Shown here: positions 1 to 64,000 of the stretch, piece by piece
Numbering within the stretch: the stretch's first letter is position 1
Layout of the letters: each line of letters begins with the position of its first letter
Assembly: GCA_964460615.1 (NCBI GenBank)
Contig: CAYWPX010000001.1
Location: 120,073 to 184,072 of the forward strand
Source of the DNA: an uncultured Planctomycetia bacterium
Lineage (GTDB): Bacteria > Omnitrophota > Gorgyraeia > CAYWPX01
DNA length: 64,000 bases
Reading direction: 5' to 3'
Made by a program: the position numbers and the translations under genes
The notes under the pieces: generated by a model
The model's input: the letters and a program-made list of their open reading frames with translations, nothing else
Told to the model about the DNA's origin: nothing
Databases searched by the model: none

Positions 1-566
1 TTGGTTTTTGCATGGTTTTTAAAAGAAATCTGACAAAGTTGATCGGGCTTTTTGACGAAGTTTACGGGATGGGTAATTTTGAGGACACCGATTATTCTAG
101 ACGGGTCCAGTCGTACGGTTTTAAGTGCGCCATGGCCAAAGGGTCATACGTATGGCACAAACAGAATACATCGTTCAATCTCATAAAAAGTTTCAACAGT
201 TCTTTTAACAAGAACAAAAAGATATTTGAGAGCCGTTGGGGTAAGATAGAGAGGATCTTATTTATTTATTCTAGCCCAAATAGTGCTGTTCAAAAAGAAA
301 TGCAGAACCTGGCGGAAGATTATTTGAGTAAAGGCCACTGGGTGACAATATTTAAGTCCAAGAGCATCATTTTAAGCACCTTCAAAGATCATTCAGGCCT
401 CAAGATCAAGAATTTTTCACCGGGGGGAATTTTTGTCAGATCAGCTTTAACCGTACTTTTTAAGAAAAAGAAATTTACCAGTATATATGTAGACAGCGTT
501 CCAAAATTTAAGTTGCTGAGTATTCTTAAACCGATTCACAAAGGAAATGTTGAACGGTTAACCTAA
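1..566 (+). CDS. glycosyltransferase family 2-like protein, 3' portion (5' end upstream of window)
   Basis: Reading frame is open to the window edge with no start seen; DEVYGMGNFEDTDYSRR resembles the acidic EDxD...R region of GT2 enzymes; long C-terminal tail of unknown function. Confidence 0.45.
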   Translation, partial: GFCMVFKRNLTKLIGLFDEVYGMGNFEDTDYSRRVQSYGFKCAMAKGSYVWHKQNTSFNLIKSFNSSFNKNKKIFESRWGKIERILFIYSSPNSAVQKEMQNLAEDYLSKGHWVTIFKSKSIILSTFKDHSGLKIKNFSPGGIFVRSALTVLFKKKKFTSIYVDSVPKFKLLSILKPIHKGNVERLT

Positions 567-577
567 AAAGGATTATC

Positions 578-1342
578 ATGGAAAAGATCTCATTAAGTGT
601 TGTAGTGCTTACCAGAAACGAGGAGGACAATATAGCAAGATGCCTCAAAAGCGCGTCTTTTGCCGATGAGGTGATAGTGGTGGATGACGGTAGCACAGAC
701 AAGACTATCGAAATTGCCTCCAAGCTTGCCACAAAAATAGTAGAGAGAAAAATGGATGTCGAAGGTACTCACAGAAATTATGCTTATTCATTAGCCAAGA
801 ATAAATGGGTGCTCAGCCTTGACGCTGATGAAGAGATCAGTGTTGATCTAAAAAATGAAATAATCGAGACTCTTTCCAAGGAAACACCGCATGTTGTTTT
901 TTCCATGCCTATTAAAACTTATATTGGAAAGAGATGGATACAGCATGGCGGGTGGTATCCGGCAGGCAAAGACAGGCTTTTTCTTAAGGGCGAATTTAAG
1001 TACGAAGATGTAGGAGTGCACCCAAGGCCGATTTATAAAGGTACCTGCGGGCATCTTACAAAAGATATAGTCCATTATTCTTACAATGATTTTCATGATT
1101 TTTTTGTAAGCCTTAATAATCAGACTACCCAGGAAGCAAAAAAATGGATCCAGGACAAGCGAAAGATCAACGGCCCTAAAATATTTTATAAAATGTTTGA
1201 AAGGTTTTTTAAGTCATTTTTTCTTAAGAAAGGCTACAAGGATGGGTTATTGGGATTTATGGTCTCGTATTCAGGCAGCCTTTATCAATTATATACCTAT
1301 GCAAAGTACTGGGAAATGAAGAGTAATATGGAGAACAAATAA
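578..1342 (+). CDS. glycosyltransferase family 2
   Basis: N-terminal LSVVVLTRNEEDNIARCL...VIVVDDGSTDKT is the classic GT2 signature; stop overlaps next start (TAATG). Confidence 0.85.
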   Translation: MEKISLSVVVLTRNEEDNIARCLKSASFADEVIVVDDGSTDKTIEIASKLATKIVERKMDVEGTHRNYAYSLAKNKWVLSLDADEEISVDLKNEIIETLSKETPHVVFSMPIKTYIGKRWIQHGGWYPAGKDRLFLKGEFKYEDVGVHPRPIYKGTCGHLTKDIVHYSYNDFHDFFVSLNNQTTQEAKKWIQDKRKINGPKIFYKMFERFFKSFFLKKGYKDGLLGFMVSYSGSLYQLYTYAKYWEMKSNMENK

Positions 1343-3051
1343 TGAAAATTCTCGGAATAGGCGCACCGTTCTTTTTGCATGATCCGGCAAGTGCCTTAAT
1401 AATAGATGGTGAGGTTGTTGCGGCTGTAGAAGAAGAGAGATTTAACCGCAAAAAACATGCTATTGGGTGTTTATCTGTTGAGTCAACCAAGTTTTGTCTG
1501 AAAAAAGCTGGTATTAAACCAAGTGATGTTGAAGTTGTTGCATTCCCTTGGTCAGCCAAAGCATACTTTATGGGGATGTGGCCGCACTTTTTTGACACAT
1601 TGAAAGATGAGCCGTCAAGAGCGTTTAAGGGAATAAAAAACTTTACTAAAAAGAAGAAGGAGATTTCAACAAAACTTAAAATGACCCTTAAGGGCGCCGG
1701 TATTGATCCTGATAAAGTTGAAATCAGGTATGTTGAACACCACTTGGCGCATGCTTCAAGCGCTTATCATCTTTCGGGATTCAAGGATTCGGCTATTATG
1801 ACCATGGATGGATCCGGTGAATTTGCTACGACTGTATTTTGGGAGGGAGTGAACGGAAAAATAAGAAAAATAAAAGAGTTCTATCTTCCCAATTCCTTGG
1901 GGAGGTTTTATTCGACAGTTACTGCATATCTGGGTTTTCAGGCAAATGACGGGGAATATAAGTTGATGGGCATGGCGCCGTACGGTGATCCATCAAAAGT
2001 AGATATATCCAAAGTTATTTCGTATGATAAGGCAGGCTACAAAACCAATCCTGATTATGTCTGGGTAACCAGATCCAGGAGATATGATGTAAATAATATT
2101 TTTTCCAAACACATGGTCAAGATGTGGGGCCCGCCAAGGACCGGTGATGGGCTTACGGAGCCGTATATCCATATTGCTGCAGCTACTCAGAAAACTCTTG
2201 AGGATGTAACACTAGGCCTTATTGATACATATCTTGGCGATATTCTTAAGAAGAATGGCGGGAATCTCTCTTTTGCAGGAGGTTGCGCTTTAAATGTAAG
2301 TCTGAACAGAAAACTCCTTGGCCATCCGCTTATAAAACATCTATACGTTCAGCCTGCTTCAAGCGATGCCGGCACTCCTCTAGGGGCGGCTACATATGTA
2401 GCAAGCGAACTCGGAGAAAAGCTTAAGCCAATGACTCATGTATACCTTGGCCCCAGCTACACAAATGATGAGATAAAAAAAGAGCTTGATAAGATAAAAG
2501 TAAAATATACCTATCACGAAGATATAGAAGAGGTAACCGCCCAGCTGCTTAGCCAGGGCCAGATAGTAGCATGGTTCCAGGGGGAGATGGAGTATGGCCC
2601 AAGAGCCCTTGGCAATCGTTCTATACTGGGGAATCCTACAACCAAAGGCGTAAGTGACAGGATCAATGAGATAATAAAGTTCCGTGAGAACTGGAGGCCT
2701 TTCTGTCCGTCAATGCTTCCTGAATACGCAAAAGAGATCCTTGATTCGGATCATCCGGCACTTCACATGACTTTAAGCTTTAAGATAAGCGATAAATGGA
2801 AATCAAAGATACCCGAAGCGGTGCATGTAGACGGCACAATAAGACCGCAGGTGGTAGACCCTAAAACAAATCCCAAATACTACAAGCTTTTAAGCATCTT
2901 CAATAAAAAAACAGGAATACCTGTATTAATAAATACATCTTTGAATAGACGCGGCGAGCCAATGGTATGCTCCCCCAAGGATGCGATCAATATGTTCTAT
3001 GGAAGCGGTTTAGAGAACCTGGTAATGGGTAATTATTTATTGAGGAAGTAG
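1342..3051 (+). CDS. carbamoyltransferase, NodU/CmcH family (paralog 1)
   Basis: 569 aa; MKILGIGAPFFLHDPASALIIDGEVVAAVEEERFNR N-terminus and HHLAHASSAYHLSGF motif typical of NodU/CmcH O-carbamoyltransferases; SD GGAGAA upstream. Confidence 0.85.
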   Translation: MKILGIGAPFFLHDPASALIIDGEVVAAVEEERFNRKKHAIGCLSVESTKFCLKKAGIKPSDVEVVAFPWSAKAYFMGMWPHFFDTLKDEPSRAFKGIKNFTKKKKEISTKLKMTLKGAGIDPDKVEIRYVEHHLAHASSAYHLSGFKDSAIMTMDGSGEFATTVFWEGVNGKIRKIKEFYLPNSLGRFYSTVTAYLGFQANDGEYKLMGMAPYGDPSKVDISKVISYDKAGYKTNPDYVWVTRSRRYDVNNIFSKHMVKMWGPPRTGDGLTEPYIHIAAATQKTLEDVTLGLIDTYLGDILKKNGGNLSFAGGCALNVSLNRKLLGHPLIKHLYVQPASSDAGTPLGAATYVASELGEKLKPMTHVYLGPSYTNDEIKKELDKIKVKYTYHEDIEEVTAQLLSQGQIVAWFQGEMEYGPRALGNRSILGNPTTKGVSDRINEIIKFRENWRPFCPSMLPEYAKEILDSDHPALHMTLSFKISDKWKSKIPEAVHVDGTIRPQVVDPKTNPKYYKLLSIFNKKTGIPVLINTSLNRRGEPMVCSPKDAINMFYGSGLENLVMGNYLLRK

Positions 3052-3094
3052 AATCTGTTAACGCGTCCCTCGTGTAAACGTTAAAAAATTCCTC

Positions 3095-3123
3095 GCCTGC
3101 CTATAGCAGGCAAGAAATTTTTA
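3095..3123 (+). terminator. possible intrinsic terminator between the carbamoyltransferase paralogs
   Basis: Hairpin GCCTGC-ctata-GCAGGC followed by aagaaattttt. Confidence 0.4.
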
Positions 3124-3202
3124 GCACACACTTCGGGATAATTCGCACCTATAACTTAGTTTCCCATCGGGTCACCTAAGTTATGTGCTCATTAAGGAAA
3201 TA

Positions 3203-4909
3203 ATGATTATATTAGGAGTTGGAACACCTTTTTCGCATGACCCAGGAGCAGCGCTTTTGATCGATGGTGAGTTGATAGCCGCGGCTGATGAAGAGCGTTT
3301 TTCCAGGAATAAACACGCCATAAACGAATTCCCTGTTAAATCCATAAAATTTTGTCTCGCCAAAGCCGGCATCAAAGCAAGCGATGTTGAGATAGTGGCA
3401 TATCCCTGGAGCTATGCTGCCTACGAAGGAAAGATGTGGGATTTTTTTAAAAGAACCTGGTTAAGCAGGCCGAGCGATGCTTTTAAGTCTATTATAAAGG
3501 CTAAATCAAGGCATAAAGATAAGATTAAAAGACTGAATAATATCCTTTCCAGTTCAGGTATAAATCCCGATAAAGTAAAAAAATATTTTGTAGAACACCA
3601 CTTGGCGCATGCTTCAAGCGCTTACCATCTTTCGGGATTCAAGGATTCGGCTATTATGACCATGGATGCTGCCGGCGAATTTACATCAACGATGTTTGCC
3701 GAGGGTAAAGAAGGAAAGATAGCTAAAATTAAAGAATTTATATATCCGGACTCATTGGGGATGTTTTATTCGGTAGTTACAGAATATCTCGGTTTTGAGA
3801 TCAATGACGGGGAATATAAAGTAATGGGTATGGCGCCTTACGGCAATCCTGAAAAAGTGGATTTCAGTGATGTTATTAAATTTGATAAATCTGCTTACCA
3901 TGTGAATGATTTATTCACCTATTCAAGAAAAAGACATCGATATGAATCCGGCAAAATGTTCTCCAAACACATGGTCAAGATGTGGGGCCCGCCAAGGACC
4001 GGTGATGGGCTTACGGAGCCGTATATCCATATTGCTGCAGCTACTCAGAAAACTCTTGAGGATGTAACACTAGGCCTTATTGATACATATCTTGGCGATA
4101 TTCTTAAGAAGAATGGCGGGAATCTCTCTTTTGCAGGAGGTTGCGCTTTAAATGTAAGTCTGAACAGAAAACTCCTTGGCCATCCGCTTATAAAACATCT
4201 ATACGTTCAGCCTGCTTCAAGCGATGCCGGCACTCCTCTAGGGGCGGCTACATATGTAGCAAGCGAACTCGGAGAAAAGCTTAAGCCAATGACTCATGTA
4301 TACCTTGGCCCCAGCTACACAAATGATGAGATAAAAAAAGAGCTTGATAAGATAAAAGTAAAATATACCTATCACGAAGATATAGAAGAGGTAACCGCCC
4401 AGCTGCTTAGCCAGGGCCAGATAGTAGCATGGTTCCAGGGGGAGATGGAGTATGGCCCAAGAGCCCTTGGCAATCGTTCTATACTGGGGAATCCTACAAC
4501 CAAAGGCGTAAGTGACAGGATCAATGAGATAATAAAGTTCCGTGAGAACTGGAGGCCTTTCTGTCCGTCAATGCTTCCTGAATACGCAAAAGAGATCCTT
4601 GATTCGGATCATCCGGCACTTCACATGACTTTAAGCTTTAAGATAAGCGATAAATGGAAATCAAAGATACCCGAAGCGGTGCATGTAGACGGCACAATAA
4701 GACCGCAGGTGGTAGACCCTAAAACAAATCCCAAATACTACAAGCTTTTAAGCATCTTCAATAAAAAAACAGGAATACCTGTATTAATAAATACATCTTT
4801 GAATAGACGCGGCGAGCCAATGGTATGCTCCCCCAAGGATGCGATCAATATGTTCTATGGAAGCGGTTTAGAGAACCTGGTAATGGGTAATTATTTATTG
4901 AGGAAATAG
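3203..4909 (+). CDS. carbamoyltransferase, NodU/CmcH family (paralog 2)
   Basis: N-terminus MIILGVGTPFSHDPGAALLIDGE aligns with paralog 1; last ~315 aa identical to paralog 1. ORF track starts at GTG 3185; ATG 3203 chosen by alignment with paralog 1. Confidence 0.85.
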   Translation: MIILGVGTPFSHDPGAALLIDGELIAAADEERFSRNKHAINEFPVKSIKFCLAKAGIKASDVEIVAYPWSYAAYEGKMWDFFKRTWLSRPSDAFKSIIKAKSRHKDKIKRLNNILSSSGINPDKVKKYFVEHHLAHASSAYHLSGFKDSAIMTMDAAGEFTSTMFAEGKEGKIAKIKEFIYPDSLGMFYSVVTEYLGFEINDGEYKVMGMAPYGNPEKVDFSDVIKFDKSAYHVNDLFTYSRKRHRYESGKMFSKHMVKMWGPPRTGDGLTEPYIHIAAATQKTLEDVTLGLIDTYLGDILKKNGGNLSFAGGCALNVSLNRKLLGHPLIKHLYVQPASSDAGTPLGAATYVASELGEKLKPMTHVYLGPSYTNDEIKKELDKIKVKYTYHEDIEEVTAQLLSQGQIVAWFQGEMEYGPRALGNRSILGNPTTKGVSDRINEIIKFRENWRPFCPSMLPEYAKEILDSDHPALHMTLSFKISDKWKSKIPEAVHVDGTIRPQVVDPKTNPKYYKLLSIFNKKTGIPVLINTSLNRRGEPMVCSPKDAINMFYGSGLENLVMGNYLLRK

Positions 4910-4934
4910 TTTTAGCATAAATATAAGGATCTAG

Positions 4935-5696
4935 ATGAATACTTGTCCGGTATGCAACAATTCGGTTTGGAAAATTATTTATAAGATTGATAAATGGGAT
5001 ATCAAGGTTTGCCCAACTTGCAAATTTTCTGTGATAGACCCTTTACCATCTGATGAAACAAGAAAAGATGATTATTCCAAAGACAAGGTCCTTGAAAGAA
5101 ATTTTAAAAAGAAAAACGTCTTCCAAAAGTTTTCTAGATTACTTAAGGGCACATTTGCTAGATTTACTAAGCGCAATAAAAGTAAAATATTTTTTGATAA
5201 TCTGGCCAAATCCCTTCCGGAGGGTTCCAAGGTGCTAGATATTGGATGCGGGGATGGAAGCTTTTTAAAGCTGGCTAGTTCAAGATTTATTTGTAGCGGC
5301 ATTGAAATATCCGAATACCTGGCTAATATTGCGAAGACTAATAAAGAGCTTAGGGTGATTACCGGAAATTTTCTTGAATTAGGGTTGGGTGAGGAAAAAT
5401 TTGACGGGATAACATTAATCTCATTGCTTGAACATATTTCCGATCCATCCGGGGCAATAACTAAATGTTTTGATTTATTGAATAATAACGGGATCCTGCT
5501 TTTAAAGACAGTCAACTTTAATTCATTAAACAGGATTATGAGGGGAAGGTCGTGGGTTGGATTTCGTCCGCCGGATCATGTGGTTTATTTTACTCCGGAA
5601 AACATCTCAATGCTATTAAAGAAAATCGGGTTTAAAAGTATCAAAGTGTCTTCATGGCCTTTAAATGACAGCATGTATATTAAAGCCATTAAGTAA
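4935..5696 (+). CDS. class I SAM-dependent methyltransferase with N-terminal CxxC...CxxC zinc-ribbon-like motif
   Basis: VLDIGCGDGSFL (motif I) plus LLLK motif; CPVCNN...CPTCKF at N-terminus. Confidence 0.75.
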   Translation: MNTCPVCNNSVWKIIYKIDKWDIKVCPTCKFSVIDPLPSDETRKDDYSKDKVLERNFKKKNVFQKFSRLLKGTFARFTKRNKSKIFFDNLAKSLPEGSKVLDIGCGDGSFLKLASSRFICSGIEISEYLANIAKTNKELRVITGNFLELGLGEEKFDGITLISLLEHISDPSGAITKCFDLLNNNGILLLKTVNFNSLNRIMRGRSWVGFRPPDHVVYFTPENISMLLKKIGFKSIKVSSWPLNDSMYIKAIK

Positions 5697-5740
5697 TGCC
5701 TATATCAATGCGCCTATAACCAAACATATTAAGGAAAATC

Positions 5741-6436
5741 ATGGAAAAAAATATTCTATCAGTTGTTATGCCGGTGTATAATGAGAAAGATACTATTCTC
5801 AAAATCGTAGACAGGGTCCTTAAGCTGGATTGCCTTAAAGAGCTTATTGTTGTTGATGACAAATCTACTGACGGGACCAGGGAGATCTTGCAGAATGCTA
5901 GATTTGATAACCGTGTTAAATTGTTACTTCATGATAAAAACACTGGTAAGGGCGGGGCATTAAGGACCGGCTTTAAAGCGGTTACAGGCTTGGTTGTAGC
6001 TATTCAGGATGCTGATCTTGAATATGATCCTAAAGAGCTGATGCTTTTGACGAGACCCATTGAAGAGGGAGTGGCAGATGTGGTTTATGGTTCAAGGTTA
6101 TCAGGGGGAATGCCTCAGAGGGTGCATCTGTTCTGGCATAAGATAGGTAACATGCTCATAACTTTCATCATGGACTTTTTGTTTAATACCACACTGACTG
6201 ATGTAGAGACATGTTATAAGGTTTTTAAGTCAGAGTATCTTAAAAATATGACAATTAAGGAGAATAGATTCGGTATCGACCCTGAGATTACAGCCAAGCT
6301 TCTTAAACAGAACCCAAGGATATATGAAGTTCCGATCTCATATTACGGAAGAAGTTTCAGTGAAGGCAAAAAGATAACCTGGCTTAACGGCTTTGAGGTT
6401 ATCTGGGCGATAATAAAGTATAGATTTATAAACTAG
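5741..6436 (+). CDS. GT2 polyprenol-phosphate sugar synthase (dolichol-phosphate mannosyltransferase-like)
   Basis: LSVVMPVYNEKDTILKIVDRV...LIVVDDKSTDGTREIL; 231 aa size and motif arrangement match DPM1/ArnC-like enzymes. Confidence 0.8.
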   Translation: MEKNILSVVMPVYNEKDTILKIVDRVLKLDCLKELIVVDDKSTDGTREILQNARFDNRVKLLLHDKNTGKGGALRTGFKAVTGLVVAIQDADLEYDPKELMLLTRPIEEGVADVVYGSRLSGGMPQRVHLFWHKIGNMLITFIMDFLFNTTLTDVETCYKVFKSEYLKNMTIKENRFGIDPEITAKLLKQNPRIYEVPISYYGRSFSEGKKITWLNGFEVIWAIIKYRFIN

Positions 6437-6448
6437 GCAGAATTACTG

Positions 6449-6862
6449 ATGAAAATAGACTTGCAGAAAATCATTAATTATAAGTTAATTCTTTTGGTTT
6501 GGATTATTATCTGGCTGCTATTTTTTGTCAGAGGATTTGTAAAAGCGGACTATAAGATTTTTAAGGCCACCATAGGTAAAAGTACCGAAGAGAAGAAAGC
6601 GTTTTCTATGACGCCGGGCCTCTATAAATTTATAGAATTCTGCGATAAAAATACGCCAAAAGATTCCAGTTTTAAATTTGAGTACAATAAGCAGCTTCTC
6701 GATCCGGTTGAAGAAGTAAGGATGATGTATTATCTTTATCCGAGAATTATTAAGGATGAACCGAGGTATATTTTTGTATTCGGGGTGCCCGGGTATAGGA
6801 TCGAAAGCTACAGGCTGGTAAATAGGCTGGATGAAAACTCGTTTATTTTAGAAAAAGAGTAG
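6449..6862 (+). CDS. hypothetical membrane-anchored protein
   Basis: 137-aa ORF with one N-terminal hydrophobic helix (LILLVWIIIWLLFFV); tightly packed between two glycosylation genes. Confidence 0.4.
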   Translation: MKIDLQKIINYKLILLVWIIIWLLFFVRGFVKADYKIFKATIGKSTEEKKAFSMTPGLYKFIEFCDKNTPKDSSFKFEYNKQLLDPVEEVRMMYYLYPRIIKDEPRYIFVFGVPGYRIESYRLVNRLDENSFILEKE

Positions 6863-6884
6863 TTCTCCAAAGGAATAAGGAATA

Positions 6885-8267
6885 ATGGATAATTTATTTT
6901 CAATAATAAGATTGATCATAGGCCTAGGCCTGACAGTATTTATTGGTTACGTCTTATTAAGCGCGATCTTCAGGAAAAACCGTGAGGGCCTTAATTATTC
7001 GGAACGAATTTTTGTTTCATTCGGCCTTGGGATAATACTGCTTACTATGGAGCAGTTTTTTTATTCAATATTAAAGATCGAGTGGTCTATTTTTAACATT
7101 ATTGTTCCATGGGTAGCCTTATTTATTGCGAATTTATTTCTCACAAGAAATGAAGTTAAGGTTTTGAAAGCTGTTCCTAAGGAAAAAATAAGATTAAGCC
7201 TTTTAGAGAAGTTTTTGATATCCATTATTGTTATGGAGGTTATTTATGTGTTCTTCAAGGCATTCAGTTTCCCGCTCAGCGACTATGATGGATTGGCAAT
7301 ATACGGGATCAAAGCAAAATCTTTCTATTTAAATGGGACGGTTTTTACCGATATGTTCACCGAGAAGATTTTCATACCGGCCCATCCGGATTATCCTCTA
7401 CTTTTACCTTTAGCTGAAAGCTGGGTCTACATATTTCTCGGGAGTCTGAATGATTATCTGGTAAAGATATTGTTCCCGGTCTATTATGTAGGGCTTCTGG
7501 TCATATTTTTCAGTGTAATGTTAAATTTTTTCAAGAGGCGCGAGGCTATCCTTTTTACTTTTTTTGTTGCAACAGTTTCCCAGCTTAGGAATTTTGGTTA
7601 TTTCTGTTATGCGGAAATGCCTCTGATATTTTATTATACAGCCAGTTTTCTTTACCTATTCATGTGGATCAAGAAGGAAAAGTTATCTTTTCTTATACTC
7701 TCAGCCTTAATGGCATTTGGCGCTCTTTGGTCAAAGAACGAAGGAAGTTTGTTATTTCTGGTAAATCTGGCCGTTCTTTTGATAGCAATATTTGATAAAA
7801 AACTGAATTTAAAAAAAGCTTTGGTCTGTTTTTTCGCTTATTTAGTCACAGTAGTGGTACTATTTACGCCTTGGGTCATCGTAAAGACTTGTTTTAACCT
7901 CACTAATGATGTTATTAATAAAGATACCTTGAAAGTTTCTTTGATAGCCAGTAATCTTGATAGGATAGGGCCGATTTTGTATGAATACCAGAAACATATC
8001 TTCGGCCCGAAAAAATGGAATATTGTCTGGATACTGATTATCATGACATTTATACTTAAATTCAAAAATCTTCTTAAGCCGGATCAAAAATATTTTACGA
8101 TCGCACTTATTTTATGTTTTTTAGGTTATACAATGACCTATTTTATTACTCCGCAAAATCTGACATGGCATTTGTCAACCAGCGCCAGCAGGATCATCCT
8201 TCATTTTTTGCCGATAGGACTTTTCTGGGTAGCATTATGTACGAGAAAGGAATTAGATGATTTCTAG
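6885..8267 (+). CDS. polytopic membrane protein, possible GT-C-type glycosyltransferase
   Basis: 460 aa with about 10-12 hydrophobic segments; adjacent to a polyprenol-P sugar synthase as in ArnC/ArnT-like pairs. Family not confirmed. Confidence 0.55.
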   Translation: MDNLFSIIRLIIGLGLTVFIGYVLLSAIFRKNREGLNYSERIFVSFGLGIILLTMEQFFYSILKIEWSIFNIIVPWVALFIANLFLTRNEVKVLKAVPKEKIRLSLLEKFLISIIVMEVIYVFFKAFSFPLSDYDGLAIYGIKAKSFYLNGTVFTDMFTEKIFIPAHPDYPLLLPLAESWVYIFLGSLNDYLVKILFPVYYVGLLVIFFSVMLNFFKRREAILFTFFVATVSQLRNFGYFCYAEMPLIFYYTASFLYLFMWIKKEKLSFLILSALMAFGALWSKNEGSLLFLVNLAVLLIAIFDKKLNLKKALVCFFAYLVTVVVLFTPWVIVKTCFNLTNDVINKDTLKVSLIASNLDRIGPILYEYQKHIFGPKKWNIVWILIIMTFILKFKNLLKPDQKYFTIALILCFLGYTMTYFITPQNLTWHLSTSASRIILHFLPIGLFWVALCTRKELDDF

Positions 8268-8835
8268 AGATAAAGTCGTTTTTATAGACAGGGACGGTGT
8301 TATTAATAAAGATCCGGAGGGCTGGGCGAAGAACGGATACGTAACCAATCCCGGAGATTTTATTTTTTTACCTGATGTAATGGATTCTTTGAAAAAGCTG
8401 ACAGAGAATGGGTACAAGATAATATTTATTTCCAATCAGGCCGGCGTCGGTAAAGGTTTATTTACCGAAGAAGAGCTTGATAAGGTAAATGATTATATGC
8501 TTAAAGAGATAGAGATGAATGGCGGCAGGATCTTCGGGACTTTTTATTGTACGCACAAAAAAGAGGATAATTGCGAATGCAGAAAACCCAAATCCGGGCT
8601 TATCCGGATGGCCATGTCTAATATAAATACCGATATTGAGAAAACATATTTTATCGGTGATACCGAAAGGGATGTCGTAGCGGCTAAAAACTTCGGTTTA
8701 AGGGCGATCATAGTTTTGTCGGGAAAGACTAAAATCGATGATATTAAAGACTGGGCTAACAAGCCAGATGAGATCATGAAAGATCTGAAGGAAGCAGTTG
8801 ACTTTATTGTCCACAAAGGAGTTTCTAATGAATAA
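8257..8835 (+). CDS. gmhB: HAD-family phosphatase, GmhB-like (D,D-heptose 1,7-bisphosphate phosphatase / histidinol-phosphatase family)
   Basis: VVFIDRDGVIN motif I, CTHKKEDNCECRKPKSGL zinc-binding loop, FIGDTERD motif. Confidence 0.7.
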   Translation: MISRDKVVFIDRDGVINKDPEGWAKNGYVTNPGDFIFLPDVMDSLKKLTENGYKIIFISNQAGVGKGLFTEEELDKVNDYMLKEIEMNGGRIFGTFYCTHKKEDNCECRKPKSGLIRMAMSNINTDIEKTYFIGDTERDVVAAKNFGLRAIIVLSGKTKIDDIKDWANKPDEIMKDLKEAVDFIVHKGVSNE

Positions 8836-9958
8836 GAAAATCTTTGTAATCCACGCTTCAGCCGGAGGCGGCCACAGGAAAGCTGCAACAAGTCTAATCA
8901 AGGCTTTTGAGGAGCTTGGCTTTAGGCATGATATCACTCTTATTGATTCGCTTGATTATACTAATAATTCTTTTAAGAAGTCCTATCAAAAAACATATCT
9001 ATTAGCCATACAGAAACTTCAGAATCTCTGGGGGTTTTTCTACTATCTCTTGGATAATGCGGTCTTTTACAAGTTTTTTGTATCATTTGCCAGGCGCATC
9101 GTTAATCAGCTGAATACCAAGCCTTTAAGGGACCTTATAATAAAAGAAAAGCCGGATCTGATCCTGTGTACGCATTTTCTTGCGCCAGAAGTTATTGGTA
9201 ATATGAAAAATAAGGGCCTGATAGACACGAAGCTTGTGACCGTGATCACGGATTTTAAGCCTCACACATTCTGGGTTCATAGCGGGATAGATTATTACAT
9301 AGTGGCCGATCAGTATACTAAAGACGAGCTGGTTAAAAGGGGCGTTTCCGGTGATAAGATCCTCGTATATGGCATACCTATCGAAAAGGCTTTTTCTATC
9401 GACTATGACAAAAATGAGCTTAGGCAAAAATTCGGGATGAAGGATATCTTTACTGTCCTTATCGGAAGCGGCGGTTGGGGCGTGGGGCCCATAGAAAAAC
9501 TGGTAGATATTTTAGGCCAAATGGACGAGGAATTACAGGTGATGGTTGTTTGCGGTGAGAATGATATTCTTTGTAATAACATATCAAGATACGCTTCAGA
9601 TTTTAAAAACTTCGTAAAGGTTTTCGGTTATGTCAATAACATGTATGAGCTTATGTCTATTGCTGATGTCATAGTGACTAAATCAGGCGGACTTACTACA
9701 TCTGAATCATTGGCCAAGGACCTTCCGATGATTATTATAGCCCCTATCCCTGGCCAGGAGACAAGGAATTGCGATTTTATATTAAATTCCAAAGCAGGTT
9801 TTAAGATCAATAATCCTGAAGACGTAAGAGATAGGATCAAAGAACTAATAAATTCCAAGGAGCTTTTGAATAAATTAAAAGATAATATTTCGAAGATAAG
9901 AAAACCCAATTCCAGCCTTGATATTGCAAGGTTCTGTTTAAAGTTAATAGGTAACTAA
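8828..9958 (+). CDS. MGDG-synthase-like glycosyltransferase (GT28-like, diacylglycerol glycosyltransferase family)
   Basis: MNKKIFVIHASAGGGHRKAATSL N-terminus typical of the MGDG synthase family; start set at second ATG 8828 with AAGGAG SD (track start 8798). Confidence 0.7.
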   Translation: MNKKIFVIHASAGGGHRKAATSLIKAFEELGFRHDITLIDSLDYTNNSFKKSYQKTYLLAIQKLQNLWGFFYYLLDNAVFYKFFVSFARRIVNQLNTKPLRDLIIKEKPDLILCTHFLAPEVIGNMKNKGLIDTKLVTVITDFKPHTFWVHSGIDYYIVADQYTKDELVKRGVSGDKILVYGIPIEKAFSIDYDKNELRQKFGMKDIFTVLIGSGGWGVGPIEKLVDILGQMDEELQVMVVCGENDILCNNISRYASDFKNFVKVFGYVNNMYELMSIADVIVTKSGGLTTSESLAKDLPMIIIAPIPGQETRNCDFILNSKAGFKINNPEDVRDRIKELINSKELLNKLKDNISKIRKPNSSLDIARFCLKLIGN

Positions 9959-10654
9959 ATGAAAAATCCTGATTCAGAATTAAAAGAAATACTAAAAAAA
10001 GTCAAAGACATCATAAGTACCGAAAAAAATTCGGGCGTTGAAGAATTTCCGTCTATAAGAAAGTTTTTAGGCGCTGTCACTTCGTCGAATAACGAAAAAG
10101 AATCGTTAATGAATGACCTTAAGGTAAAAGCCTTATCCTGCAAGAATTGTGTATTGCACAAGTCCAGGCGAAATGTTGTTTTCGGGGTTGGTAATTTGAA
10201 TACCAAGCTTATGTTTGTAGGCGAGGCGCCGGGAGCGGATGAAGACAGGGAAGGATTGCCTTTTGTAGGAAGGGCGGGAGAGCTTCTTACTAAGATCATA
10301 GAATCAATCGGTTTTAAAAGGACCGAGATCTACATAGGGAATATCCTTAAATGCCGTCCGCCGGAAAATCGCTTCCCTGACCCCGGAGAGGTGAGTAAAT
10401 GTATCCATATTATCAGAAAACAGATCGAAATAATAAGGCCTGACCTTATCTGCACGCTGGGGAAATGCGCTACTCAGAGCCTTCTAAATAGTGATCAGCC
10501 AATCTCGAGACTCAGGGGAAATTTTCAGGATTATAACGGCATAAAAGTCATGCCGACATATCACCCGGCCTATTTATTAAGAAGCCCATCTGAAAAACGG
10601 GTTGTTTGGGAAGACATGAAGAAGATCAAAAGAGAACTTTCCTTAAAATCCTAA
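9959..10654 (+). CDS. uracil-DNA glycosylase, family 4
   Basis: CKNC...GEAPGADEDREGLPFVGRAGELL...CRPP motifs of family-4 UDG. Confidence 0.85.
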   Translation: MKNPDSELKEILKKVKDIISTEKNSGVEEFPSIRKFLGAVTSSNNEKESLMNDLKVKALSCKNCVLHKSRRNVVFGVGNLNTKLMFVGEAPGADEDREGLPFVGRAGELLTKIIESIGFKRTEIYIGNILKCRPPENRFPDPGEVSKCIHIIRKQIEIIRPDLICTLGKCATQSLLNSDQPISRLRGNFQDYNGIKVMPTYHPAYLLRSPSEKRVVWEDMKKIKRELSLKS

Positions 10655-10671
10655 AGTACTAATTATAACTT

Positions 10672-12735
10672 ATGATTAATAACGCCAATTCTACCGATCC
10701 TTTGGGTCAATCGTTAAGTATTGAAAGTAATCCACTGCATTTATTTGCTGAGGTTGCGCTGGATGTTCCTATAGATAAAACCTTTGATTATATAATTCCT
10801 TCCCAATTAAAAAATGATATTTCCATCGGAAAAAGGGTAACGGTCCCATTCGGCAAGAGAGACGCCGTGGGGATAGTAATAGGGTTCAGGGATAAGACGG
10901 ATATAAGGAATCTAAAAGAGATAATAAAAGTTAATGATGCTTTCCCGTTGATCGATGAAAAAATGATCAATGTTGCCAAATGGGTATCTTGCTACTATTG
11001 CGCCTCGATAGGCCAGTCAATTTTTCTTAATATCCCATCCCGTTTAAAGAAAGATGCGATCCCCAAGAAATCAAGAAAAACCAATCAAGCTAAATTAGCT
11101 CAAGAAGAGATTTTTGTCGAAGCGCCGAAAATAGAATTAAACAGAGAGCAGAATAATGCTCTTCATAGGATCAAAAGTCATCTCGGCTCTTTCAGAGTAT
11201 TTTTGTTGCATGGTGTTACTGCCAGCGGTAAGACCGAGATATATTTGAAGGCCGCAGAGGAGGTATTAAAGAACGGCAAGGATGTTATAGTACTTGTCCC
11301 CGAGATAGCCCTTACTATACAGACCATGAATAAATTTAAGGCAAAATTCAAAGACAAAGTCGCAATTATCCACTCAGGGCTTTCGGAAGGTAAAAAATAC
11401 CAGGAATGGCTGAATTGTTTGGAAGGAAGATCAAAGCTTGTTATTGGCGCAAGATCTGCTCTTTTTGCTCCGTTTAAGAATGTCGGTCTTATCATCATAG
11501 ATGAGGAACATGAGCCTTCTTATAAAGAGATGACAAGTCCCAAGTATAATACCCGTGATGTTGCTATTAAAAGGGCCGAGGCGGAAGAGTGCCCTGTCAT
11601 TTTAGGTAGCGCTACGCCATCATTAGAATCATTTTATAAGACGAGTCTCAATGAATATGAATTGATCGAGTTAAAAGAGCGTTTTGAAAAACGGCTGCTG
11701 CCGGAAGTAAAGATTGTCGACATGGCCGATGAATATCAGTTTAGAAGAATGTCCATATTTTTTTCAAGGATCCTTTTGAAGGAATTGGAAAAAATTTTGG
11801 CCAAGAAAGAGCAGGCGATACTTTTTTTGAACAGGCGCGGTTTTGCAACGATCGTCTCCTGCAAGTCATGCGGCCAGATAACTAGATGTTCGAGGTGCGA
11901 TTCGGTAATGGTTTATCACTCAGGTAAAGGAAGCTTAGTCTGTCATTACTGCAACCTTACGCAAAGGCCCCCTGTGAGGTGTCCTAAATGTGAGTCAGCG
12001 CAATTTAAGTTTTTGGGTATAGGGACTGAGAAGGTTGAGTCTGAGATAAACCGTCTTTTCCCGAAAGCAAGGGTTGCCAGGCTTGATACTGATGTGACCA
12101 AGAAAAAGGGCGTACAGGAAAAGATACTGGATGGTTTTAGAAGGCATGAGGTCGATATTCTAGTAGGTACACAGATGGTTGCTAAAGGGCTTGATTTTCC
12201 CGATGTCACTCTTATAGGTGTTATCTCAAGCGATATTAATCTGAATATTCCTGATTTCAGGGCTTCTGAAAGGACATTTAATCTTCTTACGCAGGTAGCG
12301 GGCAGGTCCGGAAGGGGTAAAAAAGAGGGACTGGTCATTATACAGACCTATAATCCAAAGCATTATTCGATAATAGAGAGCTCAAAGCATAGCTATGAAA
12401 ATTTTTATAAGGCAGAATCATCCTTTAGGAAAGAGCTTAATCTGCCTCCTTATGTTAATCTTGTCAAGGTTACTTTTTTGGCTTCAAAGAGCGAAATAAG
12501 CCAGAGTGCTGCGCTTAGCCTAAAAGGGTTGTTAATTAAAGAGTATGGTTTTTTGGAAGATGGATTTCAGGGGCCGGTCCCCGGAGTTATTTTTAAGATA
12601 AAAAACAGGTTTATCTGGAATTTATTTCTAAAGACGGGGGAAGTTCTGAAAGTCTCAAGGGCTCTAAAAAATATTTTGGGGGACTCCAGGTCTTTTAATA
12701 AGGCCTATGTCAATATTGATGTAGACCCGGTATAG
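10672..12735 (+). CDS. priA: primosomal protein N' (replication restart helicase PriA)
   Basis: Walker A GVTASGKTEIY, DEEHE box, Cys-rich zinc-binding region CKSCG...CSRCD...CHYC...CPKC; 687 aa. Confidence 0.9.
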   Translation: MINNANSTDPLGQSLSIESNPLHLFAEVALDVPIDKTFDYIIPSQLKNDISIGKRVTVPFGKRDAVGIVIGFRDKTDIRNLKEIIKVNDAFPLIDEKMINVAKWVSCYYCASIGQSIFLNIPSRLKKDAIPKKSRKTNQAKLAQEEIFVEAPKIELNREQNNALHRIKSHLGSFRVFLLHGVTASGKTEIYLKAAEEVLKNGKDVIVLVPEIALTIQTMNKFKAKFKDKVAIIHSGLSEGKKYQEWLNCLEGRSKLVIGARSALFAPFKNVGLIIIDEEHEPSYKEMTSPKYNTRDVAIKRAEAEECPVILGSATPSLESFYKTSLNEYELIELKERFEKRLLPEVKIVDMADEYQFRRMSIFFSRILLKELEKILAKKEQAILFLNRRGFATIVSCKSCGQITRCSRCDSVMVYHSGKGSLVCHYCNLTQRPPVRCPKCESAQFKFLGIGTEKVESEINRLFPKARVARLDTDVTKKKGVQEKILDGFRRHEVDILVGTQMVAKGLDFPDVTLIGVISSDINLNIPDFRASERTFNLLTQVAGRSGRGKKEGLVIIQTYNPKHYSIIESSKHSYENFYKAESSFRKELNLPPYVNLVKVTFLASKSEISQSAALSLKGLLIKEYGFLEDGFQGPVPGVIFKIKNRFIWNLFLKTGEVLKVSRALKNILGDSRSFNKAYVNIDVDPV

Positions 12736-12738
12736 GTA

Positions 12739-13362
12739 TTAGATCTCAATCTTAAAATCGTTAGGTGTTTGAGTTTCGCTATAGTTTTTCTTGATAGCTC
12801 CGAGTGCATCAAGATTTCTCAGGCCTTTTTCCGCATCATGGTCGTGAGGGTGGACCTCCATCAGCTTCTTGTAGGATGCTCTCGCCCTGTCGTAATCGCC
12901 TTTATCTATATATAGCTTGCCCAGATTCTTTAATGCGGTCATATTGTTCTGCTCAACGGCATATATCTCTTCGAAGCAGTATATCGCCGAATCCCTTAAT
13001 TCCATATATAAAAATGTTTTCCCTTGTTCCAACAGCGCCCAGATGCTGAACGGGTTATTGGCAAGTATCTTTTCGTATTCGAGAATAGCAAGACTCGGTT
13101 CATTCCTGAGTTTGAATATCAATGCTTTTATGAAATAGCCGATAGATATGATATTCGAAATCGCCTCCGATAATTTACTCGGAGGTGCCCCGATATATTT
13201 TTTTCGTTGAGCAACCCTTAAAAAGTGTCTTGCCTCAGCAAATTCCTGATTTATGGCAATAATACCCGTAAGGAGCTCAATAGCATAGTCGTAGTTGTCC
13301 CTCTTTAATGAATTAAGGGCTTTTTCGTAATTTTCTCTCATTTCCCTTGGTATTTGTTCCAT
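12739..13362 (-). CDS. tetratricopeptide-repeat protein
   Basis: Only substantial minus-strand gene; TPR-like helical repeats; start set at MEQIPREM with AGAGGA SD (track ORF extends to 13548). Confidence 0.55.
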   Translation of the reverse strand: MEQIPREMRENYEKALNSLKRDNYDYAIELLTGIIAINQEFAEARHFLRVAQRKKYIGAPPSKLSEAISNIISIGYFIKALIFKLRNEPSLAILEYEKILANNPFSIWALLEQGKTFLYMELRDSAIYCFEEIYAVEQNNMTALKNLGKLYIDKGDYDRARASYKKLMEVHPHDHDAEKGLRNLDALGAIKKNYSETQTPNDFKIEI

Positions 13363-13523
13363 GTCATATCCTCTTTTTATATATTTTATTATAGGGCTGT
13401 CTAATTTTAATGTCAATATAATAATAACTAAAATTTGTTTGAAGAATTGCATTAATATGCTAAAATTATCCCTGGCCGGATGATCGTGCAGACATTTTTT
13501 TGATTGATTACTAAGGAGTAATA

Positions 13524-14450
13524 GTGAGAATAGTATTTTTCGGTACATCGGGGTTTAGTGTAAGGGCGCTCAAAGAACTTCTGAAAAGTTCTCATGAGAT
13601 AGTAGCCGTTGTTACCAGGCCCGACATAAAAAGCGGCAGGTTTTTGAAAGTCTCTGAAAATCCCGTCAAGATCTTTTCCAAAAATAACAACCTTAAAATA
13701 TTCCAATTTGCGAAGCTTGATGATGACGCGGCGGCCAAACTTAATGAGCTTAGGCCCGACCTATTTGTAGTAGTCTCTTACGGTAGAATACTTACAAAGG
13801 ATTTTTTGTCTATCCCTAGGTTGTATTCAGTGAACCTCCATGCTTCGCTTTTGCCAAAATACCGGGGTGCCGGGCCTATCAACTGGGCCATTATAAACGG
13901 GGAGAAGACGACTGGGGCTACGGTTATGAAGATGAATGAACTGATGGATGAAGGGGATATTATTTCCAGTGTGGAAGTTCCTATCGATGAAAAAGATAAT
14001 TCTATTACCCTGTCGGATAAAATTGCCGAGGCGGGCAGCATGCTATTGGTTGATACTTGTGATAAGATAGCCGGTAACGCTGATATCAAATTTGTTTCGC
14101 AGGATCAAGTACTTGCTACGATCGCGCCCAAACTGAAAAAGAGCGACGGGTTTATTGACTGGAATAAGGATGCGTATGAGATAAGCAATCTGGTAAGGGG
14201 GCTATTACCATGGCCATGCGCTTATACTCATTATAAAGGAAAGCTTTTAAAGGTATTCGACGCTGTGCCGGTACCTATAGGTACTGAATTCAAGAATGGA
14301 GAAGTTGTCGAATCAGGCCCCAAAGGGATTTTAATAAAATGCGCCAAAGACGGTTTATTGATAAGAGAGTTACAGCTTGAAGGAAAAAAAAGGATGTCAT
14401 CAAAAGACTTTTTAATAGGTAACAAGGTGGCTCCCGGTGATATGTTTTGA
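13524..14450 (+). CDS. fmt: methionyl-tRNA formyltransferase
   Basis: MRIVFFGTSGFSV..., SYGRIL, NLHASLLPKYRGAGPINWAII motifs; GTG start with AAGGAG SD. Confidence 0.9.
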   Translation: MRIVFFGTSGFSVRALKELLKSSHEIVAVVTRPDIKSGRFLKVSENPVKIFSKNNNLKIFQFAKLDDDAAAKLNELRPDLFVVVSYGRILTKDFLSIPRLYSVNLHASLLPKYRGAGPINWAIINGEKTTGATVMKMNELMDEGDIISSVEVPIDEKDNSITLSDKIAEAGSMLLVDTCDKIAGNADIKFVSQDQVLATIAPKLKKSDGFIDWNKDAYEISNLVRGLLPWPCAYTHYKGKLLKVFDAVPVPIGTEFKNGEVVESGPKGILIKCAKDGLLIRELQLEGKKRMSSKDFLIGNKVAPGDMF

Positions 14451-14504
14451 TGGTAAATTCAATTTCTCTTGCATAAAAAGTCAGATATGTTATAATTTAA
14501 AAAT

Positions 14505-15809
14505 ATGATTAAAAATGTTGCTCCGAGAGAACTTATACAAAGCGATTTCCAAATCCTAAAATCCGCAGAAAGGCTCAATACAACTCCTGAAATTGAAGAT
14601 ATAATCTTCATGCAATCTCTGGAGGGCCGTGCCCATAATGGTGCGGGTGCTTTTCATAAGAGGTCCTATGTCAACACCTCTATAGATGATATAGTAAAGG
14701 CATTAGGCAGAAACCCCGCTTTGATCAAGTCGAAGCGCCAAGCGCTCATTGACGATATAGTCGATTATGCGAAAGCGATTATTAATGGAGAGCGCCGTGA
14801 CATGCTTATTAATGATAAAGGCTCCCCTTTTCTCGGTATCCCTGACTTTAAGACTCGTAAGGTTAATCCGCATGATATTCTTAAGGGCCTTTTTATGGGT
14901 GGCCTGAGGGATGATGCTGAGATACGTAAAACTACCGAATATAAATATAATGTCAAAGTCGGTTGCGGAAAATGCTATTTAGTCAACGCCAGGATCATGG
15001 AAAGCTTGGGCCTTGACGGTGAAATTTTAGCGCATCAGGCGCATGAGGATGATATAGAGACTTATGTGGCCAATGGTTTGATAATCAATCCCGAAAGGCT
15101 TTACGAAGCCCATGAGGATGAGATAAAATATTTTTATATAAGGCACAGAATCGGGCCCGGTCAATCTGATGATGCGGCTGTTGTGGCTAGCGGGATGATA
15201 TATAATTCCGATGTTGCTATCGGCGTATTTCTGGCTGACGCGATCGATACCCTGGAAAAGTATGCACCGAATTATTCAGACCAGGATAATGACCTTGCTT
15301 GTTATATTAAAGAAAATTATGATGCTCTTGATATCTCTTATGATGAGGTTTATGAGCTGGCTTATTTAGCGGCTATACCCGAAGGAAGAGAGGAAGAGGT
15401 TCCGGATAGTTCTATGAGGTATCTATTAACAGTCGATCCGGTAACTGGACAATCGACCATTGAAAGCCATCTGAATTTTGTAGAAGGCAGGCCGTATTAT
15501 CCTATGGCGATCAGCTATAAGAGGATCCTGATAACAGATTTTTATGATTATATAAAAGACAAGGTAAGGCGTTCCAAGGTCCCTTCCGAGAGTGAGCCAA
15601 AGGAACTTTTGATCGAGGGTTTGAATAAATCCGTAAAAGAATTAATGAAAAAGAATGTGGTAGTTGTTTCCCCGAACGTGACTCTGGAGGAAGCGCTAAG
15701 CAAGGTAAGGGATACAAGAGTTGAGATAATTGTTGTGCAGGATGCTAATAAAAAAGTTATCGGAGTTATTAATCCGGATGATTTTTTATATTTACTTAGG
15801 AGAACCTGA
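14505..15809 (+). CDS. hypothetical protein with C-terminal CBS domain
   Basis: 434 aa; N-terminal ~370 aa unrecognised; C-terminus VVVVSPNVTLEEALSKVRDTRVEIIVVQDANKKVIGVINPDDFL is CBS-like. Confidence 0.6.
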   Translation: MIKNVAPRELIQSDFQILKSAERLNTTPEIEDIIFMQSLEGRAHNGAGAFHKRSYVNTSIDDIVKALGRNPALIKSKRQALIDDIVDYAKAIINGERRDMLINDKGSPFLGIPDFKTRKVNPHDILKGLFMGGLRDDAEIRKTTEYKYNVKVGCGKCYLVNARIMESLGLDGEILAHQAHEDDIETYVANGLIINPERLYEAHEDEIKYFYIRHRIGPGQSDDAAVVASGMIYNSDVAIGVFLADAIDTLEKYAPNYSDQDNDLACYIKENYDALDISYDEVYELAYLAAIPEGREEEVPDSSMRYLLTVDPVTGQSTIESHLNFVEGRPYYPMAISYKRILITDFYDYIKDKVRRSKVPSESEPKELLIEGLNKSVKELMKKNVVVVSPNVTLEEALSKVRDTRVEIIVVQDANKKVIGVINPDDFLYLLRRT

Positions 15810-15812
15810 TTT

Positions 15813-16829
15813 ATGCCCGAGTTAAGAAAAGATCCTGTGGTAGGCAGATGGGTTATTATAGCAACCGAGCGCGCCAAAAGGCCTCAGGATTTTTCAAAAG
15901 AAGATTCAAATATTGACGATTCAGCATGTCCTTTCTGCGAGGGGAAAGAGGCATTGACCCCGCATGAGATTTTTTCATTAAGGAGCCAAGGAAATACGCC
16001 CGGATGGGATGTAAGGGTAGTTCCCAGCATCAATCCGCTTTTAGTTATTGAAGGTAAACTCAATAGGCGGCCAAAAGGCATGTATGATCTTATGGATGCT
16101 ATTGGCGCACATGAAATAGTGGTAGAAACCCCTAAACATATACACAACATGGCTGATCTTGAAGAGTCACAGATAGTAAAGGTATTTGATGTTTACCTTA
16201 ATAGGTTATCGGACTTGGAGAAAGACCATAGGTTTAAGTATGTTCTGATTTTCAAGAATTACGGGGTTGCCGCAGGGGCCGGGCCGATAAAACATTCCAG
16301 AAGCCAGCTTATTGCTACCCCGGTTAACCCAAAAAGAGTAAAAGAAGAGCTGATGGGTTCAAGGCGCTATTTTGAATATAAAGAGAGATGTGTATTCTGC
16401 GATATTATCAGGCAGGAGATAGCGGATGAGAGCAGGGTTGTTTTGGAGTCGGAAGAGTTCGTTGTGATCGCGCCGTTCGCTTCGAGATTTCCCTTTGAGC
16501 TTAATATCCTTCCTAAGAAACATTCGGCTGATTTTACAAAGATCAGCCACTCAGAGAAACTGGATCTTGCCAGGGTGCTTAAAAATACTCTGATGAAACT
16601 CAAGATCGCTCTCAATGACCCTCCTTATAATTTTGTACTTCATTCTGCTCCTTTCAGGGGATCAAGAAAACAGGGCTATTGGAAGACGGTTGACAGCGAT
16701 TATCATTGGCATATCGAAATAATGCCCAGACTTACAAGCGTAGCTGGGTTTGAATGGGGATCGGGGGTTTATATTAACCCGACTCCTCCTGAAGAAGCTG
16801 CTAAATACCTTAAGGAATTGGGGATTTAA
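15813..16829 (+). CDS. GalT-like HIT-superfamily nucleotidyltransferase/phosphorylase paralog 1 (active-site variant HSRSQ)
   Basis: CPFCEG zinc motif, second CVFCDII motif, YHWHIEI; canonical H-P-H-x-Q replaced by H-S-R-S-Q. Confidence 0.8.
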   Translation: MPELRKDPVVGRWVIIATERAKRPQDFSKEDSNIDDSACPFCEGKEALTPHEIFSLRSQGNTPGWDVRVVPSINPLLVIEGKLNRRPKGMYDLMDAIGAHEIVVETPKHIHNMADLEESQIVKVFDVYLNRLSDLEKDHRFKYVLIFKNYGVAAGAGPIKHSRSQLIATPVNPKRVKEELMGSRRYFEYKERCVFCDIIRQEIADESRVVLESEEFVVIAPFASRFPFELNILPKKHSADFTKISHSEKLDLARVLKNTLMKLKIALNDPPYNFVLHSAPFRGSRKQGYWKTVDSDYHWHIEIMPRLTSVAGFEWGSGVYINPTPPEEAAKYLKELGI

Positions 16830-16951
16830 ATGTCTTAGGGGATGAATCCCGTAAGACTATTATTGCAGGATCATAGGTTTTTTTGGATTAAATCAGCATA
16901 AGGGATATAAACAGTTTTATAAAAGCTATAATTTTATAGGAGTCTTACGGG

Positions 16952-17968
16952 ATGAATCAGTTAAGACGTGACGTTGTTACCGGCAGATGGATAATAATAA
17001 ATGTTGATGAAGATCAGACTCATTTTGATTTCTTGACTGAGCAGAGAGAGAAAAAAGGCGGGACATGCCCCTTTTGTCCCGGCAATGAAAGAATGACCTC
17101 GCATGAAATAACTGCATACGGAAGAAAAGCATATGTCCCAAATTCAGCAGATTGGACCTTGAGGGTGGTCCCAAATAAATTCCCGGCGCTAAAAATTGAA
17201 GGCGAGATAGGTAAGATCGGCGTAGGGCTTTATGATATGTCTAACGGCATAGGTGCGCATGAAGTTATAGTTGAATCTCCGGATCATAATAAGGAATTAT
17301 CAGATCTTGACATAGAAAGAGTTGAGGATGTTATCTGGTCTTATAGTGACAGATCTTTGGATCTTAGGAAAGACCCCAGATTTAAATATATACTGATCTT
17401 CAAAAATTACGGAGAACCGGCGGGGGCATCCTTAGAGCATCCGCATTCACAGGTTATCGCGCTTCCAATAGTCCCCAGCCGCGTAACTGACGAGCTGGAG
17501 GGTGCAAAAAAATATTTCGATTATAAAGAGAGATGTATCTTTTGCGATATTATTCATCAGGATATGCAGGATAAAGAACTCATTGTTACCGACAATGAGC
17601 ATTTTTTGTCATTCTGCCCTTTTGTTCCGAGATTCCCATATGAGACATGGATAATACCAAAACAGCATTCACCTGATTTTGGCTACATAACAAAAACCGA
17701 AGTCGAGAGTTTAGCCAAGATACTTAAAGAGACGCTTCAAAGAATAAAAAATCTGTTGCAAGATCCTTCATATAACTTTATAATCCATACTGAGCCTCTT
17801 AATGGCGAGGGTTCTATGTATAAGGAAAGTTACCATTGGCACATTGAAATAATCCCAAGGCTGACCAAAACAGCGGGGTTTGAATGGGGAAGCGGGTTTT
17901 ATATAAACCCGATCTCTCCTGAATATGCGGCTAAGACGTTGAGAGATGTTAAGCTGCTGAAAGAATAA
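16952..17968 (+). CDS. GalT-like HIT-superfamily nucleotidyltransferase (galactose-1-phosphate uridylyltransferase family) paralog 2
   Basis: CPFCPG, canonical EHPHSQ active-site motif, CIFCDII, YHWHIEI. Confidence 0.8.
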   Translation: MNQLRRDVVTGRWIIINVDEDQTHFDFLTEQREKKGGTCPFCPGNERMTSHEITAYGRKAYVPNSADWTLRVVPNKFPALKIEGEIGKIGVGLYDMSNGIGAHEVIVESPDHNKELSDLDIERVEDVIWSYSDRSLDLRKDPRFKYILIFKNYGEPAGASLEHPHSQVIALPIVPSRVTDELEGAKKYFDYKERCIFCDIIHQDMQDKELIVTDNEHFLSFCPFVPRFPYETWIIPKQHSPDFGYITKTEVESLAKILKETLQRIKNLLQDPSYNFIIHTEPLNGEGSMYKESYHWHIEIIPRLTKTAGFEWGSGFYINPISPEYAAKTLRDVKLLKE

Positions 17969-18048
17969 TATTTAGCGTCAATTAGCTTCAGAAAAAAAAC
18001 TTTAATGATTTCTGGATGACTGGGCGTGGGAACAGACTTTTTGTGTAG

Positions 18049-19083
<1,035 letters not shown>

Positions 19084-19090
19084 TCGGTTT

Positions 19091-19124
19091 GTACTTATTC
19101 TAAGCAAAAGCTTAGAATAAGTAC
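19091..19124 (+). other. perfect 15-bp stem hairpin just downstream of gap
   Basis: GTACTTATTCTAAGC-aaaa-GCTTAGAATAAGTAC; no T-tract follows. Confidence 0.5.
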
Positions 19125-19313
19125 TGATTACCCCGTGAGCATTGGAAAAATATTACCACCTGGAAATCCGAAGGATTACCGGGGTAGATTTTTCCAATGG
19201 GTAGCGAAACGGGGCGTTTAAGCTTCTGATTTATAAATATAGATTACTGCGAATCGACTACCCCTATATAACTAGTAGGGGTAATCAAGAGAAGGCTTAA
19301 CTATGAAAGACAA

Positions 19314-19360
19314 ATAGGGGAACTCATTTAGATATATGAATTCCCCTATTTTTTACTTTT
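19314..19360 (+). terminator. terminator-like hairpin immediately upstream of the histidine kinase gene
   Basis: ATAGGGGAA-17 nt-TTCCCCTAT followed by TTTTTTACTTTT. Confidence 0.45.
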
Positions 19361-20347
19361 ATGAAAAAAGAAGAAAAAAAGATCATGAATGAAGAGAGCC
19401 AGCTTTTTTCAGAGCTAGGCGAAAGCCCATATCAGAGGTTTAAAGAGGCATTTGCGCTGATGTCTATTATACCGCTTCTTGGGTTTTTCTACATTCTGGT
19501 AGGGAAGCTTTTTTCGCTCTCCATACTTGAAGGTGAGATAGGCTTTATACTGTTCATTATAATTATTTTAACCGTATTTGGGTTTCTTTTTTCGTATTCA
19601 GTGATCAAGAAACTCCTGAGGCATTTAGTTAAATATTCCATTAAGCTTAAAAAATATGACAGCGCTAAATCTGAATTTGTGGCAAAATTTTCTCACGAAG
19701 TATTATCTCCGCTTGCTATAATAAAGATAAATATGTCCAATATAATGGACGGCATTATGGGGCCGGTCAATGACCCGACAAATAAATCTTTGGGAGAATG
19801 CCAGAAGTGCGTTGTTAGGATTGAGAAACTTGTTACCAATATGTTGGATCTCTCCAAAATAGAATCCGGCCGACTTGAGCTATCAAGATCTCTCGTTGAT
19901 CTTACCAAGCTTGTGAATGAAGAGGTCACCACTGCGAAGGCGCTTGCCTTAAAAAAGAATATCGCGCTTAATTCCGATCTTGCCGGTAAGGCAATTTTTA
20001 TCTGGGGGGACATAGATAGGCTTAGAGAGGTATTATTGAACCTTATAGATAACGCTATTAAATATACTCCTGAAAATGGAACAATTAAGATCAAGCTGTT
20101 TGAGGAAGACTCTAAGGTGATCCTTGAAGTCAGCGATACAGGTCCCGGTATTGAGGCAGACAAGCTAGATAAGGTATTTGATAAATTTTCTAATGTATCC
20201 TCAAAAGAAGGCCATGGGCTTGGTTTATCCATTACAAGAGACATAATAGATCTTCATCGCGGCAGGATATGGGTGGAGAGTGTAGTAGGGAAAGGGACCA
20301 ATTTTTTTGTATTGTTCCCCAAGGATCTTAGAGTTGTGCGCAGATAG
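19361..20347 (+). CDS. sensor histidine kinase (two TM helices, HisKA, HATPase_c)
   Basis: H-box FSHEVLSPL, N-box LLNLIDNAIKYT, G-box DTGPGI...GLGLSI; no response regulator nearby; alternative start at 19385. Confidence 0.8.
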   Translation: MKKEEKKIMNEESQLFSELGESPYQRFKEAFALMSIIPLLGFFYILVGKLFSLSILEGEIGFILFIIIILTVFGFLFSYSVIKKLLRHLVKYSIKLKKYDSAKSEFVAKFSHEVLSPLAIIKINMSNIMDGIMGPVNDPTNKSLGECQKCVVRIEKLVTNMLDLSKIESGRLELSRSLVDLTKLVNEEVTTAKALALKKNIALNSDLAGKAIFIWGDIDRLREVLLNLIDNAIKYTPENGTIKIKLFEEDSKVILEVSDTGPGIEADKLDKVFDKFSNVSSKEGHGLGLSITRDIIDLHRGRIWVESVVGKGTNFFVLFPKDLRVVRR

Positions 20348-20389
20348 ATCTGCTTCGTTTAATTCTATTTGATCAGATCAAAACCCAGC

Positions 20390-20418
20390 TTGACAAGAAA
20401 ATTCGAGGTGGTATAATA
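20390..20418 (+). promoter_or_regulatory. sigma70-type promoter for pgk-tpiA-secG
   Basis: TTGACA-17 nt-TATAAT; the -10 is flanked by inverted repeat AGGTG...CACCT. Confidence 0.6.
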
Positions 20419-20446
20419 ATCACCTTAAATATAGCGAGGTTATTAA

Positions 20447-21634
20447 ATGAACAAGAAAACCATAAAAGATATCGATATTAAAGGTAAAAGGGTCCTTATC
20501 AGGGTTGATTTCAACGTTCCGTTTGAAAAAGGGACTACCAAGATCAGCGATGACACAAGGATCGTAGGGGCTTTGCCTACCATCAAATATGCCATAGAAA
20601 AAGGTGCGAAGGTTGTCCTCATGAGCCATTTAGGCAGGCCTGACGGCATGGTAAAGGAGGAATTGAGATTGGCGCCTGTAGCTAAAAGGCTTTCTGAATT
20701 ACTTGAAAGGCCTGTAATAGCCGCCAAAGATTGCATCGGTGAAGAAGTCAAAAAACAGGTTGCATCCATGAAAAATGGAGATGTGATCCTTCTTGAAAAT
20801 TTAAGATTCCATAAGGAAGAAGAGGAGAATGACCCGAATTTTGCAAAAGAATTATCATTGCTCGGTGATGTTTATGTGAATGACGCTTTTGGCACTGCTC
20901 ATAGGGCGCATGCTTCTACAGAAGGTGTTACAAAATATTTACCCGGTGTTGCCGGTTTTTTAATAGAAAAAGAGATTGAGTACCTTGGGAATGCCCTTAA
21001 TAATCCCAAAAGGCCGTTTGTAGCGATACTCGGCGGAGCAAAGGTATCGGATAAGATAGGCGTTATAAAAAATCTTTGGGGAAAAGTCGACAAGATAATT
21101 GTCGGCGGTGCAATGGCATATACCTTTATGAAGGCTACCGGCCAAAATGTCGGAGCCTCAAAAGTTGAAGCAGATAAACTTGATATTGCAAAAAACATCC
21201 TTGAGGAAGCCAAAAAAAGAAACGTCGAGCTGCTATTGCCGGTAGATCATATTATGGCTGATAAGTTTGACAAAAACGCCAATACGGAAATTTCAAGCGG
21301 TGTTAATATCAAAGACGGCTGGCTTGGTTTAGATATAGGCCCAAAGACCGTAAAGCTTTTTTCTGATGCGTTAGTCGGGGCAAAAACAGTTGTGTGGAAC
21401 GGGCCTATGGGCGTATTTGAGATGGATAAGTTTGATAAAGGGTCCCTTGGAGTTGCCCAGGCGGTAGTAAATTCTAAAGCAGTATCAATAATAGGCGGCG
21501 GCGATACGGCTTCATGTATAGCCAAATTTGGTTTAACAGATAAGATGTCGCATATATCCACTGGCGGAGGCGCAAGCCTTGAGTATATGGAAGGAAGAGT
21601 ACTTCCTGGTATAGCGGCATTACAGGATAAATAA
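20447..21634 (+). CDS. pgk: phosphoglycerate kinase
   Basis: RVDFNVP, MSHLGRP, GGGASLE motifs; 395 aa. Confidence 0.95.
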
Positions 21635-21652
21635 TTATTAGAAAGGTATTTA

Positions 21653-22429
21653 TTGATAATGAAAAGACGTCCGATAATTGCTGGTAATTGGAAGATGAAT
21701 AAGATCATTGTTGAAGCGATTGAGCTTGCCAATGGTCTAAAAAGAAATTTGTATAAGATCGAGAATGTAGATATAGTTATCTGCCCGACATTTACCGCTC
21801 TGGCGGAGGTCGGGGAGATCGTGCTGGATTCTAATATACAACTCGGCGGGCAGAATATGTACTTTGCCGATACGGGTGCTTTTACCGGAGAGATCTCTCC
21901 TATCATGCTCAAAGATGCCGGGTGTGAATATGTGATAATAGGCCATTCCGAAAGAAGGGCATATTTTGGCGAAACGAACGAAATGGTTAACAAAAAAGTC
22001 ATGTATGCCATAGAAAGAGGCCTTAAGCCTATTATGTGTGTCGGAGAGAAGCTTGAGGAAAGAGAGTCAGGAAAAACTTTTGATGTTGTCGGTGAACATG
22101 TCAGGGAAGGTTTAAAAGGCATATCGAATGAGGATATATTGGAAGTTACAATTGCATATGAACCTGTCTGGGCGATAGGGACGGGTAAGACCGCAACGCC
22201 CCAGCAAGCCGAGGAAGTACATGTTTTTATAAGAAATATTTTAGCTGAGCTTTACGGTAAGGAGATCGGGGATTCAATTCGTATTCAATACGGCGGTAGC
22301 GTTACAGCCGAAAATATAAAGGAGCTCATAAGCCAGCCTAATATAGACGGCGCATTGGTTGGAGGCGCCAGCTTGAAGGTGGATACTTTTACGACAATCG
22401 TTGAAGCAGCTTCACAAGTGAAAGGATAG
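21653..22429 (+). CDS. tpiA: triosephosphate isomerase
   Basis: IIAGNWKMN, IIGHSERR, AYEPVWAIGTG, QYGGS motifs; TTG 21653 or ATG 21659 start. Confidence 0.95.
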   Translation: MIMKRRPIIAGNWKMNKIIVEAIELANGLKRNLYKIENVDIVICPTFTALAEVGEIVLDSNIQLGGQNMYFADTGAFTGEISPIMLKDAGCEYVIIGHSERRAYFGETNEMVNKKVMYAIERGLKPIMCVGEKLEERESGKTFDVVGEHVREGLKGISNEDILEVTIAYEPVWAIGTGKTATPQQAEEVHVFIRNILAELYGKEIGDSIRIQYGGSVTAENIKELISQPNIDGALVGGASLKVDTFTTIVEAASQVKG

Positions 22430-22435
22430 TAAAAG

Positions 22436-22948
22436 ATGTTTTTATACGGTTTTATAATTGCAATACATGTTTTTGTAAGTATAGTTTTAATACTGGTAAT
22501 TTTGTTACAAGCCGGTAAAGGCGGCGGTTTAAGCGAGGCGTTCGGAGGTTCGTCCACTCAGACGATATTTGGCCAATCTGCCCCGACATTTCTTACTAAG
22601 GCTACATCAGTGTGTGCCGTAATATTCATATTCACATGCCTAACATTGGCGGTCATGTCCAGCAAAAAATCCCATTCTATCATGAAAAATGAATCGCTGA
22701 AAGGAAGCATGATGGCCCCCGTAAAGGCGGATGAAAAGAACCTTAAGCCTGTTACTAATGACGCAAAAGAAGCTACTAAGGCGGCTAATGGGACAAAAGA
22801 TATCTCTGGGACTGGGCAGGCTGCCGATACAGCAAAAAAAGTAGCTCCGGCGGCGAATGAAGTTACCGATAAAGTCAACCCTGTGCCTAGCCCTGTAGCT
22901 GGGCAAGGCCAAACTGCACCATCTACACAAAATAGTGAGAAAAAATAA
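22436..22948 (+). CDS. secG: preprotein translocase subunit SecG with extended low-complexity C-terminus
   Basis: N-terminal VLILVILLQAGKGGGLSEAFGG SecG signature; ~90-aa Ala/Lys/Thr/Pro-rich tail. Confidence 0.8.
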   Translation: MFLYGFIIAIHVFVSIVLILVILLQAGKGGGLSEAFGGSSTQTIFGQSAPTFLTKATSVCAVIFIFTCLTLAVMSSKKSHSIMKNESLKGSMMAPVKADEKNLKPVTNDAKEATKAANGTKDISGTGQAADTAKKVAPAANEVTDKVNPVPSPVAGQGQTAPSTQNSEKK

Positions 22949-24557
22949 TTCTCTTTTGATATCAATTAGACTACTTCAAGCAATACTTGGAGTAGTCTTT
23001 TTGTTTTTTATGCTGCCTTTGGCCGATTGTGATGAGCCGGTGACCGGCGATTACTTTGTAATGGGATCAATAGCCGATGCCAGGAACCTTGTCCCGATAC
23101 TGGCGTCCGATGCCTCATCCAGCGAGATCGTCGGGTTTGTATTTAACGGCCTTGTCAAATATGATAAGGACCTTAATCTTATAGGGGATCTCGCGAAAAG
23201 CTGGGAAGTATTGGAAGGGGGGTTAGTAATAGTATTTCATTTAAGGGATGATGTCAGATGGCATGACGGAGCCAAATTTACAGCAAGAGACGTCGAATTT
23301 ACCTACAAGAAACTGACAGACCCTAACGTAAAGACTCCATATGGCGGGGATTTCGAGAGAGTAAAAAACCTGGAAGTTATTGATGATCATACTATCAAGA
23401 TCACCTATAAGGAAGCTTTCTCTCCCGGGCTTGCCAGCTGGGGGATGCCAGTAATGCCCAGGCATATCCTTGAGAAGGAGGACCTTAACAAGACCAAATT
23501 TTCCAGGCACCCCATAGGTACCGGCCCGTATAAATTCAAAGAATGGAAAACTGCCCAAAAGATCGTATTGGAATACAATCCTGATTATTTTGAGGGGAGG
23601 CCTTATATAGACAAATATATTTACAAGATCGTCCCGGATGAATCTACGATGTTCCTTGAACTCAGGACAAAAGATATTGATTGTATGGGGCTTAGCCCGC
23701 TTCAATATAAAAAACTCACAAATACCCAATTTTTTGATACCAATTACGAGAAATACAAATATCCCGGTTTTACTTATGTCTATATGGGCTTCAATCTGAC
23801 AAACGAGAAATTTAAGGATAAAAGGGTCCGGCAGGCCATAAACTATGCCATAAATAAAAGCGAACTTATAGATATTGTTTTACTGGGGCTTGGTAGAGTT
23901 TCCTCTGGGCCATTTTTGCCTGAGTCGTGGGCATATAATAAAGATGTTTTACCGTATGAGTATAGCCCTGATAAAGCAAAAGAATTACTCAAAGATGCCG
24001 GCTGGGTGGAAATAGATAATGACGGGATATTGGAAAAGGACGGCAAAAAATTTGAATTTACCGTAGTTACCAATCAAGGGAATGAGCTAAGGATGCAGAC
24101 TGCCGTGATCATACAGGAACGGCTAAAGAAAATAGGCATAAAAATAAATATCAGAGTTATTGAATGGGCAGTATTTGTCTCCGAGTTTATTGATAAGAGA
24201 AGATTTGAAGCGGTAATATTGGGTTGGAGTTTATCCAAAGACCCGGATTGTTATGATATTTTCCATTCTTCAAAGACCAAAGAAGGTGAATTTAATTTTG
24301 TAAGCTACGCCAATAGCGAAGTTGATGATCTTTTGCTGGAGGCACGACGCGAGTTTGATGAAAAAAAGCGGGCCGGTTACTACCATAGGGTCCAGGAGAT
24401 ACTTTATGATGATGCCCCGTACATTTTTTTGTATGTTCCTTATAGTCTTCCTGTGGTAAGTTCAAGATTTAAAGGAATTGAAGTAGCTCCGGCCGGAATC
24501 GAGTATAATTTCATTAAGTGGTATGTTCCAAAACCGATGCAGAGGTATGCAAAGTGA
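22935..24557 (+). CDS. ABC transporter substrate-binding protein, peptide/nickel (family 5) type
   Basis: 540 aa, N-terminal signal/anchor, family-5 SBP architecture; followed by two permeases and two ATPases. Confidence 0.85.
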
Positions 24558-25528
24558 TAGGTTATATTTTTAAAAGAATAGTTTATCTGGTTCCTCTACT
24601 GATAGGGATTACTTTAATTTCTTTTTTTATTATCCATCTTGCCCCAGGCAAACCCGGCCCTATGCAGGACTTTAATCCCAAGGTATCCTTGGAGGTAAGG
24701 GAACGTCTGGCGCGCCTAAGCGGTTTTGATAAACCGCTTTATATACAGTATTTTGATTGGGTAAAAAAGATTGCGAGATTTGACTTCGGGAGGTCTTTTG
24801 TTGACGATAGATTAGTCTCTGAAAAGATACTCGAAAGGCTTCCTATAACATTATTAATAGAGTTTCTTTCTTTGGTTTTGATACTTTTGATATCGATACC
24901 TTTAGGCGTGATAAGCGCCGTAAAGAAAGATTCTTTTTTTGATAAGTTTACGACGGTATTTGTGTATATAGGTTTTGCCATGCCGACATTCTGGCTTGGT
25001 TTGATCCTGATGCTAATTTTCGGAGTTAAACTCGGGATCTTGCCCATATCAGGTATTGTTTCGCTTCAATTTGAAGATCTGGATTTATTAGGTAAGATCA
25101 TGGATGTCTTGAGGCATCTGATCCTGCCGGTATTCATTCTTTCATTTACGTCTTTGGCCGGTATGTCCAGGTATATGAGAGGGAATATGCTCGAGGTCAT
25201 ACACCAGGATTATATAAGGACCGCAAGAGCCAAAGGGTTGAGCGAGAGATCAGTTATTTATAAGCATGCCTTAAAGAATGCGTTATTGCCTGTGGTGACA
25301 ATATTGGGATTGTCAATTCCGGCATTAATCGGCGGCAGCGTAATCACAGAGACTATATTTGCGATACCCGGAATGGGGAGATTATTTTTCGAGTCTGTTA
25401 TGGCAAGGGACTATTCTGTCGTTATGGGGCTTCTTGTTATAGGAGCGATACTTACTCTGATCGGCAATTTTATTCCAGATATACCCTATTCATATGTTGA
25501 CCCAAGGATCAGGCTGAAGAACCGATAG
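24554..25528 (+). CDS. ABC transporter permease (DppB/OppB-like)
   Basis: Multi-TM protein; GTG 24554 start with GAGGT SD, overlapping upstream stop (GTGA); track ORF begins at 24518. Confidence 0.85.
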
Positions 25529-25541
25529 TTGAGGGATAAAA

Positions 25542-26366
25542 ATGAAAAAAATATTACGGCATAAACAGATTATTTTCGGGCTACTGATAGTCTCTATGTT
25601 TGCGTTATTGGCAATTATGGCGGCAGTGATATCCCCGTATGATCCCAATGATATTAATGTTGAAAATTCATTTTTAGCTCCGTCTTTGAAGCATCTTTTC
25701 GGGACGGACCAACTGGGGAGGGATATTTTTTCCAGGATAATTTTCGGGGGGAGGATATCGCTTACTATCGGTTTTGTAGCTGTTGGTATAGCGGTACTTA
25801 TCGGCTCGTTATTAGGTGCAGTAGCCGGGTATTATGGCGGGAAAGTAGATTCATTTATTATGCGGATAGTTGATATGATGCTCTGTTTCCCGACGTTCTT
25901 TCTGATCCTTTCTGTTATAGCTATCCTGGGCCCTAATATATATAACATTATGATCATCATAGGCCTTACCAGCTGGATGGGAGTGGCTAGGCTCATAAGA
26001 GCAGAGATTTTAAGTTTAAAGGAGAGGGACTTTGTTCAGGCGGCAAAAGTGATCGGAGCAAGCGACCTCAGGATAATAACAAAGCATCTAATTCCGAATG
26101 CGCTTACGCCCGTATTGGTAAGCGCGACTTTAGGAATAGGAGGAGCAATACTTACAGAGTCGGGGCTAAGCTTTTTGGGCCTTGGCGTTCAGCCTCCTAC
26201 GCCGAGTTGGGGGAATATACTTATGGATGGAAAAGCGACAATGGATGTTGCCTGGTGGATAACAATTTTCCCTGGGTTGGTGATCCTTGTTACTGTACTG
26301 GGTTATAATTTACTTGGAGAGGGCCTGAGGGATATGTTTAACCCAAGGCTTAAGACCACAAAGTAA
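25542..26366 (+). CDS. ABC transporter permease (DppC/OppC-like)
   Basis: Multi-TM protein with EAA-like loop region. Confidence 0.85.
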   Translation: MKKILRHKQIIFGLLIVSMFALLAIMAAVISPYDPNDINVENSFLAPSLKHLFGTDQLGRDIFSRIIFGGRISLTIGFVAVGIAVLIGSLLGAVAGYYGGKVDSFIMRIVDMMLCFPTFFLILSVIAILGPNIYNIMIIIGLTSWMGVARLIRAEILSLKERDFVQAAKVIGASDLRIITKHLIPNALTPVLVSATLGIGGAILTESGLSFLGLGVQPPTPSWGNILMDGKATMDVAWWITIFPGLVILVTVLGYNLLGEGLRDMFNPRLKTTK

Positions 26367-26368
26367 TC

Positions 26369-27337
26369 ATGAAAAATATCCTGGAAGTCAAAGATCTGAC
26401 TGTAAAAATTGATTCCATTGATAAGTCTTTTAATGTCATCAATGATGTAAACCTTTCAATTGAAGATAATGCCACACTCGGGGTAGTGGGCGAATCCGGC
26501 TGCGGCAAGACAATGACTGCTCTTAGTATCATGGGGCTATTAGCCGCTCAGGCAAAACCGGTTAAAGGTGAAATTGTTTTTGATGGAGTAGACCTATTAA
26601 AAAAAGATAAGGGCTATATGAGGAATATCCGCGGAAAGGATATCTCAATTGTTTTTCAGGAGCCTGCTACTGCCCTTAATCCTGTTTTTACTATTGGCGA
26701 GCAGGTATCCGAAGCAATACTGGCGCACAAAGATCTGCCTAAGAAAGAGGTAAAAGATATTTTATTTGATCTATTTAAAAGGGTCAAATTAAATAACCCC
26801 TATTTTATCTACAATTCATATCCGCATTCTTTAAGCGGAGGGATGAAGCAGAGGGTGATGATAGCCATGGCTATAGCGCTGAGGCCTAAATTATTAATTC
26901 TCGATGAGCCTACAACAGCTCTTGATGTTACGGTGCAGGCGCACATACTATCGCTAATAGAAGATCTGAAAAGAGATTTCAAAATGGCGATCATATTCAT
27001 AACGCATAATCTCGGGATAGTTGCCAGGATTTCGGATAAGATCGCAGTTATGTATTCCGGCAGGGTTATGGAACTGGCTACTAAAGAAGAGATTTTCCAT
27101 AATACAAAAAACCCGTATACTAAAGGGCTTTTAGAATCAATTCCGCCGGTCGGGAATCCCGCTAAAAGGCTCAAGGCCATAAAAGGCGAGGCGCCTAGTA
27201 TGCTAGCTATTCCCCAAGGCTGTCCGTTTCATCCAAGATGTCCTATGGCAATTGATATCTGTAAAACCATTGTTCCTGAATATAGAGAAATCGTTAAGGG
27301 CCATTTTTCAAAATGCCATCTGGCGGAGAAAGTTTAA
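26369..27337 (+). CDS. ABC transporter ATP-binding protein (DppD/OppD-like)
   Basis: Walker A GESGCGKT, signature LSGGMKQR, Walker B LLILDEPTTALD, C-terminal Cys cluster. Confidence 0.9.
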   Translation: MKNILEVKDLTVKIDSIDKSFNVINDVNLSIEDNATLGVVGESGCGKTMTALSIMGLLAAQAKPVKGEIVFDGVDLLKKDKGYMRNIRGKDISIVFQEPATALNPVFTIGEQVSEAILAHKDLPKKEVKDILFDLFKRVKLNNPYFIYNSYPHSLSGGMKQRVMIAMAIALRPKLLILDEPTTALDVTVQAHILSLIEDLKRDFKMAIIFITHNLGIVARISDKIAVMYSGRVMELATKEEIFHNTKNPYTKGLLESIPPVGNPAKRLKAIKGEAPSMLAIPQGCPFHPRCPMAIDICKTIVPEYREIVKGHFSKCHLAEKV

Positions 27338-27348
27338 TAAATTGGTAT

Positions 27349-27377
27349 AGGGTCAAGGGTTAAGGGATAAGCGGATA
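27349..27377 (+). repeat. heptad array (GGGTYAA-type) between the two ABC ATPase genes
   Basis: AGGGTCA AGGGTTA AGGGATA AGCGGATA; related TAGGGATAAGGGTTAG at about 61700. Confidence 0.6.
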
Positions 27378-27402
27378 AAATCTTTTAGAAAAAACAAATA
27401 TT

Positions 27403-28281
27403 ATGATTAAGATAAAAGATATAAAAAAATATTATAAGATTGAAAAGGGATTCTTCAAAAGGGAGACAGGCCTTATTAAGGCTGTTGACGGGGTGAGCCT
27501 GGATATTAAAAAGGGCAAAACCCTCGGGCTTGTCGGCGAGTCAGGTTGCGGGAAAACCACGCTTGGAAAGATCATCGTAGGGTTAATAAAACCTGACGAA
27601 GGAAGTATAAAAATAAGTAATAGAGATCTGACGCTATCAGGAAAGAGCGGCAATAGATCTGTCAGTAAAATTGTCCAATTTATTTTTCAGGATCCGTATT
27701 CATCGCTAAATCCGCGGATGACCTTAAAGGAGATCGTTACCGAGCCCCTACTGATCCATGAAAAATTGACCAAGTCTGACATAGATAATAGATTCCTTAA
27801 ATTATTAGACCTTGTTAGGCTGCCAAAAGAAGGCCGGAATAAGTATCCTCATCAATTTAGCGGCGGAGAGAGGCAGAGGATAGGCATTGCAAGAGCGCTG
27901 GCCCTTACTCCTGAGTTTATAGTATGCGATGAGCCGGTATCGAGCCTGGATGTTTCTATTCAGGCGCAGATTTTAAACCTTTTAAAGGAATTGCAGGAAG
28001 AGTTGAATCTTACGTACCTTTTTATTTCGCATGATCTAAGCGTTGTGGAGTTTATAAGCGATGTTGTAGCGGTCATGTATAGCGGTAAGATCGTTGAGAT
28101 AGCAGATAAGAGAGAGTTATACAAGAACCCATTGCATGGCTATACAAGGGTCCTGCTTAATAGCATCCCTGTTCCGGACCCAAGAAGAACATTAAAGGTT
28201 GTGCTTACAGAAGATTTTTCGGATCAACTCAAGATTAAAGACCTAAGAGAGATCACTCAGGGCCATTTTGCGGCTATTTAG
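27403..28281 (+). CDS. ABC transporter ATP-binding protein (DppF/OppF-like)
   Basis: Walker A GESGCGKTT, signature FSGGERQR, Walker B CDEPVSSLD. Confidence 0.9.
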   Translation: MIKIKDIKKYYKIEKGFFKRETGLIKAVDGVSLDIKKGKTLGLVGESGCGKTTLGKIIVGLIKPDEGSIKISNRDLTLSGKSGNRSVSKIVQFIFQDPYSSLNPRMTLKEIVTEPLLIHEKLTKSDIDNRFLKLLDLVRLPKEGRNKYPHQFSGGERQRIGIARALALTPEFIVCDEPVSSLDVSIQAQILNLLKELQEELNLTYLFISHDLSVVEFISDVVAVMYSGKIVEIADKRELYKNPLHGYTRVLLNSIPVPDPRRTLKVVLTEDFSDQLKIKDLREITQGHFAAI

Positions 28282-28368
28282 AGTAAAATCAGCTTAAAAT
28301 AACTGATATGGCATAATAAACCTCAAATTAACTCTGGTTTTTCCTTTAATTTCTTTATAAAAAAATAT

Positions 28369-28397
28369 TTGCAAAAGCCGCGTTTTTATAATATAAT
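28369..28397 (+). promoter_or_regulatory. sigma70-type promoter upstream of glgC
   Basis: TTGCAA-17 nt-TATAAT, followed by ~110-nt leader with nested hairpin CTGCCA...AAACCCAtaatGGGTTT...TGGCAG. Confidence 0.5.
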
Positions 28398-28508
28398 ATT
28401 TTACTCATTTCAACCCAGATTAAATTTCAGTTATTATAATGTAATTTGGGTTCACTGCCAACAACCTGAAACCCATAATGGGTTTTTCGTGGCAGCCTTT
28501 TGAAGTTT

Positions 28509-29735
28509 ATGAAAAATCTACTGACTTTTATAATGGCAGGCGGTAAAGGCGAAAGGCTTTATCCTTTAACTAAGGATAGGGCGAAGCCTGCTGTGCCGTT
28601 TGGCGGAGTATATAGGATAATAGATTTTACTCTTTCCAATTGCATCAATTCAGGGATCAGGAAGATCCATATACTTACTCAGTATAAATCGATCTCTTTA
28701 GAGCGTCATATTAGATCAGGATGGATGATCTTTGAGTCGGAATTGGGAGAATTTGTTGATATTATTCCCGCACAGCAGAGAGTTGATGATCACTGGTATC
28801 AGGGAACGGCAGATTCAATATATCAGAATATTTATTCGATAGAGATGGAAAAACCCGATCATGTGTTAATACTGGCAGGCGACCATGTCTATAAGATGGA
28901 CTACTCTAAGATGCTAGAGTTCCATATGAATAAGGGTGCCGATATAACTTTAGGCGTTGTTGAGATGCCTATTGAAAGAGTCAAGGATTTCGGTATCGTT
29001 GAGGTCGATCCCAATTTTAAAGTCCACGGTTTTGAGGAGAAACCCAATACACCTAAGACAATACCTGATGACTCCAAAAAAGCCTATGTTTCAATGGGGA
29101 TATATATATTTTCGAAAGAATTTCTGATAACCTCGCTTATAGAGGATGCTAAAGACAAGTCTTCAAACCATGATTTCGGGAGAAATATTGTACCTCTAGC
29201 CATTAAAAATGGCGCAAAGGTTTATGCTTATAATTTTAAAGATGAGAACAAAAAAGAGGCAAAGTACTGGAGGGATATAGGCAGTATAGATGCCTATTTT
29301 GAGGCAAATATTGACCTTATATCGGTTTCTCCGATTTTTAATTTATATGATAAGGATTGGCCGATCAGGACATACCAGGAACAGTATCCGCCTGCAAAAT
29401 TTGTTTTTGCTCAGACCGACAAAGAGGGTGGTAGGCGCGGTATAGCATTGGATTCGTTGATATCGCATGGTTCTATACTTTCTGGAGGCAGGGTTTATAG
29501 GTCTGTGCTTTCTCCGAACGTAAGGACAAACAGTTTTTCTGTAGTTGAGGACTCGGTATTACTGGAAGGCGTTGAGGTTGGCAGGCACGCCAAAATAAGG
29601 CGCGCCATTATTGATAAAGACGTCATAATACCTCCGAAGACGGAGATTGGTTATAACTTAGAAGAGGATAGGAAAAGATTTCACGTTACGGAATCCGGGA
29701 TCGTTGTCGTAGCAAAGGGGACAGAGATAAAATAG
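28509..29735 (+). CDS. glgC: glucose-1-phosphate adenylyltransferase
   Basis: MAGGKGERLYPLTKDRAKPAVPFGG N-terminal motif; start set at ATG 28509 (track begins at TTG 28500). Confidence 0.9.
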   Translation: MKNLLTFIMAGGKGERLYPLTKDRAKPAVPFGGVYRIIDFTLSNCINSGIRKIHILTQYKSISLERHIRSGWMIFESELGEFVDIIPAQQRVDDHWYQGTADSIYQNIYSIEMEKPDHVLILAGDHVYKMDYSKMLEFHMNKGADITLGVVEMPIERVKDFGIVEVDPNFKVHGFEEKPNTPKTIPDDSKKAYVSMGIYIFSKEFLITSLIEDAKDKSSNHDFGRNIVPLAIKNGAKVYAYNFKDENKKEAKYWRDIGSIDAYFEANIDLISVSPIFNLYDKDWPIRTYQEQYPPAKFVFAQTDKEGGRRGIALDSLISHGSILSGGRVYRSVLSPNVRTNSFSVVEDSVLLEGVEVGRHAKIRRAIIDKDVIIPPKTEIGYNLEEDRKRFHVTESGIVVVAKGTEIK

Positions 29736-30185
29736 ATGATTAGAAAAGCGAATATGTCAGATGTAAAGAAGATCCAGAAGTTGGTTAAGTTCTATGCCGA
29801 CAAAGATGAGATGCTTCCAAGGTCTTTAAGCGAGCTATATGAAAATATTAGGGATTTTTTTGTATATAGTGACGGTAATAAGATCTATGGATGCGCGGCG
29901 CTTCACATAAATTGGGAAGACCTTGCTGAGATTAAAGCTGTTGCAGTAGCAAAATCCAAAGCAAGACAGGGCGTCGGAACAAAACTTATTAATGCCTGTC
30001 TTGATGAAGCCAAAAAAATGAAGATCAAAGAGGTTTTTGTCCTCACCTATAAGCCGGAATTTTTTAAGAAATTCGGGTTTTCCTTGATCGATAAATCGAA
30101 GCTTCCTCATAAGATCTGGACAGAATGCATAAAATGCGTTAACTTTCCAAATTGCAATGAAATAGCGCTAAAAAAAGAAATGTAA
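29736..30185 (+). CDS. GNAT-family N-acetyltransferase (short ArgA-like form possible)
   Basis: 149 aa; acetyl-CoA motif ARQGVGTKL; C-terminal CIKC...FPNC. Confidence 0.65.
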   Translation: MIRKANMSDVKKIQKLVKFYADKDEMLPRSLSELYENIRDFFVYSDGNKIYGCAALHINWEDLAEIKAVAVAKSKARQGVGTKLINACLDEAKKMKIKEVFVLTYKPEFFKKFGFSLIDKSKLPHKIWTECIKCVNFPNCNEIALKKEM

Positions 30186-30191
30186 TATAAT

Positions 30192-30256
30192 AGCTCATGG
30201 CTCGCAAGCTCATAGCTCATAGGTAAATTCCTAGAGCCCTGAACCTAGAGCCTGGG
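30192..30256 (+). repeat. heptad array (GCTCAT-type) plus duplicated CCTAGAGCC motif between the GNAT gene and leuC
   Basis: AGCTCATG GCTCGCA AGCTCATA GCTCATA; CCTAGAGCC-ctgaa-CCTAGAGCC. Confidence 0.7.
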
Positions 30257-30279
30257 GCAGTATTTAAGAGGGAATTAAA

Positions 30280-31545
30280 ATGGGATTTACGATAACAGAA
30301 AAAATACTTTTGAAGCATTCGGGTGTTAAAACGGTTACTCCCGGAGAGTTTATTTTAGCGGATGTTGATCTGGCACTTGGTAACGATATCACGGCACCCC
30401 TGGCTATAAAAGAATTTGAAGGGATGGGGTTAGGAAAGGTATTTGATAAAAATAAAATCGCATTAATACCCGACCATTTTACTCCCGCAAAGGATATGAA
30501 AAGCGCCAATCAGGCAAAGATCCTCAAGAATTTTGCCGATAGGTTTAAGATAAAGCACTACTATGAAGTGGGCAGGGTCGGCATAGAACATGCTTTTTTA
30601 CCCGAACAGGGAATAGTAATGCCCGGGGATCTCGTAATAGGGGCTGATTCACACACATGTACGTACGGTGCGCTCGGAGCTTTTTCTACCGGCGTGGGGT
30701 CTACGGACCTTGCGGCGGCAATGGCCACCGGCAAAGTCTGGTTTAAGGTCCCTGAGAGCATCAAATTTGTTTATACTGGAAAACTCAATAAATGGGTCGG
30801 AGGAAAAGACCTGATACTTTTTACGATAGGACAGATCGGCGTAGACGGAGCATTATATAAGGCGATGGAATTTACCGGGAACGCGATAAAAAAGCTTCCT
30901 ATGGACGATAGATTTGCCATGTGCAATATGGCGATTGAGGCCGGCGGGAAAAGCGGGATTATTGAGCCGGATGATATTACAGAAAACTATGTTTCGGCTA
31001 CATCAAAGATATCGAAAAGAAAATTTAAATTTTACTCCAGTGATAAAGATGCAAAGTATACCAAGGTTTATGAATACGATGTAAATAAGATGGAACCGCA
31101 GGTATCCTTGCCTCATTTACCTAGTAACGCGGTGCCGGTAAGCAAGGTAAAGAAATCGGTTGACCAGGTAGTGATAGGGTCTTGTACAAATGGCAGGATC
31201 TCAGATATACGGCTGGCTGCCAAAGTCCTTAAAGGAAAAAAGATTAACTCAAGAGTACGCCTTATTGTTATCCCTGCAACCCAGGCAGTATTCCAGCAGG
31301 CGATCAAAGAGGGGTTAGTCGATATATTTATCAATGCCGGCGGAGTATTCTCTACTCCGACTTGCGGGCCTTGTTTAGGCGGCCATATGGGAATATTGGC
31401 TGAAGGCGAAGTAGCCATAGCTACTACTAACAGGAACTTTGTTGGCAGAATGGGTAGTCTTAAAAGCGAAGTTATGCTCTCAAATCCGGCAGTCGCGGCT
31501 GCGTCTGCAATAACCGGAAAAGTTACACATCCTGATGAGATCTAA
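30280..31545 (+). CDS. leuC: 3-isopropylmalate dehydratase large subunit (short aconitase-X type)
   Basis: 421 aa; Cys ligands for 4Fe-4S ([15 protein letters not shown]); followed by LeuD-like small subunit. Confidence 0.85.
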
Positions 31546-31606
31546 TGGCAGAAGACAGAAAACAGAATTCAGAAGTTAGAAAAAACTAAAAAAATAAGAG
31601 ATAAAA

Positions 31607-32098
31607 ATGATTATAAAAGGGAAGATACATAAATTCAGGGACGACATAAATACGGACGAGATAATACCGGCAAAGTATTTGAATACTACAGATGCCAAGG
31701 AGTTGGCTAGTCATGTAATGACCGGTATTGATGAGAGTTTTCCGTCCAAAGTTAAGGAAGGCGATATTATTGTCGGCGGTAAAAATTTCGGTTGCGGGTC
31801 ATCAAGGGAACACGCCCCTCTGGCTATCAAATCAGCAGGGATCCAGTGTGTAATAGCCGAGAGTTTTGCCAGGATCTTTTTAAGGAATAGTATTAATATA
31901 GGCTTGCCGATTTTTGAAAGCGCTCTTGCTTCAAAAGAGGTCAATGACGGCGATGTTGTCGAGATAGATACCGAAAAGGGGATTATCAGGAATTTATCGA
32001 CGGATGAAGAATATATTTCAAAGCCTTTCCCGAAATTTATGGAAGATATTATAGTATCGGGCGGGCTTTTAAACTGGATAAGGAAAATAGCCGGGTAA
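31607..32098 (+). CDS. leuD: 3-isopropylmalate dehydratase small subunit
   Basis: 163 aa; [14 protein letters not shown] motif. Confidence 0.85.
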
Positions 32099-32346
32099 TG
32101 GCAAAGATAGAGAAGGAGACAAAAAGGATCATCGCTTTTACCTCTAACTTTAAGGTTGAAGGCGATATCCATGTGCATATAGGCGCAAGGTTATCTGATT
32201 ATATAGAGACCTTGACCAAAAGCTTTATTCCGCTTACTAGAGTAATTATCTATAAGATCGGCGAAGATAAGCCGATCCACCATACGAATTTTTTAGAATT
32301 GAACAAAGACGAAGTTGTAATAATATCACCAAAAGAGGAGATCTAA
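32098..32346 (+). CDS. hypothetical small protein encoded between leuD and leuB
   Basis: 82-aa ORF; start overlaps leuD stop (TAATG); fills the leuD-leuB gap. Confidence 0.45.
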   Translation: MAKIEKETKRIIAFTSNFKVEGDIHVHIGARLSDYIETLTKSFIPLTRVIIYKIGEDKPIHHTNFLELNKDEVVIISPKEEI

Positions 32347-32353
32347 TTCTGCC

Positions 32354-33418
32354 ATGAAAGGAACGCATAATTACAAGATTGCAGTGATTCCCGGCGATGG
32401 AACCGGCCCGGAAGTTGTGAACGAGGGATTAAAAGTTTTAGAAGCGGTTTCTAAATTAGAAAATTTTAAATATAGCCTTACAAATTATGATTTTGGAGGC
32501 GCAAGATATTTAAAAAAAGGAGAGACCCTGCCTGATAGCGCCATAGCCGAACTTAAAAAGGCAGATGCTATATTTTTGGGTGCAATTGGGCATCCTGATG
32601 TGAAGCCGGGGATCCTTGAGCAGGGGATTCTTTTGAAATTAAGATTCAGCCTCGATCAGTATATTAACCTTAGGCCCGTTAAACTTTATGATGAGCGATT
32701 CTGTCCCTTGAAGGATAAAGGCTCAAAGGATATTGATTTTGTTGTTATAAGGGAAAACTCCGAAGGGCTTTATAAAGGAATGGGAGAGTTCCGTGATAAG
32801 GGTACGCCCAATGAAGTGGCTATTCAGTTATCGTACAATACTAGAGCCGGAGTTGAAAGATGCATTAGATATGCCTTTGAATTTACAAGAAAGAGAAATA
32901 GAGCCAAAAAACTTACTCTTTGCGGGAAGACTAATGTTTTGACATTTGCATGGGATCTTTGGCAGAGGACGTTTAATGAGGTTGCAAAGGAGTATCCCGA
33001 CATTAAGACAGATTATGCCCATGTAGATGCGACAACTATGTGGTTTGTCAAAAACCCTGAGTGGTTTGACGTAATTGTTACCGATAATATGTTCGGCGAT
33101 ATTATTACTGACCTAGGGGCAATGATCCAAGGAGGCATGGGGATAGCTGCCGGTGGGAATCTTAACCCTGAGGGTGTTTCTATGTTTGAACCCATCGGAG
33201 GAAGCGCGCCTAAATATACAGGTTTAAATGTGATAAATCCTCTAGCAGCAATTTGTGCTGCCGGAATGATGCTTAACGAGCTTGGAGAAACCAAGGCAGC
33301 CGACAGAATAGAGCAGTCAGTAATAAAAATTGCTACCACAAAACTTAAGACATTAGCTGCCGGAAAAATGGGATATTCAACGACTGAAGTAGGAGATCTG
33401 GTAGTAAAGAATTTATAA
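32354..33418 (+). CDS. leuB: 3-isopropylmalate dehydrogenase (isocitrate/isopropylmalate dehydrogenase family)
   Basis: KIAVIPGDGTGPEV N-terminus, NMFGDIITD motif. Confidence 0.85.
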   Translation: MKGTHNYKIAVIPGDGTGPEVVNEGLKVLEAVSKLENFKYSLTNYDFGGARYLKKGETLPDSAIAELKKADAIFLGAIGHPDVKPGILEQGILLKLRFSLDQYINLRPVKLYDERFCPLKDKGSKDIDFVVIRENSEGLYKGMGEFRDKGTPNEVAIQLSYNTRAGVERCIRYAFEFTRKRNRAKKLTLCGKTNVLTFAWDLWQRTFNEVAKEYPDIKTDYAHVDATTMWFVKNPEWFDVIVTDNMFGDIITDLGAMIQGGMGIAAGGNLNPEGVSMFEPIGGSAPKYTGLNVINPLAAICAAGMMLNELGETKAADRIEQSVIKIATTKLKTLAAGKMGYSTTEVGDLVVKNL

Positions 33419-33421
33419 ATT

Positions 33422-33450
33422 GTACGGCGTACGGAGTAAGGAGTACGGCG
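33422..33450 (+). repeat. heptad array (GTACGGC)x4 between leuB and asd
   Basis: GTACGGC GTACGGA GTAAGGA GTACGGC. Confidence 0.7.
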
Positions 33451-33479
33451 TTAATAGCTATTAATAAATTGGGTGAAAG

Positions 33480-34490
33480 ATGAAAAAATCTAAATATAAT
33501 GTTGCGGTAGTCGGAGTCGGCGCAGTTGGCGAAGAGATGCTGCGCGTTCTAAAACAGAGAAAATTTCCGATCAACGAGCTTAAAGTTTTAGCTCGTTCTT
33601 CAAGGGATATAAATGTTGACGGGGTCAAGTATTCCGTCAGAGAGATAAAACCGGAAGAGTTTAGCGGAGTTGACATAGCTTTGTTCGCAGGGACCGAAGG
33701 CGACAAGGGTGCGGCCGTTACTTATGCGCCGGTAGCCATTAAGGCTGGGGCAGTTGTTATTGATAACGGAGCTGATTTCAGGATGGATAAGGATGTGCCT
33801 TTGATTGTCCCCGAAGTAAATCCTGAAGATGCCTCTAAGCATAAAGGTATTATAGCAAACCCCAATTGTTCTACCATTCAGATGGTTGTAGCTTTAAAAC
33901 CGATATATGACCTCTCCAGGATTAATAGGGTGATTGTCTCTACCTATCAGGCGGTTTCCGGAGCAGGCAGAAAAGGTATAGAAGAGTTAAAGGCTCAGTC
34001 TAAATGTATTTCCAATAAGGAGGGTAATTGCGAGTGCAGTGCTTTCCCAAGGCAGATCGCTTTTAATGTTATCCCTCATATAAGCAAATTTGAAGATTAT
34101 GATTATACGACTGAAGAATGGAAGATGATCCGCGAGACCCATAAGATCATGCATGATGATAAGATCAAAATTTCCGCTACAACTGTCCGAGTACCTGTTT
34201 TAAACGGACATTCTGAATCCGTTTATCTGGAAACTGAAAAGCCTCTTCCTATCGAAAAGGTAAGAGAGGCTCTTAAAAAGGCAAAAGGGATCGTTGTAAT
34301 TGATGAGAAGGTCGGGGACGGCCTTAGATCGTATCCTATGCCCATAGATGCTGACGGCAAGGATGATGTTTTTGTCGGAAGGATCAGAAAAGACCCGTAT
34401 GTAGAAAACGGCTTGTGGTTATGGGTAGTAGCTGACAACCTGAGAAAAGGCGCGGCATCAAACGCGGTTCAGATAGCTGAATTGTTGTAA
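33480..34490 (+). CDS. asd: aspartate-semialdehyde dehydrogenase
   Basis: VAVVGVGAVG NAD(P) motif; active-site NPNCSTIQ. Confidence 0.9.
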   Translation: MKKSKYNVAVVGVGAVGEEMLRVLKQRKFPINELKVLARSSRDINVDGVKYSVREIKPEEFSGVDIALFAGTEGDKGAAVTYAPVAIKAGAVVIDNGADFRMDKDVPLIVPEVNPEDASKHKGIIANPNCSTIQMVVALKPIYDLSRINRVIVSTYQAVSGAGRKGIEELKAQSKCISNKEGNCECSAFPRQIAFNVIPHISKFEDYDYTTEEWKMIRETHKIMHDDKIKISATTVRVPVLNGHSESVYLETEKPLPIEKVREALKKAKGIVVIDEKVGDGLRSYPMPIDADGKDDVFVGRIRKDPYVENGLWLWVVADNLRKGAASNAVQIAELL

Positions 34491-34496
34491 TAATTT

Positions 34497-35264
34497 ATGC
34501 ATAATATCAGGTTAACTATTGAGTATGATGGTACAGATTATTCTGGCTGGCAAGCTCAAAGAAGCGCAAATAGCAAATCGCAAATAGCAAATAAAGAAAT
34601 AAGAACCATACAGGGTACTATAGAAGAAGCTCTTTTAAAGATTCTGCAGGAAAAGGTAAATATTGTTGCCGCGGGAAGGACAGATAGCGGCGTTCACGCT
34701 GTTGGACAGGTGTGCAATTTTAGAACCAGTTCTAAAATTGCGCCTTTAAGCATAAAGAAGGCTCTTAATAGTGCCCTCCCTAAGGACATTTCAATTAAAA
34801 GCGCAGAGTATGTAGAACTTAAATTCAATTCCCAGATTGACGCCAAAAGTAAAATCTATAGATATAGGATACTCGCTCGTGATCACGGAGCTCCCTTATT
34901 AAGGAAGCAGACCTACAATTACAAGTTTCCTCTTGACCTTAAGCTGATGAAGAGTGAAGCCAAGGCGCTTCTGGGGAGGCACAATTTTAAATCTTTTCAG
35001 GCAAAAGATATAGTAGAAAGATTCCCAAGATGCAATGTAAAAAGCATTGTTATCACTAAGGAAGGGGATCTGATTAATATTGACATTGAGGCTGACAGGT
35101 TTCTCTACAATATGGTCAGGAATATTGTAGGTACCTTGCTGGAAGTGGGCAGGGGCTACTTTAAAAAAGGCTCTATGCATATCATTCTTAATAAGCTTGA
35201 TAGATCTTTAGCAGGGCCAACTGCACCCAGCCATGGATTAACGCTACTAAAAGTTAAATATTAA
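34497..35264 (+). CDS. truA: tRNA pseudouridine(38-40) synthase
   Basis: IEYDGTDYSGWQ, AAGRTDSGVHAVGQV catalytic Asp motif. Confidence 0.85.
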   Translation: MHNIRLTIEYDGTDYSGWQAQRSANSKSQIANKEIRTIQGTIEEALLKILQEKVNIVAAGRTDSGVHAVGQVCNFRTSSKIAPLSIKKALNSALPKDISIKSAEYVELKFNSQIDAKSKIYRYRILARDHGAPLLRKQTYNYKFPLDLKLMKSEAKALLGRHNFKSFQAKDIVERFPRCNVKSIVITKEGDLINIDIEADRFLYNMVRNIVGTLLEVGRGYFKKGSMHIILNKLDRSLAGPTAPSHGLTLLKVKY

Positions 35265-35310
35265 AACTTTGCTTTTGTGAGCAAAAAATAGATAATAATA
35301 CAAAAAGTTG

Positions 35311-35339
35311 TTGACATAATCTGACGCTTATGTTATATT
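35311..35339 (+). promoter_or_regulatory. sigma70-type promoter for rplM-rpsI
   Basis: TTGACA-17 nt-TATATT with TG extension. Confidence 0.6.
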
Positions 35340-35362
35340 CAAACTTTCAATAAGAGGTAAAT

Positions 35363-35791
35363 ATGAAGACATTTATGATTAAAAAGGGTGAAGCAAAGCA
35401 CGATTGGTACATAATTGATGCTAAGGATAAGGTTCTTGGTAGAGTTGCTACAAGGATCGCAACACTTTTGCTTGGCAAAAATAAGGTTACCTATACTCCG
35501 CATGTTGATACCGGAGAAGGTGTCATAGTAATTAATGCAGATAAGATCAAGGTTACCGGAAAAAAACTTGAGGATAAAGAATATCAGAGATATTCTGGTT
35601 TTCCTGGCGGCAAAAGAGTTGTCACATTAGGGACATTGCTCAGCAAAAAACCGGAAAAAGCTTTGATCCTTGCTGTTAGGCGCATGCTACCAAAGACCAG
35701 GCTCGGAGATGACATGATTAAACGTCTGAAGGTTTATCCTGGGGACAAGCATCCTCACGAAGCGCAAGGACCGAAGGTTGTGTCGCTTTAA
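35363..35791 (+). CDS. rplM: 50S ribosomal protein L13
   Basis: WYIIDAKDKVLGRVATRIA signature; 142 aa. Confidence 0.9.
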   Translation: MKTFMIKKGEAKHDWYIIDAKDKVLGRVATRIATLLLGKNKVTYTPHVDTGEGVIVINADKIKVTGKKLEDKEYQRYSGFPGGKRVVTLGTLLSKKPEKALILAVRRMLPKTRLGDDMIKRLKVYPGDKHPHEAQGPKVVSL

Positions 35792-35820
35792 TATAACACT
35801 AATCACAAGGAGAAGTTTAA

Positions 35821-36216
35821 TTGGTTACAATTAATAATGTTTTTGCTACTGGGCGTCGTAAAGAGGCAATTGCCAGAGTGAGATTATTGGCAGGAGATGG
35901 GAAGATTATTATTAATGATAAGCCTGTTGAGGTATATTTTTTAAGAGAAACCGACAGGATCATGATAAATACTCCATTTACAGTCACTGGCTTAGGCGGC
36001 AGATTTGATGTTAAGGCAATTGCAAATGGCGGGGGAGTCAGCGGACAGGCGTCGGCGATCATGCTAGGGATAGCAAGGGCGCTTGTAAAAGCCGATGAAA
36101 CTCTAAAGCCGGCTCTTAGAAAAGCAGGGCTCTTAACCAGGGATCCTCGCATGAAAGAGCGTAAAAAGTACGGCCAAAAGAGAGCAAGAAAAAGATTCCA
36201 GTATTCTAAGAGGTAA
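35821..36216 (+). CDS. rpsI: 30S ribosomal protein S9
   Basis: [12 protein letters not shown] and C-terminal KRFQYSKR; TTG start. Confidence 0.9.
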
Positions 36217-36244
36217 TCAGTAATTTTAGAAGCCTTACAAAAAG

Positions 36245-36296
36245 ACCTATTTTGTCAATACTCCGTCGAAAAAGAGTTGACAAAATAGGTTTTTTA
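36245..36296 (+). terminator. intrinsic terminator after rplM-rpsI
   Basis: Perfect 14-bp inverted repeat ACCTATTTTGTCAA...TTGACAAAATAGGT with 18-nt loop, followed by TTTTTT. Confidence 0.75.
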
Positions 36297-36355
36297 ATTT
36301 AAAATTAGTGTCTATGCTGTAGTGTAAATGGCAGATTATTTTATAGGAGAATAAA

Positions 36356-37378
36356 ATGTTAAAGGTTGGAGTTATAGGAGCAACTGGTTACACAGGAGAA
36401 GAATTAGTTAGGATCTTGGCAAATCATCCAAAAGTAAATGTTACTTTTTTAACAGCAAAAATTGAAAAGGATGAATTGATTTCAGATATCTATCCGGCCA
36501 TAAAGGGCAGGTGCGACCTAGTCTGCAAAAGCGAGGTTACCGACGATCTTTATGGTAAAGCTGAGTTAGTTTTTTTGGCGCTTCCCCATAAGGTCTCTAT
36601 GGATTTTGTGCCGAAGCTTATTAAATCCAATGTTAAGGTAATTGATCTTAGCGCTGATTACAGGCTACCGGCCGATGCCTATAAAATTTGGTATGGCATG
36701 GATCATAAAGATACTCTTAATATTAGTAAGGCTGTTTATGGCCTTCCTGAACTGTATAGGGACAAAATTAAAAATGCCCAGCTTATTGCAAACCCCGGCT
36801 GTTATCCGACTAGTATTATTCTCGGCCTTGCGCCAATTATTAAAGGCGGGCTTATTGATTTAAAGGAGACCATTATAGCCGATTCAAAAAGCGGCGTCAC
36901 CGGAGCGGGTCGAAAGGCTGATCTATCGATCAGTTTTTCTGAGGTTAATGAGTCGATGAAGGCGTATAGGATCAATGAACATCAGCACATGCCTGAGATA
37001 ATTCAGGAGATATCCAATATTGCCGGTTCTAAGCTTGAACTTATGTTTGTACCTCACTTAGTGCCTATGAATAGGGGGATATTATCCAGTATATATGTTA
37101 AGTTAAATAAGCACATTACTAATGATGAATTCCTGAATGTTTATACTAAGTTCTATGCTGATTCTAAATTTGTAAGAGTAATGCCAAAGGGCGTATTCCC
37201 GCAGATCAAGGATGTGAGAAATACAAATTTGTGTGCTATCGGCGTAAAAGTTGACGAAAAAAAGAAGATAGCTGTTATAATTTCCTGCATTGATAATCTT
37301 CTTAAGGGTGCAACAGGGCAGGCAGTTCAAAATATGAATATTATGAGCGGTTTTGATGAAGCCCTGGGGCTTTATTAA
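36356..37378 (+). CDS. argC: N-acetyl-gamma-glutamyl-phosphate reductase
   Basis: VGVIGATGYTGEEL, active-site Cys in NPGCYPT. Confidence 0.9.
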   Translation: MLKVGVIGATGYTGEELVRILANHPKVNVTFLTAKIEKDELISDIYPAIKGRCDLVCKSEVTDDLYGKAELVFLALPHKVSMDFVPKLIKSNVKVIDLSADYRLPADAYKIWYGMDHKDTLNISKAVYGLPELYRDKIKNAQLIANPGCYPTSIILGLAPIIKGGLIDLKETIIADSKSGVTGAGRKADLSISFSEVNESMKAYRINEHQHMPEIIQEISNIAGSKLELMFVPHLVPMNRGILSSIYVKLNKHITNDEFLNVYTKFYADSKFVRVMPKGVFPQIKDVRNTNLCAIGVKVDEKKKIAVIISCIDNLLKGATGQAVQNMNIMSGFDEALGLY

Positions 37379-37396
37379 TATAGAAAGTCGGAGGTT

Positions 37397-38596
37397 TTGG
37401 TGAAAGTAATTCAAGGCGGAGTTTGTGCGGCGAAAGGTTTTTTTGCTACAGGTATTAGCTCCGGTATCAAAAAAAGCGGTTTGGATTTGGCCTTAGTCTT
37501 TACTAAGTCTCCCGCCATTGCCGCTGGGACCTTTACCAAGAATATTGTTAAAGCAGCTCCTGTAGTTATATCCCAAAAAAGAATTAATAACACTGTTCAC
37601 GCTATTATTTCAAATAGCGGTAATGCCAATTGTTGTTCAGGGAAAAGCGGGATGGATTCGGTAATTAAGGAATCCGAAGCAATAGCCAAAGCTTTAGGTA
37701 TAAGCAAGGATTCGATTTTAGTATGCTCTACAGGGATCATCGGTAAACCTCTCCCGGTTGAAAAAATTGTAAATGCCGTACCTGAACTTGTTTCAAGCCT
37801 GGCTATTGATGGGAATGAGCTTGCCAAAAAGGCCATAATGACCACAGATACTTTTCCTAAAGAGGTTGCAGTTGAGATAAATATAGGCGGAAACGTTGTC
37901 AGGATCGGAGGCATGGCAAAGGGCGCTGGGATGATACACCCTGATATGGCTACAATGCTTTCTTTTGTGACTACCGACGCATTGATTGAAAAGACCGCTC
38001 TAAAAAAGGCGCTGAAGCTTGCGGTAGATAATTCATTTAATTCAATAACGGTTGATGGCGACACCAGTACCAATGATACGGTGTTGTTATTGGCCAATGG
38101 GCAGGCTGATAACAAAATAATTAAAATTGGCTCACCTCAATTCAAGGAATTTTTTAAAGCCTTGAATTTTGTAGCCGTTGAACTAGCGAAATTAATAGCA
38201 AAAGACGGTGAAGGAGCAACGAAGTTTGTAACAATAAATGTCTCTGGCGCCAAAACTGATGCTGAGGCCAGACGCATAGGCAGGTTCGTTTCGATATCAA
38301 ATCTTCTTAAGTGCGCCATTTACGGCCAGGACCCAAACTGGGGAAGGGTGGCGGCAAAAGCAGGTTCCAGCGGAGTTAAATTTGATATCAATAAACTTGA
38401 TATTTATATTGGCAGAGAATTGGTCCTTAGTAAGGGTACTTCCAATGATAAGGCCGATAAGTCCAGGCTAGAAGAGATATTTAGACAAAAAAATATAGAT
38501 ATTTCTATCAAGATCGGTAACGGCAAGGGCAAGGCGACATGTTACACATGCGATCTTACTGAAGAATATATCAAGATCAATGCGGCGTATGAATAA
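37397..38596 (+). CDS. argJ: bifunctional glutamate N-acetyltransferase / amino-acid acetyltransferase
   Basis: Autoprocessing site ATMLSF; 399 aa; TTG/GTG start after GGAGG. Confidence 0.9.
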   Translation: MVKVIQGGVCAAKGFFATGISSGIKKSGLDLALVFTKSPAIAAGTFTKNIVKAAPVVISQKRINNTVHAIISNSGNANCCSGKSGMDSVIKESEAIAKALGISKDSILVCSTGIIGKPLPVEKIVNAVPELVSSLAIDGNELAKKAIMTTDTFPKEVAVEINIGGNVVRIGGMAKGAGMIHPDMATMLSFVTTDALIEKTALKKALKLAVDNSFNSITVDGDTSTNDTVLLLANGQADNKIIKIGSPQFKEFFKALNFVAVELAKLIAKDGEGATKFVTINVSGAKTDAEARRIGRFVSISNLLKCAIYGQDPNWGRVAAKAGSSGVKFDINKLDIYIGRELVLSKGTSNDKADKSRLEEIFRQKNIDISIKIGNGKGKATCYTCDLTEEYIKINAAYE

Positions 38597-38602
38597 AAAC
38601 TA

Positions 38603-38676
38603 GCGATTAGGCGATTAAGTGATTAGGTAATTAGGTAAAACCCAATCACATAATCGCATAATTACCAAATCGCTAT
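38603..38676 (+). repeat. octad-periodic imperfect inverted repeat between argJ and argB
   Basis: GCGATTAG GCGATTAA GTGATTAG GTAATTAG ...loop... CAATCACA TAATCGCA TAATTACC AAATCGC (arms reverse-complementary at about 26 of 33 positions). Confidence 0.75.
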
Positions 38677-38693
38677 ATTATTAAAGGAAAAAA

Positions 38694-39530
38694 ATGGAAG
38701 AAGCGATAAAGAAGGCAGAGATACTTATTGAAGCTCTGCAATATATCAAAAAATTTCAGGACAAGATCGTAGTTATCAAATACGGCGGGTCAGCTATAGG
38801 CGACAGGGAAAAGCGTTTAAGTGTACTTGAAGATATAATTTTCATGAATCTCGCCGGAATGAAACCGGTTTTAGTACATGGCGGAGGCCCTGCTATCAAC
38901 AAAGAGATGGAAAAACTCGGCAAAAAACCTGAGTTTGTAAAAGGTTTTCGTGTTACTAAAAAAGAGAATATTGATATTATCGATAAGGTTCTCTCTAAGG
39001 TCAATGCTCAGGTGGTCCGCGATATAAATGGTTTAGGTGGTTCGGCCAAAGGGATGCTCGGAAGAAATGATATCGTAAGAGTTAAGAAGTTTAACAAATT
39101 CGGCGATATAGGTTTTGTAGGAGATATTACATCCATAAATATCCATAAGATCCTTAAGGAATTGGAAAAAGATAATATCCCCGTCATTACACCTCTGGGT
39201 CTGGGTAAGGATGGCAACTATTATAATGTAAACGCTGATCAGGTAGCGGCTAGCATAGCTGTTGCTTTACAGGCTGAAAAGCTTGCGCTTCTGACAAATG
39301 TCCCGGGTGTGTTAAAGAATAATGAGCTTGTACATACTCTCACAGTACCTCAGGCAAAAACTTTCATTAAAAAAGGCATTATTTACGGCGGAATGATCCC
39401 AAAGATCAAGGCTTGTATCACCGCAGTAAGCGGTGGCGCCAACAAGGCGCATATAATCAACGGAAACCTGAAGCATGCGTTGCTTCTGGAAATTTTTACC
39501 GATAAAGGTATCGGAACGGAGCTTGTATAA
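38694..39530 (+). CDS. argB: acetylglutamate kinase
   Basis: IVVIKYGGSA, VLVHGGGP motifs. Confidence 0.9.
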   Translation: MEEAIKKAEILIEALQYIKKFQDKIVVIKYGGSAIGDREKRLSVLEDIIFMNLAGMKPVLVHGGGPAINKEMEKLGKKPEFVKGFRVTKKENIDIIDKVLSKVNAQVVRDINGLGGSAKGMLGRNDIVRVKKFNKFGDIGFVGDITSINIHKILKELEKDNIPVITPLGLGKDGNYYNVNADQVAASIAVALQAEKLALLTNVPGVLKNNELVHTLTVPQAKTFIKKGIIYGGMIPKIKACITAVSGGANKAHIINGNLKHALLLEIFTDKGIGTELV

Positions 39531-39534
39531 TAAA

Positions 39535-40728
39535 ATGCAGACTATAGAAAAAGATGTTGTGTTGGCGTATTACAAAGAATATGTTATGCCCACATATTTT
39601 CAGACTCCCCTAATATTAGTAAAGGGCAAGGGGATAAAGGTTTATGATATCAACGAAAAGGAATATCTGGATTTCTTTCCGGGTTGGGCGGTAAGCGGCA
39701 TAGGCCACTGCCATAAAAAGGTTGTGGATGCTATCAGGAAGCAGTCAAAAAAACTGCTCCATGTGTCTAATAACTACATGTCCGTTCCCCAGGCATTACT
39801 AGCAAAAAAAATTATTGAGCATTCATTTGAAGGGAAAGTATTTTTTGCCAATAGCGGCGCCGAAGCGAACGAGGGCGCAGTAAAGCTGGCAAGAAAATAC
39901 GGAAATCAAAAAGGCAAGTTCGAGATTATTACTATGCTGAATTCTTTCCATGGGAGAACTCTTGCCATGATCACCGCTACCGGACAGGAAAAAGTAAAGA
40001 TAGGCTTTGAGCCGCTTCCCGAAGGATTTAAATATGTCCCTTTCAATGATTTTGAGGCCCTTAAAGCCAGTGTTACAGATAAGACAGCAGCTATAATGAT
40101 GGAACCGATCCAGGGTGAGGGCGGTATCAATATTCCAAGTTTAGAATATCTCCAAAATGTCCGAAACCTGTGTGACGAAAAAGATATTCTTCTTATTTTT
40201 GATGAAGTCCAAACCGGAATGGGCAGGACAGGAAAGATGTTCGGTTTTCAGAATTTTAATGTTAAGCCTGATGTGATGACTCTTGCCAAGGCTCTTGGCG
40301 GCGGAGTGCCTATAGGTGCATTCGTAGCCAAAAAAGAGTTTGCGGATATTCTCGGGCCCGGTACGCATGCGACTACATTTGGCGGAAGCCCTATTGTCTC
40401 GGCAGCTTCTTTAGGAGTGTTTGAGGCAATTGAAAAAGGAAAGCTTTTGAAGAACGCCGAGAAGATGGGCAAGTACTTAGTGGCAAAATTAGAGAATCTC
40501 AAAAAACGATATTCTATTATTAAAGAGGTCAGGGGCATAGGGCTTATGATAGGAGTAGAGTTAAATATTGAAGGGGATATTATTTATAAGGAATGTCTGG
40601 AGAAGGGGTTACTTATAAACTGCACCCAGAAAAAGATCCTTAGGATCATGCCTCCCATGACAGTAAAGAAGGGCGACATAAACAAGGCAATTACCATTTT
40701 AAACGAAGTACTAAAAAATAAAAGGTAA
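39535..40728 (+). CDS. argD: acetylornithine aminotransferase
   Basis: Class-III aminotransferase motifs (FDEVQTGMGRTGK, PLP-Lys in LAKALGGG); start at ATG 39535 (track 39475). Confidence 0.9.
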   Translation: MQTIEKDVVLAYYKEYVMPTYFQTPLILVKGKGIKVYDINEKEYLDFFPGWAVSGIGHCHKKVVDAIRKQSKKLLHVSNNYMSVPQALLAKKIIEHSFEGKVFFANSGAEANEGAVKLARKYGNQKGKFEIITMLNSFHGRTLAMITATGQEKVKIGFEPLPEGFKYVPFNDFEALKASVTDKTAAIMMEPIQGEGGINIPSLEYLQNVRNLCDEKDILLIFDEVQTGMGRTGKMFGFQNFNVKPDVMTLAKALGGGVPIGAFVAKKEFADILGPGTHATTFGGSPIVSAASLGVFEAIEKGKLLKNAEKMGKYLVAKLENLKKRYSIIKEVRGIGLMIGVELNIEGDIIYKECLEKGLLINCTQKKILRIMPPMTVKKGDINKAITILNEVLKNKR

Positions 40729-40732
40729 TCTT

Positions 40733-41668
40733 ATGTGGAAGGATAAGCCAAAGAAAGACCTTATAAGGCTATTAGATCTTAGTAGCGATGATATTAACTA
40801 TATTTTCGATGTCACAGAGAAATTAAAGTGCAAAAAGATCGGCCTTGATGAGCCTTTAAAGAATAAAAACCTGGCGCTTATTTTTCAGAAACCTTCCAAC
40901 AGGACCAGGGTCTCCTTCGAAGTCGGTATGCATCAGCTTGGCGGTGATACGATATATCTGGGGCCGGAAGATATTAAGCTCGGCGTCAGGGAATCAAGCA
41001 AGGATATCGCAAAAGTTTTATCCAGGTACGTCGATGTTATTGTTGTAAGGACATTTTCCAATAAAGTTGTCGAAGAAATTGCCGAGTATTCTTCAATGCC
41101 GGTCATTAACGGCCTTAGCGATCTTTATCATCCCTGCCAGGGACTTGCTGATATATTTACGATAAAAGAAAAGTTCGGGTCATTTAAAAATATTCAAATT
41201 AGTTATGTTGGCGACGGGAATAATGTATTAAATTCTCTTATGGTTGGGGCAAGTATTCTAGGCCTAAATTTAAATATTGCTACACCAAAAAAATACGAAC
41301 CCAACAAGAACATTGTTAGTGATGCTATGGCAATAGCCAAAAAGACGGGAGCAAGTATTAAATTTTCCAATGACCCGGTTGAAGCGGTTAAAAATTCTGT
41401 AGTTATTTATACGGATGTCTGGACCAGCATGGGCCAGGAAAAGGAAGCCGCAAAAAGAAGGAAGGCGTTTAAGAGTTTTCAGATCAATGAGAAGCTTTTA
41501 AGCTGTGCCAAAAAGGAATGCTTGGTCATGCATTGTCTTCCGGCTCATAGGGGCGAAGAGATCACTGATGAGGTCATGGACGGGCCAAGTTCGATAGTTT
41601 TGGACCAGGCTGAAAACAGGCTCCATATACAGAAGGCGTTACTTTTAATATTACTTGGGAAAATATAG
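40733..41668 (+). CDS. argF: ornithine carbamoyltransferase
   Basis: STRTRVSFE carbamoyl-phosphate motif, HCLPA motif. Confidence 0.9.
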   Translation: MWKDKPKKDLIRLLDLSSDDINYIFDVTEKLKCKKIGLDEPLKNKNLALIFQKPSNRTRVSFEVGMHQLGGDTIYLGPEDIKLGVRESSKDIAKVLSRYVDVIVVRTFSNKVVEEIAEYSSMPVINGLSDLYHPCQGLADIFTIKEKFGSFKNIQISYVGDGNNVLNSLMVGASILGLNLNIATPKKYEPNKNIVSDAMAIAKKTGASIKFSNDPVEAVKNSVVIYTDVWTSMGQEKEAAKRRKAFKSFQINEKLLSCAKKECLVMHCLPAHRGEEITDEVMDGPSSIVLDQAENRLHIQKALLLILLGKI

Positions 41669-41737
41669 CTGTAAGCTATAAGTTGTAAGCCGTAAGAAGA
41701 TCCAAAGATTTAAAAGCTTATTGCTTAAAGCTTATAA
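41668..41737 (+). repeat. heptad-periodic imperfect inverted repeat between argF and argG
   Basis: GCTGTAA GCTATAA GTTGTAA GCCGTAA ... AAGCTTAT TGCTTAA AGCTTATA. Confidence 0.7.
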
Positions 41738-41759
41738 CATACTGCTTGAGAGGGGAAAA

Positions 41760-42929
41760 ATGAAAAAAGTTGTTCTAGCATATTCAGGGGGCCTTGATAC
41801 TTCCTGTGCGGTAAAATGGCTGAAGGATAGAGATTATTTCGTTATCTGCTATATGGCTGATGTCGGTCAGGGCGGTAATTTTAATGAGATAAAAAAACGT
41901 GCTTTTGCCGCGGGCGCTGATAAGGTAGTGATAGAGAGTTTGCAAAAAGAGTTTGTAGAGGATTTTGCGTTCGTTTCTTTAAAAGCTGGGGCAGTATATG
42001 AATCCAAGTATTTTTTGGCGACTGCGCTTTCGAGGCCTCTTATAGGTAAAGGCTTAGTGAATGTTGCCAGAAAAGAAAAAGCTCAGGCGGTATCTCATGG
42101 ATGCACCGGGAAAGGTAATGACCAGGTAAGGATCGAGACGTCCGTCATGTCTTTGGGCGGGGACCTTGAGATAATTGCTCCCGTACGAGTGTGGGAATTT
42201 AAGACCAGAAATGAAGAGATAGATTATGCGAAAAAACAGAATATCCCGATAGATGTGACCAAAAAAAGCCCATATAGTTTAGATAAGAACCTATGGGGAG
42301 TCAGTATCGAGTGCGGTATCTTAGAAGACCCTATGGTGGAACCTCCTAAGGATGCCTATCAATGGACAAATGACCCCAAAGACGCTCCCAATAAAGAGAC
42401 TTATATTGAAGTTACTTTTGAAAAAGGCATACCTATTAAGGTCAATGGTAAATCGCTTGAACCGGTCCAGTTGGTTGAAAAGCTTAATGAGATCGGCGGG
42501 CTTAATGGTGTAGGCAGATGTGACCTCGTAGAGAACAGGCTTGTAGGAATAAAATCCAGAGAGATCTATGAAGCCCCGGCTGCATATATTCTTCACACGG
42601 CATACGAAGCATTGGAGAATCTGGTTTTAGACAGAGAGACTTTTCATTTTAAAAAGAGTTTATCTTTAAAATATGCCGAGATGGTTTATTTTGGCCTGTG
42701 GTTTACACCGCTAAAAAGCGCCTTGGACAAATTTTTTGATGAAGTTGCTAAAAAGATTAGCGGAACTACAAGGCTCAAGCTGTATAAAGGAACGTGTGCT
42801 ATCGTAGGCAGGACTTCACCGAATTCACTTTATAAAAAAGATCTTGCTACTTATGACGAAGGCGATAAGTTTGACCAGTCATTTGCCGAAGGTTTTATAA
42901 GGATATGGGGATTGCCGTATAAGAAATAG
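41760..42929 (+). CDS. argG: argininosuccinate synthase
   Basis: AYSGGLDTS PP-loop; start at ATG 41760 (track 41721). Confidence 0.9.
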   Translation: MKKVVLAYSGGLDTSCAVKWLKDRDYFVICYMADVGQGGNFNEIKKRAFAAGADKVVIESLQKEFVEDFAFVSLKAGAVYESKYFLATALSRPLIGKGLVNVARKEKAQAVSHGCTGKGNDQVRIETSVMSLGGDLEIIAPVRVWEFKTRNEEIDYAKKQNIPIDVTKKSPYSLDKNLWGVSIECGILEDPMVEPPKDAYQWTNDPKDAPNKETYIEVTFEKGIPIKVNGKSLEPVQLVEKLNEIGGLNGVGRCDLVENRLVGIKSREIYEAPAAYILHTAYEALENLVLDRETFHFKKSLSLKYAEMVYFGLWFTPLKSALDKFFDEVAKKISGTTRLKLYKGTCAIVGRTSPNSLYKKDLATYDEGDKFDQSFAEGFIRIWGLPYKK

Positions 42930-42957
42930 TTCATGGTTCATGGCTCATAGTTCATAG
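42928..42957 (+). repeat. heptad array (GTTCATG-type) overlapping the argG stop codon
   Basis: GTTCATG GTTCATG GCTCATA GTTCATA. Confidence 0.7.
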
Positions 42958-43009
42958 TTTAAAAGAACTGTGGCCAAGCGCCTGGAGCAAAACGCGGGAG
43001 AAAAAATTT

Positions 43010-44368
43010 ATGGCAAAAAAATTATGGGGTGGTAGATTCACCAAGCTTACAAGCCCTCTGGTAGAGGATTTTACCAGGTCTATCCAATTTGACAAGAAAC
43101 TTGCCCTGTATGACTGCGCCGGGTCTTTATTTTATATCGATGTCCTTAAAAAAGCCGGTGTCTTGACGGCTAAAGAACATAGAGCGCTATACCGCGGGCT
43201 TAATGATATTTTAACTGATATAAAATTTAATAAATTTAATGTTGACGAATCTTTTGAAGATATACACAGCTATATCCAGTATTTATTGGAAAAAAATGTA
43301 GGCAAGGTAGCGCTTAAGCTTCATACTGCCAGATCACGAAATGATCAGGTGCTTTTTGATGTAAAGCTTTATACGCTGGAGAATCTGGCTTTAACCAATA
43401 AACTGATCGTTAAACTCGGCAAGGCGGTAGTAAATCTTGCCATTAAAAATAAATCTGTTATCTGCCCCGGCTATACGCATATGCAGCATGCCATGCCGGT
43501 ATACCTTAGCGACCACCTGATGGCTTATAGTGAAATGCTTAAAAGGGATTTTGGCAGGCTAGACGCTATTTACAAAAATATCGTGCTTACAATGGGTTCG
43601 GGAGCCGTAGCGGGATCTTTTATAGAGGCCAAAAATTATGAAGGGGTTGTTGAGCTTTTTTTTGATGAGAAAGAATTCTCCGTCAAACCGTCAGTCAATT
43701 CTTTGGATACTGTAAGTGACAGGGATTTTGTCATAGAAGCGCTGAGTTCGCTTTCGATCTTAGGAATGCATCTATCCAGGTTGTCGGAAGATTTTATTTT
43801 ATGGTCGACAAAAGAGTTTGATTATATAGACATAGATGAGTCTTTCTGTACCGGCAGTTCTTTAATGCCTCATAAGAAGAATCCAGACGTGCTTGAACTA
43901 ACAAGGGGGTATGCCGGAAAATTGTACGGGAATCTGATGAGCGTGCTTACAATGATGAAGGGGCTTCCTCTAAGCTATAACCGCGATATGCAGCACGATA
44001 AAGAGCCGCTTTTTAGTTCGTTTGAGATAGTTCAGTCGGAATTGGGGGTATTCAGCGAGTTAATGGAAAACATAGAATTTAAAAAAGAGAATCTGAAAAA
44101 AGCACTGAATAACGAATTTTTATATGCTACTGACTTAGTCGATTATCTGGTAAAAAAAGACGTCGCCTTTAAGGATGCGCATGATATTATTGGAAAGCTT
44201 ATAAGTTTTGTGGCGGGTAAGAAGTTTTCCATAAAAGACCTCAGCGATGCAAAACTTAAAGAATTTTCCAAAAAATTGGAAAAAAAGGAAGTGGTTAAAT
44301 TGCTCGATCCCGAAGTTTCCATCGAGTCAAAAAGATCCGTAAGAAGAAAGACATTGACGGTTAAATAG
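43010..44368 (+). CDS. argH: argininosuccinate lyase
   Basis: GSSLMPHKKNPD fumarate-lyase signature; 452 aa. Confidence 0.9.
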   Translation: MAKKLWGGRFTKLTSPLVEDFTRSIQFDKKLALYDCAGSLFYIDVLKKAGVLTAKEHRALYRGLNDILTDIKFNKFNVDESFEDIHSYIQYLLEKNVGKVALKLHTARSRNDQVLFDVKLYTLENLALTNKLIVKLGKAVVNLAIKNKSVICPGYTHMQHAMPVYLSDHLMAYSEMLKRDFGRLDAIYKNIVLTMGSGAVAGSFIEAKNYEGVVELFFDEKEFSVKPSVNSLDTVSDRDFVIEALSSLSILGMHLSRLSEDFILWSTKEFDYIDIDESFCTGSSLMPHKKNPDVLELTRGYAGKLYGNLMSVLTMMKGLPLSYNRDMQHDKEPLFSSFEIVQSELGVFSELMENIEFKKENLKKALNNEFLYATDLVDYLVKKDVAFKDAHDIIGKLISFVAGKKFSIKDLSDAKLKEFSKKLEKKEVVKLLDPEVSIESKRSVRRKTLTVK

Positions 44369-44369
44369 T

Positions 44370-45638
44370 ATGCACCAATTTCAATACAAAAACGGCGAGT
44401 TTTATGCTGAAGACGTAAGGATACAGGATGTAGCCAAGAAGGTCGGCACGCCTTTTTATCTCTATAGCTATAACACTCTGATCGATCACTACAAAAAACT
44501 TGAGAAGGCATTCGCTTCAGTTAAGCCTCTTATCTGTTATTCTGCCAAAGCAAATTCCAGCCTTGCTATCTTAAGCGCATTGGTTAAGGCCGGTTCAGGT
44601 ATTGACATAGTTTCCGGAGGTGAGCTGGAAGCCAGCCGTATGGTAGGTGTAGACCCGAAAAAAGTTGTATATGCCAGTGTCGGTAAAAGAAAAGACGAGA
44701 TAAAAGAAGCTATTAAGATGGGAATACTTCTTTTTAATGTTGAGTCGCTGCCTGAACTTGAGGTTATCAATAGTATTGCGGAGAGCTTAAGAGTAAAACA
44801 AAAAGTTTCGATAAGGATCAATCCCGATATTAAGGTTAATACTCATAAATATATCACTACAGGGGAAGCTATATATAAATTCGGGATCGATCTTGAAACT
44901 GCCAAAAATATTATCCATGACTCCGGACGCCTTAAGAATATTACTATCGCAGGGCTTCATATCCATATAGGTTCGCAATTAGTTGAATCTAAGCCATTTG
45001 TTGATGCTATTGCTAAGATCCTCGATTTTATCAAAAGTGAAAATTTGAAACTCGAGTATCTTAATATCGGCGGCGGATTAGGTATTATTTATGACAAGGA
45101 AAAACCCCAGACAGCAGATGAATTCGCAAAGAATGTTTTACCGCTTCTTAAATCATCTAAATTAAAGATCATCCTTGAGCCCGGGAGATTTATTGTAGGG
45201 AACAGCGGTGTTTTGGTTACAAAGATCCTCTACATTAAAGAAACGCCTCTAAAAAAATTTATTATTGTTGATGCCGGAATGAATGATCTGGCCAGGCCAA
45301 GCCTTTACGGAGCCCATCACAGCATAGTTACTGCCATAGAGAAGAATAACGCAGAGCAAACATCCGTAGATATCGTCGGGCCTATATGTGAAAGCGGTGA
45401 TTTCCTTGCCAAGGCGAGGCCTATGCCGCCTTTGGCGATGGGTGAATTATTGGTAGTTATGGGAGCAGGGGCATACGGATTTTCAATGTCCAGTAATTAT
45501 AATATGCGTCCAAAAGTGGCTGAGGTTATGGTAAATAAGGATGAATTCTTTTTAATAAGAAAAAGAGAGTCTGTCAGGGACCTCTTTAAAAACCAGATCA
45601 TTCCTGGCGGGTTCAAGCTAATCAAAGGTTTAATATGA
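44370..45638 (+). CDS. lysA: diaminopimelate decarboxylase
   Basis: Fold-III PLP decarboxylase motifs (YSAKAN, GGGLGI, CESGD). Confidence 0.9.
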   Translation: MHQFQYKNGEFYAEDVRIQDVAKKVGTPFYLYSYNTLIDHYKKLEKAFASVKPLICYSAKANSSLAILSALVKAGSGIDIVSGGELEASRMVGVDPKKVVYASVGKRKDEIKEAIKMGILLFNVESLPELEVINSIAESLRVKQKVSIRINPDIKVNTHKYITTGEAIYKFGIDLETAKNIIHDSGRLKNITIAGLHIHIGSQLVESKPFVDAIAKILDFIKSENLKLEYLNIGGGLGIIYDKEKPQTADEFAKNVLPLLKSSKLKIILEPGRFIVGNSGVLVTKILYIKETPLKKFIIVDAGMNDLARPSLYGAHHSIVTAIEKNNAEQTSVDIVGPICESGDFLAKARPMPPLAMGELLVVMGAGAYGFSMSSNYNMRPKVAEVMVNKDEFFLIRKRESVRDLFKNQIIPGGFKLIKGLI

Positions 45639-46471
45639 AAAAAACAAAAAGATGTTTTATGCTGGAGTTCACAAAGGCCGTAGCCAGCGGCAATGACTTT
45701 ATTGTTATTGACAATAGGTCAAAAAAAATCAGGCAGTCATTAACGCTTATAGCCAAGCGTCTCACAAAAGTAAAAGATTCTATCGGGGCGGACGGGATAC
45801 TTGTTTTAGAAAGATCTAAAACTAAGAATGTGGATTTTAAAATGAGGATCTTTAACCCGGATGGGTCTGAGGCCGATATGTGCGGGAACGGCCTCAGGTG
45901 CATAGCCATGTATGCTTTCAGAAATAAGATCGCTAAAGCTGATATGGTTATTGAGACTAAAGCAGGTATATTAAACGCAAATGTATTAAAGAATGGTTTT
46001 GTAAGGATCGGCATCTCCGAACCGAAATCTTTGAGAGTAAACTTCAACATCTCTATAGACGGTATCATCCATAAAGTAAGCTTCGTTAATACCGGCGTTC
46101 CGCATGCTGTGTATTTTGTTGAGGATATAGATTCTACAGACGTAAAGCATTTGGGCCAGAAGACGCGCTTTCATGAAGAGTTCAGGCCTTATGGTACAAA
46201 TGTTAACTTTATTGAAATAATCGATTCCAAAAATATTCTGGTTCGCACCTACGAAAGGGGCGTTGAGGACGAGACGCTTTCCTGCGGGACCGGATCCGTG
46301 GCTAGCAGTTTAGTAAGCGGGTTATTAAAAAACTGCATTTCCCCGATCTCTGTCCATACAAGGTCCAGGGAGATCTTAAAAGTTTATTTTAAAAAATCCG
46401 AAGGGATTGTTAGCGAAGTTTACCTTGAGGGAAAAGCTAATTTAGTGTATGACGGGAGGATATTTATATGA
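45635..46471 (+). CDS. dapF: diaminopimelate epimerase
   Basis: GNDFIVID, NPDGSEADMCGNG, CGTGS catalytic Cys motifs. Confidence 0.85.
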   Translation: MKKTKRCFMLEFTKAVASGNDFIVIDNRSKKIRQSLTLIAKRLTKVKDSIGADGILVLERSKTKNVDFKMRIFNPDGSEADMCGNGLRCIAMYAFRNKIAKADMVIETKAGILNANVLKNGFVRIGISEPKSLRVNFNISIDGIIHKVSFVNTGVPHAVYFVEDIDSTDVKHLGQKTRFHEEFRPYGTNVNFIEIIDSKNILVRTYERGVEDETLSCGTGSVASSLVSGLLKNCISPISVHTRSREILKVYFKKSEGIVSEVYLEGKANLVYDGRIFI

Positions 46472-47340
46472 ATTTGAAAGGGTCATTTGTCGCTCTGGCT
46501 ACGCCTTTTAATAAAGACGGGAAGCTGGACGAAAAAAAATATATTGAGCTGATAGAGTTTCAGATAAAAAACGGTACAGACGGTATTGTCCCATGCGGAT
46601 GCACAGGAGAGGCCGCTACTCTTAATCACGAAGAGCAGAAGCATATCATAAAGCTCGCTGTAGAGGTAATTAATAAAAGAGTCCATGTTATGGCAGGTAC
46701 CGGATCCAATAGTACGGAAGAAGCGATGGAGTTGACTGCTTACGCAAAAAAAGCCGGGGCAGACAGCGCTCTTTTGATAACACCGTATTACAATAAGCCA
46801 ACGCCTGAAGGGCAATTCAGGCACTATGAAAAAATTGCAAAAGGAGTGAATATTCCCATCGTCCTTTACAATGTTCCTTCGAGGACCGGAATCTCTATAC
46901 TTCCAGATACTGTAGCAAGGCTCAATAAAATTGATAATATTGTTGCGATCAAAGAAGCCAGCGGCAGCCTGGACCAGGTAAGCCAGATACTCTCATTATG
47001 CGATATTACTGTTTTAAGCGGGGATGATTCCCTTACGCTTCCGATGATGTCTGTAGGTGCAAAAGGAGTTGTATCTGTTGTGGCGAATATTGTCCCAAAG
47101 GATGTAGCGGACATGGTGGCCAAATTTTTAAAAGGAGACTTAGAGGGAGCTAAATCGCTTCACTATAAGCTTCTGCCTCTGGTAAAAGCCATGTTCATAG
47201 AGACAAATCCCATTTGCGTCAAGACGGCTATGGGTATGATGAACCTGATCGAACCTAATCTTAGGCTTCCATTATGCGAAATGCAGCCATCGAATGCCGC
47301 TAAGCTTAAGGAAGTAATGAAAAGCTATAAATTGATCTAA
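46468..47340 (+). CDS. dapA: 4-hydroxy-tetrahydrodipicolinate synthase
   Basis: ALATPF, GTTGE-like CGCTGE, YNVPSRTG, Schiff-base Lys in VAIKEASG. Confidence 0.9.
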   Translation: MNLKGSFVALATPFNKDGKLDEKKYIELIEFQIKNGTDGIVPCGCTGEAATLNHEEQKHIIKLAVEVINKRVHVMAGTGSNSTEEAMELTAYAKKAGADSALLITPYYNKPTPEGQFRHYEKIAKGVNIPIVLYNVPSRTGISILPDTVARLNKIDNIVAIKEASGSLDQVSQILSLCDITVLSGDDSLTLPMMSVGAKGVVSVVANIVPKDVADMVAKFLKGDLEGAKSLHYKLLPLVKAMFIETNPICVKTAMGMMNLIEPNLRLPLCEMQPSNAAKLKEVMKSYKLI

Positions 47341-47437
47341 GTTCATATATATTTTATGGATGGGGTCCTTCGCCCGGGATGTGTACTAGCCCGGGACATT
47401 AGGACTAAATATGCAGGTAAATTTGGAGGAATTAGAT

Positions 47438-48241
47438 ATGCTTAATATCGTGGTAACCGGATGTATGGGCAGGATGGGAAAGCGTATAATATCACTTGCC
47501 AATTTTGATAAAGAAGTTGAAATAGTTGGTGCCATCGAAGCTCCTAAGCATACCTTTTTGGGTAAAGATATAGGTGAAGTTCTTGGTTTGGGAGTTTTAG
47601 ACATTAATGTTACCGATAAGCTTGAAAAATCCCTAAAAAAAGCCGATGTAATAATTGAATTTACTAATCCTCAGACTACTCTCAATGATCTTGAAATAGC
47701 TAAGAAAAACCGTGTTGGTATTGTTATCGGAACAACTGGTATGAAAGAGGATGAGATTACAAAGATTAAAGACGCCGCCAAGAAGATCCCAATAGTATTT
47801 TCTCCGAATATGAGCCTTGGGGTTAATCTTTTGTTCGAATTGGTAGAAGAGTGCGTAAAAAGGTTGGGCAAAGATTATGATATAGAGATCATTGAGTCTC
47901 ATCATAGATTTAAAAAAGACGCACCAAGCGGAACTGCCAAAGAATTTGCTCAGATAATTGCTAATACCATGAAAAAAGATTTATCTAAAGTAGCAACGTA
48001 CGGAAGAAGCGGTATTGTTGGCGAAAGGCCTGAAAATGAGATCGGTATCCATGCGATCCGAGGCGGAGATATTGTCGGTGAGCACAATATAATGTTCTGT
48101 GGGATGGGCGAGAGGATAGAGCTTATTCATAGAGCGCATTCAAGGGATTCATTTGCCCAGGGCGCAATAAGGGCTGCAAAGTTTTTACAGAATAAGAAAT
48201 CAGGGCTTTTTACAATGAAGGATGTTTTAAAAGCGAGCTAG
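47438..48241 (+). CDS. dapB: 4-hydroxy-tetrahydrodipicolinate reductase
   Basis: VVTGCMGRMG NAD(P) motif, ESHHRFKKDAPSGTA; start at ATG 47438 after GGAGGA (track 47411). Confidence 0.85.
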   Translation: MLNIVVTGCMGRMGKRIISLANFDKEVEIVGAIEAPKHTFLGKDIGEVLGLGVLDINVTDKLEKSLKKADVIIEFTNPQTTLNDLEIAKKNRVGIVIGTTGMKEDEITKIKDAAKKIPIVFSPNMSLGVNLLFELVEECVKRLGKDYDIEIIESHHRFKKDAPSGTAKEFAQIIANTMKKDLSKVATYGRSGIVGERPENEIGIHAIRGGDIVGEHNIMFCGMGERIELIHRAHSRDSFAQGAIRAAKFLQNKKSGLFTMKDVLKAS

Positions 48242-48245
48242 ATTT

Positions 48246-48292
48246 AGCTCATAGTTCATAGCTCATAGCTGATGGCTGCGAGCTGAAAGCTT
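48246..48292 (+). repeat. heptad array pair between dapB and dapL
   Basis: AGCTCAT AGTTCAT AGCTCAT AGCTGAT GGCTGCG AGCTGAA AGCTT, ending 11 nt before ATG 48304. Confidence 0.7.
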
Positions 48293-48303
48293 AAGGGAAA
48301 AAC

Positions 48304-49470
48304 ATGTTCGAAAAATCAGATAGACTAAAGAAGCTACCACCTTATCTATTTGTTGAAATAGACAGGATGAAAAATAAGGCAAAGGCAGAAGGCAGGGATA
48401 TTATTGATCTCGGTATCGGAGACCCGGACCTTCCCACACCTGATTTTGTTATTGATGAATTGAATAAAGAATCCAAAGATCCAAGAAACCATAAATACGC
48501 TCTTGACGCGGGGCTTTTGGACCTGAGGGTTGCGATAAAGGACTGGTATAAGAAGCGATTCGAGGTTAAACTTAACGAAGCCAATGAGATCCTTCCCTTG
48601 ATAGGCTCTAAGGAAGGTATTGCGCATTTTCCTTTGGCTTTTATTAATCCGGGGGATGTATCTTTGGTTCCGGATCCATGTTATCCGCCTTATAAGGGCG
48701 GTACGATATTCGCCGGAGGGGAATTGCATATTATGCCTTTATTGGAAAAGAACGGTTTTTTGCCGGATCTTGGCGCAATAGATAAGGCAGTATTAAAAAA
48801 AGCTAAATTGATCTATGTAAACTATCCGAATAATCCTACCACGGCATGCGCTCCGGATAATTTTTATAAAGACCTTATTAAATTTGCAAAATCAAATAAC
48901 CTCATAGTGTTAAGCGATGCTGCGTATACTGAGATAAATTTCGACGGATATAAGCCGAAGAGTTTTCTGGAGTTTGACGGTGCTAAGGACGTGGGAATAG
49001 AGTTTCATTCGCTTTCGAAGACATGTAACATGACCGGGTGGAGGATCGGGTTTGCCTGCGGTAACGCAAGCCTTGTGGAGGGATTAGCGAAGGTAAAGTC
49101 CAATATCGATTCCGGAATTTTCACTGCGATACAGCGCGCAGGAATTGTTGCTTTAGTAAAATCTGAAGAGCATTTAAAGAAAGTAAATCCTATTTATCAG
49201 GGCAGGCGCGATGTTCTGGTAGATGGGTTAAATAGCATTACGGGGTGGAAAGTAAATAAGCCGAAATCAACTTTCTATGTATGGATGAAGGTTCCGAATG
49301 GTCATACATCTACAAGCCTTGCCAAATTTCTTTTAGAAAAGGTTGATATTATTGTTACTCCCGGCAATGGTTTCGGTGACAGCGGTGAAGGGTTTATCAG
49401 GTTCGCTCTTACGGTTTCTGAAGATAGGCTAAAAGAGGCAGTAGCAAGAATAAAAAAGGTCATAGGATAA
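48304..49470 (+). CDS. dapL: LL-diaminopimelate aminotransferase (DapL-type) or closely related class-I aminotransferase
   Basis: KLPPYLFVEI N-terminal motif, PLP-Lys in SLSKTCNMTGWR; context directly after dapB with no dapD/dapC/dapE in cluster. Confidence 0.7.
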   Translation: MFEKSDRLKKLPPYLFVEIDRMKNKAKAEGRDIIDLGIGDPDLPTPDFVIDELNKESKDPRNHKYALDAGLLDLRVAIKDWYKKRFEVKLNEANEILPLIGSKEGIAHFPLAFINPGDVSLVPDPCYPPYKGGTIFAGGELHIMPLLEKNGFLPDLGAIDKAVLKKAKLIYVNYPNNPTTACAPDNFYKDLIKFAKSNNLIVLSDAAYTEINFDGYKPKSFLEFDGAKDVGIEFHSLSKTCNMTGWRIGFACGNASLVEGLAKVKSNIDSGIFTAIQRAGIVALVKSEEHLKKVNPIYQGRRDVLVDGLNSITGWKVNKPKSTFYVWMKVPNGHTSTSLAKFLLEKVDIIVTPGNGFGDSGEGFIRFALTVSEDRLKEAVARIKKVIG

Positions 49471-49471
49471 T

Positions 49472-49939
49472 TTGACAATAGCATATTTAGGAATAGGTTC
49501 AAATCTCGGCGATAGAAAAAAGTTTATCGATAGCGCTATTACAAGGCTTTCTGAAACGCCTAAATTGACCGTATTAAGGGTCTCCAGTATATACGAGACA
49601 GAACCGGTAGGCGGTCCTAAAGGCCAGGAAAAATTTCTGAACGGCGTCATTGAGATAGATACTAGTCTTAAACCCAAAGAACTCTTTGATATTTGTAAGG
49701 TGATTGAAAAGGACCTTGGCAGGGTAAAAACTGAGATAGACGGACCGAGGACAGTGGATCTGGATATACTCATATTCAATAAACTGATCCTGAATGATCC
49801 AGATCTCGTGATCCCTCATCCGAGGATGCATCATAGGGAGTTTGTGCTGAAGGGCTTTGCAGAATTAAATGAACAATTAGTTCATCCGGTGCTAAATAGA
49901 AAGATTGTGGATTTGTATACTGATTTGGTTAAGTTCTGA
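49472..49939 (+). CDS. folK: 2-amino-4-hydroxy-6-hydroxymethyldihydropteridine diphosphokinase
   Basis: IAYLGIGSNLGDR, GPRTVDLDILIF, HPRMHHREFVL motifs; TTG start. Confidence 0.85.
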   Translation: MTIAYLGIGSNLGDRKKFIDSAITRLSETPKLTVLRVSSIYETEPVGGPKGQEKFLNGVIEIDTSLKPKELFDICKVIEKDLGRVKTEIDGPRTVDLDILIFNKLILNDPDLVIPHPRMHHREFVLKGFAELNEQLVHPVLNRKIVDLYTDLVKF

Positions 49940-49952
49940 ATTGGATTAAGAT

Positions 49953-50801
49953 ATGATAGTTGCAAAAAGCCCTAAATTAATGGCAAAACTTGCCAGCTCT
50001 TTTAAAAAAAAGAACCTCGTGGTCGGCTTAGTTCCGACGATGGGCGCTCTTCACTTGGGCCATATCAGTCTAATAAAAAAGGCTAAAAGCGAATGCGACA
50101 AGGTAGTGGTTAGTATATTTGTAAACCCTGTTCAGTTTGGCCCAAAAGAAGATTTTAATAAATACCCGAGAGTATTTGCCGGGGACAAAAAGTTATTGGA
50201 AGATAATGATGTGGACGTGGTTTTTTATCCGACACCCGGAAATATGTATCCGGATGGATATCTGACATATACTTATGTAGATAAGATGTCAAAAGCTCTC
50301 TGCGGAAAGACAAGGCCGATACATTTTAGGGGAGTAACAACCGTTGTTTTGAAATTATTCAATATCGTTAAGCCCGATATCGCATATTTCGGCCAGAAGG
50401 ATGCCCAGCAGCTTTTGATAGTTAAGAAAATGGTAAAGGACCTTGATCTCGATGTTATTGTCAGGGGATTGCCGACTGTCAGGGAAAAAGACGGCCTGGC
50501 TATGAGCTCCAGAAACAGATATTTAACCCAGAATGAACATATGGACGCTCTGGCAATAAACAGATCCTTAAAATTAGCAAAAGTCCTGGTTAAAAAGAAT
50601 ATCCGGGATGCTAAGTCGATAATCAATACACTTCGCCGTTATATTTTAAAAGAGGCGAAAAGCGCCAAAATAGATTATATCAGCATAGTTAATATGGATG
50701 ATCTCGAAGAGGTGAAGCGCTTAAAAGGTAAGGCGCTTTTGGCAATGGCAGTTTATATAGGGAAGACCAGATTGATCGATAATACAGTTTTGAATGCCTA
50801 A
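49953..50801 (+). CDS. panC: pantoate--beta-alanine ligase
   Basis: VPTMGALHLGHISLI HIGH-type motif. Confidence 0.9.
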   Translation: MIVAKSPKLMAKLASSFKKKNLVVGLVPTMGALHLGHISLIKKAKSECDKVVVSIFVNPVQFGPKEDFNKYPRVFAGDKKLLEDNDVDVVFYPTPGNMYPDGYLTYTYVDKMSKALCGKTRPIHFRGVTTVVLKLFNIVKPDIAYFGQKDAQQLLIVKKMVKDLDLDVIVRGLPTVREKDGLAMSSRNRYLTQNEHMDALAINRSLKLAKVLVKKNIRDAKSIINTLRRYILKEAKSAKIDYISIVNMDDLEEVKRLKGKALLAMAVYIGKTRLIDNTVLNA

Positions 50802-50815
50802 ATTGAAAGGAAAAT

Positions 50816-51175
50816 ATGTTAAGGATCGTATGTAAATCTAAAATTCATCTATGCCGCGTGACTAAGGCAAATATCAGATATATGGGATCAATTACTATTG
50901 ATGAGGCCCTTCTTGAGGCTTCAGATATATTGCCCAATGAAAGGGTCCAGATCGTAAATCTAAATAATGGTTCCAGGATCGAGACCTACGCCTTGAAGGG
51001 CAAAAGAAATTCTGGCGTCATCTGCATGAATGGCGGGGCGGCGTTGTGGGCGGATGTAGGGGATGAGCTTATTGTAATTGCCTATGGGCTTATGAATGAC
51101 GAAGAAGCCCGAAAAGGAAAACCAAAAGTAGTTTTTGTGGACAGTAAAAATAAGATCAAAAGGATAAAAAAATAG
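50816..51175 (+). CDS. panD: aspartate 1-decarboxylase
   Basis: KSKIHLCRVTKANIRYMGSITID with the Gly-Ser self-processing site. Confidence 0.9.
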   Translation: MLRIVCKSKIHLCRVTKANIRYMGSITIDEALLEASDILPNERVQIVNLNNGSRIETYALKGKRNSGVICMNGGAALWADVGDELIVIAYGLMNDEEARKGKPKVVFVDSKNKIKRIKK

Positions 51176-52150
51176 ATGCATTATAAAGAGATCGACGATA
51201 AGGCGTATAATGAGGATCTGAAAAAGAAGATCCTTAAATTGAAGAAAGAAAAGAACGCCGTTATAATAGTGCACAATTACCAGAGAGATGAGGTTCAGGA
51301 TATCGCTGATATCAGCGGGGATTCTCTTGCGCTAAGCCAGGCAGCTGTTAGAACAAGCGCCAAACTCATAGTATTCTGCGGAGTTCATTTTATGGCGGAG
51401 AGTGCGTCAATATTAAATCCCGGAAAGACTGTTTTGTTGCCGGTTAAAGAAGCAGGGTGTCCCATGGCTGACATGGTGACAGTAGAAAAACTTAGGCAGA
51501 AAAAACTAGAGCATCCGGATGCTGCTGTTGTCTGCTATGTGAATTCATCTGCAAAGATAAAATCCGAAAGCTATATCTGCTGTACCTCCAGTAACGCAGT
51601 TGAAGTAGTGAGGTCCCTCAAAGATTTCAAAAAAATAATTTTCGTTCCGGATAAAAACCTCGGCCGTTACGTGCAGTCACAATTACCCAATAAAGAGATC
51701 ATTCTCTGGGAAGGCTTTTGTTCCACACATATAAGGGTCCAGGAAGAGGATGTAATAGAGGCTAAAAAAGCCCATCCAAAAGCCAAGTTTGTAGCTCATC
51801 CGGAATGCATGCCTGAAGTATTGGCTTTGGCCGATGAGGTGCTCAGCACCGGAGGAATGTTTGCGTATGTTAAAAAGTCTGATGCTAAAGAATTTATTAT
51901 TGGCACGGAAAGCGGCATGCTCTACAAGCTAAAGAAAGAAAATCCCGATAAGATCTTCTATCTGCCCACAGAGCATCTAATATGCCCAAGCATGAAGCTT
52001 ACTACGCTTGGCTGGGTAGCGCATTCTTTGGAAAAGAATCTTTATGAGGTAAAGGTGCCTGAGGATATCAGGCTAAAAGCCGAAATAGCCCTAAACAGAA
52101 TGCTGGAAGTTTCAAAGGAAAAGAGCGGGTCTATACTTGTTGGATACTAA
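51176..52150 (+). CDS. nadA: quinolinate synthase
   Basis: IIVHNYQ, conserved Cys residues for the 4Fe-4S cluster. Confidence 0.9.
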
Positions 52151-52967
52151 AAAAGTCATCAAAGTCGGGATTGTCGGCTGTGGCGCTATAGGTTCTTACA
52201 TAGCCCTTAAATTGCAGAATAAAGATTTTTGTAAGAGCTTTACTGTTATTGGGGTCTCTGATTCCAATAAAGTTAGCGCAGAAATACTTAGAAAAAAGCT
52301 TAAACCGATTGTTAGGGTTTACGATCTTGTGGATCTTATAAGCGAATCGGATCTGGTCATAGAAGCGGCATCAATGAAGATTTCGTTCGAGGTTGCAAAA
52401 CTTGCATGTTTAGCCGGAAAAGATGCTCTTATTATGAGCGTCGGCGGGCTGATTGATAAAATGGAAATACTTGAGGTCCTGTGCAAAAATAATAACTGTC
52501 ATATTCATATTCCGAGCGGCGCAATTTGCGGTTTGGACGGCCTTAAGGCTGCTAAAATAGGCAGGATTACCGGTGTGAGGCTTACGACGAGAAAGCCGCC
52601 CAGGGGTTTAGTCGGGGCGCCGTATTTGGCTATAAAGAAAATTGATGTGACTAAAATAAAAAAAGAAACCCTGATCTTTGAAGGTAACGCTAAAGTGGCG
52701 GTAAAATATTTTCCGCAGAATATAAATGTAGCGGCAATTCTTTCTATGTGCGGTGTAGGAAGTTCCAAGACTATTGTAAGGATCGTGACTTCGCCAATTT
52801 ATACTAAAAATACGCATGAGGTGGAAGTGGAAGGGGATTTTGGTAAATTCATGGCAACAACTATCAACGAGCCGTCTAAAGAAAATCCCAAAACAAGCGC
52901 CTTGGCAATGCTTTCAGCGATAGCTAAGTTAAAAGATATGACAAGTTTTGTTAAGATAGGAACATAA
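52137..52967 (+). CDS. nadX: L-aspartate dehydrogenase
   Basis: [11 protein letters not shown] Rossmann motif, [11 protein letters not shown]; TTG start overlapping nadA. Confidence 0.8.
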
Positions 52968-52971
52968 TAAG

Positions 52972-53178
52972 ATGGATTCGTGCAAAAATTATAAAAAGAA
53001 TTTAGAAAAGTGCGCCTGTACCTATTCTTCCTGTTCCAGAAAAGGATATTGCTGTGAATGCGTAAGCTATCACAGAAGTAACAACGAAATACCGGCATGC
53101 TTTTTTAATAGTTCATTTGAATCGACCTATGATAGATCCGTTAACAATTTTATAAAAATGGTTAAGGGCAATAAATAA
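52972..53178 (+). CDS. small cysteine-rich protein (8 Cys in 68 aa)
   Basis: CKNY...CACTYSSCSRKGYCCEC...ACFF; family name not verified. Confidence 0.5.
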   Translation: MDSCKNYKKNLEKCACTYSSCSRKGYCCECVSYHRSNNEIPACFFNSSFESTYDRSVNNFIKMVKGNK

Positions 53179-53255
53179 GGTAGTTATGGTTAGTTTTGCT
53201 TTTTGAGCAAAACTACCTTAAACATGACACCTAAAATAAAGGAGGTGATTCATAA

Positions 53256-53501
53256 ATGGCAACAAAAGTAGCTAAGGTAGGAGTAAAAAGGGAGAAGGGT
53301 TTCCTTTACTTCATTGATAAGAATGGAGACGTTTCCAAGGCTAAGATGGCAAGAGGCAAGCAGAAAGGCGGCAAACCTCAGAAAGTAGCCAAGGTTGGCG
53401 TAAAGAAAGAAAAAGGATATCTCTATTTCCTCGATAAGCAGGGTGACGTTTCCCAGGCAAAGATGGTCAGAGGCGGTAAGAAAAAATCCAAAAAAAGATA
53501 A
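53256..53501 (+). CDS. small basic protein with two internal ~35-aa repeats
   Basis: KVAKVGVK[RK]EKG[FY]LYF[IL]DK[NQ]GDVS[KQ]AKM[AV]RG occurs twice; nucleotide copies differ mainly at third codon positions; AAGGAGG SD. Confidence 0.55.
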   Translation: MATKVAKVGVKREKGFLYFIDKNGDVSKAKMARGKQKGGKPQKVAKVGVKKEKGYLYFLDKQGDVSQAKMVRGGKKKSKKR

Positions 53502-53529
53502 TATTTTATCTTTTGTAGTATAAAAAAAG

Positions 53530-53575
53530 AACAGGTTTCCAAGAGATTAATCTCATGGAAACCTGTTTTTTCTTT
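53530..53575 (+). terminator. intrinsic terminator
   Basis: AACAGGTTTCC-loop-GGAAACCTGTT followed by TTTTTTCTTT. Confidence 0.7.
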
Positions 53576-53580
53576 AAAGC

Positions 53581-53609
53581 TTGCAGTAAAACCTCCTCTA
53601 AGGTATAAT
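53581..53609 (+). promoter_or_regulatory. sigma70-type promoter, predicted leaderless transcript
   Basis: TTGCAG-17 nt-TATAAT; the -10 ends 6 nt before ATG 53616. Confidence 0.5.
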
Positions 53610-53615
53610 TTATTT

Positions 53616-53969
53616 ATGAAAATAATAATAGATTTTATAACTCTTAATGAATTAAACCAGATGGCTCAAGCGATGTTTGGGGATATGGTTAAGGCTGTTG
53701 TTGATATAGATAGAGAGATTATAGCTCTTGATGCTGAACTTCATTCGGATCTTGAGGCATTACTTATTAAGGATGGTTCGAAGCAGAAAAATCTTTGGGG
53801 AATCAATTTTTATCCAGTTGTTGAAGGGGATGATTTTGTAGAATTTGATTCTTTAATTAATATCCGCCCATCTCAAGGCAATAAAAGCCGCAGCGTAGAT
53901 GACCTATCAATCCGAAAAAAAATTCTGGAAATCGTAGCAAAAAAGGTAAAAAATGAGTCTTCAACATAA
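53616..53969 (+). CDS. DUF5674-like small protein (recalled family resemblance, unverified)
   Basis: 117 aa; VKAVVDI...ELHSD.EALL..DGSKQ..LWGINFYP...FDSLINIRP..GN.SR pattern. Confidence 0.55.
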   Translation: MKIIIDFITLNELNQMAQAMFGDMVKAVVDIDREIIALDAELHSDLEALLIKDGSKQKNLWGINFYPVVEGDDFVEFDSLINIRPSQGNKSRSVDDLSIRKKILEIVAKKVKNESST

Positions 53970-54285
53970 AGATCTTGCCGCTGGACGCTGGAAAGAAATG
54001 TCTTTTGTGGACCAGATGGCAAATATCGGTAGCGAGGTTGAAAGGGCGTTAAACTGGCGAGCAAAGAATAATGCTTCTTTAAGCCAAAAAGCTCTTGAGC
54101 GTGCATTGGAATTATTGGATCTTTCTTTGGATGCAGTCAGTGAGATGTCGCGCCTTAAAGAACTGGCTCGTATACGCGAAACTATGGTAGATTTTTTTAT
54201 CGGCACAAATGAATTTAAGTCTAGCGAAATATTATGGAAAAGGTATTTTTTGCCGTTTGCCTATGCTTCCCGCCTGAAACATTAA
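53953..54285 (+). CDS. hypothetical protein, translationally coupled to upstream gene
   Basis: 110-aa ORF overlapping the previous gene by 17 nt; predicted helical. Confidence 0.5.
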   Translation: MSLQHKDLAAGRWKEMSFVDQMANIGSEVERALNWRAKNNASLSQKALERALELLDLSLDAVSEMSRLKELARIRETMVDFFIGTNEFKSSEILWKRYFLPFAYASRLKH

Positions 54286-54323
54286 TTATTAGACCTAAGC
54301 TATCAGCCTTTAGCGCGATCACT

Positions 54324-54491
54324 AGCACAAGAACACATGAGCACAAGACACAGGAGTACAAGTACACAAGATCACTCGTCGCAAGTTTAAAGCTTTTACC
54401 GGTGCTCTTGTGACTGGTGCTCTGGTGACAGCAACGTTGGAGCCCTGGTGTCCTAATTATGCTGATAGCTGATTTCTGAAAACTGAAAGCT
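54324..54491 (+). repeat. composite intergenic array: 8-nt CACAAG-type units, partly complementary GGTGCTC units, then GCTGAWA heptads abutting the start codon
   Basis: AGCACAAG AACACATG AGCACAAG ACACAGG AGTACAAG TACACAAG; GGTGCTC TTGTGAC TGGTGCT CTGGTGA; GCTGATA GCTGATT TCTGAAA ACTGAAA GCT. Confidence 0.7.
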
Positions 54492-54496
54492 AAAAA

Positions 54497-55648
54497 ATGG
54501 ATAAAGTTAGACTTATTGCTACATCGACATTCGGGCTGGAAGCTATGGTTAAGCGTGAGCTTAGCAATCTCGGCTTTTATGACACGACCGGTGCTGATGG
54601 AAGAGTGGAATTCGACGCTAACTTAGCTGATATCCCGCGTTTAAATATAAATCTAAGAACTGCCGATAGAGTACTCTTAAAAATAGGTGAATTTAAAGCA
54701 TTTGATTTCGGCGAGCTTTTTGACGGGACAAAGGTACTTCCCTGGGAAGATTGGATACCTAAGGACGGTAAGATAAATGTCAGCGGTAAATGTGTCAAAT
54801 CTACTCTAATGAGTGTGCGCAGCTGTCAGTCGATAGTCAAAAAAGCTATTGTCGATAGATTAAAAGATAAATTAAAGACTGATTTGCTTCCTGAGTCTGG
54901 CCTGGAGTTTGGTATTCAGGTAGCAATGCTGAAGGATGCGGCTTTACTTACGCTAGATACTTCCGGAGCAGGGTTACACAAACGCGGCTATCGAACAGAA
55001 TCCGGTGAAGTTCCTATGCGAGAAAATCTTGCAGCTGCACTTGTAATGCTAAGTTCCTGGAAAAAAGATAAATTGCTCATAGATCCTATGTGCGGCTCAG
55101 GGACCATCCTCATAGAAGCCGCTATGATAGCCCGGAATATTGCTCCCGGATTAAAGCGTAAATTTGCCTCCGAGGATTGGCCTAAGATTGAAAAAAAGTA
55201 TTGGGACGAGGCGCGTAAGGCCGCTCGAGAGGCCATTAAGACCGAGGGGGTTTTAAATATTCTAGGTTTCGATATAGATCCGGATAGGATAAGGGATTGT
55301 AAGATTAACGCCAAAAATGCCGGAGTAGATAAGGACATAGTTTTTGAGGAAAAAGATATCAGAGAACTAAGGATAGATAAGCCGTCCGGCTATATTATCT
55401 CCAATCCTCCGTATGGTGTTGAGATGGGGACATTAAAAGAGTTGACGCATTTATATATCCTGATCCACAATATGTTTCGAAAGAAACTCGGCTGGGCAGT
55501 TTATATAATAACCGCAGATAAAAGATTTCCGGATTTTTTTAAACGCGCTAAACCTGACAGGGTAAGGAAGCTATTTAACGGTGGCCTGGAGGTAAATTAT
55601 TATCAGTATTTTGCAAAAGAGATAGAAAAGAAGGCAACTAGCTCATAG
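54497..55648 (+). CDS. THUMP-domain class I SAM-dependent RNA methyltransferase (RlmL/COG0116-like)
   Basis: N-terminal THUMP-like region; methyltransferase motifs IDPMCGSGT and ISNPPYG. Confidence 0.8.
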   Translation: MDKVRLIATSTFGLEAMVKRELSNLGFYDTTGADGRVEFDANLADIPRLNINLRTADRVLLKIGEFKAFDFGELFDGTKVLPWEDWIPKDGKINVSGKCVKSTLMSVRSCQSIVKKAIVDRLKDKLKTDLLPESGLEFGIQVAMLKDAALLTLDTSGAGLHKRGYRTESGEVPMRENLAAALVMLSSWKKDKLLIDPMCGSGTILIEAAMIARNIAPGLKRKFASEDWPKIEKKYWDEARKAAREAIKTEGVLNILGFDIDPDRIRDCKINAKNAGVDKDIVFEEKDIRELRIDKPSGYIISNPPYGVEMGTLKELTHLYILIHNMFRKKLGWAVYIITADKRFPDFFKRAKPDRVRKLFNGGLEVNYYQYFAKEIEKKATSS

Positions 55649-55711
55649 CTCATTGCTCATAGTTCATAGTAAAAGCAATAACTGAAAGCTGATAGCTGAT
55701 AGCTGAAAGCT
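55640..55711 (+). repeat. heptad array pair: (AGCTCAT)x4 overlapping the stop codon, spacer, (GCTGAWA)x4
   Basis: AGCTCAT AGCTCAT TGCTCAT AGTTCAT ...17 nt... ACTGAAA GCTGATA GCTGATA GCTGAAA GCT. Confidence 0.75.
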
Positions 55712-55731
55712 AATTTGATAGGAAATAAAAA

Positions 55732-55986
55732 ATGTCAAAGATTAAACTGGATATGCATGATATATTTAATAAGTCCGAAGAGATTGAGTTGGAGCTTAAT
55801 AGGGTTATTGATGAAGCAATGCGAAAAAAGATCCAGCTTGTTGAGATAATCCCGGGTAAGGGGAGCGGCCAACTCAAAAAACATGTACTAAGATTTTTAC
55901 AAAATCCGGAAATCAAAAAACTATATCATCGCATAGAAAAAGACGATAAGAATTTTGGCAGGATCTTTGTGCATTTTAAGTTTTAA
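55732..55986 (+). CDS. Smr-domain protein
   Basis: 84 aa; LDMHD...IIPGKGSGQLKKHV matches the Smr LDLHG...HGKG pattern. Confidence 0.7.
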   Translation: MSKIKLDMHDIFNKSEEIELELNRVIDEAMRKKIQLVEIIPGKGSGQLKKHVLRFLQNPEIKKLYHRIEKDDKNFGRIFVHFKF

Positions 55987-55991
55987 GAGAA

Positions 55992-56064
55992 TGGCTCATG
56001 GTTCATAGCTCATTGCTCATAGTAAAAGCAAGAACTGAAGACTGTGAGCTGAAAGCTGAAAGCT
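55992..56064 (+). repeat. heptad array pair (GCTCAT-type then GCTGAA-type)
   Basis: GGCTCAT GGTTCAT AGCTCAT TGCTCAT ... GAGCTGAA AGCTGAA AGCT, ending 8 nt before ATG 56073. Confidence 0.75.
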
Positions 56065-56072
56065 AAAAAATA

Positions 56073-56765
56073 ATGACTAAAGAAATTCTATCCAAAGATA
56101 TACCAGCACCGAAGCTTATCAGATCCCGAAGGCGAAGCATCGCCTTGGAAGTCAGGCATGACGGCACCCTTGTAGTGAGGGCGCCGCATTTTCTTCCGGA
56201 TGCCCAAATACGAGAGTTTATTAGTAAGAGGCGCGCTTGGATAGATAATGTTTATAATCGTACACGTGAGAAGTTGCAATTATTTAAACCTAAGCAATTT
56301 GTTAATGGTGAGAAATTTCTTTATCTAGGCAATGAGTATACTCTGCATATAACCCAGGATATGGACGGTAAGTTTCTTTTTGAAAACCAATTTATACTTA
56401 ATGAACGGTATATAGCTAAAGCAAAAATACTCTTTGAGCGTTGGTATAGACAAGAGGCATTTATGCTTTTTACCAAAAGATGCAAATGCTATGCTCAATA
56501 TATGAGTGTAAGCTATAAAAGTATCAGTCTATCAAATGCCAAACACCGCTGGGGTTCATGCTATCCGAATGGAGGGCTTGGATTTAATTGGCGTTTAGTG
56601 ATGGCGCCGGAATGCATTATTGATTATGTAGTTGTGCATGAATTGGCGCATCTGGTTGAGGCCAATCACTCTAAACGGTTTTGGGCGCTAGTAGAAAAAA
56701 CGTTTCCAAATTATAAAGAAGCAAAGTTATGGCTAAGGGATAATCAACATAGGCTTAAGATATAA
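56073..56765 (+). CDS. YgjP-like M48-family metallopeptidase (DUF45/SprT-like, HExxH)
   Basis: HELAHLVEANHSKRFWALVE zinc motif; 230 aa. Confidence 0.8.
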   Translation: MTKEILSKDIPAPKLIRSRRRSIALEVRHDGTLVVRAPHFLPDAQIREFISKRRAWIDNVYNRTREKLQLFKPKQFVNGEKFLYLGNEYTLHITQDMDGKFLFENQFILNERYIAKAKILFERWYRQEAFMLFTKRCKCYAQYMSVSYKSISLSNAKHRWGSCYPNGGLGFNWRLVMAPECIIDYVVVHELAHLVEANHSKRFWALVEKTFPNYKEAKLWLRDNQHRLKI

Positions 56766-56880
56766 GCTCATAGCTCATGGTTCATAGCTCATACTAGAAA
56801 TAGTACGCAGTACACTGTACAAAGTACACAGTAAAAACATTACTTGTGTTCTGGTGACTGATAGCTGAAAGCTGACGACT
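56766..56880 (+). repeat. heptad arrays: (GCTCATA)x4, (AGTACAC)x5, GCTGA-type units
   Basis: GCTCATA GCTCATG GTTCATA GCTCATA; AGTACGC AGTACAC TGTACAA AGTACAC AGTAAAA; GATAGCT GAAAGCT GACGACT. Confidence 0.75.
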
Positions 56881-56912
56881 TCCGCCACAAAGCGTTGGCG
56901 GACAAGGATAGC
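56879..56912 (+). repeat. hairpin repeat element CTTCCGCCA-N8-TGGCGGACARG, copy 1
   Basis: Same ~35-nt element recurs at 59805-59839; rearranged variant at 59144-59191. Confidence 0.7.
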
Positions 56913-57105
56913 CAATATATTTATCCTTCACAATAATCCAATCAACAAATCTCCGATTTAATTTCAAATGTAGAAAATAATCAGAAAAAAGTAGACTGAA
57001 ACTATGTCCTTCCAAAACACTCCGTTATATAATTAAATATATTGAAAAAAGGAACGATCAGAAAATTGTCTGCCGTAAGACAGTCTTAAATCGAAAGGAG
57101 ATTGT

Positions 57106-57753
57106 ATGTTCACGCATCATGGGAAAACAATGATCGACCCGAAAGATTCTGTGCTTTTACTAATTGACCATCAAAGCGGTTTATTTAATCTTGTTAAAGA
57201 TATGGAAGTTGTTGATCTGCGCAATCATGTCATAGCTCTTGCCAAGGTGGCAACTAAGCTAAATATCCCTGTTATCACTACTGCCTCAGTGCCGGAAGGG
57301 GCAAATGGGCCGGTTATTCCGGAGATTAAGGTATTTGCTCCAAACGTTAAGTACATTCCGAGGCAAGGCCAGATAAATGCGTGGGATGTGCCTCTCTTTG
57401 TAAGTGCGGTTGAAGAGACAAAGCGTAAAACCCTTATTATGACCGGCACGCTCACAAGCGTATGCCTGGCATTCCCGGCCTTATCGGCAGCGTCAGCCGG
57501 ATACAAGGTATATGCAGTTGTGGATGCATCGGGGAACTGGAGCAAGATGGCGACGGATCTCACGATAGCGCGTCTCGCTCAGGCAGGAGTTATACCTATA
57601 GATACGTTCGCTGTCATAGGCGAGCTGCAGCAGACCTGGAACCGGCCTGATGCATTGGATTATGCCGAGATATTCGGTGAAAATATAATACCAAATTACC
57701 GTTTGCTTATGGAAAGCAAAAGCAATATTCAGGAGCCTGTTTACCAAAAATAG
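57106..57753 (+). CDS. isochorismatase-family hydrolase
   Basis: LLLIDHQ motif and catalytic Cys in TGTLTSVCL; 215 aa. Confidence 0.8.
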
Positions 57754-57792
57754 TTGCGTAATTAGAAGAAATTTATTTATTAAATCATAAAA

Positions 57793-57821
57793 AGGAGCTC
57801 ATTTTTGGGCTCCTTTTTTTG
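57793..57821 (+). terminator. intrinsic terminator after the isochorismatase gene
   Basis: AGGAGC-loop-GCTCCT followed by TTTTTTT. Confidence 0.6.
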
Positions 57822-57932
57822 TTCAAATTCAGGTATTTTGCCTTGTATAGGAAATCACTAAGTGCTATAATTAATCATTATAAAAGGAAACAAGCGTGAG
57901 CGAACGTAACTATAATTAGTGTTACTAGATAA

Positions 57933-57962
57933 GCAATCCCTATGGAGGGGGTTGCTTTTTTT
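57933..57962 (+). terminator. intrinsic terminator
   Basis: GCAATCCC-tatggag-GGGGTTGC followed by TTTTTTT. Confidence 0.65.
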
Positions 57963-58042
57963 GTTGGAAGGGTGATGGGGGTAGGCTTCAGGTCGCAGGT
58001 CGCCCCTCGTTTTACCCGGGGTTTACTGTGGTTGCAAGTGAA

Positions 58043-58115
58043 GATTTAAAACCTGAGACTTGCTACCGCAATCTGCGTGTGTTTCGAGCGAAGCAGAGGG
58101 ATAACCTGTGACATG
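58043..58115 (+). repeat. ~70-nt direct repeat, copy A (upstream of the DUF1559 gene)
   Basis: TTTAAA..AGACTTGCTA.C...AATC.GCG.GTGT..CGAGCGAAGCAGAGGGAT shared with 58906-58978. Confidence 0.7.
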
Positions 58116-58179
58116 TAACATAATAACTGATGGCTAATGACTGATAGGAAAATTATCAGAGTAAATTTAAAAGAATATT

Positions 58180-58878
58180 ATGAATAAAAACAATTCTTTA
58201 AAAGGATTTACTTTATTAGAACTTTTGGTTGTTATTGTTGTTATTGGTGTCTTGGCAGGGCTTCTTCTCCCCGTTATGAGCGGAGTCAGGGAGCAGGGTA
58301 GGCGTATTACTTGTCTCAACAATCTTCGCCAGCAAGGTATTGCATGGTATATGTATCTTGATGAGCATAATGATTGTTTTCCTGCATATAGTGATCCTCC
58401 AAATGATACGCAATGTATGGAAACCACTTTTGGGGGCAAAGCCGGTGATAGTGGGTTCGCAGCTACGTCGAGACCTCTTAATCGATATCTCGGGATAAAC
58501 AATACAACTCCTGCGGACGTTTTTCATTGTCCCGACGATATAAAAGCAGCTCAAGGCCAGAGCAGAACAGTCTTCGATGTTTTTGGGAACTCATATTATA
58601 TTAACCCATGCATTTTACTTTATGGGGTGACGGATAGAAGGCCCTTGGCTTCAATCACCAATCCACGTAATAAGGTGTGGTTTGAGATGTGTTCTTTGGA
58701 TATGGTCCCGGGACATAGTGGAAAAGGATTTCAAGGTAATTTCACGCCAGTAATGGTGCTTTTTGTAGATGGGCATGTAAAGGGGCCGTATCTTTCTGAC
58801 AGTGAATTTGACTGGTTTGATAATCCATCAAAATCCGTATGCTGGTATCCTAATGCTACAGAGGATCCTCTTGATTAG
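58180..58878 (+). CDS. prepilin-type N-terminal cleavage/methylation domain protein, DUF1559 (H-X9-DG) family
   Basis: KGFTLLELLVVIVVIG prepilin leader, conserved CxNNLRQ region, C-terminal LFVDGHV. Confidence 0.85.
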   Translation: MNKNNSLKGFTLLELLVVIVVIGVLAGLLLPVMSGVREQGRRITCLNNLRQQGIAWYMYLDEHNDCFPAYSDPPNDTQCMETTFGGKAGDSGFAATSRPLNRYLGINNTTPADVFHCPDDIKAAQGQSRTVFDVFGNSYYINPCILLYGVTDRRPLASITNPRNKVWFEMCSLDMVPGHSGKGFQGNFTPVMVLFVDGHVKGPYLSDSEFDWFDNPSKSVCWYPNATEDPLD

Positions 58879-58905
58879 GAGAGTAGGGTTTTATATTGCT
58901 AGTAA

Positions 58906-58978
58906 AATTTAAACTTAAGACTTGCTATCTGTAATCAGCGGGTGTCCCGAGCGAAGCAGAGGGATGGCATGGAACAGG
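58906..58978 (+). repeat. ~70-nt direct repeat, copy B (downstream of the DUF1559 gene)
   Basis: About 80% identical to 58043-58115 in the same orientation. Confidence 0.7.
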
Positions 58979-59034
58979 AGTTTTGAAAGCTGATTTTAAA
59001 AATAGTTATCTATCCTGTCAAATTCGTAAAATTT

Positions 59035-59082
59035 AGATATAACTTATTTTAAATCAAATATTATACAGTGGTGCCAGGCACC
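59035..59082 (+). repeat. conserved upstream element ending in palindrome GGTGCC-A-GGCACC, copy 1
   Basis: AGATATAACTTATTTTAAATCAAATA..TTATA..GTGGTGCCAGGCACC; near-identical at 61088-61136, partial at 63202-63239. Confidence 0.75.
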
Positions 59083-59143
59083 AGAAAAAGTACTGGAGCT
59101 CGTGATCGTACTGATAACTCCAGCTACAAAGCTTCGACATAAA

Positions 59144-59191
59144 CCATTGGCGGATAAAGTTGGCGGGCAAGGATAGCTGATCGCTGATAGG
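59144..59191 (+). repeat. variant of the CCGCCA/TGGCGG element fused to GCTGATA heptads, ending at the SD
   Basis: ACCATTGGCGGATAAAGTTGGCGGGCAAGGATAGCTGATCGCTGATAGG; left arm inverted relative to the copies at 56879 and 59805. Confidence 0.6.
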
Positions 59192-59200
59192 AGGAAAACC

Positions 59201-59788
59201 ATGAAAGTAATAGCATTTAACGGCAGCTCGCGAAAAGAAGGTAATACTGCAATTCTAATTAAGCTTGTGCTTAAGGAATTAGAGAAAGATGGTATCAAGA
59301 CTGAACTAGTGGAATTGGCCGGTGAAAAAATTCAAGGTTGCATTGCCTGTTACAAATGTGTTGCCAACAAAGATAAAAAATGCGCCATAAATGACGACAT
59401 AGTTAACGAGTGTATAGATAAAATGGATAAGGCGGATGGTATTATCATAGGTTCCCCTACATATTTTGCTGATTGCACTTCACAGACAAAGGCGCTTATT
59501 GAACGGGCTGGGTTTGTATCGAGAGCAAATGGAGGTATGTTTAAGCGTAAAATAGGTGCCGCAGTTGTATCTGTGAGGCGAGCTGGGGCGATACATGCTT
59601 TTAATAGTATAAATCACTTTTTTACAATAGGTGAGATGATAATAGTCGGGTCTAGCTACTGGAATATAGGTATAGGTAGAGAAATCGGCGATGTGGAAAA
59701 AGACGAAGAAGGTTTAAAGGTAATGAGTACACTTGGGAAGAATATGGCGTGGTTACTTAAGAAGATAGCTCCAGGCTCTGGGCTCTAG
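59201..59788 (+). CDS. flavodoxin-like NADPH-dependent FMN reductase / iron-sulfur flavoprotein family
   Basis: MKVIAFNGSSRKEGNT, GSPTYF flavin-binding motifs; Cys cluster CIACYKC...C; GGAGGA SD. Confidence 0.8.
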   Translation: MKVIAFNGSSRKEGNTAILIKLVLKELEKDGIKTELVELAGEKIQGCIACYKCVANKDKKCAINDDIVNECIDKMDKADGIIIGSPTYFADCTSQTKALIERAGFVSRANGGMFKRKIGAAVVSVRRAGAIHAFNSINHFFTIGEMIIVGSSYWNIGIGREIGDVEKDEEGLKVMSTLGKNMAWLLKKIAPGSGL

Positions 59789-59804
59789 GGAAAAAGCTCA
59801 TGGC

Positions 59805-59839
59805 TTCCGCCACAAAGCGTTGGCGGACAGGCATGGCGC
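59805..59839 (+). repeat. hairpin repeat element CTTCCGCCA-N8-TGGCGGACAGG, copy 2
   Basis: Same element as 56879-56912. Confidence 0.7.
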
Positions 59840-59978
59840 ATAGTAAAAATGAAGGACGATAGGCGAGGGATGAGAGGATAGTTTGGAGTTGGGAGCGAAA
59901 TCTATCTAAAGATAGATTTCAGGAGTTGGGAGTAAAAAAGTAAAAGAAAAAATGGGCGCCGTCCATATATATATCTAA

Positions 59979-60518
59979 ATGAAAAACTTCATAAATTTTA
60001 TCGTAAAGTACCTAGTATTTGTTTTTTTAGTTGTATTTACATTTATATCTAGCAGTTGTTGTGAGTTTGCTACTTCTGTTGCCCTAACGCACAAAATATC
60101 AAGTATTAGAGTTATTTCCGAAATTGATACAGGAGAAGCAGGAATTATTCAGATAAACGAAATTGATATTACTAAAGTTGCCGAGGATGTTTTTTTAAAG
60201 GGTGGGATAAGGGTGCTAAACAATAAAACATATGAAACGGAAAAATATCCCGGCACATTAAAAGTAATTATTAAATGGATTAAAATTAATGAGGAAAAAC
60301 ACTGCTGTAATTATACAATAAATTATGAATTATCGCAGTTCGATTCTATTGTGCAAGAAAATAACCCATATATTATTTATTCATCAGTTAGTGGGTCGGC
60401 TGGGCTAAAGGATATTAAAGAGAATATTTTAGGTTCTATAAGAAATTGGGTAAAAGATAGTATTAAAAAATCCCAAATATTTATTAAATATGAAAAAAAA
60501 GTCGATGCTTCTATTTAA
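59979..60518 (+). CDS. hypothetical exported or lipid-anchored protein
   Basis: 179 aa; N-terminal hydrophobic segment then Cys (FISSSCC); AT-rich coding region. Confidence 0.5.
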   Translation: MKNFINFIVKYLVFVFLVVFTFISSSCCEFATSVALTHKISSIRVISEIDTGEAGIIQINEIDITKVAEDVFLKGGIRVLNNKTYETEKYPGTLKVIIKWIKINEEKHCCNYTINYELSQFDSIVQENNPYIIYSSVSGSAGLKDIKENILGSIRNWVKDSIKKSQIFIKYEKKVDASI

Positions 60519-60560
60519 TAAAAAATAGGTGTGTCCCTATTTAAAATGGAAGATTAATAA

Positions 60561-61046
60561 ATGATTAAAATCAGATTTATTAATATATTTCTGACGCTAA
60601 TATTAGTAGTTTTAATGAAAACTTCCGGCATTTTTGCCGAAGGAATGCTTAATATCGAAGCAATTGATCTTCTTGATGAGTACAAAATAGTTTGTACCAA
60701 AACCGATCCTTCCTTTGAAGCTACCACTAGCGGTAAATTTATCTTTGATCCGGAAAAAAATAGCAATTACCCAATAGCATTTGTGGTTATGCTCACCCAG
60801 GATAGATCCGAAGGAGAGAATGAAGACGATCTCGATACAGTTATTAAGATGGTCATTTTAAAGGACCCTGTTTACAAAGACCTGATAAATAGCGAAAAAT
60901 CCGCAGACTCCGCCATTATACACATACCCAAGGCGAATGTCAGAAAGTCAGAAACCGAAAAGCATAATCTATCGATCAGTAAATATGAGGATGAACTAAA
61001 AAATTCAGGTGAATATAAAAATATAATATTTCCAGATAAGAAATAG
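60561..61046 (+). CDS. hypothetical secreted protein
   Basis: 161 aa; signal peptide ending SGIFA-EG; AT-rich. Confidence 0.5.
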   Translation: MIKIRFINIFLTLILVVLMKTSGIFAEGMLNIEAIDLLDEYKIVCTKTDPSFEATTSGKFIFDPEKNSNYPIAFVVMLTQDRSEGENEDDLDTVIKMVILKDPVYKDLINSEKSADSAIIHIPKANVRKSETEKHNLSISKYEDELKNSGEYKNIIFPDKK

Positions 61047-61087
61047 CAGGAGAGAGAGTGTAGTTCCTATTAAATTCTTGAAAATTA

Positions 61088-61136
61088 AGATATAACTTAT
61101 TTTAAATCAAATAGTTATAACGTGGTGCCTGGCACC
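61088..61136 (+). repeat. conserved upstream element ending in palindrome GGTGCC-T-GGCACC, copy 2
   Basis: About 45/49 identical to 59035-59082; its 3' end runs into the LamG reading frame. Confidence 0.75.
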
Positions 61137-61639
61137 GTAAAGGCACAGGAGAGACGGTAGGAAGATTTTATACTAGCTCTGGAGTCTCGTTAGTTGAAGG
61201 AGAGTGGTATAATCTTGCTTTTACTAGAAATTACAATACTTCCTCTATCTTAATTGACGGGGTTTCACTGCCCACAATTCAGCCCATAGATTGGGCCAGT
61301 AATATGGAAATTCTAACATCGCCAGTTTATTTGGGCAGTGCCGCAACAGCACCAGGATATGGATTAAGAGGATACTTAGACAATTTACAGATTTGGAATT
61401 ATGCGCGAACTGAGCAGCAATTAAAGGATTCCATTACTAATTTACCGAATGGTAACGAGGAAGGCTTAATGGGGTATTGGAATTTTGATAATATTCAAAA
61501 TGGTGTTGTGCCTGACTTAACTGAATATGGTAATAATGGTTTTATTAATCCGCCTATTTCTACGCCAGAGCCTGTATCAATGCTTTTATTTGGTATCGGT
61601 GGATGGGTGTTGGCGCTATTAAGAAAAAAACGCTCATAA
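61121..61639 (+). pseudogene. LamG-like (concanavalin-type) PEP-CTERM protein, 5'-truncated fragment
   Basis: Frame open from 61121 encodes a LamG C-terminal half (EGEWYNLAFTRNYNTSSILIDGV, DNLQIWNYARTEQQL) and a PEP-CTERM tail (TPEPVSMLLFGIGGWVLALLRKKRS); no N-terminal half or signal peptide; first in-frame ATG at 61304. Confidence 0.6.
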
Positions 61640-61764
61640 TATTGGATTGACTAAATTCTACCTACGCAGTATTATTTAGGAGTAGGAGTAAGGAAAAGGG
61701 TTCCTTACTGAATAGGGATAAGGGTTAGAAAATAATTAGTAGCTGTCCCTAATTAACGTACCCT

Positions 61765-61974
61765 ATGCATTCTGCAATAGATTGGATTCCCATAGAAACT
61801 GTATCATTTAGTAGAATAAAAGAATTCATGACTAATGTAACGACTAAGCTTCAAAATATGCTGCTCGAAGATGTTCTTAAAAACGTTGAAATGGATAAAA
61901 AAGAACGTGAGCTGTTTAAAGCTTTGTATAAAAGTAATGAAGCAATTCTTTGTATTAAATGGCCGGTTTATTAA
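61765..61974 (+). CDS. hypothetical small protein
   Basis: 69-aa ORF; no recognisable motif or clear SD. Confidence 0.3.
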   Translation: MHSAIDWIPIETVSFSRIKEFMTNVTTKLQNMLLEDVLKNVEMDKKERELFKALYKSNEAILCIKWPVY

Positions 61975-62002
61975 AAACGTAAGTTAATTTGGAGGTGGTA
62001 AT

Positions 62003-62047
62003 ATGCAAAACCTCGCGTTAAAAGTAGCTGGATTTGTTTTTGGGTTA
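62003..62047 (+). pseudogene. truncated 5' copy of the small membrane-protein gene
   Basis: ATGCAAAACCTCGCGTTAAAAGTAGCTGGATTTGTTTTTGGGTTA with GGAGGTG SD matches the 5' end of 62111 and 63736; frame stops after 26 codons. Confidence 0.5.
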
Positions 62048-62110
62048 GAAGTAAAAAACGGGTCACACCTATTTATTTGAAATTACTATAGAAAACCGGG
62101 AGGTTCAACC

Positions 62111-62296
62111 ATGCAAGACATCGCGTTAAAAGTAGCTGGATTTGTTTTTGGGTTAGTGGCTATATTACATCTTTTGAGAGTGTTATTTAAAGTAAAGTTT
62201 ACGGCAAATAATATTGTAATTCCTCTATGGCTAAGTGTAGTTGCTTCGATAGTGGCGCTGTTGCTGGCGCTTTTTATGTTCGCGTGTTTGCAATAG
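62111..62296 (+). CDS. small membrane protein, two predicted TM helices (copy 1)
   Basis: 61 aa; paralog of 63736-63924; C-terminal 24 aa identical between copies. Confidence 0.5.
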   Translation: MQDIALKVAGFVFGLVAILHLLRVLFKVKFTANNIVIPLWLSVVASIVALLLALFMFACLQ

Positions 62297-62430
62297 GGGA
62301 AGTTTGGAGTTGGCCTAGATGCCTATACCACTCCTAGTCCTCGTGGTGCTTAACGGCATCGCGGCATGAAATCGCGCATCGCTTGATTTCAGGAGTATGC
62401 GGTAACAAGTCGCAGGCCTCAGATTACATG
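62297..62430 (+). repeat. conserved GC-richer non-coding element downstream of the small membrane-protein gene
   Basis: 62279-62370 appears identical to 63909-64000 where the window ends; contains a 16-codon hydrophobic mini-ORF (MPIPLLVLVVLNGIAA). Confidence 0.6.
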
Positions 62431-62474
62431 CTAAAAGAGAAGAAAATTTTAGTAAAAGTGAGAAAAACATTAAA

Positions 62475-62876
62475 ATGAAAAAGATAAATGTAATACTAGT
62501 AATATTATTAAGCATAAGTTGTATGGGATTTTCGTTTATGAAGAAAGAATTGTCAAAAGAAAAGATATTGGAAATCGCCATTAATAGGGCAAATGAACTT
62601 GGGTTTACTCTCAATCAGGTTACTCCTTACTTTGACGAGGGAAACAAAAGACTTAAAGAACACTCAAGAAATAGCGGCGTGTCCACCTATAACGAAAAGA
62701 AAGAAGAGTGGGTATATGACGCGCCATCTACCCCGACAAAAAAATATCCTGAATTAGAAGATCGAAATTATCAGGCGGTATATTTTGCCCCCAAAGAAAT
62801 GCAGCTTGGTGGCGATCTCTGGATCTTTATAGACAAGAACACCGGGGAAGTGATCTCGTATGTGTTTGGGAAATAA
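62475..62876 (+). CDS. hypothetical lipoprotein or secreted protein
   Basis: 133 aa; N-terminal signal-like segment with Cys (LLSISCMG). Confidence 0.5.
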   Translation: MKKINVILVILLSISCMGFSFMKKELSKEKILEIAINRANELGFTLNQVTPYFDEGNKRLKEHSRNSGVSTYNEKKEEWVYDAPSTPTKKYPELEDRNYQAVYFAPKEMQLGGDLWIFIDKNTGEVISYVFGK

Positions 62877-62880
62877 AGAT

Positions 62881-63010
62881 GCTCAAGGCTCCAGGCTCTA
62901 GGGAAAAACAAAATACCGCTCCAGGTTCGGGGGTGAGTCCCCTTCGGCGAGGCTATGCTTCGCTTTGCACGGGTGAGAGGAAAACCTAGAGCTCTGAGCC
63001 TAGAGCCAAG
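62881..63010 (+). repeat. GC-rich structured intergenic element with long-range inverted repeat
   Basis: GGCTCCAGGCTCTAGGG ...~80 nt... CCTAGAGCTCTGAGCCTAGAGCC; internal GGGG-tgagt-CCCC hairpin; related motifs at 59769-59795 and 30230-30256. Confidence 0.55.
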
Positions 63011-63201
63011 AGCGGGTTTTGTGCTATATTAAATTGATGGAACAACAAAACCCTTTGTGTTATAATAAATGGTAACAGATTCGAGTAACACGGAAAGGGA
63101 ACAAGAAGCAATGGGTCTTTTTGGTAGCAAACAAAATAAAAGTATAAAGGTGAATTAATTTAAGCCGGGGATAAAATTCTCGGTTTTTTTGTTCAAAACT
63201 C

Positions 63202-63239
63202 TTTTAAATTTAAGTATTTATAAAGCGGTGCCTGGCACC
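63202..63239 (+). repeat. partial copy 3 of the GGTGCC-T-GGCACC palindrome element
   Basis: TTTTAAAT...TATTTATAAAGCGGTGCCTGGCACC, 22 nt upstream of ATG 63262. Confidence 0.6.
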
Positions 63240-63261
63240 GAAAAATTAAAAAGGAGAAAAA

Positions 63262-63651
63262 ATGGGAAAAGCTGGAAAGCTATTGATGGTTTGTATTGTT
63301 TTGGTTTTATCTTTATCTTTAGTTGGTTGTGCAACACTTTTTAAACAGAAGTCAAGAACTGTTGGTTTTGATTCTGACCCACAAGGGGCCGATATTTATA
63401 TTAATGGAAATCGAATGGGCAAAACTCCTATGCCTATGAATTTATCTAATTTAAAAGCCGTTACAGTTACCTTTAAAAAAGATGGCTATGAAGATAAGAC
63501 ATACATTATTAATACTAAAGTTGGCGGAGGTTGGGTTGTTTTAGATTGTTTGGGAGGTTTTATACCGGTTATAATAGATGCAGTTACAGAAAATTGGTAT
63601 AACCTTGATACTGACGAAGTAAAAGTTATACTTGATGTTCAAAAGAAATAA
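63262..63651 (+). CDS. hypothetical lipoprotein
   Basis: Signal peptide with lipobox LSLVGC; AGGAGA SD. Confidence 0.55.
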   Translation: MGKAGKLLMVCIVLVLSLSLVGCATLFKQKSRTVGFDSDPQGADIYINGNRMGKTPMPMNLSNLKAVTVTFKKDGYEDKTYIINTKVGGGWVVLDCLGGFIPVIIDAVTENWYNLDTDEVKVILDVQKK

Positions 63652-63735
63652 ATTCTAAAAATTAATTAAGCAATAAAAGTGGTGAGTAATAATAAGGGAA
63701 AAGGGGACGCTTCTATTTAAGTTGAAGGCACAACC

Positions 63736-63924
63736 ATGCAAAACCTCGCACTAAAAGTAGCTGGATGTATATTTGTTATAGTGGCTATTATGCAGCTTTT
63801 GAGAGTGCTATTTAAGGTAAAGATTGTGGTTAATGATAATATTATTGTTCCTATATGGCTTAGCGTGGTGGCTTCGATAGTGGCGTTGTTACTTGCGCTT
63901 TTTATGTTCGCGTGTTTGCAATAG
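63736..63924 (+). CDS. small membrane protein, two predicted TM helices (copy 2)
   Basis: 62 aa; paralog of 62111-62296. Confidence 0.5.
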   Translation: MQNLALKVAGCIFVIVAIMQLLRVLFKVKIVVNDNIIVPIWLSVVASIVALLLALFMFACLQ

Positions 63925-64000
63925 GGGAAGTTTGGAGTTGGCCTAGATGCCTATACCACTCCTAGTCCTCGTGGTGCTTAACGGCATCGCGGCATGAAAT

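Follow-up and report, generated by a model that had tools for sequence, protein, structure and literature searches.

A palindromic, most likely MITE-like insertion predicted to occlude the start of the second of two tandem GalT-like genes

In RNA phage MS2, the start of the replicase gene is masked by a sequence within the coat gene, and in bacterial operons a downstream gene can be reached by re-initiation or "scanning" after termination. In leader-peptide translational attenuation of the ermC and cat type, access to the RBS depends on where the ribosome stands on the leader. RNA thermometers such as ROSE and fourU have short helices with mismatches, which melt at 30–42 °C. MITEs are defined by a length of less than 500 bp, inverted repeats of 4–30 bp, flanking direct repeats, and stable stem-loop transcripts (PMC10969869). 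Elements of the CREE, ERIC, and Chunjie type can bring promoters or RNase III sites and change the expression of neighboring genes (PMC2649163, PMC2229807, PMC10969869).

The junction analyzed here lies between two neighboring sugar-nucleotide transferase genes within a window of 64 kb, which is the whole stretch of DNA that was studied. The hairpin found at this junction is real, non-random, and unconserved, and it is not a riboswitch, an RNA thermometer, or an attenuator. Most likely, a palindromic, MITE-like sequence was inserted, the start region of the second gene was duplicated in the process, and the insert now occludes the RBS of that gene on the co-transcript.

The tandem genes and the repeated start region

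The two genes and the repeat that links them are listed below.

15813–16829, + strand: GalT-like gene 1, 338 aa, with a TAA stop at 16827–16829 (ORF list, Pfam GalP_UDP_transf/GalP_UDP_tr_C, NCBIfam galT_1)
16952–17968, + strand: GalT-like gene 2, 338 aa, with the canonical E-H-P-H-S-Q motif (ORF list, Pfam, NCBIfam, alignment)
16938–16942, + strand: Shine-Dalgarno (SD) sequence AGGAG of gene 2, part of the inserted DNA and separated from the ATG by a 9-nt spacer
16832–16857, + strand: copy 1 of a 26-nt repeat, the quasi-palindrome GTCTTAGGGGATGAATCCCGTAAGAC, which is the upstream hairpin of an earlier, sequence-only reading of this DNA
16942–16967, + strand: copy 2 of the 26-nt repeat, comprising the spacer, the ATG, and codons 2–6 of gene 2 (repeat alignment)

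In the alignment, K-H-S-R-S-Q of gene 1 occupies the site of the H-P-H of gene 2, and the H-x-R (gene 1) and H-x-H (gene 2) assignments were verified in six aligned lineages. This conserved H-x-R/H-x-H pair of paralogues is perhaps more worthy of attention than the hairpin at the start site. The closest solved structure to gene 2 is that of the Arabidopsis At5g18200 protein (1Z84). The two genes (G1 and G2) are adjacent in 15 of the 15 loci examined, and the order TPR-fmt-CBS-G1-G2-GAPDH-HK-PGK is shared with the closest relative, L071, whose gene 2 is 81% identical. The dN of gene 2 relative to L071 is 0.13, and the values for the neighboring genes are 0.13–0.15. No dN/dS ratio is given for gene 2 because dS is saturated. 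Since gene 2 is intact, has kept its H-x-H motif, and has a dN that is not above those of its neighbors, its expression has evidently been maintained. The same dN values led to the rejection of relaxed selection on this gene.

The start region of gene 2 consists of AGGAG, TCTTACGGG, the ATG at 16952, and AATCAG. The near-palindrome containing ATGAATC that was reported about 110 nt upstream of this start is confirmed as one copy of a direct repeat. The two copies begin 110 nt apart, at 16832 and 16942, and are identical at 22 of 26 nt and at 16 of the first 17 nt. The right arm of the palindrome had been described as the exact reverse complement of the segment between the SD and the start codon. 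This also holds, for CCCGTAAGAC (16848–16857) and GTCTTACGGG (16942–16951). The 13 perfect Watson–Crick pairs of 16846–16858 with 16941–16953, which are part of a 32-nt inverted match at 78%, exceed the match that had been noted.

The 17-mer appears three times in the 64-kb window when up to three mismatches are allowed, always at this locus (0.12 expected), and GTCTTA-N10–18-TAAGAC appears in the window at the two repeat copies only (0.02 expected). The duplex of the upstream 96 nt with the RBS segment has an energy of −22.9 kcal/mol, relative to −10.5 ± 2.2 kcal/mol for 2000 dinucleotide shuffles, one of which reaches −22.9 kcal/mol. Because the quasi-palindrome is present as a direct repeat, the pairing of copy 1 with copy 2 follows arithmetically, and the non-randomness is thus a sign of a duplication or insertion event and not of selection for an RNA switch.

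Origin of the intergenic insert

A short junction between gene 1 and gene 2, ranging from a 4-nt overlap to a 16-nt gap, is found in 11 of 14 related Omnitrophota-type loci. These include L071, where GGAGATTTAAAAGATGAACCAG is found at the junction with a 3-nt gap. In most relatives the two genes abut and are presumably translationally coupled. The alignment of the window with L071 contains a single clean 119-nt gap. In the remaining three loci (L001, L005, and L027), unrelated hairpin sequences are found at the same junction. The best matches in scans for closer relatives were 62% among genomes and 59% among metagenomes. The protein database contained a sole relative at 81%, followed by one at 64%, with nothing closer in the collections searched, and a search for fragments with the N-terminal 100 aa gave nothing above 55%. 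The insert is absent from every related genome found, is specific to one lineage, and is known from a single, probably metagenome-assembled genome. L071 and 10 further loci lack the intergenic region altogether, so the complementarity is not conserved; the sequence-only reading had itself named such a lack of conservation as grounds for giving up its proposal. A search of the literature on Omnitrophota intergenic repeats found nothing relevant.

The insert comprises ~110–120 nt at the stop/start junction and is bounded by the direct repeat of the gene 2 start. Two further features resemble terminal inverted repeats.

16848–16858, + strand: left terminal-inverted-repeat-like end CCCGTAAGACT, preceded by ATGAAT at 16842–16847 (sequence, inverted match)
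16941–16951, + strand: right terminal-inverted-repeat-like end AGTCTTACGGG, followed by ATGAAT at 16952–16957 (sequence, inverted match)

These ends delimit an element of 104 bp (16848–16951) with perfect ends of 11 bp, or 13 bp with AT, and both the size and the ends are those of a MITE. ATGAAT is present at both ends of the element, and the repeat runs 10 nt further (GTCTTAGGGG and GTCTTACGGG, respectively) with a sequence that resembles the right inverted end. A simple model of inverted repeats and target duplication does not account for the GTCTTAGGGG that precedes the first ATGAAT. The multiple copies typical of a MITE were not found: searches for the insert or its ends gave nothing further in the 64-kb window, in 72–75 related loci, or in the phage and viral-contig collections. 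The plasmid collection provided nothing but noise, namely 35-nt matches to Bacillus plasmids (E = 0.009). A decayed 110-bp tandem duplication was rejected as the source, since 16858–16941 and 16968–17051 are no more alike than shuffled sequences (global score of −14 versus −4.5 ± 8, with a local score under the shuffle mean).

The insertion could be selfish or neutral (MITE-like, or a local fold-back or duplication) and have no regulatory role. The pairing with the start would then be a by-product of target duplication and inverted ends, and gene 2 would be adequately expressed via an internal promoter or by ordinary ribosome traffic. This explanation is possible but rather unlikely. It is consistent with the lack of the region in the closest relative and most others, with the fit of the inverted ends and the ATGAAT duplication to the features of MITEs (PMC10969869), and with the presence of TATAAT at 16927–16932 inside the insert. 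The same junction was also struck independently by unrelated hairpins in L001, L005, and L027, and the genome is rich in intercistronic hairpins. However, neither the 64 kb nor 75 related loci nor the collections of phages, plasmids, and viruses yielded a second copy; the direct repeat of 17–26 nt is longer than the 6-bp duplication required by the MITE model; and the promoter scan of the intergenic region was empty. It is also unlikely that an 18-kcal/mol helix over the SD and AUG has no effect on a gene that is intact and conserved.

Two observations on the wider distribution of hairpins are perhaps more noteworthy than the main feature. Intercistronic hairpins with periodic arms are abundant in this genome and, to our knowledge, are not a described family. 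In addition, hairpins or insertions recur at the junction of gene 1 and gene 2 in four independent lineages.

A role at the level of DNA was also considered. The two copies could serve as 26-bp palindromic operators (GTCTTAnGGGAT-GA-ATCnnnTAAGAC) for a dimeric regulator that loops DNA, as GalR does at the gal operators. Alternatively, the 13-bp inverted repeats could surround an 82-bp invertible segment that contains the SD and a −10-like box. Copy 1 is palindromic in a 12-2-12 arrangement, and the operator centers are 110 bp apart (~10.5 helical turns) with the two copies on the same helix face. Inversion of 16859–16940 would put AATAATAG in place of AGGAG before the start. Such a role is nevertheless very improbable. 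Full and half sites occur in the 64 kb at the level of chance (8 versus 7.4 expected) with all of the exact matches in the locus, and the right half of copy 2 is ordinary conserved coding sequence (L-R-R). An operator pair confined to a single lineage would need a pre-existing regulator, and 82 bp is very short for recombinase synapsis.

Predicted folding of the intergenic transcript

The elements of the predicted fold are listed below.

16830–16969, + strand: full imperfect hairpin of 140 nt, comprising the whole intergenic region and the first 18 nt of gene 2 (fold prediction)
16830–38:16961–69, 16841–43:16956–58, 16846–58:16941–53, and 16860–63:16936–39: paired segments of the hairpin (predicted fold)
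16867–89:16913–35: inner AU-rich helix (predicted fold)
16846–16863, + strand: anti-RBS arm, with 13 perfect and 4 more pairs to the SD-spacer-AUG segment

The hairpin starts at 16830, directly after the end of the gene 1 stop at 16829, between co-directional genes, and copy 1 is part of its 5′ arm. An MFE of −41.7 kcal/mol (z = −4.64) was obtained for 16825–16975 and −40.6 kcal/mol for the exact hairpin. The intermolecular duplex of arms 16828–16866 and 16934–16972 has an energy of −37.1 kcal/mol. Copy 1 alone folds at −13.8 to −15 kcal/mol, and copy 2 alone forms only a weak hairpin of −3.9 kcal/mol. The cost of opening 16936–16957 is ~18 kcal/mol. For the start of gene 2 the opening cost is 18.3 kcal/mol, which ranks fourth among the 64 genes of the window (median of 6.5 kcal/mol); the three genes ranked above it have GTG or TTG starts that are possibly miscalled. 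Positions 16941–16953 and 16936–16939 are paired. The probabilities of being unpaired at 16939, 16940, 16941, 16942, and 16943 are 0.33, 0.94, 0.05, 0.00, and 0.00, respectively, and do not exceed 0.05 from A16941 to U16953.

The upstream hairpin had been proposed either to fold on itself or to pair with the initiation region, and folding of 16830–16970 had been suggested as a check. Both structures exist in the predictions, they are mutually exclusive, and the long-range pairing covers the SD and AUG. The equilibrium, however, is entirely one-sided. The predicted probability of the long-range pairing is 1.0 at 15–55 °C, 0.999 at 65 °C, and 0.994 at 75 °C, whereas that of the local hairpin is ~0 across 15–75 °C, and the best fold that retains the local hairpin is 10 kcal/mol worse. 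The co-transcriptional intermediate has to cross a barrier of just 6.3 kcal/mol to reach the final fold, and there is therefore no kinetic trap. Kinetic trapping of the local hairpin was rejected on this value, which was obtained from a realistic intermediate; an estimate of 19.4 kcal/mol was discarded because its starting structure was unrealistic. In the folding model, the local hairpin is a brief state present only at the time of transcription, and the RNA could switch only through the action of something external, for instance a ribosome or a nuclease.

In the sequence-only reading, these structures were likened to those of riboswitches, RNA thermometers, and attenuators, that is, to a cis-acting RNA sensor whose alternative states are the local hairpin and the pairing with the RBS. 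The mutual exclusion of the two structures, one of which holds the SD and AUG, is in keeping with such a sensor, but the energy gap of ~10 kcal/mol and the low refolding barrier are not, and this interpretation is extremely improbable. As in a thermometer, the SD and AUG are paired, but melting is not predicted in the physiological range; thermometer behavior was rejected because the helix is predicted to be paired up to 75 °C. Downstream of the local hairpin, whose last position is 16857, comes UAUUAUUG, with a run of seven U residues only from 16879, 21 nt on. There is thus no U-tract terminator, and a terminator scan found no intrinsic terminator in the intergenic region. The sole competitor of the local hairpin is 84–110 nt downstream, and a competing strand that begins 84 nt downstream is too late to affect termination there, which argues against an antiterminator. 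Rfam provided no matches in the whole window at the gathering threshold and, at E ≤ 10 for 15000–18500, only one sub-threshold match to a plant miRNA (23.9 bits versus a gathering score of 80). No conserved structure of the kind expected of a riboswitch is found upstream of the orthologues, as the entire region is missing in the relatives. The locus calls for caution, since an upstream hairpin complementary to a start site may reflect a past insertion and need not be a sensor.

The hairpin could instead be a processing site for RNase III, which is specific for double strands, that separates the messages of gene 1 and gene 2. The cut would either inactivate the gene 2 mRNA or free its RBS, and the mRNAs of the two paralogues would differ in stability. 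Correia elements that are co-transcribed form inverted-repeat hairpins that are bound and cleaved by RNase III (PMC2649163, PMC10969869), and this was counted in favor of processing. The ~29 predicted pairs over ~34 nt per arm surpass the helix of at least ~20 bp expected of a substrate, and the composite helix has more than two turns with small internal loops only. Long intercistronic hairpins without U-tracts are numerous in the genome, which would suit a general processing role. Processing by RNase III is still improbable here, because a cut in the 3′ arm would fall in the segment from the SD through the AUG to codon 6, probably destroying the message, and because the feature is not conserved.

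Possible coupling of gene 2 to gene 1 and comparison with known systems

We infer that gene 1 and gene 2 are on a single transcript because their adjacency is conserved in relatives and because no promoter or terminator is predicted between them. A sigma-70 promoter scan of the intergenic region found none, and the TATAAT at 16927 has no −35 box. It is possible that an unpredicted promoter in the AT-rich insert, at TATAAT 16927–16932, gives rise to transcripts without the blocking arm, and the hairpin would then be irrelevant for gene 2. Two short reading frames are present at the start of the intergenic region.

16830–16838, + strand: mini-ORF ATG TCT TAG, which abuts the gene 1 stop (TAAATG; translation M, S, stop)
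16842–16901, + strand: relic start ATGAATC and 19-codon ORF, translated as MNPVRLLLQDHRFFWIKSA followed by a stop, which crosses the anti-RBS arm

The relic start matches the ancestral gene 2 start ATGAA(T/C)CAGTTAAGA, as seen in L071, at 13 of 16 nt.

In the proposed mechanism, the insertion would have supplied its own SD for gene 2. On the co-transcript, the inserted copy would pair with the SD, spacer, and AUG of gene 2 and, according to the folding model, would remain closed at any physiological temperature. Because the SD and AUG are held closed, gene 2 would be poorly translatable by free 30S subunits, and the helix would presumably be opened by ribosomes that have finished translating gene 1. 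Directly after the gene 1 stop come AUG-UCU-UAG and, three nt on, the relic AUG16842, from which translation could proceed through the anti-RBS arm. A ribosome on this arm would leave the true RBS in a weak local hairpin only. The net result would be a rebuilt, structure-enforced coupling of gene 2 to gene 1 that operates without the sensing of a ligand or of temperature.

An earlier part of the co-transcript pairs with the RBS of gene 2, as expected for coupling of this type. The masking segment is 17–34 nt past the gene 1 stop, inside the candidate ORF. When a ribosome was modelled at the gene 1 stop (16812–16841 kept open), the segment was left closed and the SD helix remained. When it was modelled on the relic ORF (16836–16865 kept open), the RBS was left only in the hairpin of −3.9 kcal/mol. 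Against coupling, AUG16842 has no properly spaced SD (GGGG abuts it), and its use rests on an assumed re-initiation after termination. A lineage-specific insertion that formed the 140-nt hairpin, occluded the gene 2 start, and enforced coupling through its structure is a plausible reading that we hold tentatively. If true, this would be a clean natural example of coupling re-created by secondary structure after a mobile or palindromic insertion broke a stop–start junction, and an RBS-occluding regulatory hairpin could then emerge in a single step by duplication of a start region.

A bolder version of coupling is speculative and probably incorrect. The lineage would have rebuilt the coupling from the wreckage of the insertion as a ribosome-gated device, in which the old start codon heads a 19-codon ORF that serves solely to melt the arm masking the RBS. 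Since the catalytic (H-x-H) and non-catalytic (H-x-R) paralogues are adjacent in 15 loci, the device could preserve their one-to-one production, for example for a heterodimer. The locus would then be one case of an undescribed habit in Omnitrophota of placing long hairpins at cistron junctions.

The insert resembles the bacterial MITEs found in operons, namely, the Correia elements (CREE) of Neisseria, ERIC, and Chunjie of Geobacter, in its size of ~100 bp, its AT-richness, its perfect inverted ends of 11–13 bp, and its flanking direct repeat (PMC2649163, PMC2229807, PMC10969869). Like these elements, it is located between co-directional genes and would form a long stem-loop once transcribed. 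It differs from them in that a single copy was found, with no family, partner transposase, or sequence similarity to a known element. At 17–26 nt, its direct repeat is longer than the usual target duplication and has a copy of the inverted end within it. The periodic-arm hairpins of this genome and of related Omnitrophota also start a few nt after an upstream stop, between co-directional genes, and form long imperfect hairpins of 60–140 nt. Hairpins of this kind occupy the junction of gene 1 and gene 2 in L001, L005, and L027. The present hairpin lacks their arms of 7–9-nt tandem units (TRF found no tandem array in 16830–16969), and its 3′ arm overlaps the downstream start.

With the ROSE and fourU thermometers, the hairpin shares the base pairing of the SD and AUG; the present helix is predicted to stay paired to 75 °C, unlike the short, mismatched helices of those thermometers. 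The short ORF upstream of a hairpin-sequestered RBS is reminiscent of leader-peptide attenuation of the ermC and cat type. There is no four-segment 1:2/3:4 arrangement here, however, no known stalling signal, and no conservation, and the leader is intercistronic rather than 5′-terminal. In comparison with the RBS occlusion of phage MS2, the masking segment does not belong to the upstream gene but to a relic ORF of 19 codons that is only putatively translated, and the device is a recent insertion in a single lineage, known from its sequence and from folding prediction, rather than a conserved design. The likeness to MS2 is in the proposed operation: the downstream SD and AUG would be locked to an upstream segment of the same mRNA and opened only by ribosomes that cross that segment.

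The G1–G2 junction and its repeat

The tandem GalT-like genes G1 and G2 encode proteins of 338 amino acids that are assigned by Pfam and NCBIfam to the galactose-1-phosphate uridylyltransferase/HIT superfamily and are 46% identical. The nearest solved structure to G2 is the Arabidopsis At5g18200 protein (1Z84, E = 2e-71). The gene order around the locus is PriA, TPR (minus strand), fmt, CBS-domain protein, G1, G2, GAPDH, histidine kinase, PGK. The relatives that match best are MAGs bearing the label Candidatus Omnitrophota or Omnitrophica.

15813-16829, + strand, G1 (GalT-like gene 1), stop TAA at 16827-29
16952-17968, + strand, G2 (GalT-like gene 2), ATG at 16952

The intergenic region reads TAA(16827-29) ATGTCTTAGGGGATGAATCCCGTAAGAC TATTATTGCAGGATCATAGGTTTTTTTGGATTAAATCAGCATAAGGGATATAAACAGTTTTATAAAAGCTATAATTTTAT AGGAG TCTTACGGG ATG(16952) AATCAGTTAAGAC. 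The sequence-only reading had described here an upstream hairpin that carries a copy of the G2 initiation sequence; its statements on that copy (copy 1) and on the G2 start are all correct on re-reading, and the repeat is real and larger than described. A 26-nt direct repeat appears at 16832-16857 (copy 1) and 16942-16967 (copy 2) with 22/26 identities, 16/17 in the first 17 nt. The inverted match between the copies spans 32 nt (78%) and includes 13 perfect pairs, 16846-16858 with 16941-16953. With up to three mismatches, the 17-mer occurs three times in the window, always at this locus (0.12 expected), and GTCTTA-N10-18-TAAGAC is found in the window at the two copies only (0.02 expected). The duplex of the upstream arm with the RBS segment has an energy of -22.9 kcal/mol, compared with -10.5 +/- 2.2 in shuffles (reached by 1/2000). 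The repeat and the complementarity at the G2 start are real and non-random. A role of the copies as DNA-level operators or as an invertible segment is very unlikely; for operators, half-sites occur at the frequency expected by chance.

The motif K-H-(S/T)-R-(S/I)-Q is present in 6/6 aligned G1 orthologues and E-H-x-H-S-Q in 6/6 G2 orthologues (window and L071-L075). In this enzyme family, the catalytic nucleophile is the second His of H-x-H as seen in G2. In the six aligned G1 orthologues this His is missing (H-x-R); it is the residue changed to Gly in PDB entry 2H39. The pair is retained in tandem, mostly stop-to-start, with G1 possibly serving as a partner subunit without catalytic activity. 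The CBS-domain gene (14505-15809) is separated from G1 (15813) by 3 nt, and the CBS–G1 and G1–G2 gaps in L071 (1664-4001) are 3 nt each. This spacing points to close coupling of the CBS-domain gene, G1 and G2 as one unit of three genes, placed upstream of GAPDH, PGK and TIM.

Related loci and the origin of the insertion

The CBS–G1–G2–GAPDH order is kept in Omnitrophota-type loci. The closest relative, L071 (Logan assembly of ERR7850084), shares the gene order from TPR to TIM, with a G2 protein 81% identical; no closer genome was found in the genomes, metagenomes and protein database searched. Its G1–G2 junction has a 3-nt gap (GGAGATTTAA AAG ATGAACCAGTTAAGA), and its alignment with the window contains one clean 119-nt gap, between TTTAAA and GATGAA. 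Counting L071, 11/14 related loci have a short junction, from a 4-nt overlap to a 16-nt gap (the others being L002, L003, L004, L022, L049, L072, L073, L074, L075 and the contig of P0004). The compact junction, shared by the closest relative, is therefore ancestral, and on these alignments the intergenic region of the window is a lineage-specific insertion. Conservation of the complementarity in relatives, on which the sequence-only reading had staked its regulatory proposal, was found in none of them, and by that reading's own standard this counts against a conserved regulatory RNA.

Long intergenic regions appear in the remaining 3/14 loci, L001 (114 nt), L005 (141 nt) and L027 (89 nt). They are unrelated in sequence to that of the window and to one another; each consists essentially of a single long hairpin (the folded stretches give -47.9, -40.8 and -25 kcal/mol, respectively), and all stop short of the G2 RBS. 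These hairpins are located at 2886-2978, about 1283-1381 and about 2900-2960, respectively, with arms built of 8-9-nt units, and a T7 run follows that of L001. With four independent insertions at this junction in 15 loci, the site may be a hotspot, or selection may favour uncoupling of the paralogues.

The coding sequence at the G2 start, ATGAATCAGTTAAGAC (MNQLRR), is ancestral; its counterparts are ATGAACCAGTTAAGAA in L071 and GAATTAAGAC in L074. Copy 1 (ATGAATCCCGTAAGAC) matches the ancestral G2 start at 13/16 positions, and the match lies 12 nt past the G1 stop, the expected start site in a compact junction (compare gaps of 15-16 nt in L074 and the P0004 contig). One description of the block is ATGAAT [CCCGTAAGACT ... 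104 nt ... AGTCTTACGGG] ATGAAT, with 11-bp perfect inverted ends and a 6-bp duplication, a layout that agrees with the structural definition of a MITE (PMC10969869). Two observations do not fit a MITE: no other copies of the block were found in the window, the related loci or mobile-element collections, and the right end of the block recurs in the 10 nt that precede the first ATGAAT (GTCTTAGGGG). The copies differ at three adjacent positions (CCG vs AGT), exactly those that improve the palindrome of copy 1, and a template-switch (fold-back) origin would also fit. A decayed 110-bp tandem duplication was rejected as the origin.

Other hairpins and repeats in the window

At least 10 long hairpins lie between co-directional + strand genes in the window; their starts coincide with the upstream stop or lie no more than a few nt from it.

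Long intercistronic hairpins, + strand genes
30190-30255
38601-38675
41670-41736
42926-42990
48245-48292
54334-54428
55639-55711
55991-56068
56765-56833
62881-63013

The arms are short tandem arrays (period 7-8 nt) with the complementary array on the opposite arm; the heptamer (A/T)AGCTCA is common to seven of the hairpins, and most lack a U-tract. The junction hairpins of L001, L005 and L027 are of the same style. No Rfam match was obtained for those in the window and no description was found in the literature; they may represent a family of intercistronic elements not yet described. Together with the H-x-R/H-x-H paralogue pair, they may be worth more than the start-site hairpin. The strongest hairpin of the window (62878-63016, -56.7 kcal/mol) has heptamer-repeat outer arms (GCTCAAG... 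/ ...CCTAGAG) around a GC-rich structured core, CCGCUCCAGGUUCGGGGGUGAGUCCCCUUCGGCGAGGC...

The GAPDH–histidine kinase intergenic region (19084-19360, 277 nt) has three notable parts: a perfect 15-bp hairpin (19092-19127), a structured stretch without an Rfam match (19130-19215, ACCCCG...CGGGGT...) and a terminator-like hairpin with a T-run (19312-19356, AAATAGGGGAACTCAT..ATGAATTCCCCTATTTTTT), which has a retained counterpart in L071 at 6231-6266. Direct repeats occur at a spacing of 1858 nt: a 300-nt block (2095-2394 vs 3953-4252, 99% identical) and an adjoining block (1621-1920 vs 3479-3778, 70% identical). Paralogous genes may have been duplicated in tandem recently, or have undergone gene conversion, here.

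Fold of the junction and access to the G2 start

The MFE fold of 16825-16975 is one long hairpin (-41.7 kcal/mol, z = -4.64).

Paired segments of the MFE fold
16830-38 with 16961-69
16841-43 with 16956-58
16846-58 with 16941-53
16860-63 with 16936-39
AU-rich inner helix

The upstream hairpin of the sequence-only reading thus supplies the 5' arm of a hairpin of 140 nt, whose 3' arm holds the SD (AGGAG, 16938-42), the spacer, the AUG and G2 codons 2-6.

Computed energies and probabilities
Local hairpin by itself: -15 kcal/mol
Best structure retaining the local hairpin: 10 kcal/mol worse than MFE
Opening 16936-16957: about 18 kcal/mol
Opening the G2 start region (start -16 to +6): 18.3 kcal/mol
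Same region, median over 64 crudely called window genes: 6.5 kcal/mol
Barrier, co-transcriptional intermediate to final fold: 6.3 kcal/mol
P(long-range helix), 15-75 °C: 0.994 to 1.0
P(local hairpin), 15-75 °C: about 0

The G2 opening cost ranks fourth among the 64 genes, and the three that outrank it have GTG/TTG starts and may be miscalled. The local hairpin is predicted to form first during transcription, and the energetics are predicted to be strongly one-sided. The two structures are indeed mutually exclusive, as had been proposed, with the SD and AUG paired in the long helix; since the refolding barrier is low, they do not form a balanced switch. The analogy drawn with riboswitches, RNA thermometers and attenuators finds no support in the helix probabilities across 15-75 °C, and a device of any of these kinds is scarcely credible.

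In the computed fold of a message spanning both G1 and G2, the G2 SD and AUG are locked. They stay locked when 16812-16841 is held single-stranded, as by a ribosome parked at the G1 stop; with 16836-16865 covered by a ribosome they are computed to be freed, and a -3.9 kcal/mol hairpin is left. ATG TCT TAG directly abuts the G1 stop, and 3 nt beyond that TAG a relic start, ATG16842, opens MNPVRLLLQDHRFFWIKSA*, an ORF that crosses the arm masking the RBS. The dN values against L071 are 0.13 for G2, 0.15 for G1 and 0.13 for the CBS gene, with dS saturated. Because G2 is intact, keeps its catalytic H-P-H motif and has diverged no more than its neighbours, it must still be expressed. Expression from an internal promoter, with the insertion selfish or neutral and without function, is rather doubtful; the scan for promoters and terminators predicts none between the two genes. 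Processing by RNase III at this site, as for co-transcribed Correia elements (PMC2649163), would be an improbable reading.

Tentatively, ribosomes finishing G1 would re-initiate at ATG16842 and melt the masking arm, which would open a time window for 30S subunits on the real G2 RBS and give structure-enforced translational coupling of G2 to G1; this route is possible, though somewhat short of an even chance. The description of a lineage-specific insertion forming an RBS-occluding hairpin, and not a sensor, carries good confidence. The feature is a single-lineage palindromic insertion occluding a start site, and as such a fresh example of things already known: the MITE-like hairpin between cistrons, and the occluded RBS with translational coupling.

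Follow-up and report, generated by a model that had tools for sequence, protein, structure and literature searches.

In bacterial genomes related to the one analyzed here, gap and pgk normally lie close together. In the stretch of DNA considered here (64,000 nucleotides, called the window below), the two genes are separated by a sensor histidine kinase gene that follows a densely structured spacer. This arrangement raises the question of whether the spacer is a regulatory RNA acting between gap and the kinase gene or an enlarged 3' end of gap. The window genome belongs to the Omnitrophota and is related to Velamenicoccus; its Gap protein is 92% identical to that of a related locus, L082, and 79% identical to that of Ca. 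Velamenicoccus archaeovorus. The genes and signals of the locus are as follows.

18076-19083, + strand: gap, type I glyceraldehyde-3-phosphate dehydrogenase (Pfam Gp_dh_N and Gp_dh_C), with a strong Shine-Dalgarno sequence, AAGGAGGAG
19084-19360: gap-kinase spacer, 277 nt
19361-20347, + strand: sensor histidine kinase, 328 amino acids (Pfam HisKA, E 3.7e-11; HATPase_c, E 2.1e-31)
20390-20417, + strand: sigma-70-type promoter of pgk-tpi-secG, TTGACA-N16-TGgTATAAT, a 12/12 match with TG upstream of the -10 hexamer
20447-21634, + strand: pgk, phosphoglycerate kinase (Pfam PGK, E 1.9e-167), followed by tpi and secG

A kinase gene entered the gap-pgk pair in a small clade

A gene for a sensor kinase with two transmembrane (TM) segments was inserted between gap and pgk in the ancestor of a small clade. 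An earlier sequence-only reading of this DNA had proposed that gap and pgk are usually adjacent and that the kinase interrupts the pair, and comparison with related loci bears this out: the gap-pgk spacer is at most 250 bp in 99 of 118 such loci. At L166/L167 (Gap identity, 83%), only 5 bp lie between gap and pgk, and the flanking genes are the same. A kinase gene occupies this position only in the window, L082, and L085 (n = 3 in the databases searched), all from a small Omnitrophota clade. The order galT-galT-gap-HK-pgk-tpi-secG-SBP, where HK is the kinase gene, is common to the window and L082, and L085 contains the 3' end of gap followed by HK and pgk. The closer relatives were reached solely through protein searches and the contigs of the proteins returned; scans for Gap in genomes and JGI metagenomes gave a best match of 75% identity and no close relative.

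The kinase is intact. Two hydrophobic segments, centered on residues 37-48 and 58-77, are separated by a loop of about 8 residues and followed by the HisKA and HATPase_c domains; H112 and the N, G1, F, and G2 boxes (NLxDNAxKYTP, DTGPGI, FDKF, and GxGLGL) do not vary across the family alignment. As had been claimed, this two-TM kinase has no response regulator in the window: all frames of the 64 kb were searched with a profile of six Omnitrophota receiver domains, without a match. A weak tblastn receiver match at 9659-9850 was rejected, as it lies in an MGDG-synthase-type glycosyltransferase. Homologues of the kinase in L083, L084, and L184 come after two CheY-like receiver genes. The regulators beside homologous kinases are single-domain receivers that lack a DNA-binding domain, and in other Omnitrophota the homologues lie upstream of genes for type IV pili or type II secretion.

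The expression signals of the kinase gene differ from those of pgk. The kinase gene lacks a Shine-Dalgarno sequence, which most genes of the window have, and a promoter scan of the spacer returned no promoter-like site at its threshold. The consensus promoter attributed to pgk in the sequence-only reading stands, with a score of 12/12, and its TTGACA-N16-TGnTATAAT pattern is conserved in both L082 and L085.

The spacer is the strongest structural outlier of the window

The spacer has the position and content originally described, and its length is 277 nt rather than 278. Its predicted fold has a free energy of -103.7 kcal/mol, versus -58.7 +/- 4.6 kcal/mol for shuffled sequences (z = -9.9), and when the 29 intergenic regions of the window are compared, it is the strongest structural outlier. 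Even among terminator regions, a 10-sigma structure is out of the ordinary. Perfect inverted repeats of at least 10 bp occur four times versus 0.09 expected, and those of at least 12 bp occur twice versus 0 expected. The elements that make up this structure are listed below.

19091-19105/19110-19124: hairpin 1, perfect 15-bp palindrome GTACTTATTCTAAGC-AAAA-GCTTAGAATAAGTAC, 7 nt past the gap stop codon, without a T tract
19125-19134/19278-19287: perfect 10-bp long-range inverted repeat, TGATTACCCC/GGGGTAATCA
19129-19135/19180-19186: 7-bp repeat, TACCCCG/CGGGGTA
19131-19214: long composite hairpin with an outer CCCCGU/ACGGGG stem, a 12-bp stem (CATTGGAAAAAT/ATTTTTCCAATG), an inner interrupted stem, and a GAA loop cap
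19140-19151/19188-19199: 12-bp perfect inverted repeat
19256-19287: hairpin 3, GACTACCCCTA...TAGGGGTAATC (TACCCCT..AGGGGTA), -14.7 kcal/mol on the + strand and -18.4 kcal/mol on the - strand
19312-19358, + strand: terminator-like hairpin AAATAGGGGAAC..GAATTCCCCTATTT (stem-loop 19312-19351) and T tract

Hairpins 1 (19091-19124) and 3 are both present as they had been read from the letters alone. Hairpin 1 folds with -21.6 kcal/mol on the + strand (z = -8.4) and -22.2 kcal/mol on the - strand (z = -9.9). The two hairpins are dissimilar to each other. The arms of hairpin 3 are 76 to 83% similar to those of the terminator-like hairpin, and its 3' arm also forms the right half of the 10-bp long-range repeat.

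The 12-bp and 7-bp repeats, which cross each other, had been interpreted as a pseudoknot-like or alternative arrangement. The crossing complementarity exists, but a pseudoknot is not the best account of it. Both repeats lie within the composite hairpin (-38.6 kcal/mol, z = -5.0), and this fully nested structure, which uses a third G-run at 19209-19214, fits better. In nested constraint folds, which have no pseudoknot energy model, imposing the crossing 7-bp helix raises the free energy by about 19 kcal/mol. In addition, the connecting loops, 4 nt and 1 nt long, would need to bridge 12 bp and 7 bp, respectively, and seem too short for a genuine H-type pseudoknot. Because 7-bp inverted repeats in the spacer are at chance level (11 observed with the long ones counted, versus 3.3 +/- 1.9 expected), the TACCCCG/CGGGGTA arm is not significant alone. 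The long-range stem 19125-19134:19278-19287 can be forced at a cost of just 2.3 kcal/mol above the minimum free energy (MFE). This 10-bp pair could close a 163-nt segment as one domain, or it could represent the terminal inverted repeats of a small element.

The CCCC/GGGG motif that had been noted in each stem was recovered as GAYTACCCC/GGGGTARTC arms in the hairpins of the spacer. TACCCC occurs 4 times in the spacer versus 13 times in the whole 64 kb, and GATTAC occurs 4 times versus 23; several pairing combinations are open to the three C-arms and four G-arms. A purely passive role of this DNA does not account for the enrichment of the two hexamers or for the several alternative pairings. 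The two strands of the spacer fold equally well (-103.7 and -106.3 kcal/mol), and the stems are nearly all Watson-Crick, with few G-U pairs. Together, the strand symmetry and near-pure Watson-Crick pairing have the look of DNA-level palindromes and not of an old RNA-level structure.

Most of the structured DNA is confined to one lineage

The gap-kinase spacer is 277 nt in the window, 84 nt in L082, and 57 nt in L085, and the two shorter spacers align only to approximately 19283-19360 of the window. What remains is the following block.

19084-19286: block of about 200 nt found in this lineage only, with a TAATC 5-bp direct repeat at 19081-19085 and 19282-19286

Lineage specificity was one of two observations that the sequence-only reading had named as counting against its proposal of a regulatory RNA, and it is what we found for the block: 19084-19286, with three of the four hairpins and the supposed pseudoknot, is absent from both orthologous gap-kinase spacers. 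Its structure is not kept in L082 and L085, which offer no counterpart in which to measure covariation, and it has no homologue in 1.5 Mb of related loci. Searches for other copies of the spacer gave chance matches of 11 to 24 nt only, with blastn-short in the 64-kb window and with blastn and nhmmer in the 1.5 Mb of related loci. Searches of plasmid and phage collections and three pattern scans of viral contigs also returned nothing beyond chance matches. A direct repeat had suggested tandem duplication of a 116-nt unit, but TRF finds none.

The kinases of L082 and L085 are 70.6% identical to each other, and either is 63 to 64% identical to the window kinase. Because L082 and L085 are sisters, loss of the block in their ancestor is as parsimonious as its gain in the window lineage. 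At another junction of the same cluster, between pgk and tpi, L082 has its own hairpin-dense 219-nt insert (z = -6.7), which shows no homology to the window block, and a recurring GGGACWGTCCCC palindrome lies 3' of gap in other Omnitrophota. These two observations suggest that sporadic palindromic inserts are common in these genomes.

The terminator-like hairpin is the conserved part of the spacer

The sequence-only reading had placed a terminator-like hairpin and T tract at the start of the kinase gene, and the analysis agrees. The stem-loop at 19312-19351 (-19.4 kcal/mol, z = -5.6) is followed by the T tract TTTTTTACTTTT, which ends 3 to 5 nt before the kinase ATG. Since A and T tracts flank the hairpin, it has the form of a terminator in the opposite direction as well, and a consensus terminator scan scores it on the - strand. 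L082 has a counterpart, AAAATAGGGACT..AGTCCCTATTTT, with a perfect 12-bp stem in which the inner pairs differ; in L085 the counterpart is cut down to a 7-bp A/T stem. No other part of the spacer is kept in a relative.

The same pattern is seen at other Omnitrophota loci. Where gap does not directly precede pgk, a very strong hairpin comes after gap (z = -4 to -8.5), in most cases with a long perfect stem between an A tract and a T tract, whereas loci with pgk directly after gap have z values of about 0. A strong hairpin at the 3' end of gap is thus the rule in this phylum when pgk is not adjacent.

The spacer does not match known RNA families

Rfam models at gathering thresholds had no match in the whole window. 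At E <= 10, nothing credible was found in the spacer; the best sub-threshold matches (E 0.18 to 0.8) cover the terminator hairpin alone. ARAGORN detected no tRNA or tmRNA. A small signal recognition particle (SRP) RNA or a 6S-like long hairpin, an idea raised by the CCUGG...UCCGAAGGA apex, was dropped for lack of Rfam support. The coding potential of the spacer is limited to featureless ORFs of 20 to 28 codons. The suggestion of the sequence-only reading that the spacer is a cis-regulatory RNA or a small RNA (sRNA) gene is not supported, given the null Rfam scan and the absence of the first ~200 nt from both orthologous spacers. Nothing in the spacer points to a conserved regulatory RNA, and a riboregulator or sRNA reading is unlikely and has no support.

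An expanded gap 3' end is the favored reading of the spacer

We favor an interpretation in which the spacer is an expanded gap 3' end that combines a conserved terminator with lineage-specific palindromic DNA, the kinase gene is insulated, and pgk restarts from its own promoter; we give this reading a probability of roughly one half. Most gap transcripts would end at the terminator hairpin, the kinase would be made at a low level through read-through, and transcription of pgk-tpi-secG would resume at its own promoter. The extra 200 nt would be noncoding palindromic DNA of recent origin. It could have come from a small nonautonomous insertion or from local duplication of the terminator arms, the latter being possible because the arms share the GAYTACCCC/GGGGTARTC motif. 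If the block has a role, it may be as an extra barrier for gap mRNA against 3' exonucleases or read-through, and it is probably not a conserved ligand- or signal-sensing RNA.

Alternatively, the segment 19125-19287 (163 nt), or the stretch of ~196 nt enclosed by the TAATC repeats, might be a miniature nonautonomous transposable element, MITE-like or of the IS200/IS605 palindrome-associated type, that inserted into the gap 3' flank and has no host function. A perfect 10-bp inverted repeat bounds the 163-nt segment, where 0.09 such repeats are expected, and the TAATC repeats, the absence from both orthologous loci, the equal folding of both strands with few G-U pairs, and the hairpins near both ends all have the character of a mobile element. 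However, the sequence is single copy across the window, the 1.5 Mb of related loci, and the plasmid, phage, and viral collections. The TAATC repeats bracket ~196 nt and do not flank the 10-bp inverted repeats, where there is no clean target-site duplication. The end hairpins are dissimilar, unlike what one transposase would recognize, and no transposase was seen nearby. We consider a mobile element rather unlikely.

It is unlikely that the 163-nt domain is a young, lineage-specific structured RNA, either an sRNA derived from a 3' untranslated region (UTR) or a leader that tunes read-through from gap into the kinase gene by C4/G4 pairings. An sRNA could be cut out of the gap 3' UTR, with the same terminator as gap, or it could start near 19125 from a weak promoter in hairpin 1 (TTGTAC-N18-TAGAAT), whose TAGAAT at 19113-19118 matches 5 of 6 positions of the -10 hexamer. 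The very stable modular structure with a terminator and U tail at its end would suit such a product, and hairpin 3, the A/U-rich linker, and the terminator seem to resemble the 3' half of many bacterial sRNAs. Against these features stand the lack of an Rfam match, the null promoter scan at threshold, the lack of any strand signal, and the absence of all but the terminator from relatives; an sRNA is distinctly unlikely.

A cis-acting leader, similar to an attenuator or riboswitch, is very unlikely. Such a leader would use alternative C4/G4 pairing to control read-through into the kinase gene, possibly with the participation of a 4-codon mini-ORF (19303-19317). The combinations open to the three C-arms and four G-arms and the low cost of the long-range stem (2.3 kcal/mol above the MFE) are compatible with switching; GAAGG lies at a suitable distance before the mini-ORF ATG, and the mini-ORF overlaps the 5' arm of the terminator, with its stop codon inside the stem. 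The antiterminator pairings, however, are costly (about 25 kcal/mol for 19256-19267:19314-19325 and about 24 kcal/mol for 19269-19287:19337-19355), and the set of pairings that would free the terminator is topologically knotted. A thermodynamic switch that combines the long-range stem with an antiterminator was rejected as the main explanation because of this cost of about 25 kcal/mol and the knotted combination. Moreover, L082 and L085 lack both the mini-ORF and the entire upstream block, none of the known riboswitch models matches, and riboswitch control of a kinase gene would be unusual.

Most improbable is a cluster of DNA sites (GAYTACCCC in both orientations and the perfect palindrome of 34 bp) through which a transcription factor or nucleoid protein would control termination after gap or transcription of the kinase gene: the density of GATTAC and TACCCC in these 277 nt, palindromes that are perfect on both strands, and the presumed resemblance of TACCCCT to the NarL-type heptamer TACYYMT, which is only a lead, speak for it, but the paired motif occurs nowhere else in the window, there is no promoter there to regulate, the regulators beside homologous kinases have no DNA-binding domain, and the block is not conserved in relatives.

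Significance and comparison with known systems

An attractive riboregulator candidate, with a z value of about -10 and perfect stems but no conservation, can be set aside here; an ordinary terminator alone is conserved. The locus is a natural example of a foreign gene tolerated inside a core glycolytic operon. The features that go with this tolerance are a terminator before the kinase gene, the lack of a ribosome-binding site on that gene, and a new consensus promoter behind it for pgk-tpi. Were the extra hairpins transcribed and functional, they would show that a structured RNA has arisen very recently in a little-known phylum. If the 163-nt domain were a young structured RNA of the kind considered above, the expression of an orphan membrane-stress-type kinase would be tied to glycolytic gene transcription in an ultrasmall Omnitrophota cell.

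The kinase resembles intramembrane-sensing kinases (LiaS/BceS-like) in having two TM segments, separated by ~8 residues, directly before HisKA and HATPase_c, without PAS or HAMP, and one homologue of the window kinase has a weak LiaI-LiaF-TM_PspC match. In contrast to those kinases, its homologues are not linked to an ABC transporter or LiaF, and in this clade there is no adjacent partner gene.

The palindromic block is similar to REP/BIME and MITE sequences in its short near-perfect palindromes and terminal inverted repeats, its location between a stop codon and the signals of the next gene, its lineage specificity, and its strand symmetry. It differs from them in that only one copy was found, without a clear target-site duplication or a transposase associated with it.

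The REP elements of the Escherichia coli malEFG operon are intercistronic stem-loops that stabilize the upstream mRNA, and a study from 1993 (J Bacteriol 175:2327) reportedly found that intercistronic stem-loops stabilize the upstream mRNA segment. Like such stem-loops, which follow gap or another strongly expressed first gene, the hairpins described here are stable, lie just 3' of gap, and would be placed to block 3' exonucleases and uncouple the expression of the neighboring genes. Here, however, a kinase gene and a new promoter separate gap from pgk, and the hairpins belong to no repeated family in the sequence at hand.

Intrinsic (Rho-independent) bidirectional terminators at the ends of highly expressed genes offer a further comparison. 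Unlike a simple terminator, this one is preceded by three more strong hairpins without T tracts, and the next gene begins ~10 nt past the stem. Hairpin 4, the terminator-like hairpin, nonetheless has the G+C core stem and the A and T tract flanks of such terminators, directly follows gap, and is kept in L082, and long perfect hairpins of this kind also stand behind gap in other Omnitrophota.

Gene order at the gap-pgk junction

The window belongs to an uncultured bacterium of the phylum Omnitrophota. The nearest named relatives of its Gap protein come from Ca. Omnitrophota MAGs, and identity to Gap of Ca. Velamenicoccus archaeovorus is 79%. The genes run in the order two GalT/HIT-like paralogues, gap, spacer, histidine kinase (HK), pgk, tpi, secG, and an SBP_bac_5 gene.

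Features of the locus (window coordinates)
15813-17968: tandem GalT/HIT-like paralogues (DUF4921/DUF4931), directly 5' of gap; kept in L082, L166, Velamenicoccus (L168), and L170
18076-19083: gap
19084-19360: gap-kinase spacer, 277 nt
19091-19124: perfect hairpin, 15 bp
Within the spacer: 12-bp repeat CATTGGAAAAAT/ATTTTTCCAATG; another repeat, TACCCCG/CGGGGTA (7 bp), crosses it
19256-19287: TACCCCT/AGGGGTA hairpin
19312-19351: terminator-like hairpin, followed by a T tract reaching the kinase start
19361-20347: histidine kinase, 328 aa
20447-21634: pgk, followed by tpi, secG, and the SBP_bac_5 gene

We compared about 165 Gap-containing loci from genomes and metagenomes, 118 of them with a detectable pgk. 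The distance from gap to pgk was at most 250 bp in 99 of the 118, and in none of the approximately 165 loci did a kinase lie between the two genes except the window (and L001, a Logan copy identical to it) and two related loci, L082 and L085. The proposal that a kinase insertion splits a usually adjacent pair was thus borne out. At L166/L167, which come next in Gap identity (83%), the same genes flank a gap-pgk interval of only 5 bp. Since a GH77 gene and other genes follow gap in Velamenicoccus and L170, the junction must have been interrupted several times in the phylum, with the kinase insertion confined to one small clade.

The suggestion that pgk has a separate promoter also held: the window sequence TTGACA-N16-TGgTATAAT matches the consensus at 12 of 12 positions, and the form TTGACA-N16-TGnTATAAT is kept in all three gap-HK-pgk loci. 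The kinase-pgk spacer measures 99 nt in the window, 63 nt in L082, and 219 nt in L085 (1101-1319), where two G+C-rich hairpins, CCTGCC..GGCAGG and GAAACACC..GGTGTTTC, come right after the kinase stop codon.

The kinase and its family

Because the protein has HisKA and HATPase_c domains, two hydrophobic segments with some 8 loop residues between them, and catalytic boxes that are all invariant across the homologues aligned, we class it as an intact intramembrane-sensing kinase. Full-length homologues of about 328 aa form a family in Omnitrophota with varied genomic contexts, and the position between gap and pgk is common only to the window kinase and its two closest homologues (L082 and L085, 63 to 64% identical). 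Homologues at 43 to 49% identity sit after two single-domain CheY-like receiver genes (L083, L084, and L184), the usual place for the family; MshE/PilB-PilC-pilin genes lie downstream at two of these loci. Another homologue (L182/L183) follows a hexokinase gene and a hypothetical gene, and genes of sugar metabolism (transaldolase, hexokinase, gap/pgk) are repeatedly seen near family members. The description of the kinase as an orphan therefore stands for the locus, as the whole 64-kb window lacks a receiver domain, but not as a family trait, since homologues normally have partners. A Shine-Dalgarno sequence is lacking in all three kinase genes (window, L082, and L085) and present for most window genes.

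Structure of the gap-kinase spacer

Sequence, inverted-repeat, and fold checks recovered every spacer feature described in the sequence-only reading, each at the position given there. The spacer folds at -103.7 kcal/mol, compared with -58.7 ± 4.6 kcal/mol for dinucleotide shuffles (z = -9.9), making it the top structure outlier among 29 window intergenic regions (runner-up, z = -6.6). It contains four perfect inverted repeats of at least 10 bp (0.09 expected) and 3 of the 19 top-ranking local inverted repeats of the 64 kb. Both the ensemble and the long stems go beyond chance expectation.

The pseudoknot-like crossing fared less well: the complementary repeats are present, but 7-bp inverted repeats are at chance level (3.3 expected per shuffle), so that the TACCCCG/CGGGGTA helix that creates the crossing carries little weight. 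The minimum free energy (MFE) structure is nested throughout; the partner of ACCCCG is a third G-run (ACGGGG, 19209-14), and together they close a long composite hairpin in which the internal GGGG is paired with CC-CC. Constraint folding put the cost of imposing the crossing helix at about 19 kcal/mol, and loops of 4 nt and 1 nt probably could not bridge the 12-bp and 7-bp helices. The C-arms (19126, 19256, and 19338) and G-arms (19180, 19277, and 19316) look like diverged copies of a single unit.

The spacer in orthologous loci

L082 (Gap 92% and Pgk 86% identical to those of the window) has a gap-kinase spacer of 84 nt, and L085 has one of 57 nt. Both align with window positions ~19283-19360, where a run rich in purines and TTAAC are joined by the hairpin AAAATAGGGACT...AGTCCCTATTTT and the T-rich tail behind it. 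The inner pairs of this hairpin differ between the window and L082 with pairing preserved; the L085 counterpart retains only an A/T stem of 7 bp. In the window spacer, the first ~200 nt (19084-19286) have no counterpart in L082 or L085, and a conserved regulatory RNA is not borne out. L082 and L085 form a sister pair, so a gain on the branch leading to the window is as parsimonious as a loss in the ancestor of the pair. A 5-bp direct repeat, TAATC (19081-19085 and 19282-19286), brackets this block, its first copy overlapping the gap stop codon; the repeat may reflect target-site duplication or have arisen by chance.

Structured spacers elsewhere

In Omnitrophota loci without pgk directly after gap, the 150 nt 3' of gap show strong structure (z = -4 to -8.5), usually a 15- to 21-bp perfect stem between A and T tracts; the same region has a z of ~0 in loci with pgk immediately after gap. 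Velamenicoccia are predicted to obtain ATP via Embden-Meyerhof glycolysis (PMC10066038), so high expression of gap is plausible, and a strong terminator downstream of the gene would be sensible.

Hairpin-dense, lineage-specific inserts occur in other places too. L082 carries one of ~219 nt at its pgk-tpi junction (7233-7451; three long near-perfect hairpins, z = -6.7), unrelated to the window spacer; the same junction in the window is 18 bp. A palindromic motif, GGGACWGTCCCC, seen in several other Omnitrophota-like loci though not in the window, may represent a REP-like repeat family (L009:7090-7141; L011:7045-7073; L089:430-441 and 6040-6113; L080:4125-4162; L029:3320-3331); three times it lies just 3' of gap.

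The window has further structured spacers, with sequences unlike the gap-kinase spacer. Positions 38597-38693 form a long intergenic hairpin (z = -6.9) made of GNGATTAR repeats with a period of 8 nt and of the complementary sequence, sharing a GATTA core with the gap-kinase spacer motifs. The spacer at 3052-3184 (z = -5.6) has a three-level hairpin and a second hairpin abutting the GTG start of the next gene, and a 648-nt spacer at 52968-53615 (z = -5.2) holds a 28-nt near-perfect palindrome (53521-53576). From ~53 kb on, long spacers and short genes are many (DUF5674, RlmL-like, YgjP-like, isochorismatase, pilin-like protein, and others).

Interpretation of the locus

We favor, with a probability of about one-half, a conserved, functional terminator-leakage-promoter core of an ordinary kind, joined by a lineage-specific palindromic DNA block. 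The gap unit would end at a predicted bidirectional intrinsic terminator, the kinase gene would be expressed at a low level by transcription leaking through it, and the strong promoter would re-establish pgk-tpi-secG transcription. The block itself may be a small insertion or duplicated terminator arms; its stems are perfectly Watson-Crick and strand-symmetric, which argues for a recent DNA-level origin.

That the block is a true MITE seems doubtful; its sequence has no match elsewhere in the window, in 1.5 Mb of related loci, or in plasmids, phages, and viral contigs. A young structured RNA linking gap transcription with kinase expression is unlikely, and a small RNA somewhat more so. The two strands fold alike (-103.7 and -106.3 kcal/mol) and contain very few G-U pairs; the structure gives no hint which strand, if any, is a functional RNA. 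We consider an attenuator or leader improbable. A long-range stem (19125-34:19278-87) lies very close in energy to the MFE structure, but pairings that would break the terminator cost 24 to 25 kcal/mol in constraint folds. Moreover, the four-codon mini-ORF (ATG AAA GAC AAA TAG, 19303-19317; GAAGG 7 nt upstream), whose stop codon falls within the 5' arm of the terminator hairpin, is not conserved, being absent from L082 and L085. The spacer contains four copies each of TACCCC and GATTAC, compared with 13 and 23, respectively, in the whole window; DNA-level binding sites are the least credible reading of the spacer repeats.

The 200-nt block fits no described family and, as a singleton, cannot be called a new RNA class. 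The parts of the locus are all of known kinds: a HisKA kinase, an intrinsic terminator, a sigma-70 promoter, and palindromic intergenic DNA. Under the favored terminator-leakage-promoter reading, the block would at most give gap mRNA extra protection at its 3' end or extra termination capacity, a role comparable to that of REP elements and of the stem-loop reportedly described in a study of the Zymomonas gap-pgk operon.

Follow-up and report, generated by a model that had tools for sequence, protein, structure and literature searches.

What are the short tandem repeats that occupy the spacers of core biosynthetic operons in this DNA, and what kind of process gave rise to them? The window, that is, the whole analysed stretch of 64,000 nucleotides, is assigned to a Candidatus Omnitrophota genome, and the features described below all lie on its plus strand. 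The arrays are a real, lineage-wide and fast-evolving class of repeats of a known kind, not a new regulatory element, and the balance of evidence somewhat favours reading them as heptanucleotide long simple-sequence repeats of the STRR type, grown by slippage, spread within the genome and kept where they are tolerated.

The first-pass annotation had described heptad and octad repeats at seven spacer sites between positions 27349 and 48292. The units are indeed found at these sites in the sequence, and Tandem Repeats Finder independently recovers all seven; the range proved too narrow, with arrays continuing from 54297 to 63013. A lag scan, in which a segment was counted at 17 or more self-matches in 21 positions, compared the 6,097 nt of spacer with the 57,903 nt of coding sequence in the window, with dinucleotide shuffles of the spacers as the null model. 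At lag 7 it returned 12 segments, 11 in non-coding sequence, which makes up 9.5% of the window, and one in coding sequence, while the shuffled spacers gave 0.01 segments per period. Among the other periods there was one segment at 8, three at 14 and one at 15, and none at periods 2–6 or 9–13 in the same scan of the window. For the source genome all array counts come from this one 64-kb stretch; relatives agree, their counts being 76 at lag 7 and 13, 7, 3 and 0 at lags 8–11, and the heptad repeat observation is confirmed. A typical array consists of four to six degenerate 7-nt units arranged head-to-tail, with periods of 8 or 9 in a minority. Self-match between units is 0.775 at lag 7, 0.708 at lag 14 and 0.654 at lag 21, a drop that is partly built in, since the arrays were detected at lag 7.

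Folding was assessed array by array as minimum free energy (MFE) and a z-score against shuffles. Four arrays of the window are single and unstructured, namely (AGGGTYA) x about 4.5 between oppD and oppF (27344..27378; z -0.2), which begins 7 nt past the stop codon, the A-rich (CAGAARA) x 5 between leuC and leuD (31547..31581; z +0.2), (GTACGGM) x 4 between leuB and asd (33421..33451; z -1.2) and (AGCYRTA) x 4.3 between argF and argG (41667..41696; z -0.8), which begins on the argF stop codon. A further array, (MGCAAAT) x 4, lies in frame inside truA (34562..34595) and encodes an inserted loop between the GWQxQ and TIQG motifs. An inverted second arm had been proposed for argJ-argB, argF-argG and dapB-dapL. 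It is real in the first of these, where a period-8 element (38602..38675), composed of (RGYGATTA) x 4.5, a loop and (TAATCRCA) x 4, folds into a long hairpin in which each unit has one mismatch (MFE -27.3, z -6.9; none of 200 shuffles as stable). It is absent from argF-argG, the AAAGCTT run after the array not being its complement, and weak at dapB-dapL, where seven contiguous units (48243..48293) pass from (AGYTCAT) x 3.5 into (RGCTGAW) x 3.5 and fold back through their AGCU cores, the pairing being mostly that of the palindromic core (z -2.5). A clear inverted arm is also present at argG-argH (42926..42988), where (RGTTCAT) x 5 overlaps the argG stop codon and has a degenerate, G.U-rich partner (MFE -26.2, z -4.0). 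The spacer between an acetyltransferase gene and leuC (30192..30259) carries (RGCTCAT) x 4.5, a 9-nt loop region and (CCTAGAG/CCCTGAA) x 3.5, an interrupted hairpin (MFE -29.2, z -1.9) whose 5′ arm can be aligned with five other sites.

Further arrays lie in the distal part. Upstream of rlmL, a nested composite (54297..54492) has outer arms AAGCTATCAGCC and (CTGAWWW) x 4 and inner arms of period 8, (AGCACAAG) x 6.6 with the partner (GGTGCTCT/TGTGACT); its MFE is -60.4 (z -2.6), and none of 200 shuffles is as stable. The rlmL-smr spacer (55638..55715; z -0.2) holds (AGCTCAT) x 4.5, which overlaps with the stop codon, the loop AGTAAAAGCAATA and (AGCTGAW) x 5, and a copy of this element in the smr-ygjP spacer (55991..56069; z -2.7), ending 3 nt before the start codon, matches it at 85% identity across 73 nt (55994-56066), loop included. 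After ygjP, a second nested composite (56765..56875; z -0.1) has outer arms (AGCTCAT) x 4 and GATAGCTGAAAGCTGA, with arrays of (AGTACAC) x 4.6 and GTGTTCTGGTGACT in its loop. Finally, a short (GATMGCT) x 2.7 array (59172..59190) stops 10 nt short of the start codon at 59201, and arms (GCTCNAG) x 3 and (CCTAGAG) x 4 (62881..63013) pair across an 82-nt GC-rich insert (MFE -51.8, z -2.2).

The median distance is 3 nt from the upstream stop codon to the beginning of an array and 17 nt from its end to the following start codon. Orthologous junctions measure 50–85 nt where an array is present and -2 to 20 nt where there is none; the arrays thus constitute the spacer itself, array-free junctions either overlapping or being no longer than about 20 nt. 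The best promoter-like sites of the window fall in array-free spacers, its terminator-like sites include no array, and no array stem is followed by a T run. Intrinsic terminators were rejected accordingly, with no GC-rich stem plus U tract at any array, as were the riboswitch, leader and sRNA families of Rfam (no covariance-model match at gathering score in the whole window and none at E <= 1 in 27000-64000) and a CRISPR array, the units being contiguous and 7–8 nt long as opposed to repeats of 24–48 nt with unique spacers. About a fifth of the arrays (22/98) lie in frame inside genes, in variable protein loops of ArgC, TruA, DapF and LysA, with the same loop carrying different units in several species. 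In the TruA alignment the array loop coincides with a 9-aa insertion common to many Omnitrophota TruA proteins.

Arm symmetry had been regarded, together with the period, as the property that unites the sites. It is not supported in that role, with an inverted partner present for 21 of 86 arrays (about a quarter), four unfolded arrays in the window and a fifth of all arrays within proteins. Folding against shuffles is strong at argJ-argB and argG-argH, while some other arrays lie near the shuffles (z -0.2, -0.1, +0.2); hairpins are common, not universal. Pairing potential among relatives had been named as a test. The long argJ-argB spacers of 15 of 19 species fold with z <= -3.6 and 15 of 24 argG-argH spacers with z <= -3, yet at argJ-argB the units are unrelated, with periods of 7, 8 or 9, and some junctions have no spacer at all.

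The reading that draws most on these folds holds that the arrays are selected intercistronic RNA elements, which we consider possible, if rather doubtful. A hairpin would shield the upstream cistron from 3′ exonucleases or mark a processing site and thereby set the relative expression of neighbouring cistrons, as do the REP stem-loops of E. coli, the unstructured A-rich single arrays would hold the next ribosome-binding region open, and tandem units would be the cheapest route to building and adjusting such an element. The location within operons, away from promoters and terminators and 0–7 nt past stop codons, is consistent with this, as is the A-rich sense strand of the arrays (A 0.365 vs T 0.235). 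Folding at argJ-argB despite unrelated sequences could reflect selection for a hairpin, and the greater stability of sense over antisense folds in 20 of 27 cases (p = 0.02) hints at selection at the RNA level, although this bias is confounded by GC and AT strand skew; both observations count against slippage. On the other hand, palindromes give low z-scores whether functional or not, several hairpins of the window are at shuffle level (z -0.2, -0.1), hairpin frequency shows no clear difference between the junctions compared, and arrays within proteins do not fit. In many relatives the corresponding junctions contain no spacer, and the element is therefore dispensable.

The unit sequences themselves tell of sharing within genomes and turnover between them. 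The first-pass annotation had different units at different sites, which is overstated: several units do differ, but (RGYTCAT)n and (WAGCTGA)n each recur at six sites of the window. Among array pairs more than 400 nt apart, 20% within a genome differ by at most 1 nt as compared to 3% between genomes, a difference that none of 2000 permutations reaches, and each genome re-uses its own unit families. Period-7 arrays number 18.8 per 100 kb in the window, 8.2 and 12.3 in Omnitrophota-type loci and 1.2–1.6 in other phyla, and many Omnitrophota genomes share heptanucleotide arrays as a trait of the lineage. A single further copy of the source genome was found, in contigs of Logan SRR12487046, and it is identical to the window. 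Three relatives about 90% identical to one another in genes (L001, L002 and L003) have at the same junctions unrelated units, period 7 versus 9, a plain palindrome or no spacer; arrays change in sequence, and even come and go, more quickly than the genes beside them.

Such a pattern of family sharing brings to mind REPIN- or MITE-type mobile elements, small and non-autonomous, in which an arm-loop-arm hairpin would be copied by a genome-encoded enzyme, for example a RAYT/IS200-type single-strand transposase, and its copies remodelled later by slippage. REP, BIME and REPIN elements of proteobacteria are imperfect palindromes in intra-operon spacers just past stop codons; they form genome-specific families and nested clusters and affect mRNA stability and upstream-gene translation, and the REPs proper are palindromes of fixed form, 20–40 nt long, whose GTAG end is conserved and which have a cognate RAYT gene. 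The arrays resemble them in stop-proximal palindromes within operons, genome-specific families and nesting (54297-54492 and 56765-56875), and spacers of this kind in relatives contain REP-like GTAGGGAC palindromes. A mobile origin would also suit the two full copies, the common orientation of all five AGCTCAT...AGCTGAA elements of the window and the variable presence between genomes about 90% identical in genes. We nevertheless judge it unlikely. Families of 5′ arms are not tied to particular families of 3′ arms, RGYTCAT 5′ arms being found with three different 3′ arms, single arrays are common, and arrays in coding loops overlay an existing segment, adding 0–3 aa and no fixed inserted block. 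Target-site duplications and a conserved terminal motif were looked for and none was seen, and no transposase, RAYT included, was found among the roughly 45 annotated genes of the window, whose first 26 kb lie outside the annotation. Membership in the REP/REPIN class was rejected, as the arrays are built of tandem 7-nt units, occur also as single arms and in genes, have no fixed palindromic consensus or conserved terminal motif, and share a loop in one pair only.

A third reading takes the arrays for periodic RNA or single-stranded DNA sites of a protein that reads a short motif every 7 nt, with a HutP/TRAP-like ring or tandem OB or cold-shock domains (S1, Csp) as candidates co-evolving with the unit family of each genome. 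HutP sites contain UAG-N4 three times and hence have a period of 7, and HutP and TRAP bind regularly spaced NAG triplets. Several arrays of the window can be read as NAG-N4, and AG or GG recurs every 7 nt in most of its 5′ arrays, whereas in relatives AG occurs in about half of the units, which is chance level, and the NAG register is not maintained there. The arrays are moreover situated between biosynthetic cistrons and not in a terminator/antiterminator leader, and HutP/TRAP-type sites were rejected. Genome-specific families would be expected under co-evolution with a binding factor, but their difference between genomes about 90% identical in genes would demand a very fast change of specificity, and arrays in proteins, or on either strand within hairpins, misfit a site read on mRNA. 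The most suggestive case is (WAGCTGA)n, which lies 3–18 nt upstream of six start codons, including those at 48304, 54497, 55732, 56073 and 59201, two of the six without a Shine-Dalgarno match, and which is one base from the published TAACTGA repeat (PMC4679880); this holds for the WAGCTGA family only. Across 31 genomes the units have no 4-mer in common beyond the level of shuffled units, and they show no enrichment of HutP-type NAG-N4 spacing, of palindromic cores or of stop triplets. We therefore hold a protein-site origin to be quite improbable. The lack of motif enrichment across genomes supports the earlier proposals that the shared property is the period rather than the sequence and that a mutational or mechanistic origin fits better than a single sequence-specific site. 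As for chance or an assembly artefact, arrays can break assemblies, and one relative (L017) has an N-gap inside an array, but this can be dismissed with near certainty given 11 segments against 0.01 from shuffles, the recurrence of the pattern in dozens of genomes that different studies assembled independently, and intact reading frames in the genes that host arrays.

The class to which the arrays most plausibly belong has a history. Mazel et al. in 1990 reportedly described short tandemly repeated repetitive (STRR) heptanucleotides in cyanobacteria, and Mrazek, Guo and Shah in 2007 are said to have described heptanucleotide "long SSRs". The window is about five times as dense in arrays as a genome with 186 heptamer arrays and a size that we take to be roughly 5 Mb. 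That genome is from the study by Rehm et al. 2015 of heptameric repeats in Xanthomonas (GGGAATC) and Nostoc PCC 7120 (GGGGAYT) (PMC4692102). The element had been thought to be undescribed, yet heptanucleotide over-representation in bacterial intergenic DNA is already published (PMC4692102, PMC4679880), both papers citing the 2007 and 1990 works. As these citing papers describe them, STRRs and long SSRs form several heptanucleotide families per genome, tandem, intergenic and lineage-restricted, as here, heptamers are the most abundant class among repeats of 5–11 nt, and polymerase slippage is the proposed cause. No report of them from Omnitrophota is known. The Xanthomonas and Nostoc arrays have about four units, are about 90% intergenic, mostly between co-oriented genes and nearer the end of the upstream gene, with an intragenic minority and many convergent inverted pairs of stem-loop potential, and vary between close relatives; no regulatory role was found for them (PMC4692102). 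The arrays described here are alike in unit length, copy number, intergenic bias, location between co-oriented genes, stop-proximal position, inverted pairs, intragenic minority and variability. They differ in that Xanthomonas and Nostoc have one dominant G-rich unit able to form G-quadruplexes, whereas here there are many families per genome, most of them not G-rich, so that G4 formation cannot be the cause.

The TAACTGA direct repeats described by MacGregor 2015 in marine Beggiatoaceae, some cyanobacteria and Bacteroidetes are present in 2–6 copies, are intergenic and lie a few nucleotides before start codons that often have no Shine-Dalgarno sequence, while some run over the stop codon of the preceding gene and a few fall within ORFs, in parts that encode the periphery of the protein (PMC4679880). 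In those genomes one unit dominates and no folding is predicted for the arrays (PMC4679880), in contrast to the many units here, of which a quarter are paired into hairpins, and to the location of most arrays at the stop codon rather than the start. The window's arrays are not TAACTGA repeats proper, the unit being WAGCTGA, and in BOGUAY neither TAGCTGA nor other related heptamers are repeated.

Heptanucleotide repeats of the STRR type would best account for these observations. At least three tandem 7-nt units, over-representation, non-coding bias with an intragenic minority, recurrent lineage-restricted families, and length and sequence variation between close relatives are all found here. 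Replication slippage or unequal exchange would gain and lose whole units, so that the period would be passed on even as the unit sequence drifts and becomes homogenised. A family would then be copied to other permissive sites of the same genome, with ectopic conversion, template switching and mobility as candidate routes, and selection would purge arrays that lie anywhere but right after a stop codon, right before a start codon or in a loop free of constraint. Inverted arrays, perhaps products of strand-switch copying, would fold in the polycistronic mRNA as interrupted hairpins and probably act like REP-type intercistronic stem-loops, an effect on mRNA that we infer to be a side effect and not the reason for the arrays. 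By itself, local slippage explains neither the arrival of one family in many spacers nor the total difference between genomes about 90% identical in genes, and the units, degenerate as they are, give no sign of slippage at work at present. Repeats of this class are already known as the STRR of Calothrix and Nostoc, the GGGAATC of Xanthomonas and the TAACTGA of Beggiatoaceae; what is new here is the phylum.

The array feature in the window is real and statistically overwhelming. In a lag scan, in which each lag was tested and a segment required at least 17 of 21 self-matches, period 7 yielded 12 segments, of which the spacers (6,097 nt in all) hold 11 and the genes (57,903 nt) one; periods 8, 14 and 15 yielded one, three and one, respectively, and periods 2-6 and 9-13 none. 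Since dinucleotide-shuffled spacers gave 0.01 segments per period, the signal is genuine, specific for period 7 and enriched approximately 100-fold in spacers. The seven sites listed in the first-pass annotation (27349, 30192, 33422, 38603, 41668, 42928 and 48246) carry the described units, as read in the sequence and as also reported by Tandem Repeats Finder. By the same means, the arrays were found to continue well beyond 48292, where that account ended, at 54297-54492, 55638-55715, 55991-56069, 56765-56875, 59172-59190 and 62881-63013, and an array is likewise present within truA.

Nearly all genes of the window are on the + strand, and the GC content is ~0.40. Between 27349 and 48292, NCBIfam identifies oppD, oppF, glgC, an acetyltransferase, leuC, leuD, leuB, asd, truA and rplM, together with argC, argJ, argB, argD, argF, argG, argH, lysA, dapB and LL-diaminopimelate aminotransferase, and Pfam matches of the matching Logan contigs add dapF, dapA, panC, panD, nadA, rlmL, an Smr protein and a YgjP-like protein farther along. 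Two Logan contigs (run SRR12487046) match the window without differences, and an exact-protein look-up of ArgF gave no match. The nearest ArgF and ArgG homologues, at 65-67% identity, are from Candidatus Omnitrophota genomes (GTDB representatives and JGI metagenomes), and the spacers are not alignable. The best sigma-70-like matches (11/12 positions) are located in the array-free spacers 5' of glgC, rplM and argC, and a scan of the window found no terminator-like arrays, from which it follows that the arrays are intra-operon spacers. The window contains no tRNA genes and no Rfam family at gathering score, and an Rfam search of 27000-64000 up to E = 1 was likewise negative.

Several other elements were noted in the window. 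The dapA-dapB spacer (47341-47410) holds a non-tandem hairpin (CCCGGGATGTGTACTAGCCCGGGACAT) in place of an array, and a gene for an 84-residue Smr-domain protein (55732-55986) lies between two near-identical AGCTCAT/AGCTGAA elements. Structured leaders at 28440-28499 and 61250-61303, which immediately precede the start codons of glgC and of the ORF at 61304, share TTCACTGCC[A/C]ACAA followed by a stem and have no Rfam match. The hairpin TTCCGCCACAAAGCGTTGGCGGA with heptad-unit flanks occurs twice (56868-56917 and 59793-59842, 84% identity). A 48-nt module with the palindrome GGTGCCWGGCACC at its end is found 5' of small genes at 59040-59087, 61094-61141 and 63197-63244, with a pilin-like (N_methyl) gene close by (58180-58878), and a second module is repeated at 58070-58113 and 58933-58976. 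Finally, a small hydrophobic ORF starting with MQNLALKVAGFVFG is present in three copies within 61991-62372 and 63724-64000, the longest pair being 93% identical over 165 nt.

The first-pass annotation knew of no described element with such properties, a claim that no longer holds, as the known class of short tandemly repeated repetitive heptanucleotides (STRR) fits (PMC4692102, PMC4679880). Among tandem repeats of 5-11 nt, heptanucleotides are reported as the most abundant class in many bacterial genomes, with polymerase slippage as the proposed explanation (Mrazek et al. 2007, as cited in PMC4692102 and PMC4679880), and three heptanucleotide families are reported for Calothrix PCC 7601 (as cited in the same two papers). 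The GGGAATC repeats of Xanthomonas and GGGGAYT repeats of Nostoc have an anatomy mostly common to the window arrays: most consist of four units, ~90% are intergenic and nearer to the upstream than to the downstream gene, neighbouring genes are mostly co-oriented, convergent inverted pairs are often found, the repeats vary between Xcc and Xac, and a regulatory role was not identified (Rehm et al. 2015, PMC4692102). The TAACTGA repeats of Beggiatoaceae are located just 5' of start codons, some overlapping stop codons and some occasionally at the protein periphery (MacGregor 2015, PMC4679880). The WAGCTGA family of the window is one base apart and similarly positioned. The window arrays belong to this heptanucleotide simple-sequence class, here in a new phylum; no description of Omnitrophota repeats was found in the literature searched. 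In contrast to the published heptamer repeats, they are unusually dense, comprise many non-G-rich unit families, frequently form hairpins through inverted pairs, and recurrently occupy protein loops in frame. G-quadruplexes are ruled out as the general cause because the Omnitrophota arrays are not G-rich.

When applied to 80 argF loci, 1.12 Mb in total, from GTDB species representatives, the lag scan detected 76 period-7 arrays, compared to 13, 7, 3 and 4 for periods 8, 9, 10 and 12, respectively. Per 100 kb, period-7 arrays number 18.8 in this window, 12.3 in the Planctomycetia-labelled loci among the top matches, 8.2 in the Omnitrophota-labelled loci and 1.2-1.6 in other phyla. Many species have an array at a common junction with the unit differing each time, as in argG-argH, where AATCAAA, AGAAGTT, TAGTCAA, AACGTAA, AACCAGG, GTCAGCT, AGTAAGA, AAAAGTT, AATACGC and ATAGTTC are found. 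Junctions with an array span 50-85 nt, whereas array-free ones overlap or have at most ~20 nt, so that the array itself is the spacer; it usually has 4-6 copies, starts a median of 3 nt past the upstream stop codon, with which it often overlaps, and ends a median of 17 nt ahead of the next start codon. In one relative (L017, 17384-17581), a scaffold gap lies amid a long CAAAGAC array, which indicates that heptad arrays can break short-read assemblies. Intra-operon spacers of several Omnitrophota relatives also contain REP-like palindromes that start with GTAGGGAC and end with GTCCCTAC and are not tandem repeats (L006 374-420 and 922-990, L038 8716-8750, L055 6350-6390, L052 96-125); their core recurs in the argG-argH spacers of L058 and L022, and the window showed none in this form.

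Array turnover outpaces substitution in the flanking genes. In three argF loci with ~90% mutual gene identity (L001, L002 and L003), orthologous junctions differ completely despite this similarity. The argJ-argB two-arm hairpin has period 7 in L001 and period 9 in L003, argB-argD holds a GTTAAAA array in L001 and L002 and a 19-bp perfect palindrome in L003, and argF-argG has no spacer in L001, 58 nt in L003 and a different array in L002. The L003 argF-argG spacer (10916-10975) appears to derive from about three tandem copies of a ~19-nt segment with a Shine-Dalgarno-like GGAGTTTAG, where in L001 (10905-10916) the two genes overlap (ATGA), and is an example of a spacer arising from local tandem duplication. 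Turnover extends to a variable loop of ArgC, with a CCACCAG array in L001 and CCGGTCA in L003. In total, for 22 of 98 arrays one tblastn alignment with a window protein spans the array; these arrays occupy variable loops in ArgC (one loop, five species), TruA, DapF (three loops) and LysA, where they add 0-3 residues (nine in TruA) and yield 7-residue repeats. The TruA insertion is common to ~10 of 17 lineages with some peptide similarity kept, so that arrays can last long at one site.

Unit families are also genome-specific. With rotation and strand taken into account, units lay within one mismatch in 20% of the within-genome pairs of arrays separated by more than 400 nt, versus 3% between genomes, a likeness reached in 0/2000 permutations. 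Within the window, six stop codons are each followed by (RGYTCAT)n, and (WAGCTGA)n lies before six start codons. On balance, slippage-driven and largely neutral or selfish repeat DNA is the most likely explanation of the arrays.

Selected intercistronic RNA structures are a less likely alternative. Folded as sense RNA, two-arm sites gave z-scores against shuffles of -6.9 (argJ-argB, period 8), -4.0 (argG-argH), -2.7 (55987), -2.6 (54296), -2.5 (dapB-dapL), -2.2 (62877), -1.9 (30186), -0.2 (55636) and -0.1 (56762), and the four single arrays (27338, 31546, 33419 and 41665; z no lower than -1.2) are unstructured. The hairpin symmetry first proposed as a shared property is therefore frequent but not universal, and the second argF-argG array, contrary to what had been stated, is not complementary to the first. 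AGCTCAT pairs with AGCTGAA chiefly via the palindromic AGCT core, and an inverted partner lies within 110 nt of 21 of 86 arrays against 6.2 expected. The sense-strand fold, which has more G.U pairs, beats the antisense one at 20 of 27 sites (p = 0.02), an advantage that strand composition skew alone could produce. At argJ-argB, the long spacers of 15 of 19 species fold strongly, as do those of 15 of 24 at argG-argH, through unrelated sequences, with periods of 7, 8, 9 or 10 or as plain palindromes, which is compatible with either stem-loop selection or junctions serving as safe sites for palindromic repeats. Junction-specific hairpin selection was rejected, with no clear difference between junctions (15/19, 15/24 and 3/8).

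Mobile REPIN-like elements appear improbable. In their favour, two window elements (55641-55713 and 55994-56066) are 85% identical, loop included, and nested composites exist at two sites (54297-54492 and 56765-56875). Periodic protein-binding sites are the least probable of these alternatives.

Several candidate motifs were also rejected. No shared 4-mer, CTGA/TCAG or any other, exceeds shuffled units in 31 genomes; palindromic tetranucleotide cores, considered as possible drivers of hairpin-assisted slippage, occur in 36 units versus 31.9 expected (p = 0.17), and stop codons in all three frames, considered as a possible function, in 35 versus 32.5. A higher-order 14-nt repeat is not apparent, lag 14 never matching better than lag 7 in any array, and a HutP-like NAG-N4 register fits many window arrays and is at chance level in relatives.

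A more speculative and rather doubtful idea is an active, genome-specific Omnitrophota system that writes or spreads 7-nt units into permissive DNA, maybe with a co-evolving protein reading the 7-nt register. Such a system might work by templated copying or conversion, or might consist of a mobile hairpin together with its enzyme. If true, it would account both for one family colonising numerous spacers and protein loops within one genome and for unrelated families at like junctions in genomes whose genes are ~90% identical. The bacterial preference for 7 nt and the within-genome spread of one heptamer family are questions dating from 1990-2007, for which Omnitrophota offer a dense, multi-family, non-G-rich case with orthologous junctions comparable over many genomes. 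The arrays break assemblies, can mislead gene callers and are possible strain markers, as STRR-PCR serves in cyanobacteria. They also create nearly all intra-operon spacers of these compact genomes, and put stem-loops beside stop and start codons and 7-residue repeats into enzymes.
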